Source: Hormiphora californensis (Eukaryota; Animalia; Ctenophora). From it: DNA of 64,000 bases. The position numbers were made by a program, and so were the translations under genes. Of the stretch, positions 1 through 64,000 are shown piece by piece (positions within the stretch are counted from its first letter, which is position 1; each line of letters opens with the position of its first letter). Location of the stretch: assembly GCA_020137815.1 (NCBI GenBank), contig CM035360.1, forward strand, positions 7,564,001-7,628,000. The letters are read 5' to 3'. The notes beneath the pieces were generated by a model. That model was not told the origin of the DNA and ran no database searches. It saw only the letters and a list, made by a program, of their open reading frames with translations.

Positions 1-150
1 ATAAGAGCACGCTCTCTATTGGAAAGTGTGGGTCCAAGTAGAACAAAGAACCATCTCTTAACGTTCCACTAACCCTATATTCCTATCTTACCATCTCATA
101 ACGTTCCATCCCACTCACCCTATATTCCTATCTCGCCACCTCCTAACTAA

Positions 151-4360
<4,210 letters not shown>

Positions 4361-5583
4361 TATAATGAGAGATATGTTGAGATATTTTAATATTTTTGCC
4401 AAAGAACTGCAAGTTTTAGTTGAGGTGAGAGAGTTAAGTTAAAATATTTATAGTAGTAAAGTGATTATGAAGAATCACTGACCAATCCATTTCAAAATGG
4501 AAACTAATCGTATCTGGTCTTTTAAATGGTGTATGTTATATCTATTTATATCTATATTCTCCCTTCACTCTTCTGCCCCCTTTCTCTGACTCCCGCTGGG
4601 TTCTTCACATATGTGGAGATCCCTGTACCCCTCTTTCCCCGTTATAATTCTTACAGTTTAGTTTTTGAAGGTGTGTGAAGGAGTATTATGAAGGATTGAT
4701 CTGTTTGTCGGCGGGGCTGTGTGTGTAAAAGATTTTGTGTGATTTTGTCAGCTTGCCTGCCATCATTTAACGAAAATTCGTGTTTACAATTTGTCATGAG
4801 AACACTGGTACTTACAGGGTACTACTACTACCAGTGATGAAAAACGGGGTGCCGGTATATTTGTATCGGGGGACGGTTGCCAACCGTCGGTTGGTAGATA
4901 GAGCACCAACCATCTCTCTATAATTTCATTATCATGTAACGCGCGAATTATTTGCAACAAATGTGCAGTGCGGTATGCGCGCGGCTCTACACTGCAACTA
5001 AAGTGCGTTTCAAATAAAACGACTTGACCTGAGATTCCTGGAAATTGAGGATTTCCCCTTTGTAAATACACGCGCAATGCGCCAAATTCCAAGAATTACG
5101 GGTCAAGTCGCTTGAAACGGACTTTAAAGCTCTTTAGCTCTGTGCAGATGTGATTTTTTTTTAAACTTTTTAAAACTTTTTTAAAAACTTTTTAAAAGTT
5201 AAATTTTGGGTCTACGCTGTGTAAAATCATGTTAAGCGTGCTTTTCCAGGCGTTTAGGGGACGGGGAGGATGGCTTAGCTCCCTAAATTTTGGTCCAGGT
5301 GCCCCTGGCCCCATTTTCGGTCTCAAATTGGCACAAAATCACAAACATTTTCTGGGGACTTGGTCCTCTTGACCCTTACCAGGGTTTGTAAGGCCCCTTT
5401 TGCGGCCCTGTTTGCCTCTAGACCCTTCATAGGGAGTTTACCAACCACCAACGGCACCCTGACAAGTGACTTGCAACCAGGGCTACACCGATCACAAATC
5501 ACAACTTTCAAAATATCCCCTACATGACTCTGGTTTCATCAACACGTGGTACCATTTATGGCGTAGAATTTGGTAGGGCGCGA

Positions 5584-5840
5584 TTATAATCTGGGTGCCT
5601 TGCAGCGTGTTTACAGGTGCACGCTACCAAAAGAGTACACTTAGACCGACTTTTTTCAAACGGCTATAGCCACGCAACCACATGGCCAATTTGAGTAAAC
5701 TAAACGGTAACTGATAGAGAATCGATAGCCCTAACCGATAACCCCAAACCAAACCCTAACCAGACCCTAACGGATAGCCCTAACACGTCGTGCGCGCTAA
5801 GACTACGAATTGTAAGCAATGAAAGGCACCCAGATTTTAA
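5584..5840. mobile_element. Probable MITE with ~18-bp imperfect TIRs and internal CCCTAA-like units
   Basis: ttataatctgggtgcctt ... aaggcacccagattttaa; ccctaac-like units at 5730-5785. Confidence 0.55.
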
Positions 5841-8800
5841 CGTTTTCCAATTTGGTATCTTCATACCTCTCGCATTTAATTACCTGAAAACTTCTGCGAT
5901 TTCAAACATAACCTGTGGCCTGTCCTGGTCGCTCTGAACTCACCGTGTCCGGGCTTTTTTTGATGAAACTCGCAAAGAGAGAGGGTCAAGTAAGGCAATA
6001 AATAAATGTGAAATTGATGGTATCTTGTTTTTCATAAAAATTTGTAGCGTGTAGATGAAATGATAGGAGCAACTGAGCTCTCTCTATTCGCTGTTACACC
6101 AGTGTTCTGTGCTGTACTCATCGGACTCATTCTACTCTGTGTAAAATGCAGGTAAGAATATACAAATATGTATCTAATGTATGTTATGTAATGTAAGTGC
6201 CTCTCTCAACTTTAACCATTCTTGAATACCATTCAACCAGAAATGATATGAATCATGCTGGTTATAACATTGCCGTGTTATCATAATAAGTTCCACTGAG
6301 TTATTTGAATGCGGTTGAATAGGGTTCTTCCGGTGTGCGATAACAGATAGATTAGACAACATCAATCCCTGCAGGGAAAGAGATAAGAAACATAAAGATA
6401 CAGATTTGATAATCGTTTCTTCGCCACCCCCTTCATCCCCTCCTCCTATAACAGCAGCACCCTGCCCTCCTATTGCTGGTGTCCTACCTACACAGCCCTC
6501 TATTGTTACTGAGAACGGACTAAATGCTGTAAGTGTGGGATAGTGGATAGTTAGTATAAGGGGGGGGGCAGGATAGTGGTGGACAGGACAGTGGAGGGGT
6601 AGGATAATGGGGGACTGTAAGGGCCTCTCCAGACGAAACAAAAGTACGGCTGTTCCTAGCAGCTGAGAATTCTCGTCTGAAGAAGGACAAGATAGTGGGG
6701 CAAGAGTACAGGATAGCGGGGGAGGACATAGGGTAACTAAATTTTAGGAGATGGGGGCAAGGGGACTAGACAGGGGGAGGCGGGTGTAAGCTGGGTGGTT
6801 GCCAAATTAGTTCTCACTGCTTCCGGTATCTCTAGTGGTTTCACCTTTTATTGAAGTACGTCCCCCGGCCTCTTTTGTGTGTGTGTGTGTATTCCCAGTC
6901 TCTACTTAACCTATCTCACCGCCTTTATCTCTCCCTTTGATCTCCTCCTCCCCTCCTCCTCCCCCATTTGTTCCACTCGCCATTCTCCTTGCATGTCATT
7001 TGAGGCCGGGCAATTAGCCCATTTTGAGGAGTTGAGAATATATCGCCCCCATTATCTTTCTTTGTTTTACAGGCATGGCGTGGTTCTGTATTCTGTTATT
7101 GAAGCATACATACATTACATGCCTGTTGCGACTGTATTTGGCAAAGTGCCATTGCAGTTCTAATGTTGTTATCTCGTAGTAGTAGTTGTTGTTCATTCGT
7201 TCTATAATACAGTTACACACTCCTGCAGTAGATCCACAGTGTTTAACCCCTCTCATCTTCCCTTCATGGGGGGAATGATCGGATTATTGTACCAGGTCGG
7301 GGAAGGGACAGGGGGTGTTTTGTCCTTAGCATCCTTCAGATATATCAGGATTATCCATCATTTCGACTCTTTTTTTTCTAACTCCAGCAGCTAGCAGCAG
7401 TTCTCTCTTAGTAGATATATTGTCACTAGCTACTCACCATCCCTCTCATTCCTTGACACACTGTCTCTCTTCTTGACACTCGCTCTCTGCAACATTCCAA
7501 CTACTCCACCCACTTGCTTGCTGAACATATGTTGGAAAAATGTGGGGCAGTATGTCTTTCAGTTCCCATCTGTCACTTTTTCATTTTCCAACACTAACTC
7601 TGCTTTTCCACTCTCCCTCTATACCGGCCATTTAACGAGTATTACCCGAGACTCTCTGCCTCCACTGCTGGAGGGGTATTGTAGGGTCGAGGGAAATATG
7701 TGTACCTAGGTGATGAGATAAAGTAAATGCAGGTTCCTTAATCCTTAGTAACCTGTAAATTAAGTAGCAGAACCTGGTACAAAGAATATTGTTAGGTCCC
7801 GGGAAGTAATCCCAGAAAGATAAAATACTGATAAAGTATATTGGGAATAATCCGGTCCAGTTACAGTCCTCAGACCCGGCTGGGAAGTGCACTGAGGTGT
7901 GAATATATTCCTCCCTCTTGTGAAGTTATATTTTCTTCTTTCTGTGTTTTCCTCTCATAATATTCACTTCTTCTTCGACCCTTTTTACAGCACAGTAGGA
8001 ATTCGGGACATTGTTACCCCCCTGGGGGTGCCCCCAAACTCAATCAGATCTTGTCTCATTGGGGGGGGGGGGGTTCTTATTTTGTATCAGGGGAAGTATC
8101 AATTTGCCACACAACTTTTCAGACACTCATTTAATACGTTCTGCCAGTCTCATTCCTGAATAAGGCTGTCCTTGTCACGTTTTACTGTGACGCTTTTTCC
8201 AGTTCTCTTCCAGCGATCTCCCTTGCTCTTTTTATTAACTCTGCTGTTGGTCCTTACATATATAATATCTAGACGAATATACAGTGCGTTTGTTATTTTC
8301 TTCATTTGAGCTATTCTTAGCCTCTTGCCTTCGTATTAATATGCCACCATTTAAATTTTATGAGAGAGAGGGGATATTAAATATACAAGAGACAAGGGAA
8401 GAAATAAAGAGAAGCAGAGAGAGAGAGAGAGAGAGAGAGAGAACAGAAGATATAGCTTCTGTTGTTGTGGTTGGCTGAACCAGAGAGCTCTAGTATTAGG
8501 TAGGACAGAGCTCTATTAGGCCACTGTGGGCTTGTTGTGCTGTACAAATGAGGAAGACTGGTATCTCTAGTTTCATCTTGGGTTTCTAAACGGTGAATTC
8601 CACAATGTCTAGTTCGGGTTATCTCAGAGGCATTCTGTCTACCTCCCTCTCTGTTATCCTGAACTTGCCTTTTTGCTTGACTCAGTTGTAACTCGTATCA
8701 CTGGGGGCTGCTTCAGTAGTGCATCCTTTCAGTACCTTGGCAGTGCTGCACTATGTGACGTGTTGGCAGCAGCAGAGTTTTTGTGTCGCCCTGTCAACAA

Positions 8801-9139
8801 CTCACCTCCTTTGTTCTATCTCCTCTTGGCACGAACCAATCCAAGTTTCTAGTGTTCAGTAATTTGCCCTCACTCTCGCATTGCTTGAGTCTCCTGCCGC
8901 CAGAATATGTTGCCTAACTTTTTCTCTCTCTTTCTTTTTTCTCTCTCTCACACATCTCTTTCTATCTCTCAATCTATCTCCCTCTCTTTCCATCGCTGTT
9001 TCTCTTCCGATCTTCGCACTTGCTTGAGAACCATATTCTCCGAGACATCGCTAATGGAATTCCTGTCTGGCGTAGATCAAACTAAGAGAGCTGGAAAGAG
9101 AGAGAGACAGAGAAAGGAGGTTTTTAGCGTGCTGTTTTT

Positions 9140-10459
9140 ACTATTCCTCCTCCCCCATTTCCCCTTCCTTTTGTCTCTTCCCGCCCCCCGGGCACCTTCC
9201 TCTCTTTTTCCCCCTTCCCCCCCCTTTCTTATCAAAAAACCCCCCTCCCCTTTTTTTTTCCCCCTTTTTATTTTTTTTCCCCCTTTTTGGGGCAAAAATC
9301 CCCACCTCCAAATGGGGGTTTGAGGGGGTTCCCCCTTTTGGGGAAGGGAAAGAGTTTTGGTGGGTTAAAATCCAAAATTCCCCCCCACTTTATACCCAAA
9401 AATAATTTGCCATAAAAAAACATACTAGAGAGGGGGGGAAAAGGGGAAAGGGGGGTCCCCCCCCAGGGTTAGAGGAAGAGGCCCCCCCCCCCGGAAAAAT
9501 TTTTTAACCCCCTTACTTATTATTTTTTCCCCCTTTTTCCCTTCGCCTTTCCCCTTCCCCTTCTTCCCTCCCCTTTTCTTCCCTCCCCTTTTCCTTTTTT
9601 CCCCTTTCCTTTTTTCTTGGAACCCCCCTTTTTTTTTTTTACCTCGTCTCCTCTTTTTTGTTTTTTTGGTAGTTTTTTCTGTTCTTTTTGGGTTCTCCCC
9701 CTCTCGTCCCCACCCTCTCCCTTTGCTCCCTTCCCTCCTTTGGGGGAAAAACTGGGCCCCCCCCCGGATGGAGGGGAAAACCCCCCTTTCAATTTCTCCC
9801 TCTCGCCTTCTCTCCCCCCCCTCTTTCTGTTTCCCCCCCACTTTCCTCTTTTTGACATGGGAGTTCTTCCGTTCCTGTCTTCTTTCCTCTTTCTCTCCCC
9901 TCTCTTTTTCCCCCCTCCTCTCTGTTCTTCTCTTTCCTCTCTCTCTCTCTCTCTCTCTCCCCTCTTTTCTCTCTCTCTCTCTCCTCTCTCTCTCTCTTCA
10001 TTTCCTCTTTTAGCGGTCTTTAGTCAGATGCGTGATCGGAAGGGATAATATCGATTTCTGATATCGCGTCAGCTTGTACCACCTTATTTCCTAACGATCT
10101 CCCTGTTCCTTTTTTGGCTTCCCCTTTAAAACCTTCATCCCCAATTTTTCCCTTGCTTTTTTTCTTCAGATTTGGGTCCTTGCCAAAAATTATTTCCCCC
10201 CTGTTTTATTTCATTTTTATTTTTTCCCTCCCATTTCTTTGGAAGCTAATTAATTTTCCCTCTTCCATTCTTTGAAAATTTCAACATTTGTATAGTCCTC
10301 TCACCTTCTCCTTTCACTTCCTCCACTTCCCTTTTTTCAGCTCTTTCTCTCTTCTCCGAGGAATTCTTTTCCCCCCTTCCCCTTTTTCTCCCCGGGTTCC
10401 TTTCTTCCCCGGTCTTTTTGTGTTTCATTCGAAAAGGTGGTTTTCCTTCCTCCCTCTCT

Positions 10460-10515
<56 letters not shown>

Positions 10516-10540
10516 TCTCTCTTTCTCTCTCCCCTCAACA
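9140..10540. other. Homopolymer-inflated pyrimidine-rich block, probable low-quality consensus
   Basis: Dense runs of C/T/G/A homopolymers next to CT microsatellites; ORFs are only F/P/S or G/K/R low-complexity. Confidence 0.7.
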
Positions 10541-11092
10541 GCGCATCTGTAAGACATTTGGCACCTCACTCTGATTGTATTGTTGGTGTTCCCCGCTCAG
10601 TGTTCCTTTTCATCATGTTCCTTTGACTTCTGCAGGATCTTCAATATTTGTACGTCTCTATTTGTCTTGGAGCTGCCTGGTCTCTGGATCAAGCAAGCTG
10701 CTGTTTTTAATAAAGTGATAGTCTGTGAAGCTGTCCAGTGAAATGGAATTAATCAAGCCCACTGGAGTTGTATTTCAGAGAAATGGAGCTGGAGAAGAGA
10801 GTGAGATAGGGAGAGAGATAGGGAGAGAGAGAGAGAGAAAGTTGCTTGGGCCATGCACCTTGGGATAGTCTGCTGCACTCTACACTCCCTCTCTCTCGTC
10901 TCTGATTGCTTGATAACTAGTAAATTAGCCTATTACCATGCAACTCTGCACTTCTATCAACTGCCATTTGTTTTCCAGTTTTTTAGCAAATGAAATTTTG
11001 TCTTTTTCGTCCCCCTAAGAAGGTAATACAGTGGGAAAGTAGAACAGGTGGCATGTGAAATGACGTCACAATGTGGTGAACTTGGCCACTAC

Positions 11093-11309
11093 AGCTGCTG
11101 TCTCTCCCAGTGAACAGCCACTACTACTACCTAGCAGCTGTCTCTCCCAGTGAACAGCCACTACTACTACCTAGCAGCTGTCTCTCCCAGTGAACAGCCA
11201 CTACTACAACCTAGCTGCTGTCTCTCCCAGTGAACAGCAACTACTACTACCTAGCTGCTGTCTCTCCCAGTGAACAGCCACTACTGCTACCTAGCTGCTG
11301 TCTCTCCCA
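11093..11309. repeat. 40-bp minisatellite, ~5.4 copies
   Basis: tctctcccag recurs at 11101, 11141, 11181, 11221, 11261 and (tctctcccac) 11301; unit agctgctgtctctcccagtgaacagccactactactacct. Confidence 0.95.
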
Positions 11310-13855
11310 CGGCTCTGAGTCTCTTATTGTTAGAGGAGGCGCTCTCAGTGTTTCATTGTACTGCTTATCTTGCCCCCCATTGGCACTACCACTTTATGTC
11401 TTGTATAATAGTGGTACTGATAATGTGGTACAATACACACAGGATGTTCAGGTGGTAATTGTGGCTTCCTCCACCCTCCCTCCACAGTTCCGATACCTCC
11501 CATCCCACCCATTGTGTGTGAAGCATACTGGGCGTGTCCTAATTCTTTCTCTCTCTTTGTAATTCATTGCCCTTGATGTGATTCACCCTTTTTATTGCGA
11601 GGCTGGTGGGATACAATGAGAGAGAGAGAGAGAGGTCTTTTGTTAGGTGGGCTTCAAGGATTCCCTTCTTATTTTCATTAAAGCGTTCTTCATTGATTTT
11701 GACGGTACTTGCTTTGAAGAGGACCACTGCTTGATATGATGTTGTTCCTCCCATAGCTCAAAGGAATTTAATTATGCACATCTTCAGAGTTCAGCTACAT
11801 GGTTCCTCTTTTCTAACGAGTAAGAATATGTCTTGTCACTGTGCCAATTTAATTCAACTGCCTCCATTCTCTAACTGCCTTCATGTGGGTGTGCCATTCA
11901 GACTTTGTTTGAGTTTCTGAAAACGGTAACATCTGGATTCTACTTGCAAGACACCATGATGATAGTTTGATCGGAAGTAGATAGCTGATCGAGACAGGGA
12001 GACTCTAGGTCTAATATTACGTCTCACGCCCCCCCCCCCCTCCAGACAGGATTGAGGAGGGGAATATCCTCTAGACTTTCAATTGCGGCCCCTCTTTCAT
12101 ACTCCACCAGTATCTCTCTGTTCCTTTTTGTCCCCTGAATCTCTATCTCTCCAGTCTCCATGCTTCCACTAAAATCGCGTGGTCATATAATATCGCGTGT
12201 TTGTTTGAGCGTTATGACGTCATATTGATGAATGGGCCCCTTTATCTACCGGAGTGCAGCAGTGGGGAGAGAGAGGGACAGGGGGGTTAGAGAGAGATAA
12301 AAGTATCATTGCCCCTATCCCATTGTCAGTAGCTGTAGTGCATTGGAATTTTGCTAAATTCTTCCCTTCTGTTTCCTTCTTCCTTCCTTCAACGATATAA
12401 CCCCAGGATTAGGAGACGCGGAACCTTTGTAATGCCACGCTCCCCCTTATTATCCATATTATTTCGATTATTTCGGCCCTGGGAATATTTCATTCGCCGT
12501 CCTTATAATCGTAATCTTTTTGATACTAATATTCGAGGTCTTACCTTTACAACACTACACAATACAATGTCACTAAAATAGTAGTAATATGAAAGCATGC
12601 AATAGTGTTAACCTAATAAAGGGAGAGGCTTTGTTTCTTGTCCCACCTCCCTCATACTGCGTGTTGCCTCCCCTCCCTTCCGCTCCCATTTTATACTCTC
12701 TCTCTCTCTCTCCGTATTCGTCTGCGTTTTTAATTTACTTCTTTGCACCACATTTTAACCCAGCTTTTATGTACCCCAAGTTTAGGTCAGAGATATATTT
12801 GTTCCGGCCCCCGTCTGCAGTTGTGTTGTGTCCTAGATGCATTATTGTCTGGTATATGACTTGCTGCAGTTCCTTTGGATTGTGGACAATGCTGGATATA
12901 TGCTGGTAATAATAACCAAACTTATCCAACCATGGCTCATCAAGCATAAACCGTTAAGAAGAGAAGTTGAGCGTGCATCCGCAGGATGCGTTTGGGAGTA
13001 GATCGAGCGCGCGCGAGATAGAGATGAGGGGTTATGCGAGAGAATCTAGACCGAGAGAGATAGACGCGAGAGAAGTAGAGAGGAGAGAAAAGTATCGATT
13101 GCTTAGACGAATACTCTCGATAGCGATATCTCTAAGATACATACGAGGAATCTCTCTCCTCTCTCTCTTCTCTTCTCTCGGTCTCTCTCTGGCTTCTCTT
13201 CTCTCTCTCTTCTCATCTCTCTCGCTCTCCTCCTCTCCTCTCTTGTCTCGGGTGCATTCCACTCATAAGCACTGCTTGGTCTCGGTATACATCGTGTGCT
13301 AGAGACTGGTATCTTGCCTTACTAGATCGGGACAAATCATGATCGGGGGAATAATCGAGAAGAAATGGATGGGGAGAGGTGATGTAGAAATGGATGTAGA
13401 GAGATTGTAGATAGATCGGTAGAAGAATAGAAATGATAGAAAGCACATGAATATTTATTGGTTGAAAATGCTTTTACAATTTACTATAAAACAATTGAAA
13501 GTTGCCATTTTCAAGATATGAAAGCTTTTATCTAAAAGGTTTCTCATAACCACACCATACTGTGTTTCATTTGTCTACATGTACATACGAGCCCATTGTC
13601 TAAAATTCACATCCTATACATGATGGGTATGTTCTCTCTCATCTTACAGTATGTACATCAGGGTACTCCTATGATCTCCTACACTCACCTTGTATACATG
13701 ATGGTGTGTGCTCTCCCTCTCCTCTCCCATCTTACCGGGCGAGGTAGATCATCCCCAAACGAGACTCCTTCCTTTACTGAAGATGGGAGTGTAGCATTTT
13801 CAGTTTCCCACTTTTTCCACTCTGTATTGTAGCTCTCACTACCCTGTGTTTAGCA

Positions 13856-14848
13856 ATGTGTCCCGAATGTGTACAAAGATCAGCCTCTCTTCCCCCCAAA
13901 GAGACCTTCGCTCGGAAGATAAAACGAGCAATCAAAAGGCAATCTATTGCAAAGTTTCTCTGTGGCGCAAGGGTAGGTTTTAACGACTATGTAGGTATTG
14001 TGACATGTGACATGGTGTGGGTTGTTATGCGAAATACATGAAAATGGAGCCGCCTCCTGGCTCCTCCAGTCCCCTATTGTATAAACAAGTGGCAATTAAC
14101 AGCAGTGGGTGGTCAGAATAACTTACCGGAATTTGTAAAATTCCTGGCTGTTGCCCAAAAATGTAGGCTCTCATATAATTCTAGTTGATTAGGTAGTCTA
14201 TCTGGTACCGCGGTATAGTAAACAAGCAATTTACTATCTAGCGGCATATATCATATATCCCTTCTCTCCTTCTCCCTTCTTCATCTCCACGATGGATACT
14301 TTTGTTTATGTTTGTGTCTACCATACTACCATGTCGGCACCTCTTTATAGCTCGTGGGAGGGATCAGGGGGGTAGTGCAGGATATAGCTCGTGGGAGGGA
14401 TGGGGTATCGGGATATAGCTTGTGCGAGGGATGGGGTAGCGGGGATCTAGTAGTAGCGGGGGAACTCCCACACATATCTCTGGCGTATCTAACCCTTCCT
14501 TCCCTCAGACTGAGCCGAGTTTGTCGCGACAAAGCAGTATGAGCAGTAGAGCCAGCGTGAGGATAACCATAACGAACATTGCTGATGATGAAAACTATAG
14601 CACTAATAACAACCTAGACAGCCCAGGTACACAGCTAATTAATTTAGATTGGAGAGACAGACTGACAGGGTACAGACTTACAGGGTACAGACTGACATAT
14701 TGGTGACAGGTAGTACCATGCTCAGAGAGATTTAGAGATTCCAAGTGCCAGCCCTCCTAGACATAAACAGTGATGACAAAACATGCTGAATAATATTAGG
14801 CCATGTTTGGTTTCTCTCTCTCCCTCAGTCCCTCTCTTTTTCTCTCTT

Positions 14849-14879
<31 letters not shown>

Positions 14880-17596
14880 GTATATCGGAATTAGCGCCAC
14901 TCCCTGTATCGATTAGAATGGAGCTGAAAACATTACGTGATATGAATCATTATTCAGCAACATAGGTCATGATATTGTGTATTATTTTGATTCCTTTTCT
15001 TCATTCCCTCCCCTTCCTCTAATTCTCTCTCTCCATCTATCATATTTCTCTATGATAACACTCCACCTAACCGACATATGTCTTTATCTCTCCCCCTGTA
15101 ACGGCTGTTTTTCATATGTAACACACGTCAAACATATACGGGGGGTTGACAAAATGTTTTCCAAAATACGAGCTGGTTACTTCTCATCTTTCACTTTTCT
15201 CTGAGAGTGACGCTGGTTACACTTACACATATAAAACAGGAGCCAGAATGTCACATCTACTTTACTTCTCAAGAGTACAACTCCATGTTCTCTCCACTCT
15301 CTAACCCCTCCACCTACAGGATCAGCTATTAGTATGGCTGACAGGGAGTTACCCAAGGTACCAACTGAGGAAGGGGAGCTGTATCTAGAAGATGATCATG
15401 ATTATGACATCCTAGATGAATCCAGACTACCATTTAGGTGAGTTGTGTTGTGTAATAATAGAAAGATGAGTTCTATTTGTTAGGAAATAGGTAGAAGATG
15501 AATGTTTGTGAAACGTAATGTCAGATAACTGTCTGATGACATACTAATTATAAAACAGACAGCCGACAAAGAGCTGCCCGTGAGTCGTGAGATAGGGGGA
15601 AGAAGCTTTTCCAAAATATTATCATTTCCCAAGTCCTGAAAGTTGTGTCAATAACATGTTTCCAGTATTTCTAACCCTCTCTTCGTTTCAGTTCCCCTAA
15701 AACCCCGACAGCAGAATATGATACCATTGAAGGTCTAGTGGGTGGAGGTTACGCTACAATACGAGGTAAGAGCGAGGGCTCAATGCTTATTTTATAGGGG
15801 GGTTCTAGAACCTCTAATTCTTGTACCCTAGAGAATTATGGTGACCTACAACTCAGAGAATTATTATCGGGGCCCCTGTCTGGGTTAATGCAGTGCAAAG
15901 GGAGTGACAGATTACCAATGCACCTATAATAGTCTCGTCACCCCGCATCTCACTATATCACAACTACTAACTAGTAAGGTAGAAATCACATACTAAGCCT
16001 AATAACCCACAAGCATCAATCATAGAAGAGTCTTATAACTGGGGGGGGGCCTGCCGCAAAAATCTCAGCTACCCTCTTTTCGGCCGATGAGATTTTTGAG
16101 ATTTTTGGGAAAATTTGCTCAATTACTTTTGAGATTTTTGTGGTAAATTGGCACAATTTTGGCTGCCAATACTCAGTTTTTCGACATATTTTTTAGCTTA
16201 AAACTGAATCATAATAGCAGTTTAGTAATTTAAACAAGTAAATTTCATGTTTTAGCTTCACGTTAACTTTTGTACTAGAACACAAGGAAAATTTCTATTC
16301 AGAATTTTGATTTTTGGTAGAAAAACACAAGGATTGTTTCTATTCCAGATTTTCGAATGGAAATTTTTCCTTTCTATGAGATTTTTGAGAAAAATTTGCG
16401 GGTTTTCCCCGAAAAATCGCAAATTTGCCTCAAAAATCTCAAAAATCCCACGTTTTTTAGCCAAAAATCGAAAATCTCAAAAATCCCAGCTACCCTGAAA
16501 ATCGCCAATGAGGCATGAGATTCTTGCGGCAGGCCCCCCCCCCCATAACTATATCTCTCTAATATCCCCCTCTCTATATCGCTCTCTATATATCTCTCTA
16601 ATATCCTCCATTCCACCAGATCCAGGTACACCACCCCAGCCTGACTATGCCACAATACCCCGTGATGGTGGAGGGGGAGGGGAAGATAGAATGTATGACT
16701 GCCTCCCTGATGCCATGATAGCTACACACAAAAGGAAACCCTCCTACGAGGCACTGCCAGACATGTTTGCACCAGAAATGTTTTCTCCGGTAAGTTGGAA
16801 ATTGAGACAAGTGGCAGACAGTGTGAACAGTTTGACTTGAAACTTCCCTTTTTACAGGGTATTAACAGTTCTTACCCCTCAGATAGCGCGATCCAAAGCT
16901 TGTACATTTAGTGGATCTATCCGTCCTTCGTCTGAGGTGAGATCCTTTCGAGTTTTGTGTTTCTCTATATCATGATTCAATTCCTATATCATGATTCAAT
17001 TCCAGCCCACCCAACTTATAACTCCCAGTCTCCCTCTCTGTAACCTCTCTGGACTCTGTAACTCCCTGTCTCCCTCTGTAACCATATATTAATGAACTAA
17101 CCCTCTCTCTCTCTCTCTGATTCAGGTTTATGCAGTCCCTATAAAGCCAATAGATAAGCACAGAGCAGGTAGCGCGAGGAAGGCTAGGGAGAACGAGGAC
17201 ACCGGTCTCAGTCATCTATGCCTCCATAAATCCAGAGACAAGGTGTGTAACGCGCTAGAACCGCGCGTAGTCAGAGTTGGTACTGTTAGCAATTGTGTGC
17301 GGCGTTACTGCTCTGTGATTGGTTAAAATCAGGTCACGTGACCTAAAACCGTGGGAAATCTAACGCACGCCCCCGCTCCCCTCAGGAGTATGAATGAGGC
17401 GCCTGCTGAAGACGAGGACACCGCCCCTCCGATGCCAGAAAACCCGTACGCCATCCTTGACAACATGTTGTCTGACCTGAATATCAGACCTGACTCGAGG
17501 CACTATGACGAGATTGCTAATTTGAGGCCTGGTAGTGGCATTAGTATGGACATTGAGGGCTGGGGACCCTGCACTAAGCTCCCTGAGAAGGACTAA
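13856..17596 (+). CDS. Disordered tyrosine-motif-rich adaptor/scaffold; exons 13856-13972,14509-14626,15320-15437,15692-15765,16620-16789,16883-16936,17126-17242,17386-17596 (1-nt frameshift near 17155)
   Basis: Phase-consistent GT-AG exons encoding DYDIL, EYDTI, GYATI, DYATI, MYDCL, SYEAL, VYAVP, IYASI, PYAIL, HYDEI; first exon least certain. Confidence 0.7.
16041..16544. mobile_element. MITE with poly-G/poly-C-ended TIRs and 6-bp TSD ATAACT
   Basis: gggggggggcctgccgcaaaaatctca ... tgagattcttgcggcaggccccccccccc; ataact at 16035-16040 and 16545-16550. Confidence 0.85.
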
Positions 17597-18202
17597 TCCA
17601 GTTTTAGCAAACTCTTCACCATTTGCAGTGACTAATAATGCAGCTAGTGTGATATGTGATGTTAACAGTGATCAGTGAGTGCTGCAATTTTAGAATTTTA
17701 TTTTTAAACGGAATCTCTCTCAATTAATTTGACCATTTTTACTGTGTTGATCGAAATCTTATTATGACAACAAAACAAGCTGTTTTAATTTGGGCAATAA
17801 CATTTTAACACAATGTGACAATATGGTTTCATCAAATAAATTCATTTCTCTGTGTCGGCATCAAATAAAACATCAAATAGCATTGAAAATAAATCAAATA
17901 AAGGTTTTGTGAAATTTAATTGGTGAAATGAAAAAGGGGGTGAGATGGCTAACAATAATTTAACTACAATAATATATGTACATAATATAATGAATCGATT
18001 GAGAAAAAACATGGAGGATGTATTTGTCTTGGAGACAGTCTCATAACATGCTATCAGGGAGACAGGATTCCGCAATCACGGGGGTAATCACAATTGAAGA
18101 GTGGGGAGGGTGAAAGCATTTGTTCAACAAACATTCACACACAAACAACACAGTGTCTCATCACATTGTCTCTTTTAATTTCTTGATCTCACTGGTGAGT
18201 AT

Positions 18203-21200
18203 TTAGTGGAGGACCTTGGTTCGAAGTTGGAATATTCCCAGAACTAGTGCAAACAATCCAACTGTGTATACCCACATTACTGCACAGTTCCTGAAGAGAG
18301 CGGTTGTTAATTTTGGGTAAAGTAGAGTCTGAAACTTTATTTCAGGAGGCACAATTTGTTGAGTACCCCCTTAGTCACAAACTGACAACACAAGACAATG
18401 CCTCCCACCTGTCGAAGTTGTCCACTGCGTTGGGGTGGTATTGTTCCAGGTAGACATCTCCACGTGGAAATATACACAGATCACCTGAAGCAGCAAGATA
18501 CAGATATAGATAGCAAGAAGGATCATACAGCTAGGAACGATGGCTATTTCTTATCAACTAGACGAACTCTAGAAACTACAGCTCTAGAAATAAAAACACG
18601 GCTTAGTCTTGTCAGACTCTTAGTGAGGGTCTCGCGATGAAAAAGGTATGACCAGTACAAGTAGCCCAGCAAGAATCACATGCTACCTCTATGGTAAGGT
18701 GGTGCAGAAGAAGAGGGATTGTTGGGTGCAGCTCCATCTCGTGCTAGAGACACACAGACAGACGTTTAGCGTGGTGTGATATAGTGTCATTCTATTGATT
18801 TCTAGTGACCTCACCTGATTCAGTGTGTGGACAAGTCCAATTCCAATCCGTTATACTCATTCACCACAGTACAGCTCGCTGGCATACTTGTGGATCATCA
18901 GATAGGATAGTAGGTTCAAGTGCTTTGGGAAGGGACTCCACACTCCTGCAGGGGGTAGAATTAAGGGGATGTAGTGGGAAGTAGAGGGTGTTTTAAATTC
19001 CAAAGCGAAAGGAGGTTTGTTTACCTGACAAGACCGGAAGAGAGGAGACAGCTGATACTGATAAGTAGAGCACATACAGAATTAGCCAGGGTTGGATCCC
19101 CAATGAGCCCCAACATTCCGATCCCAATCAGCTCCCCTGCTAGGTGCAGGAGGAGAGAGTTGAAATAGAAGAAGACAAACCTAACAACTTGGGGGTTCAG
19201 TCCAACAGCCCTGAAACAGTCACAGATTGTAATCAAATCTAACAAATGTGCAGCAGCCAAGGGAAGTTTTTACAAAACAAATGGATTGAGGTCCTAGGGA
19301 AGGGAATATTTGAGGAACATGACCTGTATGGCGGCGCCATACCCCAGATGGGGTCGCGGCGCCAGACAGAACATGACCGAAACATGTCACTACCTACCCT
19401 TCCCCCTTACTCAACAATACCTACCAGTAGGTGAAGGTAGAGAATATGATACTAGCTAGCATTGCAAAAGGTACAATGTGTGCTATGTAGGTCAGTAGGA
19501 ACATCCAGCTACGATAGAATCCATCCCTGCTTTCCCTGTAGTACATGTCCCTCATTGCAGGGAACAGGGCTATCGCATTAAACATACCTGGAGGGAAAGG
19601 GTGGGGATTGATAGAGTGAGGGCGAGGTAGAGTGGGGTTAATGGGATGAGGGGGAACTACCAACACGTCCAATGCATAGAGGAGACACCATTGAGTGAAA
19701 TACAATCCAACCGGCGACCAGGTACCTACCAATAAATATAGGTCCACAGCTGATCTCATATAGGAACCCAACTCTATCCTGCATACTACTCTGGCTGCTA
19801 CCAATACGGAAAAAGAAGGCAAACATGAAGAAGCCAAACAGGAATAGTTGGGATAGTCGCATTGTGAGAGCCGAGGAGTCCCGAGATAGGTTTAGTTGTA
19901 GACGCTGAATCATTCGTCTCATCACCTAATGGGGGACAGTTTGGAATCTGTGAGTTGAGACGTGTGTGACAACAATGGATGGTCTTCAGAAAATATAATC
20001 CGTTTTGTTGTTCTATAGATCACTGATAAAGTGTCCCTCCCATATTTCTCCCTCCCATAATTGTACCTCGTGTTTTGATGGTTTGCTTCTAAAGAAGACA
20101 ACATTTTCCCGTGGCCCACTTTTCCAGAACTCTATTTGTTTCTTAGTTTCACTGTGTATTGCACTGGTTATGAAACCCCTCTTTAATGACTCAACGCTGT
20201 CTGTTGTCTTCAGTTGACTAGTTTCACTCCTGGAAAAAGAAGGGGACATGTGTATTAGTGTCTATGCTGGTGGATACCACCATACTAATTCTGTGACGAT
20301 GTTTTTTGATGAAGTTACCCACCTGAAGTCTATGGTGCCCAGGTCCACGAAGAAGTCCAGGGGGTTACAGTAGATGGGACAGGGGTAGCCCAGGGTGTTA
20401 AAATGTGGAACCATCTCTCTCCCCGGTCCACTGTATACCATCTCTCCAGAGGAGAGGATAGTGACACCATCAAACAGACGGAACATATCAGATCGGGGCT
20501 GAGGGAGAAGGTGGTAGAGAATGGGTCTTGAGAAGGTGATGGTGATGGTGATGGTGATGGTCTAGAAGGGGTCTTGGTTCTAGATCATGAAGCAGTTCTA
20601 GAGATCTGGTCGCCATATCATGTCAGACACATACCTGGTGAATGGTGAGAAGGATGGTAACACCATATCCAGCCAGTCTCTTCAGTAGCAGTACCAGGTT
20701 ATGGGCTGTAAAGGAATCCAGACCTGGAGGGGACAGGAGGAGTATTAATTAGGGGTATTACCCGGGGTAATTAAGGGATAGTTTGTGGGCCCAAGTTGGT
20801 AGTTTGTAACCACTGAGGGACACCATAGTAGAGGTTATTTGGTTCACCTAATCTGTGAGCTAACCAATACCTGTGGTAGGTTCATCTAATAGTAGGACAC
20901 TAGGAGCGTTAACTAACTGCACACCAATAGACACCCTCCTCCTCTCACCTCCACTAATACCCCTGTTGTGCTCATTTCCTACACGTGAATCTGCCACGTG
21001 GGATAAACCCAGTCTGTCTATCACTGTCTGTACCTGGGATGGTATTTAGGATAGAGGTGAACCATTCAGCTGCAAAATAATACACGTGCATGGTGTCCTG
21101 TGTGATCTGTGTGTCTCTATTCATATCTCACTGAGTGCTGCAGTTAGATATGGGCTAATTGCCAAAGTGTAAAATGCGAATATCACATGCGCCTTGCAAT

Positions 21201-24200
21201 TTGTCCATTTAGTCTCAAACACTGATAATCAGGTCACTGCTGTACTACTGTCAAGAACACACACAATTTGTCATCAATTGCCTGACAACTTAAGATAATT
21301 AACAGTTTTGGATAACCCCACTCACCCTCTCTTCTTTAGAACCATCGTCCTCACAAAGTGTAAAGTGAGCCACAAACATTAGTGTCTCCCAGACAGTTAG
21401 ATTTGGCAACATGTGATCGTGCTGAAAATAGGAGTCGTTAGTTTAGGGAATCATCATCATCTGGTAGTCACGCTTTACTAGGCCTCCCTTCTCTCATCTC
21501 CCAGTTGTTCTAGAGAGGACTGGTTTATGACGTCCTGAAGTTTTCCCAGTGAATCGTAAGTGTAAATTAGAGTCACGACACATAGCTCCTGTTATTCTCC
21601 CTCCCTTTGATAATGTTTTCAAGATTACGTTTCCTCTTTTTCTTTCTCTAACACAATTCTTTTATGCACACTAACTAGTAACTAAATCTCTTCTTTCCTC
21701 ACTAAGCTAAATCACTAAATTACTGCCATATATGGCATCTATATATCTCCCAGCCACAATGCTTGTTTACCCCAACACCAAGTCTCTCTGTGTTTTTAGT
21801 GTGACCTGTGTACAATGTATACACGCCCTGTCACACTGTCTTGGCCGGTTAGTGTATCACTTTAGTTCAACTTCCGACTGTAATACGCCCCTCCCACTTT
21901 CCCACCGTCAAATCTCTCTTGCGTGCCGTGTTCTTTAGTGCTTCTTCAGTGTAGTTTTATATGGAGCTCTGCGTTTCTGGCTGCGTTTTTGCAGCACAGT
22001 GTTGACAATGGAATTCAGTAATTTTAGCTCACCCTCCATTAATTGCTGAGGTAGAACAGTGGAAGAGAGAATTGAGTTTGCTGCTAAATTGTGTGTGCTA
22101 CTATTTGTAGAGTATACACAATACCAATAATACCGTGTGCTTTTTGACGGTGTATTACCATTGTGATCTGCCTGGGTCGCTAAATAGATTACACGATTTG
22201 AACTATCTAGATGGACCCACCTCTAGAGCCTCGGGGCCTAGTTCTCCTTCTAGTCAAAGTAGTTCCTATTACAAGCTATCGATATTAGAAACTTGTTATT
22301 CAATCATACAGCTGGTTTTATAATAACCCTTTTCTGTCTTTAGTTTGCTCATTGTGAAATGCCTCCTGTTATATAAGATGGAGCAACCTCCTATCCTGAA
22401 TGGAACATTTTTTAAAAAGTGCCAGGTTAGTTCATAACAACCATATTTGTCACGTGATGCCCATATATGGTGTTTGACATCATCATACCCAAATATGGTT
22501 GTTTCCAGGTTGGACTCCGCTACAAGCCTCGCTGGTGCAAGCTCTATCTGGATCGTTTAGAAGTCTACACAGAGAACGGTAGATCACACAAAGTTACTGT
22601 TCCTACTGCTGATATAGTTGTCTGTGAGAGATGTGAGGAGAGGTTGGCGGGGATGCCCGATGTGTTAGGTATAGGATACCGCAGCAAGTATGGGATCATG
22701 TACTATCTGTATCTAGCAAGTGAGGACCTAACCACTACGCTACAAGACCAGATCAGGCACCTGATGGAGGGGGACGAGAGGGTGCTGAGTCCCACCTACC
22801 ACCCTGGTGTATTCATGTCTAAACACTGGAACTGCTGTTTGAAGGAGGGAGGGGAGGACCCAGGGTGTACTAATGTCCCTGTTAACCAGTTCACCATGCT
22901 GAGGAAGATGTCTAGTAGAGGGGAGCTGCTTGGAGGGGGAGGAGGGGAGAAGAGGAGTAGGAAGGCAACACTACCTGCCCTTGAAGCACATCTATTTGAT
23001 GAGGATGGGTTGTGGTGAGAGAGAGAGATCTGTAGTACTAGAACTATACTATTACTATACTAATACAGGAAGAGGAATCAATGTTCTGGTTTTATCATTT
23101 TGGAGGTCACCAAAAGTGGCATGAATGATCTCAGGTGCAGATGAACTGAATCTTGGTTTTGTTTTAGGGAAGCCGGAAGAGGAGGGAAAGATACTAATTG
23201 TTTGTAAAAATGTTTATAACACGATGAACATTTGCTAGGAACTTTAGGTCTAGTTTGTTGAATTTTGTTTTTTAGCTGGAATACTCTTTTTAAAAAGTAA
23301 AACCTCCAATACGTGTGTTTCTCGTATTAAAATGACAGTTTATTTCAACACTATCAGGCGAGATAAAGAGTCTCCCGTTCTACTTGTTGTTATCATACCA
23401 TTTGAAACCCTACATAGCCTTAAACCTCAACCTTCAATTTACTAATCCATAAGACCCCTCGACTCTTGAACCGATCATCCCGCGGAGACAGTAAGGACAG
23501 TACCCAAGATCACCACAGTGCTCAATATTCCCGAGACACTACAATCTACAGTGTGTAGATTCTACACACAACTATAACACACCTGTAAGACGTAGCCACT
23601 GTTGTGTTTGATCATGCTAGGGGTACACTCAGTTCCATTTAGTAGAATGTCACCAGTAACATCAGATCCAGAGATACTTCTATTACTTAACACATCCAGT
23701 AGGGAGGTCTTACCTGAACCTAGTTGAGGGAGAAATATTATTAGGATAAGTTAGAGGTCCAAAGGGAGTGGGGAGAGAGAGATTGGGGATATGGGCAAGA
23801 GTGGGAAGGAGTATGAAACGAGAGAATCTGAGATGTGAGGGGGAGTAGAACGATCGTGACCCATTATATTTTAGTACCTGAGTTACCCATGATTGCCATT
23901 AAAGTCCCATCAGGGACATGCAGGGTAACCTTACTTAGAATATTCCTCTTTTCACATCTCAACCTGGAAATGGAGATTGCCATGGTGACGAGATATGCTA
24001 GCTACCATATATCGCGCATGAGAGGAGATATGAGACAAAATGTTACCAAATATGGTCACACTGAATACGCAATCTTACCTCCATGATGGTGCTGTAGGGA
24101 CGGAGTAAGAGAGGGCATCTACAGAGAGGGACTTCCTGGTTACTACATAGGGAGCAAAGTCACCATCATCTTCTTCTGGAGGCTTCTCATAAAACTAGGA

Positions 24201-24333
24201 ACAAAGGAAGGGAGGGTGTCATGTTGAACTAGGGGAGAGGGGGAGAGGGAAGAGAGGGGGAGTGTTCAAACAGTCCAGATTCGGCTTAACTCACCTCGTA
24301 TAGATACTGGTCCTCTCCAGATTTCATTCCCAT
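18203..24333 (-). CDS. ABCG half-transporter, ABCG5/ABCG8-like (~15 exons; indels in exon ~18815-18946)
   Basis: Walker [13 protein letters not shown], signature [15 protein letters not shown], Walker [52 protein letters not shown]...MFNAIALFP. Confidence 0.92.
22378..23018 (+). CDS. Stand-alone PH domain + Btk zinc-motif protein (~185 aa), nested antisense in ABCG intron; exons 22378-22425,22509-23018
   Basis: [11 protein letters not shown]|[13 protein letters not shown] (PH strands 1-2) and [14 protein letters not shown]...PGC (Btk motif); in-frame 83-nt intron. Confidence 0.8.
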
Positions 24334-24693
24334 TACACTAATAAAGCCATTCTGCTAAACAAAGTTAAAACTTACAAGTTAGTTATTTACAGGGGAATAC
24401 TAAAAACGTTGGGGTTCCGGGTTGATCATGTGGTGGGGGGGGGGGTCTGGGTTAGGATAGGTCATGAATAACACAGGTGATTTCTGTAAAGTCCCTCATT
24501 TGATGTCTTACAAAACACTTGTTGAGTAAGGAATAACAACCATTCCTTACTAAACACAAACAACAAACCAACATACAAACTAACACGACAAAACACAATT
24601 ACAGAAGTCCCTAATAACTGACACGTGACAAATTCTATAGTCCACAATAATAAGGTCCAAACCCGAACCCAAAAAAGAACGTCATCCAGTGGT

Positions 24694-27600
24694 TTAATTG
24701 TTGGACTGTTCAGCAGGTCTAGTATAGACAGGACACGCCCCATTAAGTACTGTATCACTGGTTATTAGCACATGAGATATATCAGATCCGGGTACCTCAA
24801 ACATGGCCTCCAATAGTGTCGTCTCTACTATAGACTTGAGAGCTCTGGCACCTAGGTTAGGGGGATACATCATGGTGAGTGGTGAAATCAAACTATTGCT
24901 GGAATTGAACCAGTGACAATCGAATGCCGGACTGCCCCCAGGCCCCATCACAAATACAGAAATCCAGAAAATGAGTATGTAACCCAATCTTCTCCCCACT
25001 CTACCTGTCTTTTTGCAGAATGCCATCTCGGCAATGGCTGCCAGGGCATCCTCTGTGAACTCAAGCTGGCAGTTATTGAGGGACATCAGATCGGTTAGCT
25101 GTGAGATGACCCCCCTCTCTTTATCCTTTGCTATCACCATGAGATCGTGCTGTGGGAGGAGGGTGGGTTATTGTCTTGCTCGACCCTCTCTCCATGTCCC
25201 CAGTAGTAACACAGAGCACTAGTAACTAGGGGTGCTACTAGTAGTAACACTAAAAGGTACCTTAGTAAGGGAGTGGAGGGTGGTAAGGATGGGGATCCTG
25301 CCTGCTAACTCTGGTATCATACCATAATCCAGGACATCTTTCGGTTCAACCTGTCGGTGCAGAATCAGGGGGTGAAGAGAGAAATCATATTTTAGGAGTA
25401 GAAGATACGCCTAATCTAGGAACATCTCTACCCTATAGTGAGAGACAGTATATCTTAGGTACCTGGTCTAGTAGTGCATCCCGTGCTTTGTTCTTCTCTT
25501 CAGTCTCCTTTATCTTTGCTAACCTCTCCGTTCTCTCTGTATCATCCAATGTTTCACCTGATAAAGTGAGAAAGGAACACCTTTTTAGCTGTGAAATCCT
25601 ATTCAGGTCGATTTTTGATCCACCGAAATAAAATGCGTGTGATCCACACAAGTCTACTTCTAGAAACTAACCGAATGATGATGAGAGAGGTCTCTTTCCA
25701 GGGGGAGGAAGAGAGGAGGTGGCGGGGGTTCCAAAACCAAGAGATTTACTGGATGTTCTTCTTTTGACTATCTGGTCCAGCCCTATAAAGGCTCCAGATG
25801 CCAAAAACAGGATATTACGGGTATCAATCTGGAGAAATAAAGGATGATTAGTAATTGGTTAGTGCAATAAGTTCTGCTAGAGCTGTTAGTTAGGAACACA
25901 AGATGACCACAACTACTAATGAAAGGACTAGTTCATGAACTAGATACCTGATGACTCTTGTTCTTTGCTTTATCGTTCACAGTAACTTTAGTACCCTCTA
26001 TAATCTTCAGGAGACTCTGTTGTACCCCCTCCCCACCAATATCCTTACCACCGTGCTTGTTCCTCTTACTTGCCAACTTGTCAAGCTGTTAGGATACAAA
26101 TGTTAGGAATAGGAGGATTTGTAATAGCATAGGCAGAGGTACAAATATCAGCAAATCAGGTGAAGGGAAGAATGGGAAGATAGTGAGTGGTATGGGTTTC
26201 ATGATACCACATCGACCATTAATAAAGTCCCTGTCTCCTGCTTACCTCATCTAGTACAATGATTCCCTGTTCAGTTCTCTCCACACTCTGACCTGCTGTC
26301 TGCCACAACCTCATTATCACACTATCAACATCCTCACCTGATAGAGAGGGATATTATTGTGAAGGGTTTAGGGTAGTAGCGGGTCTGTTCGGCACTTTAA
26401 GTGCCTTCGGCCCGGTGTGAGAGCTGACAGACGAGGAACATGTCAAGGAGACATGGGAACGATAGAATCCAGGAACAACAATGTGTCCACCCCGTCCCCA
26501 CCTACCCACATATCCAGCCTGGGTAAGTGAGGTACAGTCACACACCACCATTGGTACATCTAGTAGCTTGGCTGCCATCTGGTACAGATACGTCTTACCT
26601 GGACAGTGGTTCTTGGTTAGTTAGTTCTGGGTTAGTTACTGATTAGTTGCCACGGTAACAAGGTAAGCTTTGAAAGTAACTCGATCTACACTCGAGTCTC
26701 GACACGACCCAAAGTGGAGGGTTTGTGATTCACATGCAGTACATACCACATCCAGTAGGCCCTATAACTAGGATGTTGCTCTTGTCTAGTCGGGGTGTAT
26801 CTTCACTAGACCCCTCAGGAGTTGTCAGAGCGTGGAGTCTCTTGTAGTGGTTATACACTGCTACTGACAGAATCTTCTTAGCTTTATCCTGACCTTGTAC
26901 AAACCTAGTGGGGGTAGAAGGATTAGAGATGAGAGGCCCCCCCCCCCCCGATGAGAGGGTGAAAAGGTCAAGAGAGTCTAGAAGAATTACTTGACTCTAA
27001 CCTGTCCAAGTACTCTACAATTTCTCTGGGTGGTGGCGCCCTTCCCAGACTGTTCTTCTCCATAACATCCTCAGGGTCAGAGGGTTCCTCGTAAGGAGGT
27101 GCAAACAACCTTCCTAGCCTTTTATCATCTATACTCTTTATATCACCTGGGGGGTGGTAACTTGGTTAGTATGACACAGTGATAGACGACATGAGTATAA
27201 TAGTGAGACAAACAGGAAAATGATAGTGTCAGGGCCCCTTACCCCTGGCGAGATCTTCCAGGAATGCCTCAGTAAGATCAGGATGTTCATCAACCTTTGG
27301 ATTGTGTAGTACAGTCAACAGACTATCACACTTGTGACACCTGAAGGGGTGTTAGGGATGTGTGTCAGGGAGTGATTTGGGGGTTCACTTTTATACTTGA
27401 ACTGTTGAGAGAGAGTGTGAACACCACAGCTTTAGATAATACCTGATATGCCGTTTGGTTCCAGAGAATTTGCAGTAGAACATTATTAGAGAGTTACACT
27501 TTGGGCAGCTGAATTTAACTTTGTCACCTCCCCTGCCCCCTCCTCCCTGCCGGGGCATTGCCAGCGCTGCACTGAACTGCACATCCCGCTGTAAACTGAA

Positions 27601-27743
27601 ATAGTGGGGTCACGTGACATGCCCATATATGAAAGTGAGGAATACCAAATATGGGATGTAACTCACCATATCTGTTGTCTGGGTTTTTGAAGTCTGGCAA
27701 GGTTGGGGACATGGCGTCTCACACTGGATAATGTCCTATGCAT
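24694..27743 (-). CDS. CLPX: Mitochondrial ClpX AAA+ unfoldase
   Basis: Arg-rich presequence [30 protein letters not shown] zinc site, [61 protein letters not shown]. Confidence 0.96.
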
Positions 27744-27869
27744 GGCTAGAAATGATACATGAGTTAGGGCGGGTTAGGATGTTTAGAGTATCAAGAAAGG
27801 TAAATACTTGGAATAATTAGTAAAAATATCCAATAAATCGATCGATAAAATGTTAATAAATTTAACTAA

Positions 27870-29954
27870 TTATCGTCGATATGAAGATCTTCCTCGTCCG
27901 CCAGCCATGTGTGTCTTTCCCTGGTAACTATGGTTACCGCCCTGGTTACCATGGTTACCACTATCTCTCTGATCTTGGCGGCTGTCCATCTGCCTATAAC
28001 TAACCCGATCTTGCTCAAACTGATCATCATAGTTCCTCTGATCTCTGTCAAAGTTCCAACGCTCGTACTGTTGCTGGGGTCGGTCGTTACCACGTGTCTT
28101 GCCACGTGAGTTGTTGTAACCCCTGGTGTCACGTGACTCTGAGTTGTTGTAACCCCTGGTGTCACGTGACTGTGAGTTGTTGTAACCCCGAGTCCTGTTG
28201 TCACGATCATTTCTATCACCTTGGTAACCCCCACCCCCTCCACCTTGATTATTATACCGCCGATCCTCATACCCCTGATTCTGCCGCTGGTTCTGCCTAT
28301 CTTCGTATCTCTGTTCATACCGCTGACTGGACCTCTCCTCATGTCGTTGGTTGTATCTCCCATCATCTCTAGACCTATAACTGTTCTCAAATTGACGTGA
28401 ATCCTGTCTTCTCTCAGGCCGTGAGTCACTATTATTATCCTGCCTCCTGTAATTACTACTACCAGCACTGCCCCCAGTATAACCACCAGCACTGCTTCCA
28501 GAGTAACCACTAGCACTGCCACCACTATTTCCCAAACTGAGTTGAGCCATGGCACTACTAGCACCATCATCATCATCATAAAGGAGGTGATCGTGGACCT
28601 CAAACCCGTCCTCGTCAACCTCAGGGGGGTAGGAAGGAGCAGCACTATAGGAATTAGGAGCAGCATTATAGGAAATAGGAGCAGCATGGTGGGATGAACC
28701 AGAACGGGATGGTGGAGGGTGGGAGGGAGTAACGAATATGGGGGCAAACCCATCATCTGGAGGCCCTGAATCAGGTGGTGCAGTAGGTTTGGGACCTCCT
28801 AGTTCAGGGAAATCCATATCACTGGCTTTGAAGGGTTTGCTGTGTTGTACTGGTGGTGGTTGGTAACTACCCCTCCTACCTCTCCTACCTCTGTCTCTTG
28901 TAGTTGAATCTCGAGAAGGTTTCTCATACATGGCTAGATCAGGGTCCTGACCCCTTCTTCCCCTCCCTCCCCTTGAATCATCATCATCTCCACGATCAGG
29001 GCGATCACCCCGGTCCCTCTTTCCTCTACCTCCGCGAGAATCTCCACGCCCTCTACTGCTGCCTCCACGAGAATCTCTGGAACCCCTACTACCTCCTCGG
29101 GAGCCTCCCCGGGAATCTCCTCCTCTTCCCCGGGAATAGTTTTCTCGCCCTCCACGGTTACTACTGCTGTGTTCAGTATCACGGTTACCATAGTTACCAC
29201 GGTTATCCTCTTTATGGTTACCATGGTTACCTGCACTTTCCTCACTACGATCTGTATCCCGTCTATTCCCTCTATCTGATGATCTACTACCTCGGTAAGA
29301 GTCCCCTCCACGACCCCTCTTGCCTCCCCTCCTCTCTGTCTCCCCTATTGGCTGGTTCTTCTTCCCTGGCCTTGGCTTCTCCTCCCTCACCGGCAGCTCC
29401 TCCTCTGTCTCCCTAGTAACCACTGGTTTTACTAAAGCAGGTGCTTTACCTGACCCAAATGGTACAAATTTAGGGGGTCCACCCACTCCATCCCCACCCT
29501 TCCTCTTAGTAATCCCTTCATTCTTCTCTATATTCTCAACCAGTCTCTCTACTCTCCCTCCCAGGATCTCACAATTACTGGGTGTCAGAAGTAGGAACCC
29601 GCCCAACACCTGGACAGTCCCGGTTAGTCTCACCTTGGTACCAGGGTAACACTTCCCACTGAGGTTCTGGATCGGTGCCAGATTCATTGCAGCACACGTT
29701 GTATGTCCGTCACTGAGCGTCAACCTGAACATGCTCTTAGCTGAGCCATTCTCAGTGCTAATCTTTGTGTGACTGACATCCTTCAATTTCTTGATTTGAA
29801 CTATCTTGGGCCCGGTTATTGTTGGGATGGAGGGTAGATCAGCAGGGATCCATTTCTCTCCAATATGGTGCAGATCTGTATCAAGGAGTTCAGAGTGTGA
29901 TTTCCCTGATACTGAGGGGAGGAGTAGCCATCCCTCAGCGGATAGAGGTTTCAT
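27870..29954 (-). CDS. TDRD3-like protein: N-terminal RMI1/TDRD3 OB-fold plus long RGG and Y/Q/N/G-rich disordered tail; single exon
   Basis: DLHHIG..LP, GPKIVQI, MFRLTLSDGHTTC, PGTKVRL, GFLLL..N.EILGGRVERL match the TDRD3/RMI1 OB-fold; 694-aa ORF. Confidence 0.8.
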   Translation of the reverse strand: MKPLSAEGWLLLPSVSGKSHSELLDTDLHHIGEKWIPADLPSIPTITGPKIVQIKKLKDVSHTKISTENGSAKSMFRLTLSDGHTTCAAMNLAPIQNLSGKCYPGTKVRLTGTVQVLGGFLLLTPSNCEILGGRVERLVENIEKNEGITKRKGGDGVGGPPKFVPFGSGKAPALVKPVVTRETEEELPVREEKPRPGKKNQPIGETERRGGKRGRGGDSYRGSRSSDRGNRRDTDRSEESAGNHGNHKEDNRGNYGNRDTEHSSSNRGGRENYSRGRGGDSRGGSRGGSRGSRDSRGGSSRGRGDSRGGRGKRDRGDRPDRGDDDDSRGGRGRRGQDPDLAMYEKPSRDSTTRDRGRRGRRGSYQPPPVQHSKPFKASDMDFPELGGPKPTAPPDSGPPDDGFAPIFVTPSHPPPSRSGSSHHAAPISYNAAPNSYSAAPSYPPEVDEDGFEVHDHLLYDDDDGASSAMAQLSLGNSGGSASGYSGSSAGGYTGGSAGSSNYRRQDNNSDSRPERRQDSRQFENSYRSRDDGRYNQRHEERSSQRYEQRYEDRQNQRQNQGYEDRRYNNQGGGGGGYQGDRNDRDNRTRGYNNSQSRDTRGYNNSESRDTRGYNNSRGKTRGNDRPQQQYERWNFDRDQRNYDDQFEQDRVSYRQMDSRQDQRDSGNHGNQGGNHSYQGKTHMAGGRGRSSYRR

Positions 29955-30132
29955 ATAATGGCGCTACTGGGGAGGGATATTGGGTTAGTAGCCATTCTGA
30001 ATACTTGTGGTGATATAGCAGTTTACAAAACTTGAAACTTTAAAAAATCAATCCCTTCACCACCATGAAATGTCCGTGTGTTTGATTGGGATCCGTTTTT
30101 ATAAATGAAAACACTAAAAACAACCAGCTTCT

Positions 30133-30979
30133 TCAGCTTCCAGAAGGCTCCCCTCCACATGTTTCACTGATCCAGTCCAGGTAGGGCTTGCTTCCATCTG
30201 ATATCTCTGTCTGGATCACCTGTGGGAGGTGAGACTAGATAACAGTTGGATGTGGGGCTGACAACATAACCAGTTACAAAATTGGAAACCGATATCAGTA
30301 TCCTGGTGCCAAATGACACTTGTCGTGCTGACACTGCGTGCGGCGCTTACTTTCAATGCAAATCACATCGAAATTCCTGCTAGTAATCGAAAATGTCGTG
30401 CGCAGCATGGTTCATCAGGAGTCTCCCAGCTAGATACTGGCGTCAGTTTCCTGCAACCTGGTGTCAGTTTCCAATCTGCAACTGGAGCGTTACACACATT
30501 TAGACTTCTGATCTACCTACCTCGACACAATCGTACGGGTGATTTCCCTTCACGTATTCAGTCAACTCAACAAACTTCTCCTTTGTAGATTTTATCATCA
30601 TCAGAACCTGGTAATTAGACACAGCTGGATGACAATGCACTCTTCATCTCTCTATCTACCATGACACCCCCTCTCTCCCTCCCTCTACAATGATTTAGAA
30701 TACTCACCTCACTGTCTTCCTCCATCTTCCCTTCCCACTCGTAGTAGGATGTTACCCCAGGTACAACGTTAACACACGCTGCCAACTTCTTACCCAGCAA
30801 CCCCTGCAGACGGGGAAGGGGTGTTAGTTGGGAGGTTGGTCAGGGAAGGATACGCTGGAAGGGATCTGGTAAGTGGTAGTTGCAGAGATCGGCCGATCGG
30901 GGAAGGAGGTTACCTGAGCGAGAGATTTGGCGACTTCTTTACTTGGTGCAGTTACAAATACTGCACAATACCTTGCCAT
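30133..30979 (-). CDS. CUTA: CutA divalent cation tolerance protein, 4 exons
   Basis: [66 protein letters not shown]. Confidence 0.95.
30270..30485. mobile_element. Degenerate MITE in CUTA intron
   Basis: ccagttacaaaattggaaaccgatatca vs reverse complement of the right end ccagttgcagattggaaactgacacca. Confidence 0.5.
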
Positions 30980-31257
30980 GCTAGATAATATGAATGATGG
31001 TTAGTAACTTGGGGAAACAACTTGAATACTACGATATTATTGAAGGAATGATTTGGTTAATAATCTGATGCAGTCAGCGATACAACAAGGAGAGAGGTGA
31101 AAAATCGGTTCACATAAACTGTGTTACTGTTATTGCGATGGAAGGTCTTAGTAGATGAAGTAAACTGTGTCACATAGTAGTTTTATAGTCTGTAATAGGG
31201 TAGGAAGTCTTGAACACCTCAAATACTAAAAAATAAAACCATCTTTCTTTATCCCTC

Positions 31258-33589
31258 TCACTTTTTCCACTTGTCAGGTGCATTAAAACTCGTCATCCCC
31301 TTACCAGCGATCCCACACGTTCCAATACCAATCTTGCCCTCAAAGTTATCAGGAGATGCGAAGATACTTTTCTTAGCTGCTGTCTTGGTGATTGTCTTGT
31401 TAGTATTCATGAATTTTAACCAGTTGCCCTTCTCTTTCTCTTTAGCTTGTTCCATCTCTGTCTGGTGTTGCTTCCTGGATTGCTTCTTTTTCTTCTTTCG
31501 CTCTTTTTCAACCGCCGTCAGCTGCCGTTTTGCTCTGGAAAAGGAAGGATCAGAATGTGTCGAGTAGAAACATGTTGAAGGAACAAAAAAGAAAAAACAT
31601 CGTCACAACAAGATGACCAAACAAATTTTAAAACCTTGACACTTTTACTTACTCGTATGGGGAAGGTGCTACAATTGCTTCTCCCCATCTCCTCTTCTTT
31701 ATTTTCCTTACATTAGACAGCTGAAAATTATCAGAAAATTATATCTGAGGGGCACGGAGATATTGAATTGCTTGAAACTCGATAGATAATCTCATATTCC
31801 ATTATCTTACCGCAACGTTAGCAATTGAGCCAAGATCCATAAACCGGACCTGTACATAACCCTCTCCTGTAGCGAGAATCTCTGCATCTGCAAACCTGGG
31901 GGAGTGGGGAACTTGTTTACAACACCATCAACACAGATTTCCTGGTGCGGGATAGAAGATTTCTGATTTCTGAATGAGGCCTGCCACCTGAGGTACTCAC
32001 TGGTTTGTTTCGGGGTTTGTAGCCTGACATCTATCTCCAACCTTCCAATCAATAGCCATCAACTTGAGCTCTTGGAGGTGTTGCTAGAGAGAGAGTTAGG
32101 TTAGGATATTTAAACATGTAGTTAATTACATATCGTATTCTTGATTGTTTGATCAAATTTACCCTGAAAATCCTTTCCTTCTCGTCGATGATGTCCACCT
32201 TCCCTGTTGAGTCCAAGATCCGACCCTTCCCCAGACTATTGGTTATTGTCACCTAGGAGAAAGAGCTGTAGAGAACGAGAAAGAGAGCAGATACAGGTAA
32301 AATACGAAACTATCCAGTTCTCAAAGGGGGACCCACCTTAGTATCATCGAACTTGCTAAACTTCCCAACTCCAGCACCACCAGCAGGGGCAGCACTAGTT
32401 GAGGCAGCAGTGGCAGGTACTGTCTCCTCCTCTTCTACTGCAGGTGCAGAAGGGGCCTCCTCAGGTACATCAGGGGTTACAGGGGCTGCTGTACTAGGAG
32501 CCATCTTCACATCATCGTCATCATCATACAAGGAGAACACTTTATTTCCCTGTGTGTGGGAGATAAATATAGATATTCGTGGAAACTGCGTCATGTGTGT
32601 GAGGTGTAAAATCTAATCACTGTTTTAATATACACACATTTGATGATGAAGAAGGTCCCAGTTCATCAGCAGCTGCAGCTGGTTTATTTGATGATAGTCC
32701 CAGTAGATCTTCTGTTAGTGTGATGATATCCTGAAAGGAAGGAGATGTGGGGTTATAGTTTGAGGACAACCTGGTTGACTGCTAATAGTATCTTAGTTCT
32801 AAAACCATCCCAACTGTAACAGAAGCCCCTTCGCCAACAGAACTGAAAACACATGAAACTCCCCTCTCTCCAACAGAATACAAGAAGTTCCCCCTTCTCT
32901 CCAACAGAATAGATGAAACTCCCCCCTTCTCTCCACTACACACGTGAGGATGACAATTCCACAGTAGTGTACAATGTGATGTGCTGTTTAATATCAGGGC
33001 AGTTAGCTGAGGGGGACGCGCGTGAGGCCAGTGCTGGGGAACACTTTGCACAAGAAACGGAGCACCGCGCGTGCGCTACAAGGGGAGAGAAATGGAGCTC
33101 CTCTCGGCGATATTTGTATTTGTGTGTCGTGTGAGTACTGACTCAACTGAGTCGTGAGAGTGTCTCTCTCAGTTCAGTGAGATTATTAACATAGATTGCA
33201 GAGAGATAGAGAGTTTCTTAACTCATAATGCAGTAGTGGGAGACAGAAGTCAAGAGACCGTGTTTTTAACAGCACCATAAGTCAATGATCAATGACGAAT
33301 GACGGTAGACCAATTTCCCCGACAACAGATAAAAACACATGTTCTATGTTTACTAGAACAAACTTGGTACCAACCCTCCCTCTCACAACTTAAACAACAC
33401 AAAACAGGGGGGGGGTTGAATATCCACCATTAAAGAACAACCACCCTTCCCTCAGTTAGGTTTATCACTAACCACAAGATCCTGTTTCAGTTTCAGTAAC
33501 TCCTCATTGTCTGGATCTCCTACCAGGGCAGCCTCTACCTGCTCTAGTTGTACACGATACGTCTGGAGGTCTGCAGACTCATCTGACAT
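31258..33589 (-). CDS. SMNDC1: Survival motor neuron domain-containing splicing factor SPF30
   Basis: LQTYRVQLEQVEAALVGDPDNEELLKLKQDL, Tudor start WKVGDRC, C-terminal KKSIFASPD..GKIGIGTCG. Confidence 0.93.
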
Positions 33590-34282
33590 GGCTATATACA
33601 GAGAGAGGGTGATTAGGAGGTGACATGGGGAAGTGAGGGGTTTATGTTCTCTCCTTTAAAGTGGGGATGGGGCGATAATCAGGGAGAGAGCAAGAGGGTG
33701 ATTAGGAGGGAGGGGTGAAAGTGGTAAATAATACAACTCGGTGGTTAACGAAAGAGAATATATATTGTGGGGGGTAATACATAGATAACTAGTTAACCGT
33801 GGATAATAAGCTAAGCTATATGAAATTAAAAATCCTATAAAAACCTAGGCTTGATACATCTAAAAGTTCCCTTTACCAGGTTAGGTAAGAATGTAAAAGA
33901 TACAACCAAGACAGTCTCAAGTCCCAAACTGTTTAGATGGATATTGGTAACAACTAACAAGTGGTTAGATATACTATAAGCGACACAGGCAGACACACAC
34001 ACATAAATACACAGACATAGCTAGATATGAATGAACTTTTAGAAATGGTAGAACTAAGAACTCAATAGGATGGGTCTATCAAGGCGAGAAAATGCATCTT
34101 CTCTCTATATCTTCTTGGTGAACTAAACAACTTGAGCTTAAATAAAGATCACACAAAGATATGTTGGTCTAAAACTTTTTCACTTAGTATTTCTTCCATA
34201 TCAATTTGTCTCTTTTGAAATTAAAGAATTCCCAGTATAGTAACCTCTCGTTTCAACAGATATATCTTGAATCTTCGTTCCT

Positions 34283-36980
34283 TCACTGTTCGGCACCATC
34301 CCCTCCCATCTGACCTCCCTCCATCACCTCCTCACCTCCCATTAGGTATCTTGCCGGCTGTATATTGACATGTATCTTCTGATGTATAGCCATAGCTTCC
34401 TCACTATCTGTATAGAAATCACACTCATGACACACAATCGCATCCTCGGGGATATCCTCTTCGTCTTCATCTTCCTCGTCGTGCATCATATCTCCCTCTA
34501 CCATCTCCCCCTCCTCCATCTCCCCCTCCTCCATCTCCCCCTCCTCCATTTCTCCTTCCTCCATTTCCTCTCCCTCGCTGCAGCTGTGTGAAATATAATT
34601 CTTGCTCTTTTTGCAATCCTTAACATGTGCGATCATGTGGTTCTTGAGACTGGACGGTGTCTGAACCCTACTGTTACACAGTGGACACTTGAAGGGTTTT
34701 ATATCGTGGTGAATGGAACTCCTCTTTTCACCTTCCTCTTCAACTGGGGTTGGACGGGGGAGACCGAGGTGGAGGCTCTACACTTGACCATGTGCTGGTG
34801 GAGGAAGGCTGTATCCACAGTGAGATATCCACAATTCACACAACTGTGGACATCCGCACTCTCATTAGATTGTATTTCGTGGAGATCCAGGTGCAGGGAG
34901 ATCTCACTCTGTACTGTAGAGGTGTAACTAGAGGGAGATAGAGGGGTTAGTAAACTAGTTAGTGACAGTGTTCCCTCCTTTTCTCCCTGTGTTCGGGTAG
35001 GATAAGGGATCCCCGAACCCAAGCAGATGAGTGGCAGTGAAATCAGGAACAGATAAGATGCTGACTAGTTCTAACATAACAACTATTTTCCCAACTACTA
35101 ACCTGCAGTGGTGACACTTGTGTGTTCTGTAGTTGCTATGCTCAAACAACAAATGTTCCACATATTCATCCCTTGTAGTGAGTATCGCCATACAGATAGC
35201 ACACGCTATAGGGTCCTCAACCTCGTTCTCTCCTATACAAGATAAGAGGGTGTCAAAGAGAGGTGCGTTTTGTTGTTTGTGTGTTGTGTGATTTCTGTGT
35301 TTTAGGGAGAAAGGAACAGGACGAAATGAGAGTAGGTTTTACCTGCTTCTTTAGCTGTATCAATAGTGTTATGAATCCTCTTGTGAACACCTAGCACCTT
35401 AGCGTTCTCACAAATGAAATCACACTTATCACACTTTGTGTAGTTCACCATCAGTTCAGGTTTGGATTCAATTAGCTCAGTGCAACATCATGTGCTTCTC
35501 CAGAATAACCTAGAAAGGATGGGGGATATTTCTCTGCTTGTCTTCCTTTGTATCCCCTCTAAACTAGATCTACCAACGTACCTTTTTCTGTGTGTTATAA
35601 GGGCACTTTGTACACCTAAACTCTCTATTGCCGGTGTGCACTACCATGTGCTTCTTGAGGTTGTAGGGGGATCGGAAATTCTTGGGACAGTGCTGACACT
35701 TGTAACTCTGCATTACCTGAGAGGGGTGGGCATTAGAGAACAAGGTGCAACTAATGATTCTCAGTAATGAACATTTTGTATCGGGGACCCAAGGTGTAGA
35801 AATAATGTCCATACTATCATTGGGAGGCCACACCCCTTGGTACCCGTTATATTAGCGATTGTGAACAACATGTTCTGTTGTTCTGTTAACAGACACAATC
35901 CTACCTTTTTCTTGGCGTGGTGTGTGTTGCGATGTTTAATGAACTCCTTCTGTATGTTGGTAGTAAAGTCACAGAACCCACACTGCTCTACTTTTATGGA
36001 AGTTTTTAATGTGGTTATCCACTCTCTCCTGTGGTGGGGATGTTATTTAGTGGTAGTGTTGGGTATGTATAGCTGAGCTGTTAGTAGTCTAAATAATGCG
36101 GTTAAAACTATCATGTTAAAGATTCATATTCCTACATTATATCTGTACTACTCAGCTCTGATTACGAACCAACACTCTGCATGTTTCTACACTACTCAGC
36201 CCTGTGTTCTTACCTGATTGATTGTCCTGAAGCTACACCCATGTAGTGGGCACGCCATGTTTTTATCTTGATGCGACTCATGATGCCTCTGTAGCTGGTG
36301 AACTGTTGAGAACCTCTTTGACAAAACTCGCACACATAAGCATCGTCAAAATGCTTCCTCTGATGTACTCGGAGTGCGTTAAGTTGCTTATAGGACCGGG
36401 AACAAACATCACAAATATAAGGCCGTTCATCAGTGTGTGCAGTCCTCATGTGTCTTGCTAGAATGTGCTGTTCTACAAATCCTCTATCACACAGACTACA
36501 CACAAAGGGTTTCTCTCCAGTGTGATGCCGCATCTCATGGGCCCTAGTGTGGGATCTGAACCTGCCTTGGTAGGGACAGTAGCTACACTTGAAGGGCCGT
36601 ACTATAGTGTTAGCGTGGAGTTTCTTGTGCCTATCAAAGTATGGTTTAATGCGTGTAGAGTACTTGCACGTGCTGCAGTAGTACAGTTTAGTGTTTTGTG
36701 GCTCATTGTGGATCTTGATATGTTGTTCTGTCCTCTCCCTTTGAAAGGAGAAGAAGTCACAGAGTGAACACCGGAACACCTTCTTTACACTCTTGGTAGC
36801 GGGTGGTCCTGACTTCTTATCCTCCTCCTTTATAGGGGTCTTGGGTTTACCATTACCATTGAATGTGGGTGGCGTCTCCTCCTCAGATCCGTACTCAGAC
36901 TCCTCTTCTCCCTGGTGCTCTCCCCCTGGAGGGGAGGTGTAGAGGGGAGCGGAGGGAGGGGGGTCTGATGCTTCTGTCAT
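34283..36980 (-). CDS. Multi-C2H2 zinc-finger protein, ~6 exons, with indels
   Basis: More than 10 CxxC..HxxxH units, HTGEKPF and HTDERPY linkers, acidic (EEGEM)n tract. Confidence 0.88.
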
Positions 36981-37221
36981 ATGTGAGAGCTGTGGTAGGG
37001 AGTGTGGGTTAGTGGAGAAAGAAGGGTAATAGAGGATTTTTAGAGAGTTATGGGATATTAAAACTTTTGAGGGTCACCATTCTTTACAAACATGTGTACA
37101 AACACCACCCCACAAATAAAACTCTAGTTAAAAACACAGCTCTCTTTCTTTGACAGATTTGATAGACTATACAAAATACTGCTATCCTGCTGCGTTACGT
37201 TTTACTAAAAGACCCCCTCCC

Positions 37222-38224
37222 CTAATCCACTACTGAACTCCAGAACAATCTAAATATCTCAGGTAGTTTATTGATATCAGGTACAATATCATAACTCCCA
37301 TTAGTCCGTCCAAACACAGATACCCTCTCCTCAATCACAGTCTGTTCATCGATCAGCAGATCAAATGGGATTCCCAACATACCACTCTCAATCTGACTCT
37401 CAAACACTCTAGCAATGACACCATTAGAATTGAGGGCTGCACAGATCCGGTCACTAAGAGCTGACACATCCTCATTCCCAGGATCACATTTCACTACTGC
37501 AACGTGACACGGCGCTATCCGGGGATGGAAGGCGGAGAACCGGGGAGGAGTGTCGTGGAGGAATTTATCAAGTGTTATAGCAAGATACCAGTGAGTTAGG
37601 AAGTTAGTTGTTTGGAGAACTGAGGTGTGTTCATGTTTCATAAATCTTGTTTCTTGTAGTGGGATTGTAAACCCATCCTCCAAACTGTACACTATCTTAT
37701 AAACGTTACTATTAGGGGATTTAACTTGATAAAAGTCCGATTTAAAGTGAGCAATGAATTTAAAGAACCGCTCATATTTGCTAAACATGTCTTTCCGCTG
37801 ATCGAACTCCAAGTACCCAGCATGGGTAACAAAGTTGTTATAAAACCGTAACGTGTGGAGTAGTTTATCCTCGGTAAATCCAAGCCGCGAGATATCATAC
37901 ATTCCATCACAGCATTCAGTGTCCTCTAACTCTGCACACGCTGAACAAGCCTTACTGACGTAGTCCGTATAGACAGGCATTGGTTTGATGTAGCTAACTG
38001 CCCTGTTGTTAGACTCCTTTACCAACCCCTCATACCCATCAGTAGCAGGGTCAGTGTCAGGGGGTTCCATGTAGAGAGAGTGGGATCTGTGGCAGTCCCT
38101 GACCCAGGCGTGTTCCAAGTTCCGGAGGATGGATGTACCATTGTGGGGCAGGTACCGGGCTGTAGGGAGAGGGCAGGAATCCTAGCTTTGTCAGGTGTTG
38201 GACTAGCGCCGGACTAAACTTCAT
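37222..38224 (-). CDS. Divergent class IIa aaRS-like protein, probably DNA polymerase gamma accessory subunit (POLG2-like); frameshift or short intron near 38165
   Basis: NGTSILRNLEHAW resembles class II motif 1; FHPRIAPCHVAV...ALNSNGV...LGIPFDLLIDEQT is a Gly/His/Pro/Thr-type anticodon-binding domain; no catalytic motif 2/3 seen. Confidence 0.6.
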
Positions 38225-38493
38225 AGAGACTACTGGAGGGGAGGATGGGTTAGAAAGAGAGATAGATATCAATGGGAGAGAAGTATGAAGAAAACACAAT
38301 GAATTTAAACAAGTCTTTTACAAAATTTATACATTCTGACATTTAAATTTCTCCATAAAAGAATTCAAATTGAAAACCCCACTCTATCAAAAGTAATAAA
38401 ATTATAAAAACAAGCATAAAAGTGTCTGAAATTTTTACACATACAAAAACTTTATGATTTCACAGAAAAATCAGGAGCTGCAATCCCTAGCAG

Positions 38494-41400
38494 TTATTCA
38501 GGAATAAGAGCTAAACTGGGAGTAGCATCTACCATCTCCCACCTCTCGTCTCCCTGACAGATCTTGTACTTCCCAGCAGGTAGATCCACTGGCTTACCTG
38601 ATAAGGGGGAGGGGGACGAGTTAGTTGATGACAAAATAGTGGGACAACGGTGGGACAATAGTGCAAGTGGGACAAACTACTAACTATTGTAAAGCACAGA
38701 GAGTTGATATATGTTCTCTGACCTGTAATAAGGGGGTATGATTTCCCTCCCTCACCACAATCCACAATACTCCACACTTCAAACCCATTACCAGTAGTCC
38801 TGGTGATCGTAAATGATCCTGAACAGATAGAGAGAGTGGGAGTTATCGAGTAATGAAGGGAGAAATAAATCGTGAAAATCAGGGGGTTTTGTGAGGTTTC
38901 AGATCTTGTACCCGGTAAAGTACCTTGACAACCCACGTACCTTCTTTGACGGTGATATTGTACCTCTCCCCATGGTACACTACACCAGTATAACTAGTAG
39001 AGGTACACCCTGGTAGTAGGTGAGGTGAGAGGTACATGACACTCTCCTCCACCCTCACCCCCAGGTACCCATGTACCAGGGATTGTAGGAACCCTCCTAC
39101 AGCTGTTAGGAAGTTAGTACACCCAACATACTCTGGGTACTCGTTCCACACCTACATTTCGGGGAGGGGTTGGATCAAAATACCACTTACAGTTTGATAT
39201 TTTCATTAGAAATGTAATTATTGTTGGGGAGTCACAGATCTTGTTCTGTCCTAAAGATCTAACCTTGAAAGGTGCTCGGAGGTTCTTGAACTGAATCTGG
39301 AAGAGCTGACCTGCAGTTGTCTCATCTCCCAGTTCTAACATCCCCACACTGTACATGGAATATGTCATACCTGGTCCTGAAAAAGAGGGGATGAGTGGGA
39401 TTATACCCGGTCCTAGAGTAGGAGTAGAGGTTTGGTATTCACATTTATAAAGGAGAAACTTTACTTAGCCCTGAGGGCCTGGTTAATTCACCCTCCTTCG
39501 TTATTTGATAGCTGTAAGACTAACACTACAGTAACTAAAGTGTGTTACCTTTATCAGTACACTTCTCATAGACAGTAATATCGTTCCTCCTAACATCGTC
39601 AGGCATGGTAACACCTAGAGGGTACCCCATTAGTACCACAGAGGCCTGCTTGATCAGGGTACCCTGGGTGTATCCATCGAACTCAGGGTGGTACCTGGGA
39701 GAGATGAGGGAGAAGGGGGTTACAGATCTGAGTGGGGGTTAGGTAGATCACCTGTTATATGGGGGAGTAGTTAGTACTAGAAGGGGTTACAGATCTGTGG
39801 GGGTAGATCACATGCATAGTAGGTGGACGTGACGTGGTGCATGGTTAGTACTAGAAGAAAAATAGCTGTTCTCTGTAGTTTAGTGAGTTAGAGACGTTTG
39901 TTTGAGAAAATAGAGATATATCTTGGTAATTACGTACCTAAGTTGTTTATCGAAAGGTATCTTTATTCTATCCACAACTGACACCCATCGTGGATCAGGG
40001 GTTTTATCCAACTTCCCCGCTGCTTCAATCGCAAATTCTAGATTTAGTCGAGCAGCACTGATGGGGGAAATGAATATTCAGATTACTGGATAAGAGTAAT
40101 CAAGCGTTCAGATAGTGGTGTAAGTTGGTTGACACCCTCCAGTAATTACTAATTAGACCTCACCTGTTAGTGAATGCTGAGTTGTTGACCCTCGCATGAT
40201 ACTCATCAGGGATCCATTACATTATCAATAACAAACACACCTCCCTCCTCTCTCCACTGTACCCTACTGGTCCAGAAGTCAGCAGTCTCTCTGACCACCT
40301 CCCAAGCCCCATCCTCAGTCAACAGCCCCCACCCTCCAGTCCCATAACAATACTGCCTCATAGCATACACCACACATGCAGTTATATGCTGCTGATTATC
40401 TGCATATATCTTCCCTGGACACACATCCACCCCAGTCCTCCCACTCTCCCAGGGATACATGGCACCCATGTAGCCAGCTGCACGAGCCTTGGTTCGTGCC
40501 CCTGGCAGCATGGCTATACGGTACAAGATGGACTGTCTGACGAGGGAGGGGAAGAGGGCGAGAACCCCTGGTAACATCCATAGATCCTGATCCCAGAACA
40601 CGTGGCCCCAGTAATCCTGGTTATCTCCACCGTTACCTGGGGGGATTAGATTGTTATATCAGATGTCTGGTATAGAGGGAGATCGAATTTCCAGTGTTTT
40701 TTATGAAAAAGACATTTAAGGGTACGCTAACCAAAAATTTTTTTCGAGTGCAGGGAAATCTCTCACCGTAGGGTTGTAGGCCATGCCAAGGAGACCTCAA
40801 ATATGCAATTTGAGCTCTCAAGTCGAATTCATATTTTTGCTACAGCTGCTTGAAAAATGAACTGAAAATAAGTTTTTGGCATCTCAAAAAATTTTATTCA
40901 AAGATAGGAGCATGAAAATTTGGGGATTTGAAGAGGACATGAAGGTGAATAACCACAAAAATTTTTTTTGCAATCCGAGCTGATTTCCGGTCCTGAGATG
41001 GATTTCTTTTTTTCCACTTTAACGCCCTATTTGGCAAAGTTCCGAAAACATGTGAAAGCTGTAAATTGGTGAAAAGTTGCGTCTAACGATTATCTAAGTG
41101 GCCATAAATTTTGGGCGTGTCCTTATTTGAGATAAGCTGTACGGAGTTTTTTTTGTGAAAGCCGTCATTTCAGAAATAAATAAATTCCCTGTATCTCAAA
41201 AACGGCTGATCGTAGAGACCTGAGACTATGCTTAAACGATTCAGAAGGTCCGATTTTGGGGGGGGTCTTCTGAGAGACATTTTGCTCCTACTTCAACCGT
41301 TTTTGCTGTAATTGCGAAAAACAATAACCCATCTTCGCCATCGTGGATTTTTTGTGATTTTGTTTTTGATGATTATAGGGACCCATATGGACCAAATAGT

Positions 41401-42963
41401 GAAGGAATTAGCTTGTTAAACATTTTTCCATAGTTTCGGTCCTTCCTTAGCTAAAATTCCCTAATTACAGGATATTGGAGTTTAGCTTTTGCCCTTTTCA
41501 TAGAATTTGTTTTTCGCAATTACAGCAAAAACGGTTGAAGTAGGAGCAAAATGTCTCTCAGAAGACCCCCCCAAAATCGGACCTTCTGAATCGTTTAAGC
41601 ATAGTCTCAGGTCTCTACGATCAGCCGTTTTTGAGATACAGGGAATTTATTTATTTCTGAAATGACGGATTTCACAAAAAAAATTCTGTACAGCTTATCT
41701 CAAATAAGGACACGCCCAAAATTTATGGCCACTTAGATAATCGTTAGACGCAACTTTTCAACAATTTACAGCTTTCACATGTTTTCGGAACTTTGCCAAA
41801 TAGGGCGTTAAAGTGGAAAAAAAGAAATCCATCTCAGGACCGGAAATCAGCTCGGATTGCAAAAAAAATTTTTGTGGTTATTCACCTTCATGTCCTCTTC
41901 AAATCCCCAAATTTTCATGCTCCTATCTTTGAAAAAAATTTTTTGAGATGCCAAAAACTTATTTTCAGTTCATTTTTCAAGCAGCTGTAGCAAAAATATG
42001 AATTCGACTTGAGAGCTCAAATTGCATATTTGAGGTCTCCTTGGCATGGCCTACAACCCTACGGTGAGAGATTTCCCTGCACTCGAAAAAAATTTTTGGT
42101 TAGCGTACCCTTAAATGGGGAGCGTAGAGACAGTACGAACAGTTCAAGGAGAAATCTACTCACCAAGACTACCAGGGCTGACTCCAAAGAATGTAAAGGG
42201 ATAGTTATCCAAGGTAGGTATCTCCAGTGCAAAATGTGGGAAGGAAGCAAGGAGATAGTAGAGGGATGACTTGATAGTCTGGTTCAGATCGTCATCACCA
42301 TTAGCATCAATACCCACAGTATCCCATACCCATTTCCAGGATTCAGTATGAGTTGAGAACAACTCCCCCTTCTTTGCATACCCTAGTGCGAGGTTGTAGA
42401 ACGTCACAGCCTCCTCTAGATTCTCTCCAAATGCCGCCAGATACAGGTAACTCCCCGCAGTTAGAGTGACTGGGAAGGCAGTACTCACATACGCCACAGT
42501 TAGGTGAGGAGCAGTATCTGTTTCTGGTGCATTTATCTGGGCACTAAACTTCACCACTTCACCCTCCATCTCCATGAATGTGGTGGTGAGATCATCACTA
42601 TCAGGACCATGATGGCTCTCCAGCCCCACATCCCCTCCATTAACTGTGATCTCTGTTACAAGGACCCGGTTTAGGACAGAGTGAGCGTAGGAGCGCTGAG
42701 TAAAGTTACCTCCCGTAATAGTGTAGGTGCCTTCCTTACAGTTGAGGGTGTAACCAGTGATGCTAGCACTACTGCTGACATAAGGGAAGGGGACAGGGGA
42801 CTCTGGCTCGGTGACAGGCAGTAGTGTGGCCATTATAGAGGCCGTTTATATGGACAGTGTTACCATGGAGACGATGACCCAGGAACGCGTTGGAGAGGAT
42901 GGGGTTGTTGTTGGGGTTGGAGGGGAGGGACGGTGAGGTTAGGATGTAGGGATCACCCGACAT
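38494..42963 (-). CDS. PGGHG: GH65 glycoside hydrolase, PGGHG/ATHL1-like (frameshift near 42785)
   Basis: NGLYNG...HRARVP, YWGHVFWDQDLWMLP, GAMYPWESG, QQHITA, IKQASVVLMGYPL, GPGMTYSM, NFLTAVGGFLQ. Confidence 0.9.
40720..42110. mobile_element. Non-autonomous foldback DNA transposon, ~600-bp TIRs, TTAA TSD, GG termini (Kolobok-like)
   Basis: 40720-41324 is the near-perfect reverse complement of 41507-42110; ttaa at 40716-40719 and 42111-42114. Confidence 0.92.
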
Positions 42964-43298
42964 ACTTTCCTGGAGAAATGATGGGTTTATTAGGAGGGGT
43001 TCATTAGGGGAAGTATTGGAGATAGTGCACAACAAAACTCACATGATTTGGTAAAAAAGTATAGCAAGCAATAATACAATTTATAAAACTCCGAAACAAA
43101 CAACCACCAAACGTCAACTTCCATTAAAAACAAATAAACACCTTGATACAGGGTTTATAAAACCCAGCTAAGATTTAGCATTATTCATTCTTTTTCAATA
43201 AAGGTTTTTTAAACAAAACACTATTCCCAATGTTATTCATCACAGCATGTATTCTCTCCAGTATTCGATAAAACACGACTATAGCCAATATCTCAGTA

Positions 43299-44579
43299 CT
43301 AAACGTTCATGTTGGGTAGGGCGTGTTGGTTGTTTTGTAACACATGAGGTGAGGGACGGGACTGTTTAAAGAAATACATGAGGGGAGTATTACCTAGTTT
43401 ATCCTGTGCATTAGGAGACAGCCCATTCTCAATCAGCAGCCTCAATATTTCACTGTTGGGTGCATGTATCACACTAAGGTGGAGAAGATTCCTACCATGA
43501 TCATCTACCTTCTCAAAATCAAATATCTCCCGGTCCATTAGGAATCTTATACCCACAACATTCTGATGTCTCACAGCACAATCCAACAGTGACTCACCCC
43601 TCCTGTTCTTGTGGTGTAGCAACTCTGGTACCTTGTTCTCAATGTACTTGTACAATTGTACAAAAGTAGAGGTCTCCTCGCTCTCACAGTAGGGTTGGAG
43701 ACTAAAGAATATGGGGGGATCACCTCTCTGTGACAAAACGGTGACGTCTCCCCCATTCTGTAGCAACTTATCAACCTTGTAGGTGTCCCCTCTCATCGCT
43801 GATATGTGCAGGGGAGACCAGCCGTGAACGTTAACTATGTTAACTTGTAGATCTTTAACACTGAGTAGAGTATCAAACATGATGTGTGATACAGACAGAC
43901 ACGCTTGGTGGATAACAGCCTCTTGTAACACACAGCATGTCGTGTTAACATCGGCACCCAGGTCAATTAATAGCCGAACTGAGAGGGCGTCCTGGTTAGC
44001 TACTGCCAGAAAGAGTGGTGTCTCCCCATATGAGTTAGCACGGTTCACATCAAACCCTGTGGAAAAGAGAAAGTTGAAACGGGGGAAAATGTCATTACAA
44101 ACAAGGGAAACTTGAAACGGAGGAGAGATGTTTGCATACCTATTTTAACTAGACGACGAATAACTGATGACAGGATTGGAAGGCCATCATGCCGTTGTCT
44201 TCGTCTGTAATCGTTGAATGACAAACACAGATAGTTTAGCAAAGGGCAGTTTTCATTGTTAGCCTTCACTTTCAACCATTCTTGTACCACAGGCTGAAAC
44301 ATGGTGTGTGTGATTAACGCGTTATAACAGGTATTGAGAGGCAGTACCAGGTGGTTCCATGAGTCCTACCTCATTAATCCTTTCCTCCACTCTATCTATC
44401 AGGTAGTCAATGATTGACCGCTGCCTGTAGTAACATGCCATCATCAGATAAGTTTCTTTATCGTTGAAAATCTTCAACCACCCATCATTTTCGAAGACAG
44501 ACTTCACGAACGGTAACTCTCCGTCCCTGATTCGGTCTCGTGTGAGCAAATATTGCTGCTCCTCTGGTGTGAATGCCAT
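43299..44579 (-). CDS. Ankyrin-repeat protein, exons ~44350-44579 and 43299-44057
   Basis: GETPLFLAV, GWSPLHISA, GESLLDCAV, GRNLLHLSV, GNTPLMY. Confidence 0.88.
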
Positions 44580-44962
44580 TACTGTAAAATTGGATCATTT
44601 CATACGCTAATAAGAGGGCGAAAAAAGGCGACCGAAATTTCAAGAAGATAAATATGGGCATGTGGCCTCTGACAAGTCACCCTCGAGTCCCTGTATGTCT
44701 GGGGCCATTGGGCGAGAGGCAAGACACCGGTTAGGGAGCAAAACCCCCAACAGCTAGATCCTAGGGACCAGGGGCAGTTAGTAGACCCAGGTATACTCCA
44801 TTTTTTTTCAACTGTTCACCCCCCATTATTATTATTATTATTAAATCTAAAAATGTATACATTGCATTAACTCAACATATACATTTTTTAACTCAACATA
44901 TACATTTTTTGTGGGCAATTTGGATAGTCCTTTCGATTTAAAATTCAATGGTTAGAGTTCAC

Positions 44963-46037
44963 TTAGCCACATTTAATGACCCCCTTACTAATCCAGTAAC
45001 GTCCATTCGGATTATCTCGTTTTAGTTCTTTCAGAGTATCAACAAGAGATTTCCGCTCTCGCTGTTCGTCTGGTGATAGGTCGGGAGAGAGAAAAACGGA
45101 TGAAAACTTCTCTGAACTCTGCAGCTGCTTTGCTTTCCGAAGAAGCTGCAGCAAGGATTCCCTTCTTTCAAGGGTGACGATAACAGGTCTCGCTCGGTCA
45201 TCAGTCTTTAGGCCAACCCGCTTTGTGGAGGTCACGACAGGTTTCTCATTTAGCTCAGCAAAGATATCCTGAACTTCATGATCAGTAGCCCTGGCAGTGG
45301 TTTCTGGGAGCCCAAATATAACCAAATTCAGCTTTCTATCCGGAGTTGTTCTTTCAGTTGGTGGAGAGGAAACTGTCGCCTTCTTCCATGCTTCCTTCAG
45401 GCGAGATGGAGCAATAGCAGCTGAACAATTCTGTACAAGGACCTTGGAGTAGTCATGCAACTGCTTTTAGACAGACTCTGACATCGAGTTGTTTTGAGTT
45501 TTCACGTTTTTGTACTTCAATCAAACTATTTTGTGCTTCTATCAGCTTCCCTTGCAATGCAATCCTTGCTATCCGATGCTTGTCGACTTCTTCTTTGAAC
45601 GTGCTAAGTTCTCTCTGGACCTCCTCCAGTTTCCTATTACAGTCCTCCAGTTGCAGGCGTTCTTTCGTTCTAGCACTTTCATAGTTCTTCATCTTAGTTT
45701 CACACAATCGTTTCTCATTCCCTATTTCCCTCCCCAACTGGAGAATGTGACGACAGAGTTTCTTAGTGATAGCCTGGAGTTTTTCTGCTTGGTACTCCTT
45801 CAACTTGTAATCTAGTGGTAGTGCTTCCTCAATATATTGACGCTCATTATCCTCCGTATCCTTTTCCAAGATCTCTTTTAGTAAATCCTCTACTGCTTCT
45901 CGCTCGCGTTGACGATTCAGAGTTCCATTCTTTACCAACAATATATCACTCATTGCACTAAACAGTGTACTTCTCATCGTACTACCCAAACATTCTCCTA
46001 TACTTGAAGATTTCTTGGGCTTCTCCATCGTCGTCAT
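44963..46037 (-). CDS. LINE ORF1-like protein (coiled coil + Tnp_22/RRM-like + CTD), 1-nt frameshift near 45465
   Basis: RKLNLVIFGLPE, KRVG...RARPVIVTL, LLRKAKQL, VFLSPDLSPDEQRERKSL: typical of L1/L2/CR1-type ORF1. Confidence 0.8.
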
Positions 46038-46057
46038 AGCTTACCAGACGTCATCAA

Positions 46058-46097
46058 CTCAAATTAATTTGTTTAAAGTAGTGTTGAAAAGTTTGAA
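46058..46097 (-). other. Genomic copy of ctenophore-type spliced leader exon
   Basis: Minus strand TTCAAACTTTTCAACACTACTTTAAACAAATTAATTTGAG, 20 nt before the ORF1 ATG; followed by TTG rather than a GT donor, so not an SL RNA gene; identity with the published SL is from memory. Confidence 0.8.
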
Positions 46098-46229
46098 ACC
46101 CCCCAAAGTCGTGCGCGGAATTGTTTTGCGCGTCTATCACATGTTAACGTATAGCGCGCGCCACGAAAATTCTAAATTTCACTGAAATTTCAATTTTGGG
46201 TGAACAGTTGAAAAAAAATGGACTTTAGG

Positions 46230-46560
46230 CCCTAGGAATAAGGGAACGAAGCCCCGGAAAATTTCAGTTGACGTTTCGTTTTTTTTTTCGTTTTAAGTTT
46301 GGTTTTTGTTTTCGAGAAATTTTACTTTTGCCCAGCGCGGTAACATCACAAATAATCGCGCGTTACAGCTAAATTTGTCTAGCGGGTCAATATATTTTAT
46401 TGCGCTGCATACGATTTGAAAGTATTATTTGCGCGCGAAAGTTTTTAGTTTCCAAAGTTGCAAAATTTTCAAGGTTTTTTGTCGTTTCTTTTCGCGCTCT
46501 TCGAGATTTCGTCTTTCGTCGCGTTATCCATGAGGCCTGATCCGCCGCTTTAAGCCTATC
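46230..46560. promoter_or_regulatory. Probable bidirectional promoter between the minus-strand cluster and RPL19
   Basis: Local CpG/CGCG enrichment, E2F-like tttgcgcgcgaaa (~46428) and ttttcgcgc (~46489), located at the strand switch. Confidence 0.45.
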
Positions 46561-47942
46561 GGTATGAGGTAGTTTCTGCTGTCACATGCGGCCAATACGT
46601 TGATTTCCCTTCATGAATATGATACGGGTTGAAATCCCTCTGTTATTTGATCATGAGAGCACTGAGCACGGGCGACTCACGACAGTGTCGAGAAAACACT
46701 CTTGCTGGTTACCTTATCGTGTGGCAGTCCTATCCCTAATGATTCGCCTCGTAACCTTACCCTCTCTACTCTCCCCAGTCTGTGTACTTGAAGCCGTACG
46801 AGATGGGCTGCTCAAATCAATTCGTGAGGTGTCAGGTGTTCCTACTTCTTAGAGCCCTGAGTAGTAAGAAGTAATTTGAGTCACAAATTTTACCAATGTA
46901 GCCTGGTTCAGGATGTGTCATTACGTAGACCGTAGTTCGACCTTACTCTAACAAACTTGAACTAAACTTGACTTAGGGCAGCTTCCGTTTCCGAGCAACC
47001 TTATCAGTCCGCCACAGCTCCCTGTTTTGCATTAGCTCCTTTATCTTGTTGTCGGAGATAAGACCAGTATCGTCCCTGATTTGCTTAAGGAAAGTCTTCT
47101 GGGGCCTCCCAAAAAGTAAAAACTAACTAGAACAAGAACTAAAAAAGGTCTTAAACATGTACCCATGTTGTTAAATTCATTGGAATTCCGTCTTGGTGGT
47201 TTAGTGCAGATCCTAGACTTAATGCCTTTTTAATGAGAAACATTGGTTGACTCTTCATTCGAGTCAACCAGCAAGGCTTGGTTCAATGACTTCAAGTCGA
47301 TAATCGATATCTCTTGCAACTATGCTAGAGTTTCTTGTTATGGCACTTCGTAACTTTAGGTAACGGCACTGAGATCAAGCATAGCCACCATACCTGAAAC
47401 AAAACCAGAATGCTCCTTGCGAACCCAACTAGTAATTATCTAATGCAAATTTAACTACAAGGTTCGTCAGTGTGACGAAGTGATTCGTAGGTGTCACTTA
47501 TCACAACTGTTTGAGAACTTGAGGGATCACATCACCTACTTAAAGAGCAGAGAGAATAAGAGCTAAAGAGGGATCACATAACATTGATCATCTGAGAGAG
47601 TAGAGTGTGGAAAAAAATAGATCCCTCGATTTGTGATCCACTTCTAAACGATGTATCACGTATAACAGACCTCTCTAGTTAGTCCTCTTTTCTTCTCGCG
47701 TATCTAGGTTTAGTAAGTTTTTAATTTTTACTATTGAGCCAATAGTTCAAATATCAGCCTTTAATATCTCCTTTTTAATATCTTGGTAATGCTTAGAACT
47801 TACTGCCATTGCCCGACATTACAATTACCTTGAACATGTGATCTGATTCCATATTCAGCGTGATTGAGGAGAGACGATACTGACTTCCTTGATTCATTGT
47901 CACCTTCTGATAGTGGTCTAACCCCTTCCACTTTAACTAGGC

Positions 47943-48920
47943 ATGTCGAGTCTCAAGCTGCAGAAGAGGTTGGCTTCCTCGGTCATGAAATGTGGCAGGA
48001 AGAAGGTGTGGTTGGACCCTAACGAGGCTTCTGAGATCAGTAACGCCAACTCCCGTAAGTATAGCTGCTGATAGAGAGAAAACTTTCTTTTCACTAAAAG
48101 AGAATATGAAATATTATTTATTCAACAACAAAAATAAGAGTAATTCTCTTGACCTACGCGTCATTTGACAACGTGTCTCCCATCAATCCTTAGCATTGAT
48201 CATGTTTCCCATAATAAGCTTTGTCCGGTCTGTGACATTTATTGTTTTATCGGGAACAAGTTTCTTCATCTTCTACGAGGACGCTGGCTAGTGCAAAGCA
48301 CTAGCCAGTAAGGGGTGGGTGCCATGAGGCTCCCGCCCGGCTCCCGTTCCCATTTCCCAACAAGTTTACTGTGTGGGCGTTTGTTTTTTCACACAGTCCA
48401 TACTGCATACGGTACAATTAGTAATGAAAGTGCATCATGAGTTATGTAACATTATTATTACTCATTAGTAACTACAATTTTAGTCTTTTTAGTAGTGTCT
48501 TCAATACTTTCTCCCCATTCTCTCTCACTCTCTGGCCTATGCCCGGTCCTGTTTACAAGCCATACAACAGGGATTTCGACCAGCACATGAGAATTGAGAA
48601 GGTTGTATCGACCCTGTTTAGAATCAGGGATTCTGCCAATAGTGTAAAGTAAATGTACCTAATCGAGATTAATCTGGCCGAGATTCCTGCTGTATGGCTT
48701 GTAAACAGGGTATCGGGGCTGGGTGTTCCTTACAGAGACGAGATGCAGCGGCTATTAAAAGCCATCCCATTTCAACTGACAGTACCGGTGTTAGTGCACC
48801 AAGTTAAAACTTCATTTAATTATGGATTAGATCATCAGAAGCAAATTTTGTTAAATGCTTCGTCTGCAGTACTGGTCTTGGGCCAGGCATTAGACCATCA
48901 ACCCAAGTTTTCTTTCTTCA

Positions 48921-48989
<69 letters not shown>

Positions 48990-50448
48990 ATTCACCCATA
49001 ACCTCTCATCTGAAGAAGTCTGAGATCATTTTAGGCCTTCGACTGGCACCTAAATTTAGGATAACATCATATCGAATCACAGCCATGACATGAGCCAAGG
49101 TCACCCGATGCCAAATGAATCTGTAAAATAGTTTCTATCAACTTGTTTAGATTAGTACAGTGTACATTGAAGTAGTTTGTATGTAATACATAATTCCCGA
49201 AAAGATGTGTATTCCGGACTGTATAACAGTATTTTCTACTACACATAACACATTTTAATCCCAACCTCTTATAATCATTTCCCTTATTTTGGTCTGTGAG
49301 AATTGAGATACACACATACATTGAGTTCCCTAATCATTGCTTTCGTTTCAATCAATCATTGTCTCAAAAGCACATTTTAATTATACAATTAATTAAGAAA
49401 AGAAAACCTCTCTCGATACTGGAGGCATGACCCCTAGCCCTCCATGATTCACGTCCCCTTCCACAATAACTTGGTACACTCAGTTTGGGAGACATGTCTG
49501 TAGCGCGCCGCGACACACTCCCATGCAATAACGCACTCGTGTTACTATCACTCTACGCGTTTTTTAGTGCGCGCTCAGAGCAGGTGGATTGGTAGGGCGC
49601 CGCGCACTGTCATATCTCACTTCCTGTCTCCAATGAGAGAGAGACCTCCATATCCCACTGACCATGACTCCTCTCCAGAGAGAGATCTCCATATTGACCT
49701 CCTGTTCTCCCTCCCATATCCCACTGACCACTCCTCTCCCACAGGACAGAACATCAAGAAGCTTATCAAGGATGGTCTGATCATCAAGAAGCCCCAGACT
49801 GTTCACTCTCGTGCTCGATGCAGGAAGAACAGGGAGGCCCGCCGAATGGGACGTCACACTGGTACGTTCTTTTTTGTGTTTGACCTCTCCAACCTTAATT
49901 CATCCCACTTATTCTACATTGGGGGATTAGAACACAACATCTAATCTATATCTATTTAACACATCTTCATTCCCAGGCCCCGGAAAGAGGAAGGGTACTG
50001 CTAATGCCCGTATGCCTGAGAAGGTTGTATGGATGAGACGTATGCGAGTACTGAGGAGGCTTCTTAAGAAATACAGGGAAGACAAGAAGATCGACAAGCA
50101 CATGTAAGTTACAACATCCTAACTGCTGCAGTACCACACCTGCCCAATCTCTAGTCCCCACTAATTGTTGAGTTTATCTCTCTGTCCAAATCTTTAACAC
50201 CCCACTATCCCCCTGCCAGGTACCACGAGCTGTATGTCCAGTCTAAGGGTAACATTTTCAAGAACAAGCGAGTCCTAATGGAGCACATCCACAAGAAGAA
50301 GAGTGAGGCTGCCCGAGCCAAGGCTCTCCAGGAGCAGGCTGATGCCCGACGAGCCAGGTCCAGGGCCACACAAGAGAGGAAGGCTGCCAAGACTGCCCAG
50401 AAACAGGCTCTATACATGAACATCGAGGAGGTCGCCGAGGAATCTTAG
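47943..50448 (+). CDS. RPL19: 60S ribosomal protein L19 (eL19); exons 47943-48054,49745-49861,49977-50103,50220-50448
   Basis: [28 protein letters not shown]...[18 protein letters not shown]...[12 protein letters not shown]...[17 protein letters not shown]. Confidence 0.98.
48930..48986. repeat. (CT)n microsatellite
   Basis: Directly visible. Confidence 0.95.
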
Positions 50449-52962
50449 ATTTTTACGTTGCCTGTTTTTATTCTAAACGAAAATTAACGTGTTTTGAGAA
50501 TTTGTTAACAAAGGACAGCCTTTACTATTTCTCTCACTCAAATCATGAGGCTGTTCTAAACCGTTACTCGAATGGTGTGTATGTGTATCACTCAGAGCAA
50601 GTTACTTCGGAAGCTCCAGGATTCAGGAAGACCGTGGTCAGTCAGTCACCGAATGCGTGCGGATATCCACCCCAGACCTCGTCCCGGTATTTTCCATGCG
50701 CGCTCTTCATTGATTTGCTGTCGGTAGTGCAATCACAGTGATTTGTGTCAACGCGCGTCACACAAATCATCTGGGGCAGTCTCAGAGTGGAATTATACGG
50801 ATCGGGGGACGAGATCTGCCTGGTTGCTGGTTGCACCGATCTAAACACACTGTCGGGTGACGCCATAATGATCGGGATCCAGTCCAGAGTTCTGTTTGGA
50901 GCCGATCAGATAGTTTCCTGTGTCGGCAACATGATCCAGTTGGTTTTGATTTAGTCTCAGTTTACAGTATCAATTGAACACTTTATGTCACACTTCACGG
51001 CCTAAGAAGCTCTAAAAGGTTTTCTCCTGATTTACACTGTTCTAGTTCTAACTCAGTTAGGCAGCCTAACTTATCAAGGTCTTATTGAAATGTGACAAAA
51101 GGTCAACTAATTGAGTTTAGTCTCGAAATCGAGGTCGTTGCAGTCAGTAAACTGCGTATCTCACAATTGGCTGTTCTAGGAATTGGAGTTTTTCTCGTTA
51201 GGCTGGAAATGTATCTCCCTCTTCTAACTAGGTTTTCCAGGAATTGTGTCTCGGTAAAAACTGCACTTCAATCCCTACAAGTTGTAGAATCCCGACATCA
51301 CCTACATTTCTACCTATCATTCCCGACTATTCTTTCTCTCTATATCTCCCTGACTCAAATACTTTCACACTTTTAAATATGCATCCAGATATTTGGTATG
51401 AGACACGTTTTCAAAAAATGCTGATCCTGATTGTTAGTTGTTTCTCATCAATATTTTGTATTTGACACAGTTTGGCAATGTCGGCAATGTCGCCAAAACA
51501 AATAAGAGAGATAGGGTGCAGCGGGAATAGTTTAATTGGGTTTTTTGTCCACGTACGGGTAACCCATTCCAATAATAATTTGATTAGGACCCTTTGCACC
51601 TATTGGAACCGATATGAAGTGGGTAGTATAGCGAAAGTCGAAAGTGTCGTCAATGTTGATATCGTTCCTGGTTGATATAGTATTGGTATTGAAACTACCC
51701 TTCCGTGTGAACTATGAGCCCTTACTCAACAAGTGAGCTCCCCATTAGACACGGGCTTTGCAAAATAAACGGGTGACTTTGTAACTCAGTTGGTATAGTA
51801 CTTGTTGTTCCTGACCTAAACTCTAAAGAGCGTACTCATCACATGCACCTGAATTCATACCCTAGTTTTAGTTTCTATATGTACAGCGTTCCCTCGACTC
51901 TCTTTGTCTTTTATAAAGCGTGCAACGCATGGCTAGGCTACTATGTGAAGAACCCATGATTTTGAACTTTCCAAGTTTAAAAATTATTAAGCCCCTTCAG
52001 GAAGCTGAGTTGCTCTGTGTCCGCCTCTGAGATATGAACTTGGCTGGAGCTATGTCAAGTTGCTCCATATGTCGCTCCATGCAAGATAATTGGCTTAGTC
52101 CACTACGCCCCTGTGCATATGGTAAAAACATATTAGGCTTCTTTTTTCCAATCCCTACCCCTGGCAAACATATGCTTTTCCTAGTTCGATTTGCCGGTAT
52201 TTGTTTCGAAAGTTTCGGTTTCTCTGTTTTAAACAAATTTAGAGGGAACATGCTTGCTGCTATATGGTATCTGGAGGGTGGCGAAACCTTGCAGCATCCA
52301 AGGGCAGAGAATAAGGGAGATAGAAACATGTAACACTTCCCCAGCTTTGTTTTCGACCTGGTCGTGCGGAAAACTTAAAACATAGCGTCCTTTTCATTCT
52401 TCAAGTTCCCTTATTGAATAATAATATTGATTATTGACGTGGCCACTGTTCATGCCTTAACAAGATACCAATTAAATCGAGGTCCCATTGTTTGTTGCAG
52501 ATACAATGACCGTATCGTAATGTGGTCATGCAGTTAGCCCCCCCCCCCCATGACATACGGTTTGTCACATACAATCTGTTTTTCCTGGTACAACCCTAAT
52601 ATAATTAGTATTTCCAATGCCGAAAGTGGCGTACTGCTCTTTACGGTATTTAGTATTGGTACCCAGTTCCCAGTTCCCAGTTCTAATTCCTTTTGTCCTG
52701 TCCTCATTGCAAACCACACACATAATACACCTTTCTCTCTTTCTCTACCACTCAAATTAGTACTTGATTATAACTAATCAATGAAAAGCATATATGTGCA
52801 TTCTGAGCTCTTTGCCAATGGTCTGAATTCTGAACAATTACTTTACACAGACACCTGTCGCGGCCCAGTCTGTAAACTGGGCGCCGAGGCCACTTATAAA
52901 CTTCATCAAGCCGACTGTAGATGGAATCTTTCATCAAAGAAATACACCTTTTAATTATTCTA

Positions 52963-53081
52963 TGTTGAAAGATCCAGCACTCGATCAGGTTTCTAAATAG
53001 GCCATGACCTCCTTATAATAACAATATAATTGGGGGTCATGGGCTATTTAGAAACCTGATCAAGCGTGGAATCTTTCAACA
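52963..53081. repeat. ~120-bp imperfect palindrome (small MITE-like hairpin)
   Basis: tgttgaaagat..gatcaggtttctaaatag.ccatgacc mirrored by ggtcatgg.ctatttagaaacctgatc..atctttcaaca. Confidence 0.8.
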
Positions 53082-54259
53082 GAGACGTACTAATTAATGG
53101 AAATATGCATAAGTAACCCTGTAACAGAATTTCGTCTGCTAGTTATAATTTCTGTATCATGATTTTGGTCTGAATATCTTTTTTTCGTTGGTAAATAAGT
53201 GCTGAATGGACGCAGTAACTCAACATTAATGGGCCACTATAATATCCATATAGTTTTTTAACTGGCTAGAAGCTAAATAGCATATTATATCCCAGATAGT
53301 GGCAGATTGACACTGTTAAATAGTGAGATTTTGTTTCTAAACACTTCCGGAACGGCAAATAGGGAAGGCTCTGTTACAGGCCTATTTAGGTTAGGTTTAA
53401 ACCTCATCTCCCATGGTTTAGTTACCGAATAAATATCGAAATATCCGGGTTATTGTCCGCACACACGAGTCTAAATTATAACTCATTTATATGTACGGAT
53501 GCTAAATATTATTATATGTGAGGTAACCTTGTGTTTAGAAAGCCCATCTTATTTGGTAGTCTGCTGTTATCGTTTTGTACTGGCAGCTCCGATCTAAGTG
53601 CACTCAAATAGGTGAGAGTTACTATTATAGTGCCCCAAGACAGACAGCCTCTAAGACCTGCTGACTGCTGAGTGTTAGCTGATTGTTACTCGTTAGCTCT
53701 TGAATTGTTGTTGTTGTCGATACTGAGAACACGTGACTTGGTGACTGAGTTTCGCTTTTAGCAGAAAAATTGAGTTAGCTTTTTGCGCCGTCAGTCGGAG
53801 AAATTGCAGCGTGAATTAGAGAGAGAACAAGGAGAGGAGAACTAGGAGAGCGAACCAAATGTTGTTGAAAGAGAAAGGGAAAGCAGAACAGTGCATAAAC
53901 CGATAAAACTATGATAAACGCAAGAGACTAGAACTGGTGAGATGGAGAGGGAGAAGAAGCGTTGTTGGTAATTGAATAAACCATTGTTAACTTTCTGGTT
54001 ATTGCAATATGCTATGCTTTGGAGTATGACTACTGTTATTGTTTTCATGATCTTAGACAGATAGATAACAATATAGCTGCTTCCATTCTTAGGGTTCAAA
54101 ACTCCAATATATGTCCTAGAGCTGCTGCATGTCTGTTCACGTGTTTTATAAAACCTGACATGTCGTTAGTGCAACCCCGTACTCTCTAGGATCGCACAGC
54201 CTGACCTCCCTCTCTTGACAAAGTTTCAAGTTAGAGACTCAATGCATTCCTGTGAACAA

Positions 54260-54300
<41 letters not shown>

Positions 54301-54909
54301 TGATTGGTGCTGACAGGCTACTGGCTATCACAGGCCAGCACCCAACCAGCTATCACCAGTGAAAATATGAACTTACTTTTCACCCGCTGTTCACGTTCGT
54401 ATAAAACGGATTATGCGGCCTCGGACACGCAGCCGAAACTTGCTGACACGCTCTGCTACCCTTTCTAGACCCGCCCAAGTTAGATGAGCGTTGAACTATG
54501 AAGCCTTGCTAATAACATACTGAGCAAATAGCGTTGCTGCTGCATTTGCAGTTTTATAACTTGTCTCCTTTCTACCCTCTTTAGCACACAGTTTATTTAT
54601 TCGTTACTTAAACCCCTTCTCGAAGCTTGGCTCAGTAGACTGTCGTACTATCTTATTATTTGTCGTTTTGTAGTATTCATTGTCCAGTCTGCTGACCTAA
54701 CCAACCCTTGACATGTCAGCAGCTTATTAGGCTAACGAGGCACTTTGCAACCTCGCAGACTCTCAGATGAACTGTACCTTGTACCAAAAGGCTCCCAAGC
54801 TTTTTGATATACTCCCTTGCAACATTTTGATTAAATTAATTTGCTGCATTATATATAATTTCAGTAGGTAATTAACACCCTAACAACTTCCTTTTCCCAG
54901 CAGCGCACC

Positions 54910-57694
<2,785 letters not shown>

Positions 57695-58641
57695 ACTTCC
57701 AAATGAACCATAGAATTGTCATTTTGTTTTTAATTAAGGAATTTATGATTATAGTTAACTTTTTGATATAACGGTTGTTCGGGGCAGGAAGCTTTGATAG
57801 AGAAAGAGAGAAGGAACAAAGACAGAGAAGAAAGAGATAGAAAGAAAAGAAAAAGAGTGTGCAAAATGGGGATATCCCGAATCAGTGAATTGTTTTAAAA
57901 ACTTTATGTTGGTGAAAAATAAGTCAAACCTATAGGGATGAGAGAACTGAAAAGTGAGAATGAGAAACGGAAAAAAGAAAACGAGAAGGTGTTTTGCGTT
58001 TTGTTAAAATCTCATACGCTAACTTCTTCATTGCTTTCAACATATATTGCAGCTACCGCAGAGTGCTGCTGTTTTGTAGTCGACCTTTATTCCCTGTGTA
58101 CTACATTACATTTCAACGAAATATGTCTTTGTGTGCTCCCCTGTGTGCCTTTGGAATGAAGAGAATTCAATGTAAGGTGGGATATATTAGCACTTGTTGA
58201 GTTATTATACAAGCTGGATTGAACTGTTGTACAGCTGCCTTATATGACACTGCTAAAAGTATGACACTCTGTAAACCTTCCGCGTTTAGTGACTTGTGGT
58301 GTTTTGTGTGCACTAGCCGCCGCTGCAGCTGCAGTGGTGAACGCAAACACAATTACATAGTTCAAACATGTTCTATCCCTTCATCTCTCTATATTTCTTA
58401 CTCTATCTCTCTAGCTGTCTGACCCTATCTTTCTCTCCACCTCTTTCCGTTACTTGGTCGACATCTGCAGAAACGGATAGAAAGTGTGCCTTTACACTTT
58501 ACAGCTTTGTGACATGTGCTTTTCCCTCTCCTCTTTCAGTTTACCAATTGATAGTGAAGCATATTTGTTAAACTGTGATTTTCTCTAATCCATTATATCC
58601 TTTGTTCTAGAACCCTTAAACGACGATCCAGTACTATTACG

Positions 58642-59353
58642 ATGACCTACAACCGAAAGTCCCGTGACGCAACATCGCTAACGACCACTACTACTGCTGC
58701 ACAAGGCTATGGGATCACCAACATTCAGTGTGTCCCTCCCCCGGTCCGATATGCCCGCAACAAGCCTGTAAAGTTCGAGAGTTATGGAGAGGTCTTCTGT
58801 CAGACGGCAGTAAAGCCCAAGGTATCTGAAGTGACGTCAGCCAAGTTCTCGCGCCGTCAGGATCGCCAGACCTCGCTACACCGCAGTCACAGCAGCTCCC
58901 TACTGGGGAAGGAGGATGAGGTCAAGACTGAGGAGATTGTGCCAAGAAGGAAGAGAGCAGAACCAGTTCCTCTACCGTCGAGCTACCGAGATAATGACAA
59001 AATGGGATTCAGGACCGATTGTGGCGCACAAATATGAGAGCGATTTTGATGATTCAGCGCTGCTTGGTATAAAGAAGAAGACCTTCAAGGTAGAGGAGGA
59101 TAACCTGCTGAGAGATTACGAGCGGAGGAAGGCGGAGAAAGCTAAAGCAGCGGAGAGGGAAGAAGAACGGGCTGCCAAGGCCAAGGAGGAGAAGTTAGCT
59201 CTCATTCGATCTACACCATCCACCCCATCTGCATCTCCTACTCCTAAACAACCCTCCACCCCATCCCCTACTCCTGCAGCAGCTCCTGTTGCAGAGCCAG
59301 CACCCGCAGTAAGTACTACACCAGGGGATCAGGCAGCCGAGGAAGGACAGTGA
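58642..59353 (+). CDS. Short paralog of the upstream SAH protein (1-nt frameshift near 59000)
   Basis: Shares RKSR, YGxTN, YxRxKPV, GEVFCxT, AKFxRRQxR, WDxGP, [12 protein letters not shown] with 54910-57694. Confidence 0.8.
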
Positions 59354-59685
59354 TGGACTGAGAGATATATGTGTGCATGTATCACAAGTAAAATACTGAA
59401 GAAATTATCTAAAATGACTTGTTGAAAAAATATTTAAAATGCCTTGATTCAATCTTGTGTTCATTCACCCATGTGTGCATACATCTAATCTTCTCTCCGT
59501 CCTGTTTCTAAATCTAACGCAGTGAAAAAACCAAATTTGTTCTAAACTGTTTTATTCAGTGAAAGAAGATTATATAGAACACAATGCGTTGATCTCATGC
59601 AAAGATCTTTCGAAGATCCCTCAACGCAAATTTTACAAAGTTGGTAGAGATATAATTTGAATTTGCTCCGATTCTTTGCTCCATT

Positions 59686-60864
59686 ATGTATCTTGCTCTA
59701 ACTACCCTTCTCTGCGGGTCCCTAGTCGTCGCGATTGAAGATCCATGGACCAACCCTCCCTTCATGGCCTGTTTCAAACCTACAAACCCTTTGCAGCACC
59801 AGGCACCATACTACTCGGTGACAGCAACCAACCCTGTAGCGTGTGCAGATCTCTGTCTCCTCTACTCTAACTGCACCACTATCACATTCCATCTGGTTAC
59901 CCAGTCCTGTTCCCTGTTCAATATGAACCACATTCTTTATACCAAACCATCCATGGTACATCTGACAGCATCCATTTACTGCATCACCATCAACAGCTAC
60001 TACACCTCCCTCACCATGCCTGAAGTTATTGTAATGACACTCACAGTTGACTGCATGTTTGAGCGGAGTTTTCTGAAGGGAAATTCCAGGGTTTGTCTTT
60101 CTAGGATGGGTGCTATGTCGGTAAAGTGGGGAAAATGTTCGGGAACAAAGAGTGTGGTTTGGAAGATGGAGCAGATGAGTAATGGGCCGCCAGTTGGTAA
60201 CTCTCTATCCATCTTTGTGCAGATGCGAGTTAAGTCCACTGATCTCTGTCTTGCTCATGCTAGTAAAGTTCTTGGAGTTTCGAGTACCGGAGTTTTCCTT
60301 GCGAAATGCTCAGAGAACGTGACATCCGACCCGACCCAGCAATTTGTGATAGTGTTTGATTCAGATATTGAGTTTGGTATAAATCTGAACATTCTAGAAA
60401 CCAGTATCACAGAGCCAAATTATAGTGATCCAATCCTCTTATACGGAACTGTTAAAAACATAACGAATGAAGATATTATGTATTTGGAAACCATCGCCTC
60501 ACAACTAAACGGATTCTTTGTTCCCGCCCATGTCATGCCTTGTGACACTTCAACCATTGGATGGAGATATGGAGAAATTCGTACCAAATCTACCCTCACC
60601 CAGGTTCCAGCGGGTGTCATGGCGACCCAGGTGTGTCCCAATGGGGTTGAGACCACGGTGACATGTTCTAACCGCACCTTTATCGGCCTCACTAAGTGTA
60701 CTGAAGAGGAGAAGGAAGTAGAGGAAGGGATGGTGGTGATACAGAGTAAGTTGCTCTACACTCTTTACGCAATGAGTGCATCGTTCGTGTTTTTCTTTCT
60801 TATTTCTGTAGCGGTGTACTCCGTTTCTAGTGCAGTGAAAACGGCAAGAGAGATGAATGAGTAA
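59686..60864 (+). CDS. Single-exon type I membrane protein: signal peptide, PAN/Apple-like domain, Cys-rich ectodomain, TM helix, short tail
   Basis: MYLALTTLLCGSLVVA; CADLC...CTTITF...SCSLF; TM LLYTLYAMSASFVFFFLISVAVY. Confidence 0.8.
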   Translation: MYLALTTLLCGSLVVAIEDPWTNPPFMACFKPTNPLQHQAPYYSVTATNPVACADLCLLYSNCTTITFHLVTQSCSLFNMNHILYTKPSMVHLTASIYCITINSYYTSLTMPEVIVMTLTVDCMFERSFLKGNSRVCLSRMGAMSVKWGKCSGTKSVVWKMEQMSNGPPVGNSLSIFVQMRVKSTDLCLAHASKVLGVSSTGVFLAKCSENVTSDPTQQFVIVFDSDIEFGINLNILETSITEPNYSDPILLYGTVKNITNEDIMYLETIASQLNGFFVPAHVMPCDTSTIGWRYGEIRTKSTLTQVPAGVMATQVCPNGVETTVTCSNRTFIGLTKCTEEEKEVEEGMVVIQSKLLYTLYAMSASFVFFFLISVAVYSVSSAVKTAREMNE

Positions 60865-61769
60865 CTTTACTTTGTTCTGAGAAGTGGACCAGAATTGAAG
60901 CCATCCTACAAAGTAGCTCCTTTTTATTTTCAAACAATTTCAGCAGGGATATTCGATATAATCTTGGGTAACATAAATCAGTGTTTTCTGGACAGCTCGT
61001 CTATCTATCATGTCCGGGTTGTGCTTGTGGTACAGATATACAAGGGTGTGATGTGTACCTATATATATTATGCTGTTTAGTTATTCCAGCTCTTGATGAT
61101 TATTATTTTAATAAATCCATTGCTTTATCTCTCAACAGTCATTGGTCATTTATATTTAGCTGGTGACAAGTATAACACTACCCCTGCTATACAAGCCTAC
61201 ATGAAGGTCGGGGGCCCACTGCAGGTACAGACTGATAGAGTGCCGCGTGGATATTGTATTCTTCTCATGTATCTCTGTCTCTCTCAGTGTCCTTCTTTCT
61301 GTCTCTCTCTATCTTTTTCTCTATATTTCTCTATCCCTCTCTATCTCTCTCCCTCCCATTAAGACCACTATCTAAGTCACACTAAAACATATATTCACAC
61401 AGTGAAAAGCACCGAGCAGCAGAGGAGACTTTTTGCATAATCCCAGTAAGCGCACCCGACCCAACACGCACCTTTCTACCACTCCAAGCACTAAAAGCGT
61501 ATCTGTACTTCAATAAAATATCAATCACACCAAAAGATAAGCTCTCCAGACTAGCAGATCCATGTACCAAGATACGCCCAGAGGATCGGTCTGATTTGGT
61601 AGGTCACGTGATCTCAAGCCACATCCTGGTCGCTGTGTGTGCAAGAGCGTCAAACAAGCTTTTCTCTTGGTTTTCGTGTGTGTTTGTGTGCGTGTCTTAT
61701 CTTCAAGCACATATGCGTTTTATACCACTGTAAATAGCCTTGTAATATAATAATCTACACGCTGATTGA

Positions 61770-63905
61770 ATGAGGTTAGTTTAAAACCGTGTGTTGCTCT
61801 GGTGCAGATTTTAGTGTAAGATCCATTTAGTTGTAGCGTTTCTAAAAAGAGAATCAATCCAACTTGAGTTCATATATCAGTCCTTTATTTCAGAAATCTC
61901 ATATTTGCGGCAGCGCTCTTATGCTGCCTGTCCCTGCTTGTTGATGGGGCTTTCCAAAGGGGTGGGGTTATTAGAGTCCGGAGAGGTCTCTCCGTGAGAT
62001 ATGGATATATCCGATATAGGGGAAGGAGGACAGTCATCTACTACCGTGGCCAGCCAAGGTGCGTGTTCCTTTTTTACCTTTAACTACCACTGTGTGGGAT
62101 ATGAGAGATACCCATGTTCCCCGTACCTCTAAGTCCACCCCATCCCCTTACTTTAGTTCTAGATATGACCTGGTGCTTATTGACATGTGAATGTTACTGA
62201 CATGTGAACGTGTTGAGAGAGCCCGGTTAGACCTGTGGAATGCATTGATAGACAGAGAGAGCTAGTGAGATCGGCAGGTTTTACTGGTAGAGTTTAGATT
62301 AGTTTTTAGGGAAAGTTATTCAGATATATGAATCTGAATAGGCCGCCATCTTGACTTGAAAGGTGTTAACAGTTCTAGTCCAGAGAGCGTGTCTTAAACT
62401 TTGGTAGTACCCCTGTTGTTTCTGGTACAGAAGTCACGTGACTGTTTTGTTGACGGGATATTTAAGCAGAAGTGAAGAGAGACAGAGGAGAGATTCTTCT
62501 CTCTCGGGGTTCTTCTCTCTCCCACCACTGAACATCGTGTGTGAGTCTCGTCTGTGTGATCGACCGTCCCTGAGTTTTGATATGATCGTGTTTATGAATC
62601 TCTGTGATGCGTGAATGTGTGAATGATGAACTTTGTGTGCGAGATCTCCCGAAACAGTTGCAAACTTGGTGAACTACTGTGTTTTGAGATTCCCTGGGTG
62701 ACGAACCCGCAATCTGAACAAGCCTAACAACCACCCACCCACATATGAACGTCTAACATCCCCACCCCATACGTTCAACTGCACTTCCTACAACTCCAAT
62801 AATTGATCCTCCTCCAGGACATATCATGGTCGACCAGTGTGTCGGAGGAGATGCTACATTCGTTACTGTTATATAAACAGGAGGCGTGTACCGGTCTACT
62901 ACTTCACTCGCCGACCTGTCTATGGATACCGATCGAGGTAAACTCATGTAATGATAGTTCGCCACACAGTAGTACATATTTCAAGATATATCTCAGTCGC
63001 TAATCACACTCTTCCTTGACAGAGGTGGTAGAAGGTACAGGGTGGTCTATGTGAGGCACCCTCATCACTTTGTGAACAGGGGCAGAACCATTGTACTGGA
63101 TGGACCTACTTACAGGTACACAATTCTATAGATTCTACACACAACACACTGTTCCTTATACCATCTAGATCTGAACACACAGCCTCTCTTACGGCCACTT
63201 TCATGAGTCTAACCCAATTCTCAAATATCATATTTTCTTCCCTTGTCAGGAACATGCACGGTAGAATGCTGACCAGATCTCGTACCGGATCCTTCCATGC
63301 TGGTGGTAAGGGTTGCTACTACAAGGGTGCCTTTATTCCCTACGGATCGAGAAGGAAGACCAGCTCCTGTAATGTTTGTGTCTGCAGTGTTAGTGGAGGG
63401 TTCGCTAAACTGAAGTGCCATACTGACAGGTTTGTGATATCCGATGAGAAGATGATGAATCTTCTGGTTAAGATGTGTTCAAATGTATGATTATAGCTTT
63501 GGTTTATATCTGTATTCTGTGTTTCTCGCAGGGCTTGTCTGATGGAGAACATGAGGCGACCCGAGGTAACCACCCACGGGTACGGTGTATCTCGAAATGG
63601 ATGTAAATACGAGGGAAACATCATTCCTTTCGGGAAAATCGCCCAAGTATCTCGTTGTAAGGTAAGCATCTCTCTTTCTAAAAGTTAAATGCTTGTAATT
63701 GTAATGCCACAAAGACGTCTTGTTGGTGACTCTCTATCTCTTCCATCACCCTTTTTGTCCTAGGTGTGTGGGTGTTATGGCGAGCCCCGGGCAGCGACTG
63801 TAAAGTGTAAGATCGACAGCGCCTGTCTGAGGGGATACTGCTTGTACCATGGATATAAGATACCTTACGGGAAATCAATCGTCGCTGGATGTAAAATGTG
63901 CACCT
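61770..63905 (+). CDS. Secreted Arg/Tyr-rich protein with VWC-like Cys repeats, continues past window; exons 61770-61774,61894-62058,62818-62937,63023-63115,63250-63429,63532-63661,63764-63905
   Basis: Seven phase-consistent GT-AG exons with no stops; signal peptide MRNLIFAAALLCCLSLLVDG; three CxYxGxxIP[YF]G..CxxCxC units. Confidence 0.85.
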
Positions 63906-64000
63906 GTAAGTAATACTTATTACTATTAGTAACTGAACTGCCAGTGTTACAGAAATCTAATCGACTAATTAACCAATTAATTAGGTACTCGTGTTGGAGG

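What the first reader, a model, noticed from the sequence alone, without database searches (positions are those of the whole stretch)
18203..44579. Nine-gene, 26-kb candidate operon resolved by SL trans-splicing
Seen: ankyrin, PGGHG, POLG2-like, ZF, SMNDC1, CUTA, TDRD3-like, CLPX and ABCG are all on the minus strand. Stop-to-start gaps are 335, 269, 241, 693, 278, 178, 126 and 360 bp. Each ATG follows a pyrimidine tract + AG at 2, 6, 8, 9, 2, 1, 12, 2 and 18 nt, mostly with a CTAAC/CTAAT branch motif, and the spacers are U/GU-rich. 126 bp leaves little room for a 3' UTR, promoter, exon and intron. Known: nematode and tunicate operons look like this and are enriched in mitochondrial and RNA-processing genes. 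Inference: one polycistronic unit driven from ~46.3 kb. Caveat: a GTGAGT donor at ~43040 could make the PGGHG acceptor cis.
Basis: partly seen in the sequence, partly recalled or inferred. Interest (0 to 1): 0.85.

Follow-up and report, generated by a model that had tools for sequence, protein, structure and literature searches.

The report
Likely comb-jelly operon with leader retrocopy
Nine unrelated genes of a comb jelly lie head-to-tail only 126-693 bases apart, and seven carry a clear splice-acceptor just before their start, so most are likely copied as one long RNA and cut into single messages by leader splicing, a gene arrangement known from worms and sea squirts that is untested here by RNA data.

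Summary
The nine minus-strand genes, all eight gaps and all nine AG-to-ATG distances are exactly as stated. Seven acceptors (PGGHG to CLPX) score like real intron ends and share a branch motif at -21 to -25; those of ankyrin and ABCG do not beat background. Six of eight spacers hold no real-strength donor, and none is CpG-rich apart from three CpGs in the shortest. So leader trans-splicing is likely; co-transcription is plausible but not shown. The head-to-head gene RPL19 has the same acceptor, so acceptors alone do not mark operons. No RNA of this species was listed. The scan noted leader-capped retroelements before on other DNA of this genome. SMNDC1 and TDRD3 appear linked in Bolinopsis too, against a background of 2 of 6 pairs. 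I recall, unverified, that the 2014 Pleurobrachia genome paper already reported operons of up to nine genes. Verdict: likely operon core, ends uncertain, known kind.

The parts
43299..44579 (-). Gene 1, ankyrin-repeat protein; weak pre-ATG acceptor (first exon base 44581)
   Evidence: Ank_2 E 8.7e-21; score -0.3, no branch motif
38494..42963 (-). Gene 2, PGGHG/GH65 glycosidase; strong acceptor (first exon base 42969); possible cis donor at 43042
   Evidence: Glyco_hydro_65m E 2.4e-30; 17.7
37222..38224 (-). Gene 3, POLG2-like (weak name), intronless; strong acceptor (38232)
   Evidence: 17.5; P. bachei record P0001 99% identical with the same first residue
34283..36980 (-). Gene 4, C2H2 zinc-finger protein; strong acceptor (36989)
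   Evidence: zf-H2C2_2 E 3e-20; 14.7
31258..33589 (-). Gene 5, SMNDC1/SPF30; acceptor 33591 after the longest spacer (693 nt)
   Evidence: 10.0; Bolinopsis RefSeq name
30133..30979 (-). Gene 6, CUTA; acceptor 30980
   Evidence: CutA1 E 5.3e-11; 6.9; P. bachei record P0010 joins SMNDC1 to this acceptor
27870..29954 (-). Gene 7, TDRD3-like, intronless; acceptor 29966
   Evidence: OB-fold E 8.7e-20; 10.0
24694..27743 (-). Gene 8, CLPX-like (name from recalled motifs); acceptor 27745 after a 126-nt spacer without a usable donor
   Evidence: (6.4)
18203..24333 (-). Gene 9, ABCG transporter; weak acceptor, with an upstream ATG at 24350 giving a 5-codon frame
   Evidence: ABC_tran E 1.9e-11; 0.1
22378..23018 (+). 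Nested antisense two-exon gene (PH-like N-terminus by recall, BTK motif) in ABCG intron 4; acceptor-like site 34 nt before its ATG
   Evidence: BTK E 5.5e-9; score 8.0
46058..46101 (-). Genomic copy of the spliced leader; no donor at its 3' end; a good donor 13 nt further on (46044)
   Evidence: 43 of 44 nt equal to the leader printed in PMC8527503, compared by eye; only copy in the window; donor scores -3.5 and 8.4
44825..46101 (-). Likely retrocopy: leader, 20 nt, intronless frameshifted ORF (194-aa piece and 167-aa RRM-like piece), six AAT repeats, G6 run on each side, inside a 25-bp inverted repeat
46102..46620 (.). CpG peak of the window (40 CpG, o/e 1.89, 11 CGCG); candidate promoter or loop anchor, partly an inverted-repeat element
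40713..42117 (.). Foldback element with 552-nt arms in PGGHG intron 1
47943..50448 (+). RPL19, head-to-head with the array; same type of acceptor 2 nt before its ATG (control)
   Evidence: (7.0)

Best explanation
Nine genes lie head-to-tail on one strand, and the seven from PGGHG to CLPX likely receive the spliced leader at the acceptor just before their start codon and are likely co-transcribed, in one unit or in two split at the 693-nt spacer. Shown: gene layout, gaps, acceptor and branch motifs, scarcity of donors and CpG in the spacers, one CpG peak upstream. Inferred: RNA polymerase II starts upstream (the CpG peak at 46.1-46.6 kb is the best candidate), each upstream mRNA is 3'-cleaved in the U/GU-rich first part of the spacer, and the uncapped downstream RNA is rescued by leader addition at the branch-plus-acceptor in the last 45 nt of the spacer. 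Ankyrin may be the non-trans-spliced or weakly spliced first gene, and ABCG may or may not belong. The leader copy at 46.1 kb is likely the 5' end of a trans-spliced RNA copied back into DNA, not a leader-RNA gene; it records that this leader is spliced 20 nt before an ATG in this organism.
For: Gaps exact, median 273.5 nt; 7 of 8 are shorter than the 417-nt Hydra RFC140-flp spacer shown to be promoterless and operonic (PMC3273482 passages) and lie in the 103-749 bp range of Trichinella downstream operon genes, not the 1297-3211 bp of its monocistronic genes (PMC7668243 passages). The local head-to-head gap is 3363 nt, about 2090 without the insertion. 7 of 9 acceptors in the real range, branch motif enriched over cis introns. 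Best spacer donor at or below the 8th percentile of real donors in 6 of 8 spacers; in TDRD3-CLPX it would give a 62-nt intron, shorter than any of 61. Spacer CpG o/e 0.40, like short introns 0.39, against 1.89 upstream. First residues of POLG2-like and TDRD3 homologues map to the same ATGs, and the SMNDC1 homologue aligns from residue 2 just behind it, so no coding exon is missing there. Leader on 56% of Hormiphora Iso-Seq reads. Bolinopsis TDRD3 and SMNDC1 are XP_063691050.1 and XP_063691054.1, both on a 20.8-Mb contig. P. bachei record P0010 has SMNDC1 joined to CUTA exon 1 at the same acceptor.
Against: No read or contig shows a leader at any acceptor or a bridge across any spacer. RPL19, the nested gene and an isolated plus-strand gene have equal acceptors (7.0, 8.0, 7.0), so trans-splicing is general and says little about operons. 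Ankyrin and ABCG acceptors are at background level. Real-like donors exist in two spacers (7.6 and 6.9) and in the last coding stretch of four upstream genes (7.9-8.8). CGCG clusters also occur inside introns, and the ctenophore GC-rich motif marks intronic enhancers too (PMC12221973 section 9), so the CpG peak is not a proven promoter. The nested antisense gene needs its own transcription inside the unit and shows no CpG peak (o/e 0.54), so promoters can be invisible to this test. Linkage in Bolinopsis is modest evidence: 2 of 6 close Hormiphora pairs also stayed neighbours in a sample of 65 rows. A 332-nt tandem gap occurs elsewhere in the window. No enrichment of the nematode Ur motif (2 of 8 spacers, 13 of 51 introns).
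Confidence: 0.55

Rival explanations
1. Compact but separate genes: each gene has its own short promoter in the spacer or inside the upstream gene's 3' end, makes a short outron and is trans-spliced as a single-gene RNA.
For: Acceptors of the same kind at genes that cannot be downstream operon members (RPL19). The nested gene shows a promoter without CpG mark. In Ciona and Oikopleura one leader serves both operon and single genes (PMC7986045 passages). The 693-nt spacer has ample room.
Against: After removing the branch tract only 79 nt (TDRD3-CLPX) and 121 nt (CUTA-TDRD3) remain for a 3' UTR plus promoter; the one head-to-head gap is about 2.1 kb net.
Confidence: 0.3
2. Ordinary cis-splicing: each acceptor ends a 5'-UTR intron whose donor lies in the spacer or in the tail of the upstream gene, so no leader is involved at these sites; some RNAs would be read-through fusions.
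For: Donor at 43042 fits PGGHG; strong donors in the last coding stretch of PGGHG, ZF, SMNDC1, TDRD3; P0010 is an SMNDC1-CUTA in-frame join, though it may be only a gene prediction (its source could not be read).
Against: Spacer donors are no denser than decoys inside introns (2.0 vs 2.9 per kb at score 4.7); the leader is on at least 56% of full-length reads in Hormiphora.
Confidence: 0.08
3. Shared first exon in cis: the promoter at 46.3 kb reads through the leader copy, and the donor 13 nt behind it is joined in cis to alternative downstream acceptors, as the adenovirus major late leader is (recalled analogy).
For: The only leader copy in 64 kb sits on the right strand 1.5 kb before gene 1; the donor at 46044 is the best in 2 kb upstream of ankyrin (8.4, 61st percentile) and its ATG would be in frame with the ankyrin ATG (one chance in three). 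Schultz et al. saw gene clusters sharing a leader exon, and took it for a mapping effect.
Against: No donor at the leader's own end (score -3.5), so plain leader junctions cannot come from this copy; the copy has the marks of a late insertion (tail, flanking G runs, interrupted inverted repeat); skipping whole genes over 20 kb would be needed.
Confidence: 0.05

Closest known systems
Hydra RFC140-flp bicistronic operon (PMC3273482, passages seen)
   Same: Unrelated genes, spacer of a few hundred nt with T-rich stretch, pyrimidine tract and trans-splice AG; non-bilaterian animal.
   Different: Shown by reporter tests there, untested here; two genes there, up to nine here.
Chaetognath (Paraspadella gotoi) operons (PMC12460157, passages seen)
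   Same: About half of genes trans-spliced, no operon-specific leader found, longest operon nine genes of housekeeping type.
   Different: Defined there by gene gaps under 250 bp plus leader reads; here only 3 of 8 stop-to-start gaps are under 250 and there are no reads.
C. elegans and Trichinella SL2 operons (PMC7668243, PMC7986045, passages seen)
   Same: Stop-to-start distances of 100-750 bp, U-rich spacer, acceptor close to ATG.
   Different: Ur motif not enriched here; no second, operon-specific leader known to me or testable; AATAAA not visible.
Operons reported for Pleurobrachia bachei in Moroz et al. 2014, Nature 510:109 (recalled; paper not held)
   Same: As I recall it: trans-splicing leaders, more than 400 operons, up to nine genes. 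Same family of animals.
   Different: I could not read it, so neither the claim nor whether this cluster is listed was checked.
[quoted passage not shown]
   Same: A leader copy lies upstream of a co-directional cluster, exactly the layout described.
   Different: Here the copy lacks a terminal donor and heads a likely retrocopy, which supports the authors' mapping-artefact reading and suggests what such copies are.

Membership tests
SL-resolved eukaryotic operon | Adjacent genes on one strand with short spacers | tested here: met
   Nine genes, 126-693 nt; one nested antisense gene inside
SL-resolved eukaryotic operon | Organism has SL trans-splicing | tested here: met
   Window proteins 96-99% identical to P. 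bachei records; published Hormiphora leader present in the window at the head of an intronless copy
SL-resolved eukaryotic operon | Unpaired 3' splice site before each downstream gene | tested here: inconclusive
   Acceptor in the real range for 7 of 8 downstream genes, not ABCG; unpaired within the spacer for 6 of 8, but donors exist in upstream coding tails
SL-resolved eukaryotic operon | Leader joined to downstream mRNAs | not testable with these tools
   No RNA holder listed; the one run laid is a distant relative
SL-resolved eukaryotic operon | One promoter, polycistronic precursor, promoterless spacers | tested here: inconclusive
   Only indirect: CpG o/e 0.40 in spacers vs 1.89 upstream; no start-site or nascent RNA data
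SL-resolved eukaryotic operon | 3'-end signal of the upstream gene close to the acceptor | tested here: inconclusive
   AATAAA 1 observed vs 1.35 in shuffles; also absent behind PAPSS and RPL19, so the signal is not recognisable here
Nematode SL2-type operon | Ur element (TAYYTT) within 100 nt of the acceptor | tested here: not met
   2 of 8 spacers vs 13 of 51 introns, p = 1
Nematode SL2-type operon | Operon-specific leader RNA | not testable with these tools
   No leader RNA genes or reads at hand
SL RNA gene (for the copy at 46101-46058) | GT donor directly after the leader and an Sm-like site behind it | tested here: not met
   Donor score -3.5; no RAT(3-6)G within 150 nt; no Rfam match in 17500-48000
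Retroposed trans-spliced RNA / non-autonomous LINE-like element | Leader at the 5' end, no introns, simple-repeat tail, flanking direct repeat | tested here: met
   Leader + 20 nt + ORF, six AAT repeats, G6 each side, inverted repeat interrupted; the direct repeat is only a G run
Retroposed trans-spliced RNA / non-autonomous LINE-like element | LINE ORF1-type protein (coiled coil + RRM) | tested here: inconclusive
   No Pfam or PDB sequence hit; model pLDDT 47 with RRM-type best match Z 6.2, rmsd 2.8, 76 aligned, below the diagnostic range; the label is a recalled resemblance

The most novel reading that the evidence does not exclude
Leader-capped retrocopies land at the heads of comb-jelly operons and feed back on them: read from the upstream promoter, this copy supplies a leader-bearing first exon in cis through its internal donor, in frame with gene 1, so one locus mixes cis and trans leader addition, and some of the published 'shared first exons' are real.
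Probability: 0.07. Interest if true: 0.8.

Novelty: new member of a known kind. Interest (0 to 1): 0.45.

Why it matters
[quoted passage not shown] Promoter and enhancer maps of ctenophores, which assign a promoter to each annotated gene start, would then need re-reading, and short spacers would give a bicistronic tool for ctenophore transgenics. The 126- and 178-nt spacers are ready test pieces. The leader copy shows how to sort the 718 genomic leader copies into leader genes and retrocopies and gives a 13-base tag that tells cis from trans origin. The gain is smaller if, as I recall, operons were already announced for Pleurobrachia in 2014.

Tried and rejected
No whole genome is held, so no genome-wide spacer distribution, no count of leader or retrocopy copies. 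No RNA holder was listed. Metagenome scans with TDRD3 and Bolinopsis SMNDC1 found no locus; the leader had no exact match in viral contigs. POLG2-like homologues from other ctenophores carried no accessions, and only one Mnemiopsis locus tag (TDRD3) was obtained, so no Mnemiopsis synteny. Gene names and recalled human identifiers gave no row in the Schultz 2023 table. The Atlas gave no answer for the retrocopy protein. Poly(A) signals were uninformative. Rfam found nothing in 17500-48000. The automatic gene finder called false introns and was replaced by hand curation. Rejected: the same-strand run as evidence; the leader copy as a leader-RNA gene; the acceptors as operon markers. Derelle 2010, Moroz 2014 and Sebe-Pedros 2018 were not held. 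Searches listed no paper whose title or abstract start reports nuclear operons in ctenophores; 'operon' does not occur in the main text of PMC8527503, PMC12221973, PMC11184263 or PMC11797021. This is not evidence of absence from print, given the three papers I could not read.
Full report
What I checked. I read the window, fixed starts and stops and curated exon models by hand, all 61 introns GT-AG, the shortest 71 nt. The nine genes and the gaps 335, 269, 241, 693, 278, 178, 126 and 360 nt are exactly as reported. Pfam supports ankyrin, GH65 glycosidase, C2H2 fingers, CutA, the TDRD3 OB-fold and the ABC domain. SMNDC1 and TDRD3 take their names from Bolinopsis RefSeq records. POLG2-like has only a sub-threshold hit, and CLPX rests on motifs I recall. 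Four models need frame changes; the P. bachei POLG2-like record is intact there, which points to assembly indels. The animal is a comb jelly close to Pleurobrachia bachei (99% and 96% protein identity).

The acceptors. A matrix from the 61 introns scores the sites before PGGHG, POLG2-like, ZF, SMNDC1, CUTA, TDRD3 and CLPX at 6.4-17.7, within the real range; 6.9% of 868 background ATGs reach the real 10th percentile. Ankyrin and ABCG score -0.3 and 0.1, which a fifth of background ATGs reach. The ABCG site also leaves an upstream ATG with a five-codon frame. The seven good sites carry CTAAY 21-25 nt upstream, more regularly than cis introns (7 of 9 against 16 of 61, p = 0.004). The ATGs are not hand-picked for POLG2-like, TDRD3 and SMNDC1: homologues begin there. 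So these are real splice acceptors in the 5' UTR position.

Are they unpaired? Within the spacers, donors are no denser than decoys inside introns, and in six of eight the best is at or below the 8th percentile of real donors; in the 126-nt spacer it would give a 62-nt intron. Against this reading, four upstream genes have strong donors in their last coding stretch, so sequence cannot exclude a cis partner. In Hormiphora the leader is on 56% of Iso-Seq reads, a lower bound (PMC8527503, passages). Leader addition at these seven sites is therefore likely; I put it near 0.85.

Does that make an operon? Not by itself. RPL19, which faces away from the array, scores 7.0 with the same branch motif; the nested gene and a separate plus-strand gene score 8.0 and 7.0. 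A same-strand run of nine is expected about 28 times by chance. The case rests on space and marks. After the branch tract, 79 and 121 nt remain in the two shortest spacers for a 3' UTR and a promoter, while the one head-to-head gap is about 2.1 kb net (a single comparison). Seven of eight spacers are shorter than the Hydra spacer shown to lack a promoter (PMC3273482, passages) and match Trichinella downstream operon genes (PMC7668243, passages). Spacer CpG (31 in 2480 nt, o/e 0.40) equals that of short introns (0.39), whereas 46102-46620 has o/e 1.89 and lies in the top 500-nt windows of the 64 kb. But CGCG clusters occur in introns too, the ctenophore GC motif also marks intronic enhancers (PMC12221973, section 9), and the nested gene must be transcribed without such a peak. 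AATAAA and the nematode Ur motif are uninformative or not enriched.

Conservation. Bolinopsis TDRD3 and SMNDC1 have accessions four apart on the same 20.8-Mb contig, which suggests linkage over 160-260 million years between lineages said to lack gene-order conservation (PMC10232365, passages). Two cautions come from that paper's supplementary file 4, of which I read 65 of 1,274 rows of sheet 10. Of six Hormiphora pairs at most four gene numbers apart with both Bolinopsis entries, two stayed neighbours (both directly adjacent pairs; none of four at distance 2-4); two further pairs were dropped because one entry was empty. And near RefSeq numbers are not always neighbours (one pair 3 apart lay 98 kb apart, one pair 10 apart lay 6.6 Mb apart). 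The P. bachei record P0010 runs from SMNDC1 into CUTA exon 1 through the same acceptor: order and acceptor are conserved there, but it ends in what looks like intron read-through and is probably a prediction; its source could not be read.

First, 46101-46058 (minus strand) equals the published Hormiphora leader at 43 of 44 positions (by eye) and is the only copy in the window. It has no donor at its end and no Sm-like site, so it is not a leader-RNA gene. It is followed after 20 nt by an intronless, once-frameshifted ORF, six AAT repeats, and G6 on both flanks, and it splits a 25-bp inverted repeat: the anatomy of a trans-spliced RNA copied back into DNA. The ORF has no Pfam or PDB sequence hit, and a low-confidence model resembles RRM domains; 'LINE ORF1-like' is my recollection. 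The insertion lies between the CpG peak and gene 1. It explains why aligners would give this cluster a 'shared first exon', as Schultz et al. suspected. A good donor 13 nt behind the leader, in frame with ankyrin, leaves a small chance of real cis use, testable by those 13 bases. Second, a plus-strand two-exon gene with a BTK motif (E 5.5e-9) lies in ABCG intron 4; nested genes are common in Hormiphora.

RNA. No holder was listed, and the one run laid is a distant relative; nothing follows from it.

Comparison and novelty. It works like the single-leader operons of tunicates, chaetognaths (longest nine genes; PMC12460157, passages) and Hydra, not like SL2 operons. Membership is open on the two defining tests, leader reads and a shared precursor. 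My searches listed no paper reporting ctenophore nuclear operons (listings only, plus passages of PMC6005172, PMC4824033, PMC3795323, PMC10282587, PMC7986045, PMC4997694, PMC11184263, PMC11797021), but the three most relevant papers were not held, and I recall that Moroz et al. 2014 reported more than 400 operons of up to nine genes in P. bachei. I hold that recollection about three-quarters likely and mark novelty down for it.

Verdict. Observation confirmed with two omissions. Trans-splicing likely, operon core PGGHG-CLPX 0.55, separate compact genes 0.3, all nine strictly from one promoter at 46.3 kb about 0.25. New member of a known kind; interest 0.45.

Noticed in passing
window 44825-46101 (-): Leader-capped, intronless ORF with AAT tail and G-run flanks inside a short inverted-repeat element; suggests that many of the 718 published genomic leader copies are retrocopies.
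   Followed up: partly
window 22378-23018 (+): Small two-exon gene with BTK motif nested antisense in ABCG intron 4; no visible promoter mark.
   Followed up: partly
window 31261 to 30980 (-): A weak donor in the last SMNDC1 codon joins in frame to the CUTA acceptor; the P. bachei record P0010 shows this join (prediction or read-through unknown).
   Followed up: partly
window 40713-42117: Foldback element with 552-nt arms, 99% complementary, in PGGHG intron 1; smaller palindromes at 1724-1999, 4999-5126, 52959-53085 and near 16040-16540.
   Followed up: no
window 167-4360 (+): 3' part of a PAPS synthase gene (name from recalled motifs), followed by a U-rich stretch and an acceptor-like site near 4655 with no gene that I identified.
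   Followed up: no
window 14440-17596 (+): Exons of a gene rich in tyrosine motifs, adaptor-like by recall, ending 606 nt from the ABCG stop; no Pfam hit in three pieces scanned.
   Followed up: partly
window 54914-60864 (+): Three tandem plus-strand genes with gaps of 947 and 332 nt: a long charged repeat protein, a related short protein, and a PAN-domain protein; a second candidate cluster.
   Followed up: no
window 9150-10450: Homopolymer-rich, error-like sequence, probably poorly polished assembly; frame changes in four of the nine genes point the same way.
   Followed up: no
3' flanks of ABCG, PAPSS, RPL19 and the spacers: AATAAA is nearly absent behind stop codons, so this animal may use another 3'-end signal.
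   Followed up: partly

Follow-up and report, generated by a model that had tools for sequence, protein, structure and literature searches.

A disabled, spliced-leader-headed ORF1-only retroposon in Hormiphora californensis and a possible ctenophore family renewing its 5′ end by host trans-splicing

How does an element that codes only for an ORF1-type protein come to begin, in genomic DNA, with a copy of its host's spliced leader, and how could it keep that 5′ end from one round of retroposition to the next? The question is raised by an insert on the minus strand of the window, the 64,000-nt stretch of the ctenophore Hormiphora californensis analyzed here (contig CM035360.1, positions 7,564,001 to 7,628,000). 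Non-LTR elements must regain a 5′ end and a promoter in every cycle, a need known to be solved by internal promoters and by self-cleaving ribozymes (cf. trypanosome Pr77). The reading we favor, at a probability of roughly 60%, is that the insert is a disabled copy of a multicopy, ORF1-only ctenophore retroposon family whose host-leader 5′ end is generally renewed by trans-splicing.

The insert is 1.28 kb long and is flanked by identical 8-mers at 46098–46105 and 44818–44825, a match with a chance of ~8e-6 as computed for a fixed pair of junctions. Read along the minus strand, it comprises the 5′ target-site duplication (46105–46098), a DNA copy of the leader (46097–46058), 20 nt, an ATG at 46037, and a coding region extending to 44963, followed by a 3′ UTR (44844–44962), a (TAA)6 simple-repeat tail (44843–44826), and the second 8-mer (44825–44818), which matches both the 5′ duplication and the joint of the empty site. 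This empty target, carrying a single 8-bp copy, was found in 4/4 DNA runs, where contigs join 44817 to 46098 across eight shared letters. The insert has neither LTRs nor terminal inverted repeats of its own; the inverted repeat flanking it belongs to a host repeat. By its target duplication and simple-repeat tail, it is a non-LTR insertion of the target-primed reverse transcription (TPRT) type. An initial annotation, made from the letters of the window, had reported the duplication, the 20-nt spacer, the start codon, and the tail, all of which we confirm; the 3′-UTR tandem duplication that it described is also present (44867–44910), with a period of 21 and a 23-nt run, not the 22 bp given. The main contig of run X1 lacks this duplication and is 18 nt shorter at that place. 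The last ~40 nt of the insert are common to further repeats, as indicated by depth and a loose end at 44864. None of the contigs listed for the sequencing runs bridges this copy's own junctions, which therefore rest on the assembly and the target duplication.

The head of the insert is a host sequence. The 40-mer at 46058–46097, annotated initially as a spliced leader, reproduces without mismatch the final 40 nt of the 44-nt H. californensis leader (PMC8527503); the two closing letters of the 5′ duplication coincide with leader positions 3–4 (microhomology) and raise the match to 42 of 44 nt. Such a head supports the proposal that an RNA already carrying the leader served as template and was copied nearly to its 5′ terminal base. 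The embedded leader is followed by TT, not GT; lacking a splice donor, it does not qualify as a leader RNA gene. In the published account, the genome contains 718 copies of the leader, which is also found on at least 56% of long reads (PMC8527503). Across three runs (X1, X2, X5), the leader continues into 12–16 different downstream contigs per run and is joined to 10–19 different upstream contigs per run, the match stopping near the leader's second base. Leader-headed insertions are therefore likely to be common in this genome. Some of the other genomic leader junctions (loose ends at 46051, 46056, and 46058; X1, X2, X5) have what we take to be a resemblance to a hammerhead-ribozyme core, read from a mixed-contig consensus; they possibly represent a second class of leader-headed retroelements. 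The leader pattern had 0 matches among viral and prokaryote contigs, and an Rfam search of window positions 44500–46800 and of four related loci (L001–L004, below) returned nothing near the gathering score, hence no ribozyme or known RNA head.

The junction at the end of the leader was also proposed to serve as a splice acceptor in the integrated copy, an idea that found no support in any test. The embedded acceptor reads GAG, whereas neighboring acceptors (RPL19 and the ankyrin gene) read CAG or TAG in 5/5 cases, and four CAG/TAG sites, better candidates, lie at 46134–46232, 76–174 nt upstream of it. GAG acceptors are rare in eukaryotes.

The insert does not sit in plain intergenic DNA. It splits a 154-bp, MITE-like hairpin repeat (44791–46224) with 25-bp inverted arms at 44797–44821 and 46198–46222. 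The empty target read in 4/4 DNA runs belongs to other copies of this repeat. One 1487-nt contig of run X6 skips the whole 1434-nt block, so repeat and insert are missing from one allele. The repeat itself (44791–44825 plus 46106–46224) reaches very high depth in each of the four DNA runs; its presence is polymorphic at this locus, and no obvious target duplication of its own was seen. Immediately beyond lies a CpG-rich stretch (46225–46500; CpG observed/expected 2.3 in 46250–46499), which we infer to be a candidate bidirectional promoter between RPL19 on the plus strand and a run of minus-strand genes. The insert lies in sense orientation between this stretch and the acceptor of the run's first gene, an ankyrin-repeat gene whose acceptor (CAG at 44582) and start codon (44577–44590, minus strand) lie 236 nt downstream of the insert. 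RPL19 occupies 47942–50449 with at least three introns, and the minus-strand run (19421–44579) includes ankyrin, GH65, C2H2 zinc-finger, RMI1, ClpB-type, and ABC2 domains. Elsewhere in the window are a 612-bp inverted repeat of 99% identity (40713–41324 and 41507–42117) and a degenerate purine-rich tandem repeat (56015–56674) within a 654-aa open frame.

The coding region (44963–46037, minus strand) had been described as a LINE ORF1-like gene; the type holds, and the gene is broken in this copy. It is split into 194 and 167 aa in different frames: 7 nt at 45491–45497, which shift the frame, are absent from contigs of other copies in 6/6 sequencing runs, and the in-frame stop at 45467–45469 is Gln in the run contigs. 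The window copy is thus a decayed member, unable to make ORF1. Relatives with an intact frame span 325–363 aa at 33–99% identity, the gene measuring 355 aa where it is intact. A structure model built on 18 sequences (pLDDT 68.7) predicts a 95-residue helix, corresponding to the coiled coil, followed by an RRM and a small C-terminal domain. In Foldseek the first 11 rows are human LINE-1 ORF1p (best E 1.1e-6); a second structure aligner ranks human LINE-1 ORF1p 1–3 among 48,161 chains (Z 9.8, rmsd 2.6, 86 aligned), with unrelated RRMs next at Z 8.9. LINE-1 ORF1p is the only solved ORF1 among the fold matches, and identity to it is 20–24%. A profile of the family's ORF1 matches the ORF1 of locus L004, a complete LINE with endonuclease and reverse transcriptase (EN-RT), at 98% probability. 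Predicted fold and likeness to a complete LINE's ORF1 together support assignment of the gene to the LINE ORF1 type. No Pfam family scored above cut-off, and the Pfam and PDB sequence searches gave coiled-coil noise. In the ESM Atlas, as a lead only, the protein fell among unnamed clusters whose commonest phylum was Ctenophora on 1 and 9 labeled members (scores 0.89–0.90). The reported absence of RT and EN was borne out: tblastn found no match to either in the 64-kb window, nor did ORF2 of L004 match the window.

Several lines of evidence place this copy in a family. Contigs from the sequencing runs are stated to drop rare variants, and their depth is a rough guide, not a copy number. Run X1 holds two element contigs at depths of 425 and 271, against 19–49 for flank contigs, and in X6 element contigs reach 3300–8100 against a flank at 544. 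Subfamilies that are ~83% alike occur in X1, X5, and X8, and in X14, a second organism. Among the best 40 of 137 variant rows, with one UTR row dropped, 21 of 39 coding variants are silent, including 14 of 18 in the C-terminal part; between loci L001 and L003, dN/dS is 0.16 over 319 codons. Judged from these sequence comparisons, this is a multicopy family with intact ORF1s under purifying selection. The initial description of a nonautonomous retroposon is upheld: by the depth of the element contigs, the subfamilies, and leader-headed relatives, the element is multicopy and no one-off retrocopy. Two sets of contigs with clade members (44 and 50; P0009 and three clusters outside the clade are left out of these counts) have median lengths of 1422 and 1262 nt, and the longest measures 3122 nt, too short for ORF1 plus ORF2, although such contigs are generally short anyway.

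In the main subfamily the 5′ end was not traced to a leader. Its contigs match the window up to 46042, a point 5 nt ahead of the ATG, and part from it there, so that a 15-nt 5′-UTR segment of the window copy (46043–46057, minus strand) is private to it, with loose ends at 46042 in X1, X2, and X5. Beyond that point run 49 (X1), 52 (X2), and 34 (X5) loose letters, of which the 30 displayed are not leader. No joint of these letters to the leader is listed, though joints with 18–21-nt sides are listed elsewhere, and the joint to a leader predicted at their far end was not observed. In the RNA library X8, part of the ORF is present at depth <25, too little to demonstrate transcription, and 45807–46021 is uncovered, leaving no leader–ORF transcript joint; a different 3′ UTR follows directly after the stop there. 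In Pleurobrachia bachei, gene model P0009 carries the family's C-terminal half at 91% identity, fused to GINS Psf3. The fusion suggests that here, too, a copy lies in sense orientation shortly before a host gene; being a gene-model fusion, P0009, the only longer relative that our weak search found, was rejected as a longer form of the element.

Relatives beyond the genome carry the argument about the head. Of 60 candidate stretches in one metagenome scan, four (L001–L004) were confirmed, three of them ORF1-only; among viral and prokaryote contigs, 33 and 44 candidate stretches yielded no confirmed match to the ORF1 profile. All three ORF1-only loci (L001–L003) begin with the leader or with its last bases, in line with the leader as a family trait; these heads may show trans-spliced RNA only. 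The first 26 of 26 letters of L002 are identical to the window's leader, at 41% protein likeness. L001 is headed by a leader variant (score 42, reached by 0 of 5000 shuffles, and the best place in the locus), and L003 by the leader's last three letters, followed by a 5′ UTR shared with L001. We infer the variant at L001 to be the current leader of its host. In the window, L001, and L002, the stretch from head to ATG holds no tandem or relict leader. In a quick tree, L002 and L001/L003 form a clade (99) that is sister to the window's clade (99). L002 thus shares the window's leader and groups with L001/L003, so the head is independent of the element tree, and the leader was therefore likely renewed from the host.

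The 3′ ends may reflect exchanges. L001 and L003 run from ORF1 to six-letter repeat tails, which differ between the two, with no ORF2, and L002 ends at the stop. The L001 and L003 ORFs are 86% alike, and their 3′ UTRs (L001:1031–1252; L003:980–1186) are unalignable; the mismatch suggests, on sequence grounds, that 3′ ends or partner LINEs may have been exchanged. L004 (L004:1–3695) is a complete ORF1 plus EN-RT LINE with a (CTA)n tail and no leader, which we take to belong to the CR1/L2 group. It forms a long, distant branch in the quick tree. A search for an RT-encoding LINE sharing the element's 3′ end, as had been called for, found no partner: the 3′ end of L004 is not shared with the window, and no 3′-UTR likeness was found among the window, L001, L003, and L004.

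These observations can be arranged into a proposed cycle for a family that likely lacks its own promoter. Where a copy has landed behind a host promoter or within an operon, it would be transcribed by read-through; trans-splicing would then remove the flank and add a capped leader, either at the embedded AG or at a nearby host acceptor. The element RNA would be coated by ORF1 protein, and a borrowed LINE enzyme, presumably of the CR1/L2 group, would prime at the tail and copy to within 2–4 nt of the cap. The private 15-nt 5′-UTR segment possibly derives from flank captured at the parent copy's insertion site, and it suggests a second route, in which a 5′-truncated parent uses a host acceptor. 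New sources must descend from leader-headed insertions, and together with the lack of tandem leaders in the three readable heads this points to an internal promoter or to re-splicing at the exact junction; that the head does not track the tree speaks for renewal. Re-use of precisely the embedded AG we hold as a tentative proposal, with the odds somewhat against it.

Other histories could produce the same insert. It might be a processed retrocopy whose sources are a small number of fixed genes—a domesticated ORF1 family driven by an ordinary promoter, with an outron, and trans-spliced as host mRNAs mostly are—and all leader-headed copies would then be dead ends. The window copy is indeed dead, the 5′ end of the main subfamily is not tied to the leader, and a host gene would fit purifying selection equally well; a leader found on at least 56% of host reads would, moreover, be expected on any retrocopy (PMC8527503). 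What renders this account unlikely is that the tails are simple repeats, not poly(A), and vary by subfamily; that ORFs 86% alike carry unrelated 3′ UTRs; that several subfamilies stand at many times flank depth with their frames intact; and that the insertion is polymorphic together with the host repeat. A different account dispenses with trans-splicing altogether: the leader would be an inherited SINE-like head containing an internal promoter, with transcription starting at the first base. The weak GAG acceptor and the lack of tandem or relict leaders before the ATG in the window, L001, and L002 fit it, and in dinoflagellates retroposed leaders have been proposed as promoters (PMC6050394). 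A nematode leader is said to have an internal promoter role, which a literature search did not confirm. An inherited head should drift, however, yet 26 of 26 letters remain identical at 41% protein identity, the closer relative has a different leader, and genomic copies begin 1–3 nt short of the leader's first base. We regard an inherited promoter head as distinctly improbable.

Very little weight falls on the idea that an autonomous LINE gave rise to an early-ending message containing ORF1 alone and that the insert is a retrocopy of it. The ORF1 is of LINE type and a longer parent is possible, but 0 of 94 clade-member contigs exceed 3.1 kb (weak evidence, such contigs being short anyway), ORF2 is absent from 3/3 close loci, and the sole longer relative found is the gene-model fusion to GINS Psf3. 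An assembly chimera is the least credible of the alternatives and hardly to be entertained: no listed contig bridges the junctions or carries this copy's private changes, but the contigs are stated to drop rare variants, and the exact 8-bp duplication agrees with the host repeat's empty site as read in 4/4 DNA runs. An element of the NeSL kind, which targets leader genes, was considered and rejected, since the insert has no RT, its target is a hairpin repeat, and the leader lies within the duplication.

Our preferred reading, a retroposon family whose host-leader end is renewed by trans-splicing, would, if true, add a further answer to the 5′-end problem: a family that hands the jobs of 5′ end and promoter to host trans-splicing. 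The leader would become a marker of full-length retroposition in ctenophores, the 718 genomic leader copies of Hormiphora (PMC8527503) would receive a new interpretation, and an ORF1-only element would be on record outside mammals, which bears on the question why selection maintains ORF1 in such elements. A broader version is possible, although we would wager against it: an old, ctenophore-wide, promoterless ORF1-only lineage living in operon-like read-through regions, regaining its exact 5′ end each time through a new host leader spliced to the AG of its own leader copy and, with other leader-headed families, accounting for much of those 718 copies.

Among known systems, no leader-headed ORF1-only retroposon, and no such element in ctenophores, was found in the full-text literature searched, which covers few subscription journals and not Repbase; the available portions of PMC2566580, PMC4664967, PMC1657053, and PMC12460157 contain nothing on leader-headed retroposons. 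NeSL elements are likewise non-LTR elements found beside leader sequence in DNA, but they are autonomous elements whose insertion sites are leader genes, whereas the ctenophore insert is without RT, carries the leader inside its duplication, and has a hairpin-repeat target (PMC4640811, as far as its accessible text describes them). SINEs with snRNA-derived heads similarly carry a small spliceosomal-type RNA at the head of a retroposon; those described in the accessible part of PMC4494074 are noncoding with an inherited head, whereas the ctenophore head is apparently renewed and the element encodes ORF1. In Hydra, the leader is present on ~30% of long reads from transposable elements (TEs), so animal TEs do use host trans-splicing (PMC12220107). 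That observation is made at the RNA level and for TEs in general; leader-headed genomic copies or an ORF1-only family are not described in the portion of PMC12220107 at hand.

Two systems come closest. In dinoflagellates, trans-spliced RNA is retroposed with its leader and can then be expressed and retroposed once more (PMC6050394, citing Slamovits and Keeling 2008), so the idea of a recycled leader is not without published precedent. According to the available text of that source, the dinoflagellate retrogenes are host genes that gather tandem relict leaders, whereas the ctenophore element keeps a single, near-complete leader at the three readable loci. HAL1 (half-L1) of mammals is a multicopy, nonautonomous LINE derivative that codes only for ORF1p (PMC5753468, in the part available); the likeness lies in ORF1p-only coding, multiple copies as indicated here by contig depth and subfamilies, and lack of autonomy, ORF2 being absent from the window and L001–L003 too. 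HAL1 is derived from L1, whereas the ctenophore ORF1, which matches L1 ORF1p in fold, appears closest to that of L004, an EN-RT LINE with a simple-repeat tail; the ctenophore element differs further in its (TAA)n-type tail and its host spliced-leader 5′ end. By analogy with these accounts, the ctenophore element appears to combine HAL1-like coding content with dinoflagellate-like recycling of the leader at its 5′ end (PMC5753468, PMC6050394).

Follow-up and report, generated by a model that had tools for sequence, protein, structure and literature searches.

At the 3' end of the window, which denotes the whole 64,000-nucleotide stretch of contig CM035360.1 analysed here from the ctenophore Hormiphora californensis, lies a gene whose product appears to be the leading part of a giant secreted protein of modular build, from a family seen only in ctenophores in this search. 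The product is tentatively read as the N-terminus of a secreted protein of very large size, composed of modules and serving as a structural, sticky component of the extracellular matrix, of mucus or of a secretory granule, and this reading is given a probability of roughly 45%. Positions 61770-64000 of the window (+ strand) take in the first eight exons of this spliced, transcribed gene, which extends past the window end. If correct, the reading brings to light an unannotated family of giant secreted proteins whose repeat unit is a shortened VWC/FnI fold with six cysteines; in one lineage of this family the head is strongly constrained, extremely cationic and tyrosine-rich, and offers a concrete candidate for a matrix or glue role.

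Gene structure and transcript support

The gene model is interrupted by seven introns, all seven of them GT-AG, and the reading frame is intact throughout. Transcript evidence comes from a metatranscriptome contig of 1218 nt (L001) that is collinear with the whole gene model and from RNA contigs of sequencing runs X1 and X3; the runs with matches are bulk seawater libraries with word shares (0.06 for X1, 0.05 for X2) that are uninformative on habitat. Every junction from exon 2 to exon 8 (e2-e3, e3-e4, e4-e5, e5-e6, e6-e7 and e7-e8) is present in L001 within a single open frame of 405 codons, of which a further 122 lie beyond the part of exon 8 held by the window. The joining of these exons had been proposed from the sequence alone, and the splice sites, the frame, the RNA contigs and L001 now bear it out.

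Exon 1 (61700..61774, + strand, as are all features below) comprises a 5' untranslated region of at least 70 nt followed by ATGAG, in which the start codon at 61770 precedes the opening two bases of an arginine codon; a GT donor follows directly after 61774. An X1 RNA contig matches 61700-61733, continues with 33 diverged letters ending in ATG and then joins 61892/61894. Exon 2 (61894..62058), collinear with L001, encodes MRNLIFAAALLCCLSLLVDG, which resembles a signal peptide, and then the beginning of the Arg/Tyr-rich head, where RVRR and GRR occur. Next comes intron 2 (62059..62817; 759 nt), an interval skipped by L001. Exon 3 (62818..62937) encodes the part of the Arg/Tyr head with the three N-terminal cysteines (CRRRCYIRYC), supported by its translation and L001 and linked to exon 4 by X1 loose ends. 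Exon 4 (63023..63115) supplies the Arg/Tyr/His portion of the head, on the evidence of its translation, L001 and an X1 joint to exon 5. The end of the head and cysteine module 1, with five of its six cysteines, fall in exon 5 (63250..63429), which is 98% identical to L001 at the protein level. Exon 6 (63532..63661) closes module 1 with its last cysteine and runs through a linker into module 2, of which it encodes the first half, as judged from its translation, L001 and an X3 homologue contig; exon 7 (63764..63905) finishes module 2 and carries the initial half of module 3. Its donor, GTAAGT at 63906, is attested by an X1 loose end and L001; the 3' limit of 63905 in the sequence-only reading thus coincides exactly with the exon 7 donor. 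Of exon 8, the window holds the first 16 nt (63985..64000), which continue beyond its end and begin the remainder of module 3 (X1 loose end CTCGTGTTGGAGG...).

Support from the poly-A RNA contigs of X1 was assessed against both the window and L001. Against the window, e1-e2 (side 34) and e4-e5 (side 28) are supported by contigs, and e3-e4 and e7-e8 by loose ends. The X1 joint 63112>63247 (GT..AG, cut +3) links exon 4 to exon 5, and two X1 contigs carry the entire exon 4 between letters of exons 3 and 5. Against L001, one X1 contig (contig 8) bridges a junction with at least 31 letters on both sides, and this junction is e7-e8. No X1 contig spans e2-e3, e5-e6 or e6-e7, and neither X2 nor X3 has a match on L001; the equivalents of e5-e6 are joined in a diverged homologue contig of run X3, and L001 is the sole support for e2-e3 and e6-e7. 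A second contig from the metagenome scan (L002) proved to be phage-like and unrelated. Within the window, no paralogue was found by tblastn of the spliced product, for which all matches outside the gene have E values of at least 2.3.

Intron 2 contains a dispersed repeat-like stretch (62093-62770) of which no second copy is present within the window. The stretch is covered by a 983-nt X2 contig (depth 19.6, 38 other letters, 20 gaps) and by three X1 contigs.

Relatives and the six-cysteine modules

A phmmer search against 1.84 billion representatives returned seven proteins at E<=0.001, led by an unannotated protein of Mnemiopsis leidyi (KAL5249065.1, hypothetical protein ACHWQZ_G018042) of 1854 residues, which matches in eight stretches with E 9e-39 and aligns from the head through module 3 with 32% identity over 280 columns (E 1e-34). 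Like the Hormiphora product, it opens with hydrophobic residues, followed by a Tyr-rich head in which two cysteines are common to both proteins and by three modules of identical pattern, whereas after module 3 it continues with about 450 residues of Lys/Asp/Ser/Thr-rich repeats in place of about 45 Ser/Thr-rich residues in L001. Over its full length it holds at least 12 modules, 12 being the count by regular expression, along with 13 CxxCxC motifs and long low-complexity linkers that are either charged or Ser/Thr-rich. Since this relative has 1854 residues and at least 12 modules, the gene does not look like that of a small peptide precursor, and a short precursor, antimicrobial or otherwise, is not supported. 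L001 breaks off at 405 residues, and the large size attributed to the Hormiphora protein is extrapolated from the Mnemiopsis orthologue and from two further relatives, 1482 and 1367 residues long. A word-indexed search of longer proteins with exon 5 gave five candidates, none of which scored, and the ESM Atlas yielded no usable match. In the literature, no report of this family or of an Arg/Tyr-rich ctenophore protein was found.

The modules that follow the head repeat the pattern C-x17-C-x2-C-x-C-x10-C-x5-C. Two are complete in the window, and the third begins there; in L001 the third is whole, a fourth follows and a fifth begins. Spacing between the first and second cysteines is 16-17 residues in the four modules of the L001 protein, and between modules 2 and 3 there are four residues from the sixth cysteine to the next first one. 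Downstream of module 3 in L001, Ser and Thr make up 17 of 30 residues before more modules begin.

That the modules are VWC-like, as first proposed from their cysteines, is consistent with the profile searches. Pfam VWC (PF00093) finds four stretches of the L001 protein at 22.7 bits (E 1.2e-4; cut-off 27.6 bits), all within profile positions 1-41 of 57, and the only non-ctenophore match by phmmer is a CRIM1-like sea-urchin VWC protein (E 2.9e-5). The same profile gives 19.2 bits for the Mnemiopsis orthologue, 16.0 bits for one further relative and no listing for another, as compared with 231 bits for the CRIM1-like protein as a control. VWC2L_C scores 25.3 bits on the Mnemiopsis protein against a cut-off of 27, and exon 5 alone gives sub-threshold matches to VWC2L_C (E 0.056) and Pacifastin_I (E 0.067). 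No domain in any of the four family members tested reaches its curated Pfam cut-off.

A complete VWC domain has ten cysteines, with a C-terminal subdomain that consists of C7 and a C8C9-x2-4-C10 motif. Its N-terminal part (C1, C2-x2-C3-x-C4, C5, C6) is present in all four L001 modules, and the same cysteine layout recurs in 30 of 30 modules collected from four family members, by construction, as the collection pattern demands these cysteines. An HMM built from the 30 modules runs in register with seven of seven VWC domains of the CRIM1-like protein from C1 through CxxCxC. The C-terminal subdomain, with its CC..C part, is absent from all 30, each of which ends after the sixth cysteine. The modules resemble the N-terminal half of a VWC domain, a part whose fold is fibronectin-type-I-like. 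The N-terminal VWC subdomain would then be able to stand alone as a repeat unit in one of the earliest-branching phyla of animals, and such a lone repeat bears on the origin of chordin/kielin-type repeats.

Among solved structures, FnI fingers, VWF C domains and the vWC domains of collagen IIA and CCN3 come closest to the modules, all as weak matches below the thresholds of the tools. AlphaFold2 predicts the modules as hairpins with pLDDT 75-87; a second model of modules 2-3 alone is poorer (mean pLDDT 58.7, modules 67-79). The best VIA-align rows are the FnI pairs 3ejh and 2cg6 (Z 4.5 and 4.3) and the tPA finger 1tpn (Z 4.2, rmsd 1.6 over 42 of 50 residues), followed among VWC structures by VWF C4 (Z 3.9), VWF C6 (Z 3.4), collagen IIA vWC (Z 3.2) and CCN3 vWC (Z 3.0); none of 48161 chains reaches Z>=5. 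Foldseek lists no match at E<=0.001; its best row is NEL, a multi-VWC protein, with collagen IIA vWC at probability 0.93 and rmsd 1.8 over 41 columns and CCN3 vWC at rmsd 1.2 over 38. FnI fingers resemble the modules in size (about 40-45 residues) and in their two-hairpin, disulfide-locked layout, and they supply the best structural rows; however, all have Z below 5 and no match at the sequence level was found. FnI domains have four cysteines and no CxxCxC motif. The VWC or chordin-like repeats of CRIM1, kielin, NELL, collagen IIA and CCN3 share with the modules an aromatic residue two positions after the first cysteine, C-x2-C-x-C, two more cysteines and a tandem arrangement in large secreted proteins, but the modules have only six cysteines, lack the CC-x2-4-C subdomain and give structural matches that are not significant by the scales of the tools.

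Repeated VWC modules are a mark of BMP regulators. This association counts against a matrix reading, as it implies a different kind of function, and it raises the possibility of a TGF-beta/BMP ligand regulator in the style of chordin, kielin, CRIM1 or crossveinless-2, in which ligand binding would fall to the modules, and the basic head would anchor the protein on glycans of the cell surface or matrix. The CRIM1-like protein as the only match outside ctenophores, NEL as the best Foldseek row and the alignment of the modules with the N-terminal part of VWC, which reportedly carries the BMP contacts in the crossveinless-2/BMP-2 structure, all speak for such a role. Nevertheless, it is considered improbable: the modules are without the four C-terminal cysteines of VWC, the curated threshold is reached by none, and the giant size, like the long linkers of charged or Ser/Thr-rich sequence, suggests a structural protein more than a regulatory one.

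The arginine- and tyrosine-rich head

The N-terminus has a hydrophobic n-h-c layout that by eye is signal-peptide-like, in agreement with the signal peptide originally assigned, and the Mnemiopsis orthologue likewise begins with a hydrophobic stretch, which supports secretion. Residues 21-128 (108 residues) contain 30 Arg, 16 Tyr, one Asp, no Glu and no Lys, a recount that reproduces the earlier figures of 30 Arg, 16 Tyr and one acidic residue. Over the 127 residues of the head as a whole there are 33 Arg, 16 Tyr and one acidic residue, for a net charge of +32, and the head is likely among the most cationic, Tyr-rich secreted segments one might encounter. Three cysteines lie at positions 56, 60 and 65 of the L001 protein, whose first 140 residues also contain RX[KR]R and G-dibasic sites, two of each, and six places with two or three Arg in a row. 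Tyr richness is common to both heads, with 16 here and 15 in Mnemiopsis. The charge is not: in the Mnemiopsis head 13 Arg are set against 10 acidic residues (net +5), and the Arg load is specific to the Hormiphora-side lineage.

The head is also strongly constrained. Between the window and L001 there are 57 nucleotide differences in 274 codons and two residue changes, corresponding to a pN/pS of 0.026 in the head and 0.021 in the modules, with pS at 0.25-0.30. In a separate comparison of X1 with L001, 24 of 26 differences read off the difference table fall at third codon positions. Purifying selection is strong on head and modules alike. Low-complexity adhesive or matrix regions are usually fast-evolving, and a head whose protein sequence is near-invariant between two lineages may point to a sequence-specific role rather than an adhesive or matrix one.

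An AlphaFold2 model of the head, built from an alignment with one informative homologue, has pLDDT 61-74 over residues 14-78 and below 50 further on. The resemblance of residues 12-80 to OB-fold proteins, at Z 2.4-3.2 and with a model whose pLDDT is 61-74, was too weak to count as fold evidence.

Matrix, glue and other possible functions

Judged from architecture and charge only, the best guess is a matrix or secretion protein that binds polyanions and can be cross-linked. In each module, two beta hairpins would be locked together by disulfides, much as in the N-terminal VWC subdomain or an FnI finger, and the linked modules would form a stiff, cross-linkable chain, with the Ser/Thr-rich linker possibly O-glycosylated. 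The polycationic, aromatic head may bind polyanionic partners through charge, cation-pi or pi-pi contacts, and its odd number of cysteines could leave one free for an intermolecular disulfide. The partners of the head could be glycans, sulfated or acidic, in the mesoglea or mucus of ctenophores, or else foreign surfaces with negative charge. Since the mesoglea is composed of mucins and novel polysaccharides according to the available part of a preprint (10.64898/2026.02.02.702917), polyanionic partners would be at hand; the same text describes ctenophores as lacking the fibrillar collagens of which the matrices of most animals are built. It characterizes gel-forming mucins by VWD-C8-TIL assemblies and a C-terminal cystine knot. 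These features are absent here, in that Pfam at E<=1 on the full-length Mnemiopsis protein lists only VWC-type models. Also counted against the matrix reading are the weak structural matches, the sub-cut-off Pfam scores and the low confidence of the head model.

The mussel-glue, DOPA, colloblast and antimicrobial readings have composition alone as their basis. In the first three, the protein would be a colloblast or tentacle glue whose head, by analogy with mussel foot proteins 3 or 5 (mfp-3 and mfp-5), would have its Tyr converted to DOPA while the cysteine modules supplied cohesion. Both mussel proteins are secreted and strongly cationic, with 12-13% Tyr together with Gly, and the head resembles them in composition only; it differs in that it is fused to a large Cys-module protein, is Val/Ile-rich and is predicted to form beta hairpins rather than to be disordered, and neither the PDB search nor phmmer found a sequence relation. 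Tyr beside cationic residues had been invoked as a mussel hallmark, yet an Arg stands beside 7 of the 16 Tyr, a value reached in 6453 of 10000 shuffles and hence at chance level for the composition. The combination of a cationic part and Cys-rich modules recalls the temporary adhesives of flatworms, in which the two are paired.

Beyond its 33 Arg and 16 Tyr with one acidic residue, a glue role draws on the source being a ctenophore and on the colloblast adhesive still being described as molecularly unidentified in the available text of Babonis et al. 2018 (PMC6278862) and a 2021 preprint (10.1101/2020.06.27.175059). Against it, the Arg load is missing in the orthologue from Mnemiopsis, which according to the available text of PMC6278862 does have colloblasts, and the head is under strong purifying selection. 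The InterProScan sheets obtained for the same study, covering 189 colloblast and 165 tentacle candidates, contain no occurrence of IPR001007, SM00214, SM00215 or VWFC, although this absence is weak, as the family is sub-threshold anyway and the sheets carry ML2.2 ids and MD5 sums to which the orthologue is not mappable. A colloblast or tentacle glue is therefore unlikely. In a specific form of the idea, which is similarly doubtful, a giant chain of mini-VWC modules would provide cohesion for a prey-capture glue and the lineage-specific polycationic, Tyr-rich head would act as a surface-binding primer. If a glue role were true, it would represent convergence with mussel and flatworm adhesives and a first molecular handle on the colloblast adhesive.

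Turning to the antimicrobial reading, the head would be cut at RVRR, GRR and RRR into Arg/Tyr-rich antimicrobial or signalling peptides, including a hairpin resembling gomesin or tachyplesin, as the processing sites noted above, the extreme charge and the CRRRCY stretch might suggest. Peptides of the gomesin/tachyplesin type are short basic hairpins with four cysteines in two disulfides. The likeness to them that had been drawn from CRRxCY does not extend that far, since CRRRCYIRYC has three cysteines instead of four, and the third cysteine and the basic residues, including the basic sites, are absent in Mnemiopsis. The head is also fused to a long modular protein rather than a short pro-region. 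Antimicrobial peptides tend to evolve quickly, and the strong purifying selection on the head stands against a precursor of this kind. A PDB sequence search at E<=10 gave no match in a library without chains of fewer than 20 residues, which places gomesin itself outside the comparison. On balance, a peptide precursor is very unlikely.

Finally, a serine protease inhibitor with several pacifastin-type domains is barely credible: module 1 with its six cysteines has a C-N-x-C-x-C core, exon 5 gives the Pacifastin_I match mentioned above and the cysteine pairing left after loss of the C-terminal VWC part (1-4, 2-6, 3-5) would equal that of pacifastins, but PF05375 scores 13.4 bits against a cut-off of 27.9 and is unlisted for the whole protein at E<=10, no pacifastin chain is among the fold-search matches listed, and the first two cysteines are 16-17 residues apart here as opposed to the 9-12 of pacifastins.

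Gene model, transcripts and constraint

The gene under study can be read on the forward strand from 61770 to past the end of the window, with seven introns, all of them GT-AG, and a frame that stays intact throughout. It comprises the coding part of exon 1 (61770-61774), exon 2 (61894-62058, 165 nt), exon 3 (62818-62937, 120 nt), exon 4 (63023-63115, 93 nt), exon 5 (63250-63429, 180 nt), exon 6 (63532-63661), exon 7 (63764-63905) and exon 8 (63985 to beyond 64000). The N-terminus of the product, MRNLIFAAALLCCLSLLVDG, passes from a basic start through a hydrophobic core to a small-residue end and, read by eye, looks like a signal peptide. Introns 1-5 (61775-63531) are all in phase 2 and each interrupts an AGR arginine codon (ATGAG|A, CCAAG|G, TCGAG|A, TACAG|G and GACAG|G). 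Introns 5 (63430-63531) and 6 (63662-63763) are exactly 102 nt each, so exons 5-7 share one genomic reading frame, broken by three stop codons.

RNA came from two seawater libraries, each sharing only a small fraction of words, and one further run. Poly-A RNA contigs from run X1, which are 90-99% alike to the window, join exon 1 to exon 2 (by a contig whose diverged 5' UTR ends in ATG) and exon 4 to exon 5 (through a GT..AG joint). Loose ends of these contigs also link exons 3 and 4 and exons 7 and 8, and the latter link sets the exon 7 donor at 63905|GTAAGT. In run X3, a diverged homologue contig joins the counterparts of exons 5 and 6. With the peptide of exon 5 as query, JGI metagenome records yielded L001, a 1218-nt metatranscriptome contig. 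Its one open frame spans 405 codons without closing at either end, is collinear with exons 2-8 and continues for 122 codons beyond. X1 contigs align to L001 without joints, and one of them (contig 8) spans its junction of exons 7 and 8, with 61 letters on one side and 148 on the other; the exon 2-3 and exon 6-7 junctions come from L001 alone. The exons are joined as the sequence-only reading had proposed. Exons 2-5 each have a length divisible by three, so that skipping any one of them would preserve the frame; the RNA contigs aligned to the window and L001 include no such form.

DNA identity between L001 and the window exons is 88-96%. Across the 274 codons in common, 57 nucleotides but only two residues differ, and a simple Nei-Gojobori-type count gives pN/pS of 0.026 in the head, the Arg/Tyr-rich stretch before the first cysteine module (pN 0.0064, pS 0.247), and 0.021 in the modules (pN 0.0064, pS 0.301). 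Third codon positions, read by hand, take 24 of the 26 listed differences between X1 contigs and L001. The scarcity of residue changes and the third-position bias imply that at least three diverged lineages or haplotypes hold the protein nearly constant, Arg/Tyr head included. Window and L001 diverge by about 0.25-0.30 at synonymous sites, and several X1 contigs that differ from one another align to the same places, a pattern suggesting that the gene is shared by strongly diverged haplotypes or by cryptic sister species in the sea.

The cysteine modules and the family

Four modules with the pattern C-x(16-17)-C-x2-C-x-C-x(9-10)-C-x5-C are present in the L001 protein, along with the start of a fifth. 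Pfam VWC aligns to it in four stretches at profile positions 1-41 of 57 (E 1.2e-4), below the cut-off at 22.7 against 27.6 bits. Only one of six single exon pieces has any Pfam match (VWC2L_C, E 0.056; Pacifastin_I, E 0.067), and the VWC2L_C cut-off of 27 bits is not reached by the Mnemiopsis leidyi orthologue (25.3 bits) or by two further relatives (19.4 and 21.5 bits). An exhaustive phmmer search matched, at E 2.9e-5, a CRIM1-like protein of a sea urchin (P0009, 689 aa) whose VWC repeats are canonical, and an HMM built from 30 family modules falls in register with all seven of its VWC domains over the span between the first Cys and the end of CxxCxC.

From an alignment of seven rows, AlphaFold2 predicts a pair of beta hairpins for every module (pLDDT 75-87). 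VIA-align against 48161 representative chains places fibronectin type I (FnI) fingers on top (Z 4.5, 4.3 and 4.2), followed by VWF C4, VWF C6, collagen IIA vWC and CCN3 vWC (Z 3.0-3.9); every chain stays below Z 5. Foldseek on the module model returned no match at E<=0.001, and its rows comprise NEL, VWF, mucins, FnI, collagen IIA vWC (rmsd 1.8 over 41 columns, E >0.001) and CCN3 vWC (rmsd 1.2 over 38 columns, E >0.001). On sequence and structure together, the module looks like a VWC domain reduced to its N-terminal, FnI-like half, with the CC..C half at the C-terminal end missing. The repeats are VWC-like in the sense first proposed, by their Pfam, HMM and CRIM1-like matches, but fail two defining features of VWC domains. 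In VWC disulfide maps, removal of C7-C10 strips C2 and C6 of their partners; in the modules these two could pair with each other, giving a total pattern of 1-4, 2-6, 3-5.

Among 1.84 billion representatives, phmmer found seven proteins at E<=0.001. Besides the sea-urchin protein these are the 1854-aa Mnemiopsis orthologue KAL5249065.1, annotated as "hypothetical protein" (E 9e-39), two long ENA proteins that begin at module 3 (P0006 and P0007, 1482 and 1367 aa) and three ENA fragments (P0004, P0008 and P0010; 250, 143 and 60 aa). KAL5249065.1 aligns with the L001 protein from the head to module 3 (32% identity over 280 columns, E 1e-34). Past module 3 it has about 450 residues of Lys/Asp/Ser/Thr-rich repeats, whereas the L001 linker is short and Ser/Thr-rich (17 of 30 residues); the orthologue has at least 12 modules, a basic coiled-coil-like stretch and further modules to its end. 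By alignment to these long relatives, the window holds the head of what in them is a giant modular secreted protein. The family, whose members with such modules were seen only in ctenophores in this search, consists of truncated VWC/FnI-like repeats with a lineage-specific polycationic Tyr-rich head; a literature search found no description of the family or of any Arg/Tyr-rich ctenophore protein.

The Arg/Tyr head and candidate functions

The 108 residues after the signal-like stretch contain 30 Arg, 16 Tyr, one Asp and no Glu or Lys, exactly the composition first reported. Up to module 1 the head of the Hormiphora lineage has 127 residues with 33 Arg, 16 Tyr, one acidic residue and a net charge of +32, against 137 residues with 13 Arg, 15 Tyr, 10 acidic residues and +5 in Mnemiopsis. 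Since the Tyr counts are alike and the Arg counts unlike, Tyr richness is a family trait and the Arg load a trait of this lineage. The adjacency of Tyr to cationic residues, put forward earlier as a hallmark, reflects composition only: Arg neighbours seven of the 16 Tyr, a count reached in 6453 of 10,000 shuffles. Mnemiopsis has two of the head's three Cys (C-x3-C) and lacks the third. AlphaFold2 models head residues 14-78 as hairpins (pLDDT 61-74) and the remainder below 50. An OB-fold was considered and rejected, its VIA-align rows of Z 2.4-3.2 being no evidence of a fold.

From the demonstrated anatomy, homology and selection we infer a secreted structural protein consisting of a module chain, a Ser/Thr linker and a polyanion-binding head, a tentative reading with a probability of roughly 0.45. 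The modules would form a disulfide-locked chain that may be cross-linked, the linker is probably O-glycosylated, and the polycationic aromatic head may bind polyanions, possibly glycans of matrix or mucus or else foreign surfaces. With its odd number of Cys, the head could also form intermolecular disulfides. The gene is real, unusual and cheap to test, and all functional readings are candidates only.

The sequence-only reading proposed, among other roles, a colloblast glue, an attractive one given that the glue's molecules are still unidentified in PMC6278862 and in the preprint 10.1101/2020.06.27.175059; yet Mnemiopsis also has colloblasts without the Arg load, and this role would be unlikely. 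A regulator of BMP/TGF-beta would fit the VWC likeness and the CRIM1-like match, and is similarly doubtful for a giant, linker-rich architecture in which half the domain is missing. It is quite improbable that the head is a precursor of antimicrobial peptides, the other role first suggested, or of signalling peptides: it does carry cleavage-like motifs (two RX[KR]R, two G-dibasic and six Arg runs), but these are not conserved in Mnemiopsis, and the head has three Cys, is fused to a huge protein and is under strong constraint. A pacifastin-type inhibitor is very improbable, as both score and Cys spacing fail.

Other features of the window

Intron 2 contains a possible mobile element or dispersed repeat at 62093-62770. 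Three X1 contigs align there, as does a 983-nt seawater-library contig (depth 19.6) with 38 mismatches and 20 gaps; the stretch occurs only once in the 64-kb window, and its longest ORF (62465-62752, reverse strand) lacks a Pfam match. Immediately upstream of the gene and unrelated to it, a single-exon ORF (59656-60861, forward strand) has a signal-peptide-like start, a C-terminal hydrophobic stretch and a PAN domain (E 1.9e-4; 21.6 bits, cut-off 21.4). A 654-codon open frame at 54914-56875 (forward strand), which matches no Pfam family, begins with a Ser-rich segment and continues into coiled-coil-like repeats that are rich in Glu, Lys, Arg and Ala and span about 450 residues; a motif similar to its N-terminal one appears again in the frame 58579-59034, so a paralogous exon or gene may lie directly downstream.

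Other window ORFs carry animal-type domains (among them ankyrin, BTK motif, ATP-sulfurylase domain, GH65 and ABC-2 transporter). On the reverse strand, a 697-codon single-exon ORF (27873-29963) is TDRD3-like, with an RMI1 N-terminal OB-fold domain. Its identity is 85% to a EukProt entry, 51% to a protein of Bolinopsis microptera (covering 41% of the ORF) and 45% to one of Mnemiopsis, against only 28-42% over shorter parts in other animals. These matches, and the Mnemiopsis protein as best relative of the gene studied, place the window in a ctenophore not closely allied to either of the two lobate genera, Mnemiopsis and Bolinopsis. The Mnemiopsis orthologues of this ORF and of the gene studied each lie on a 15,610,916-nt contig, which suggests that they share a chromosome, though their locus tags are 725 apart.
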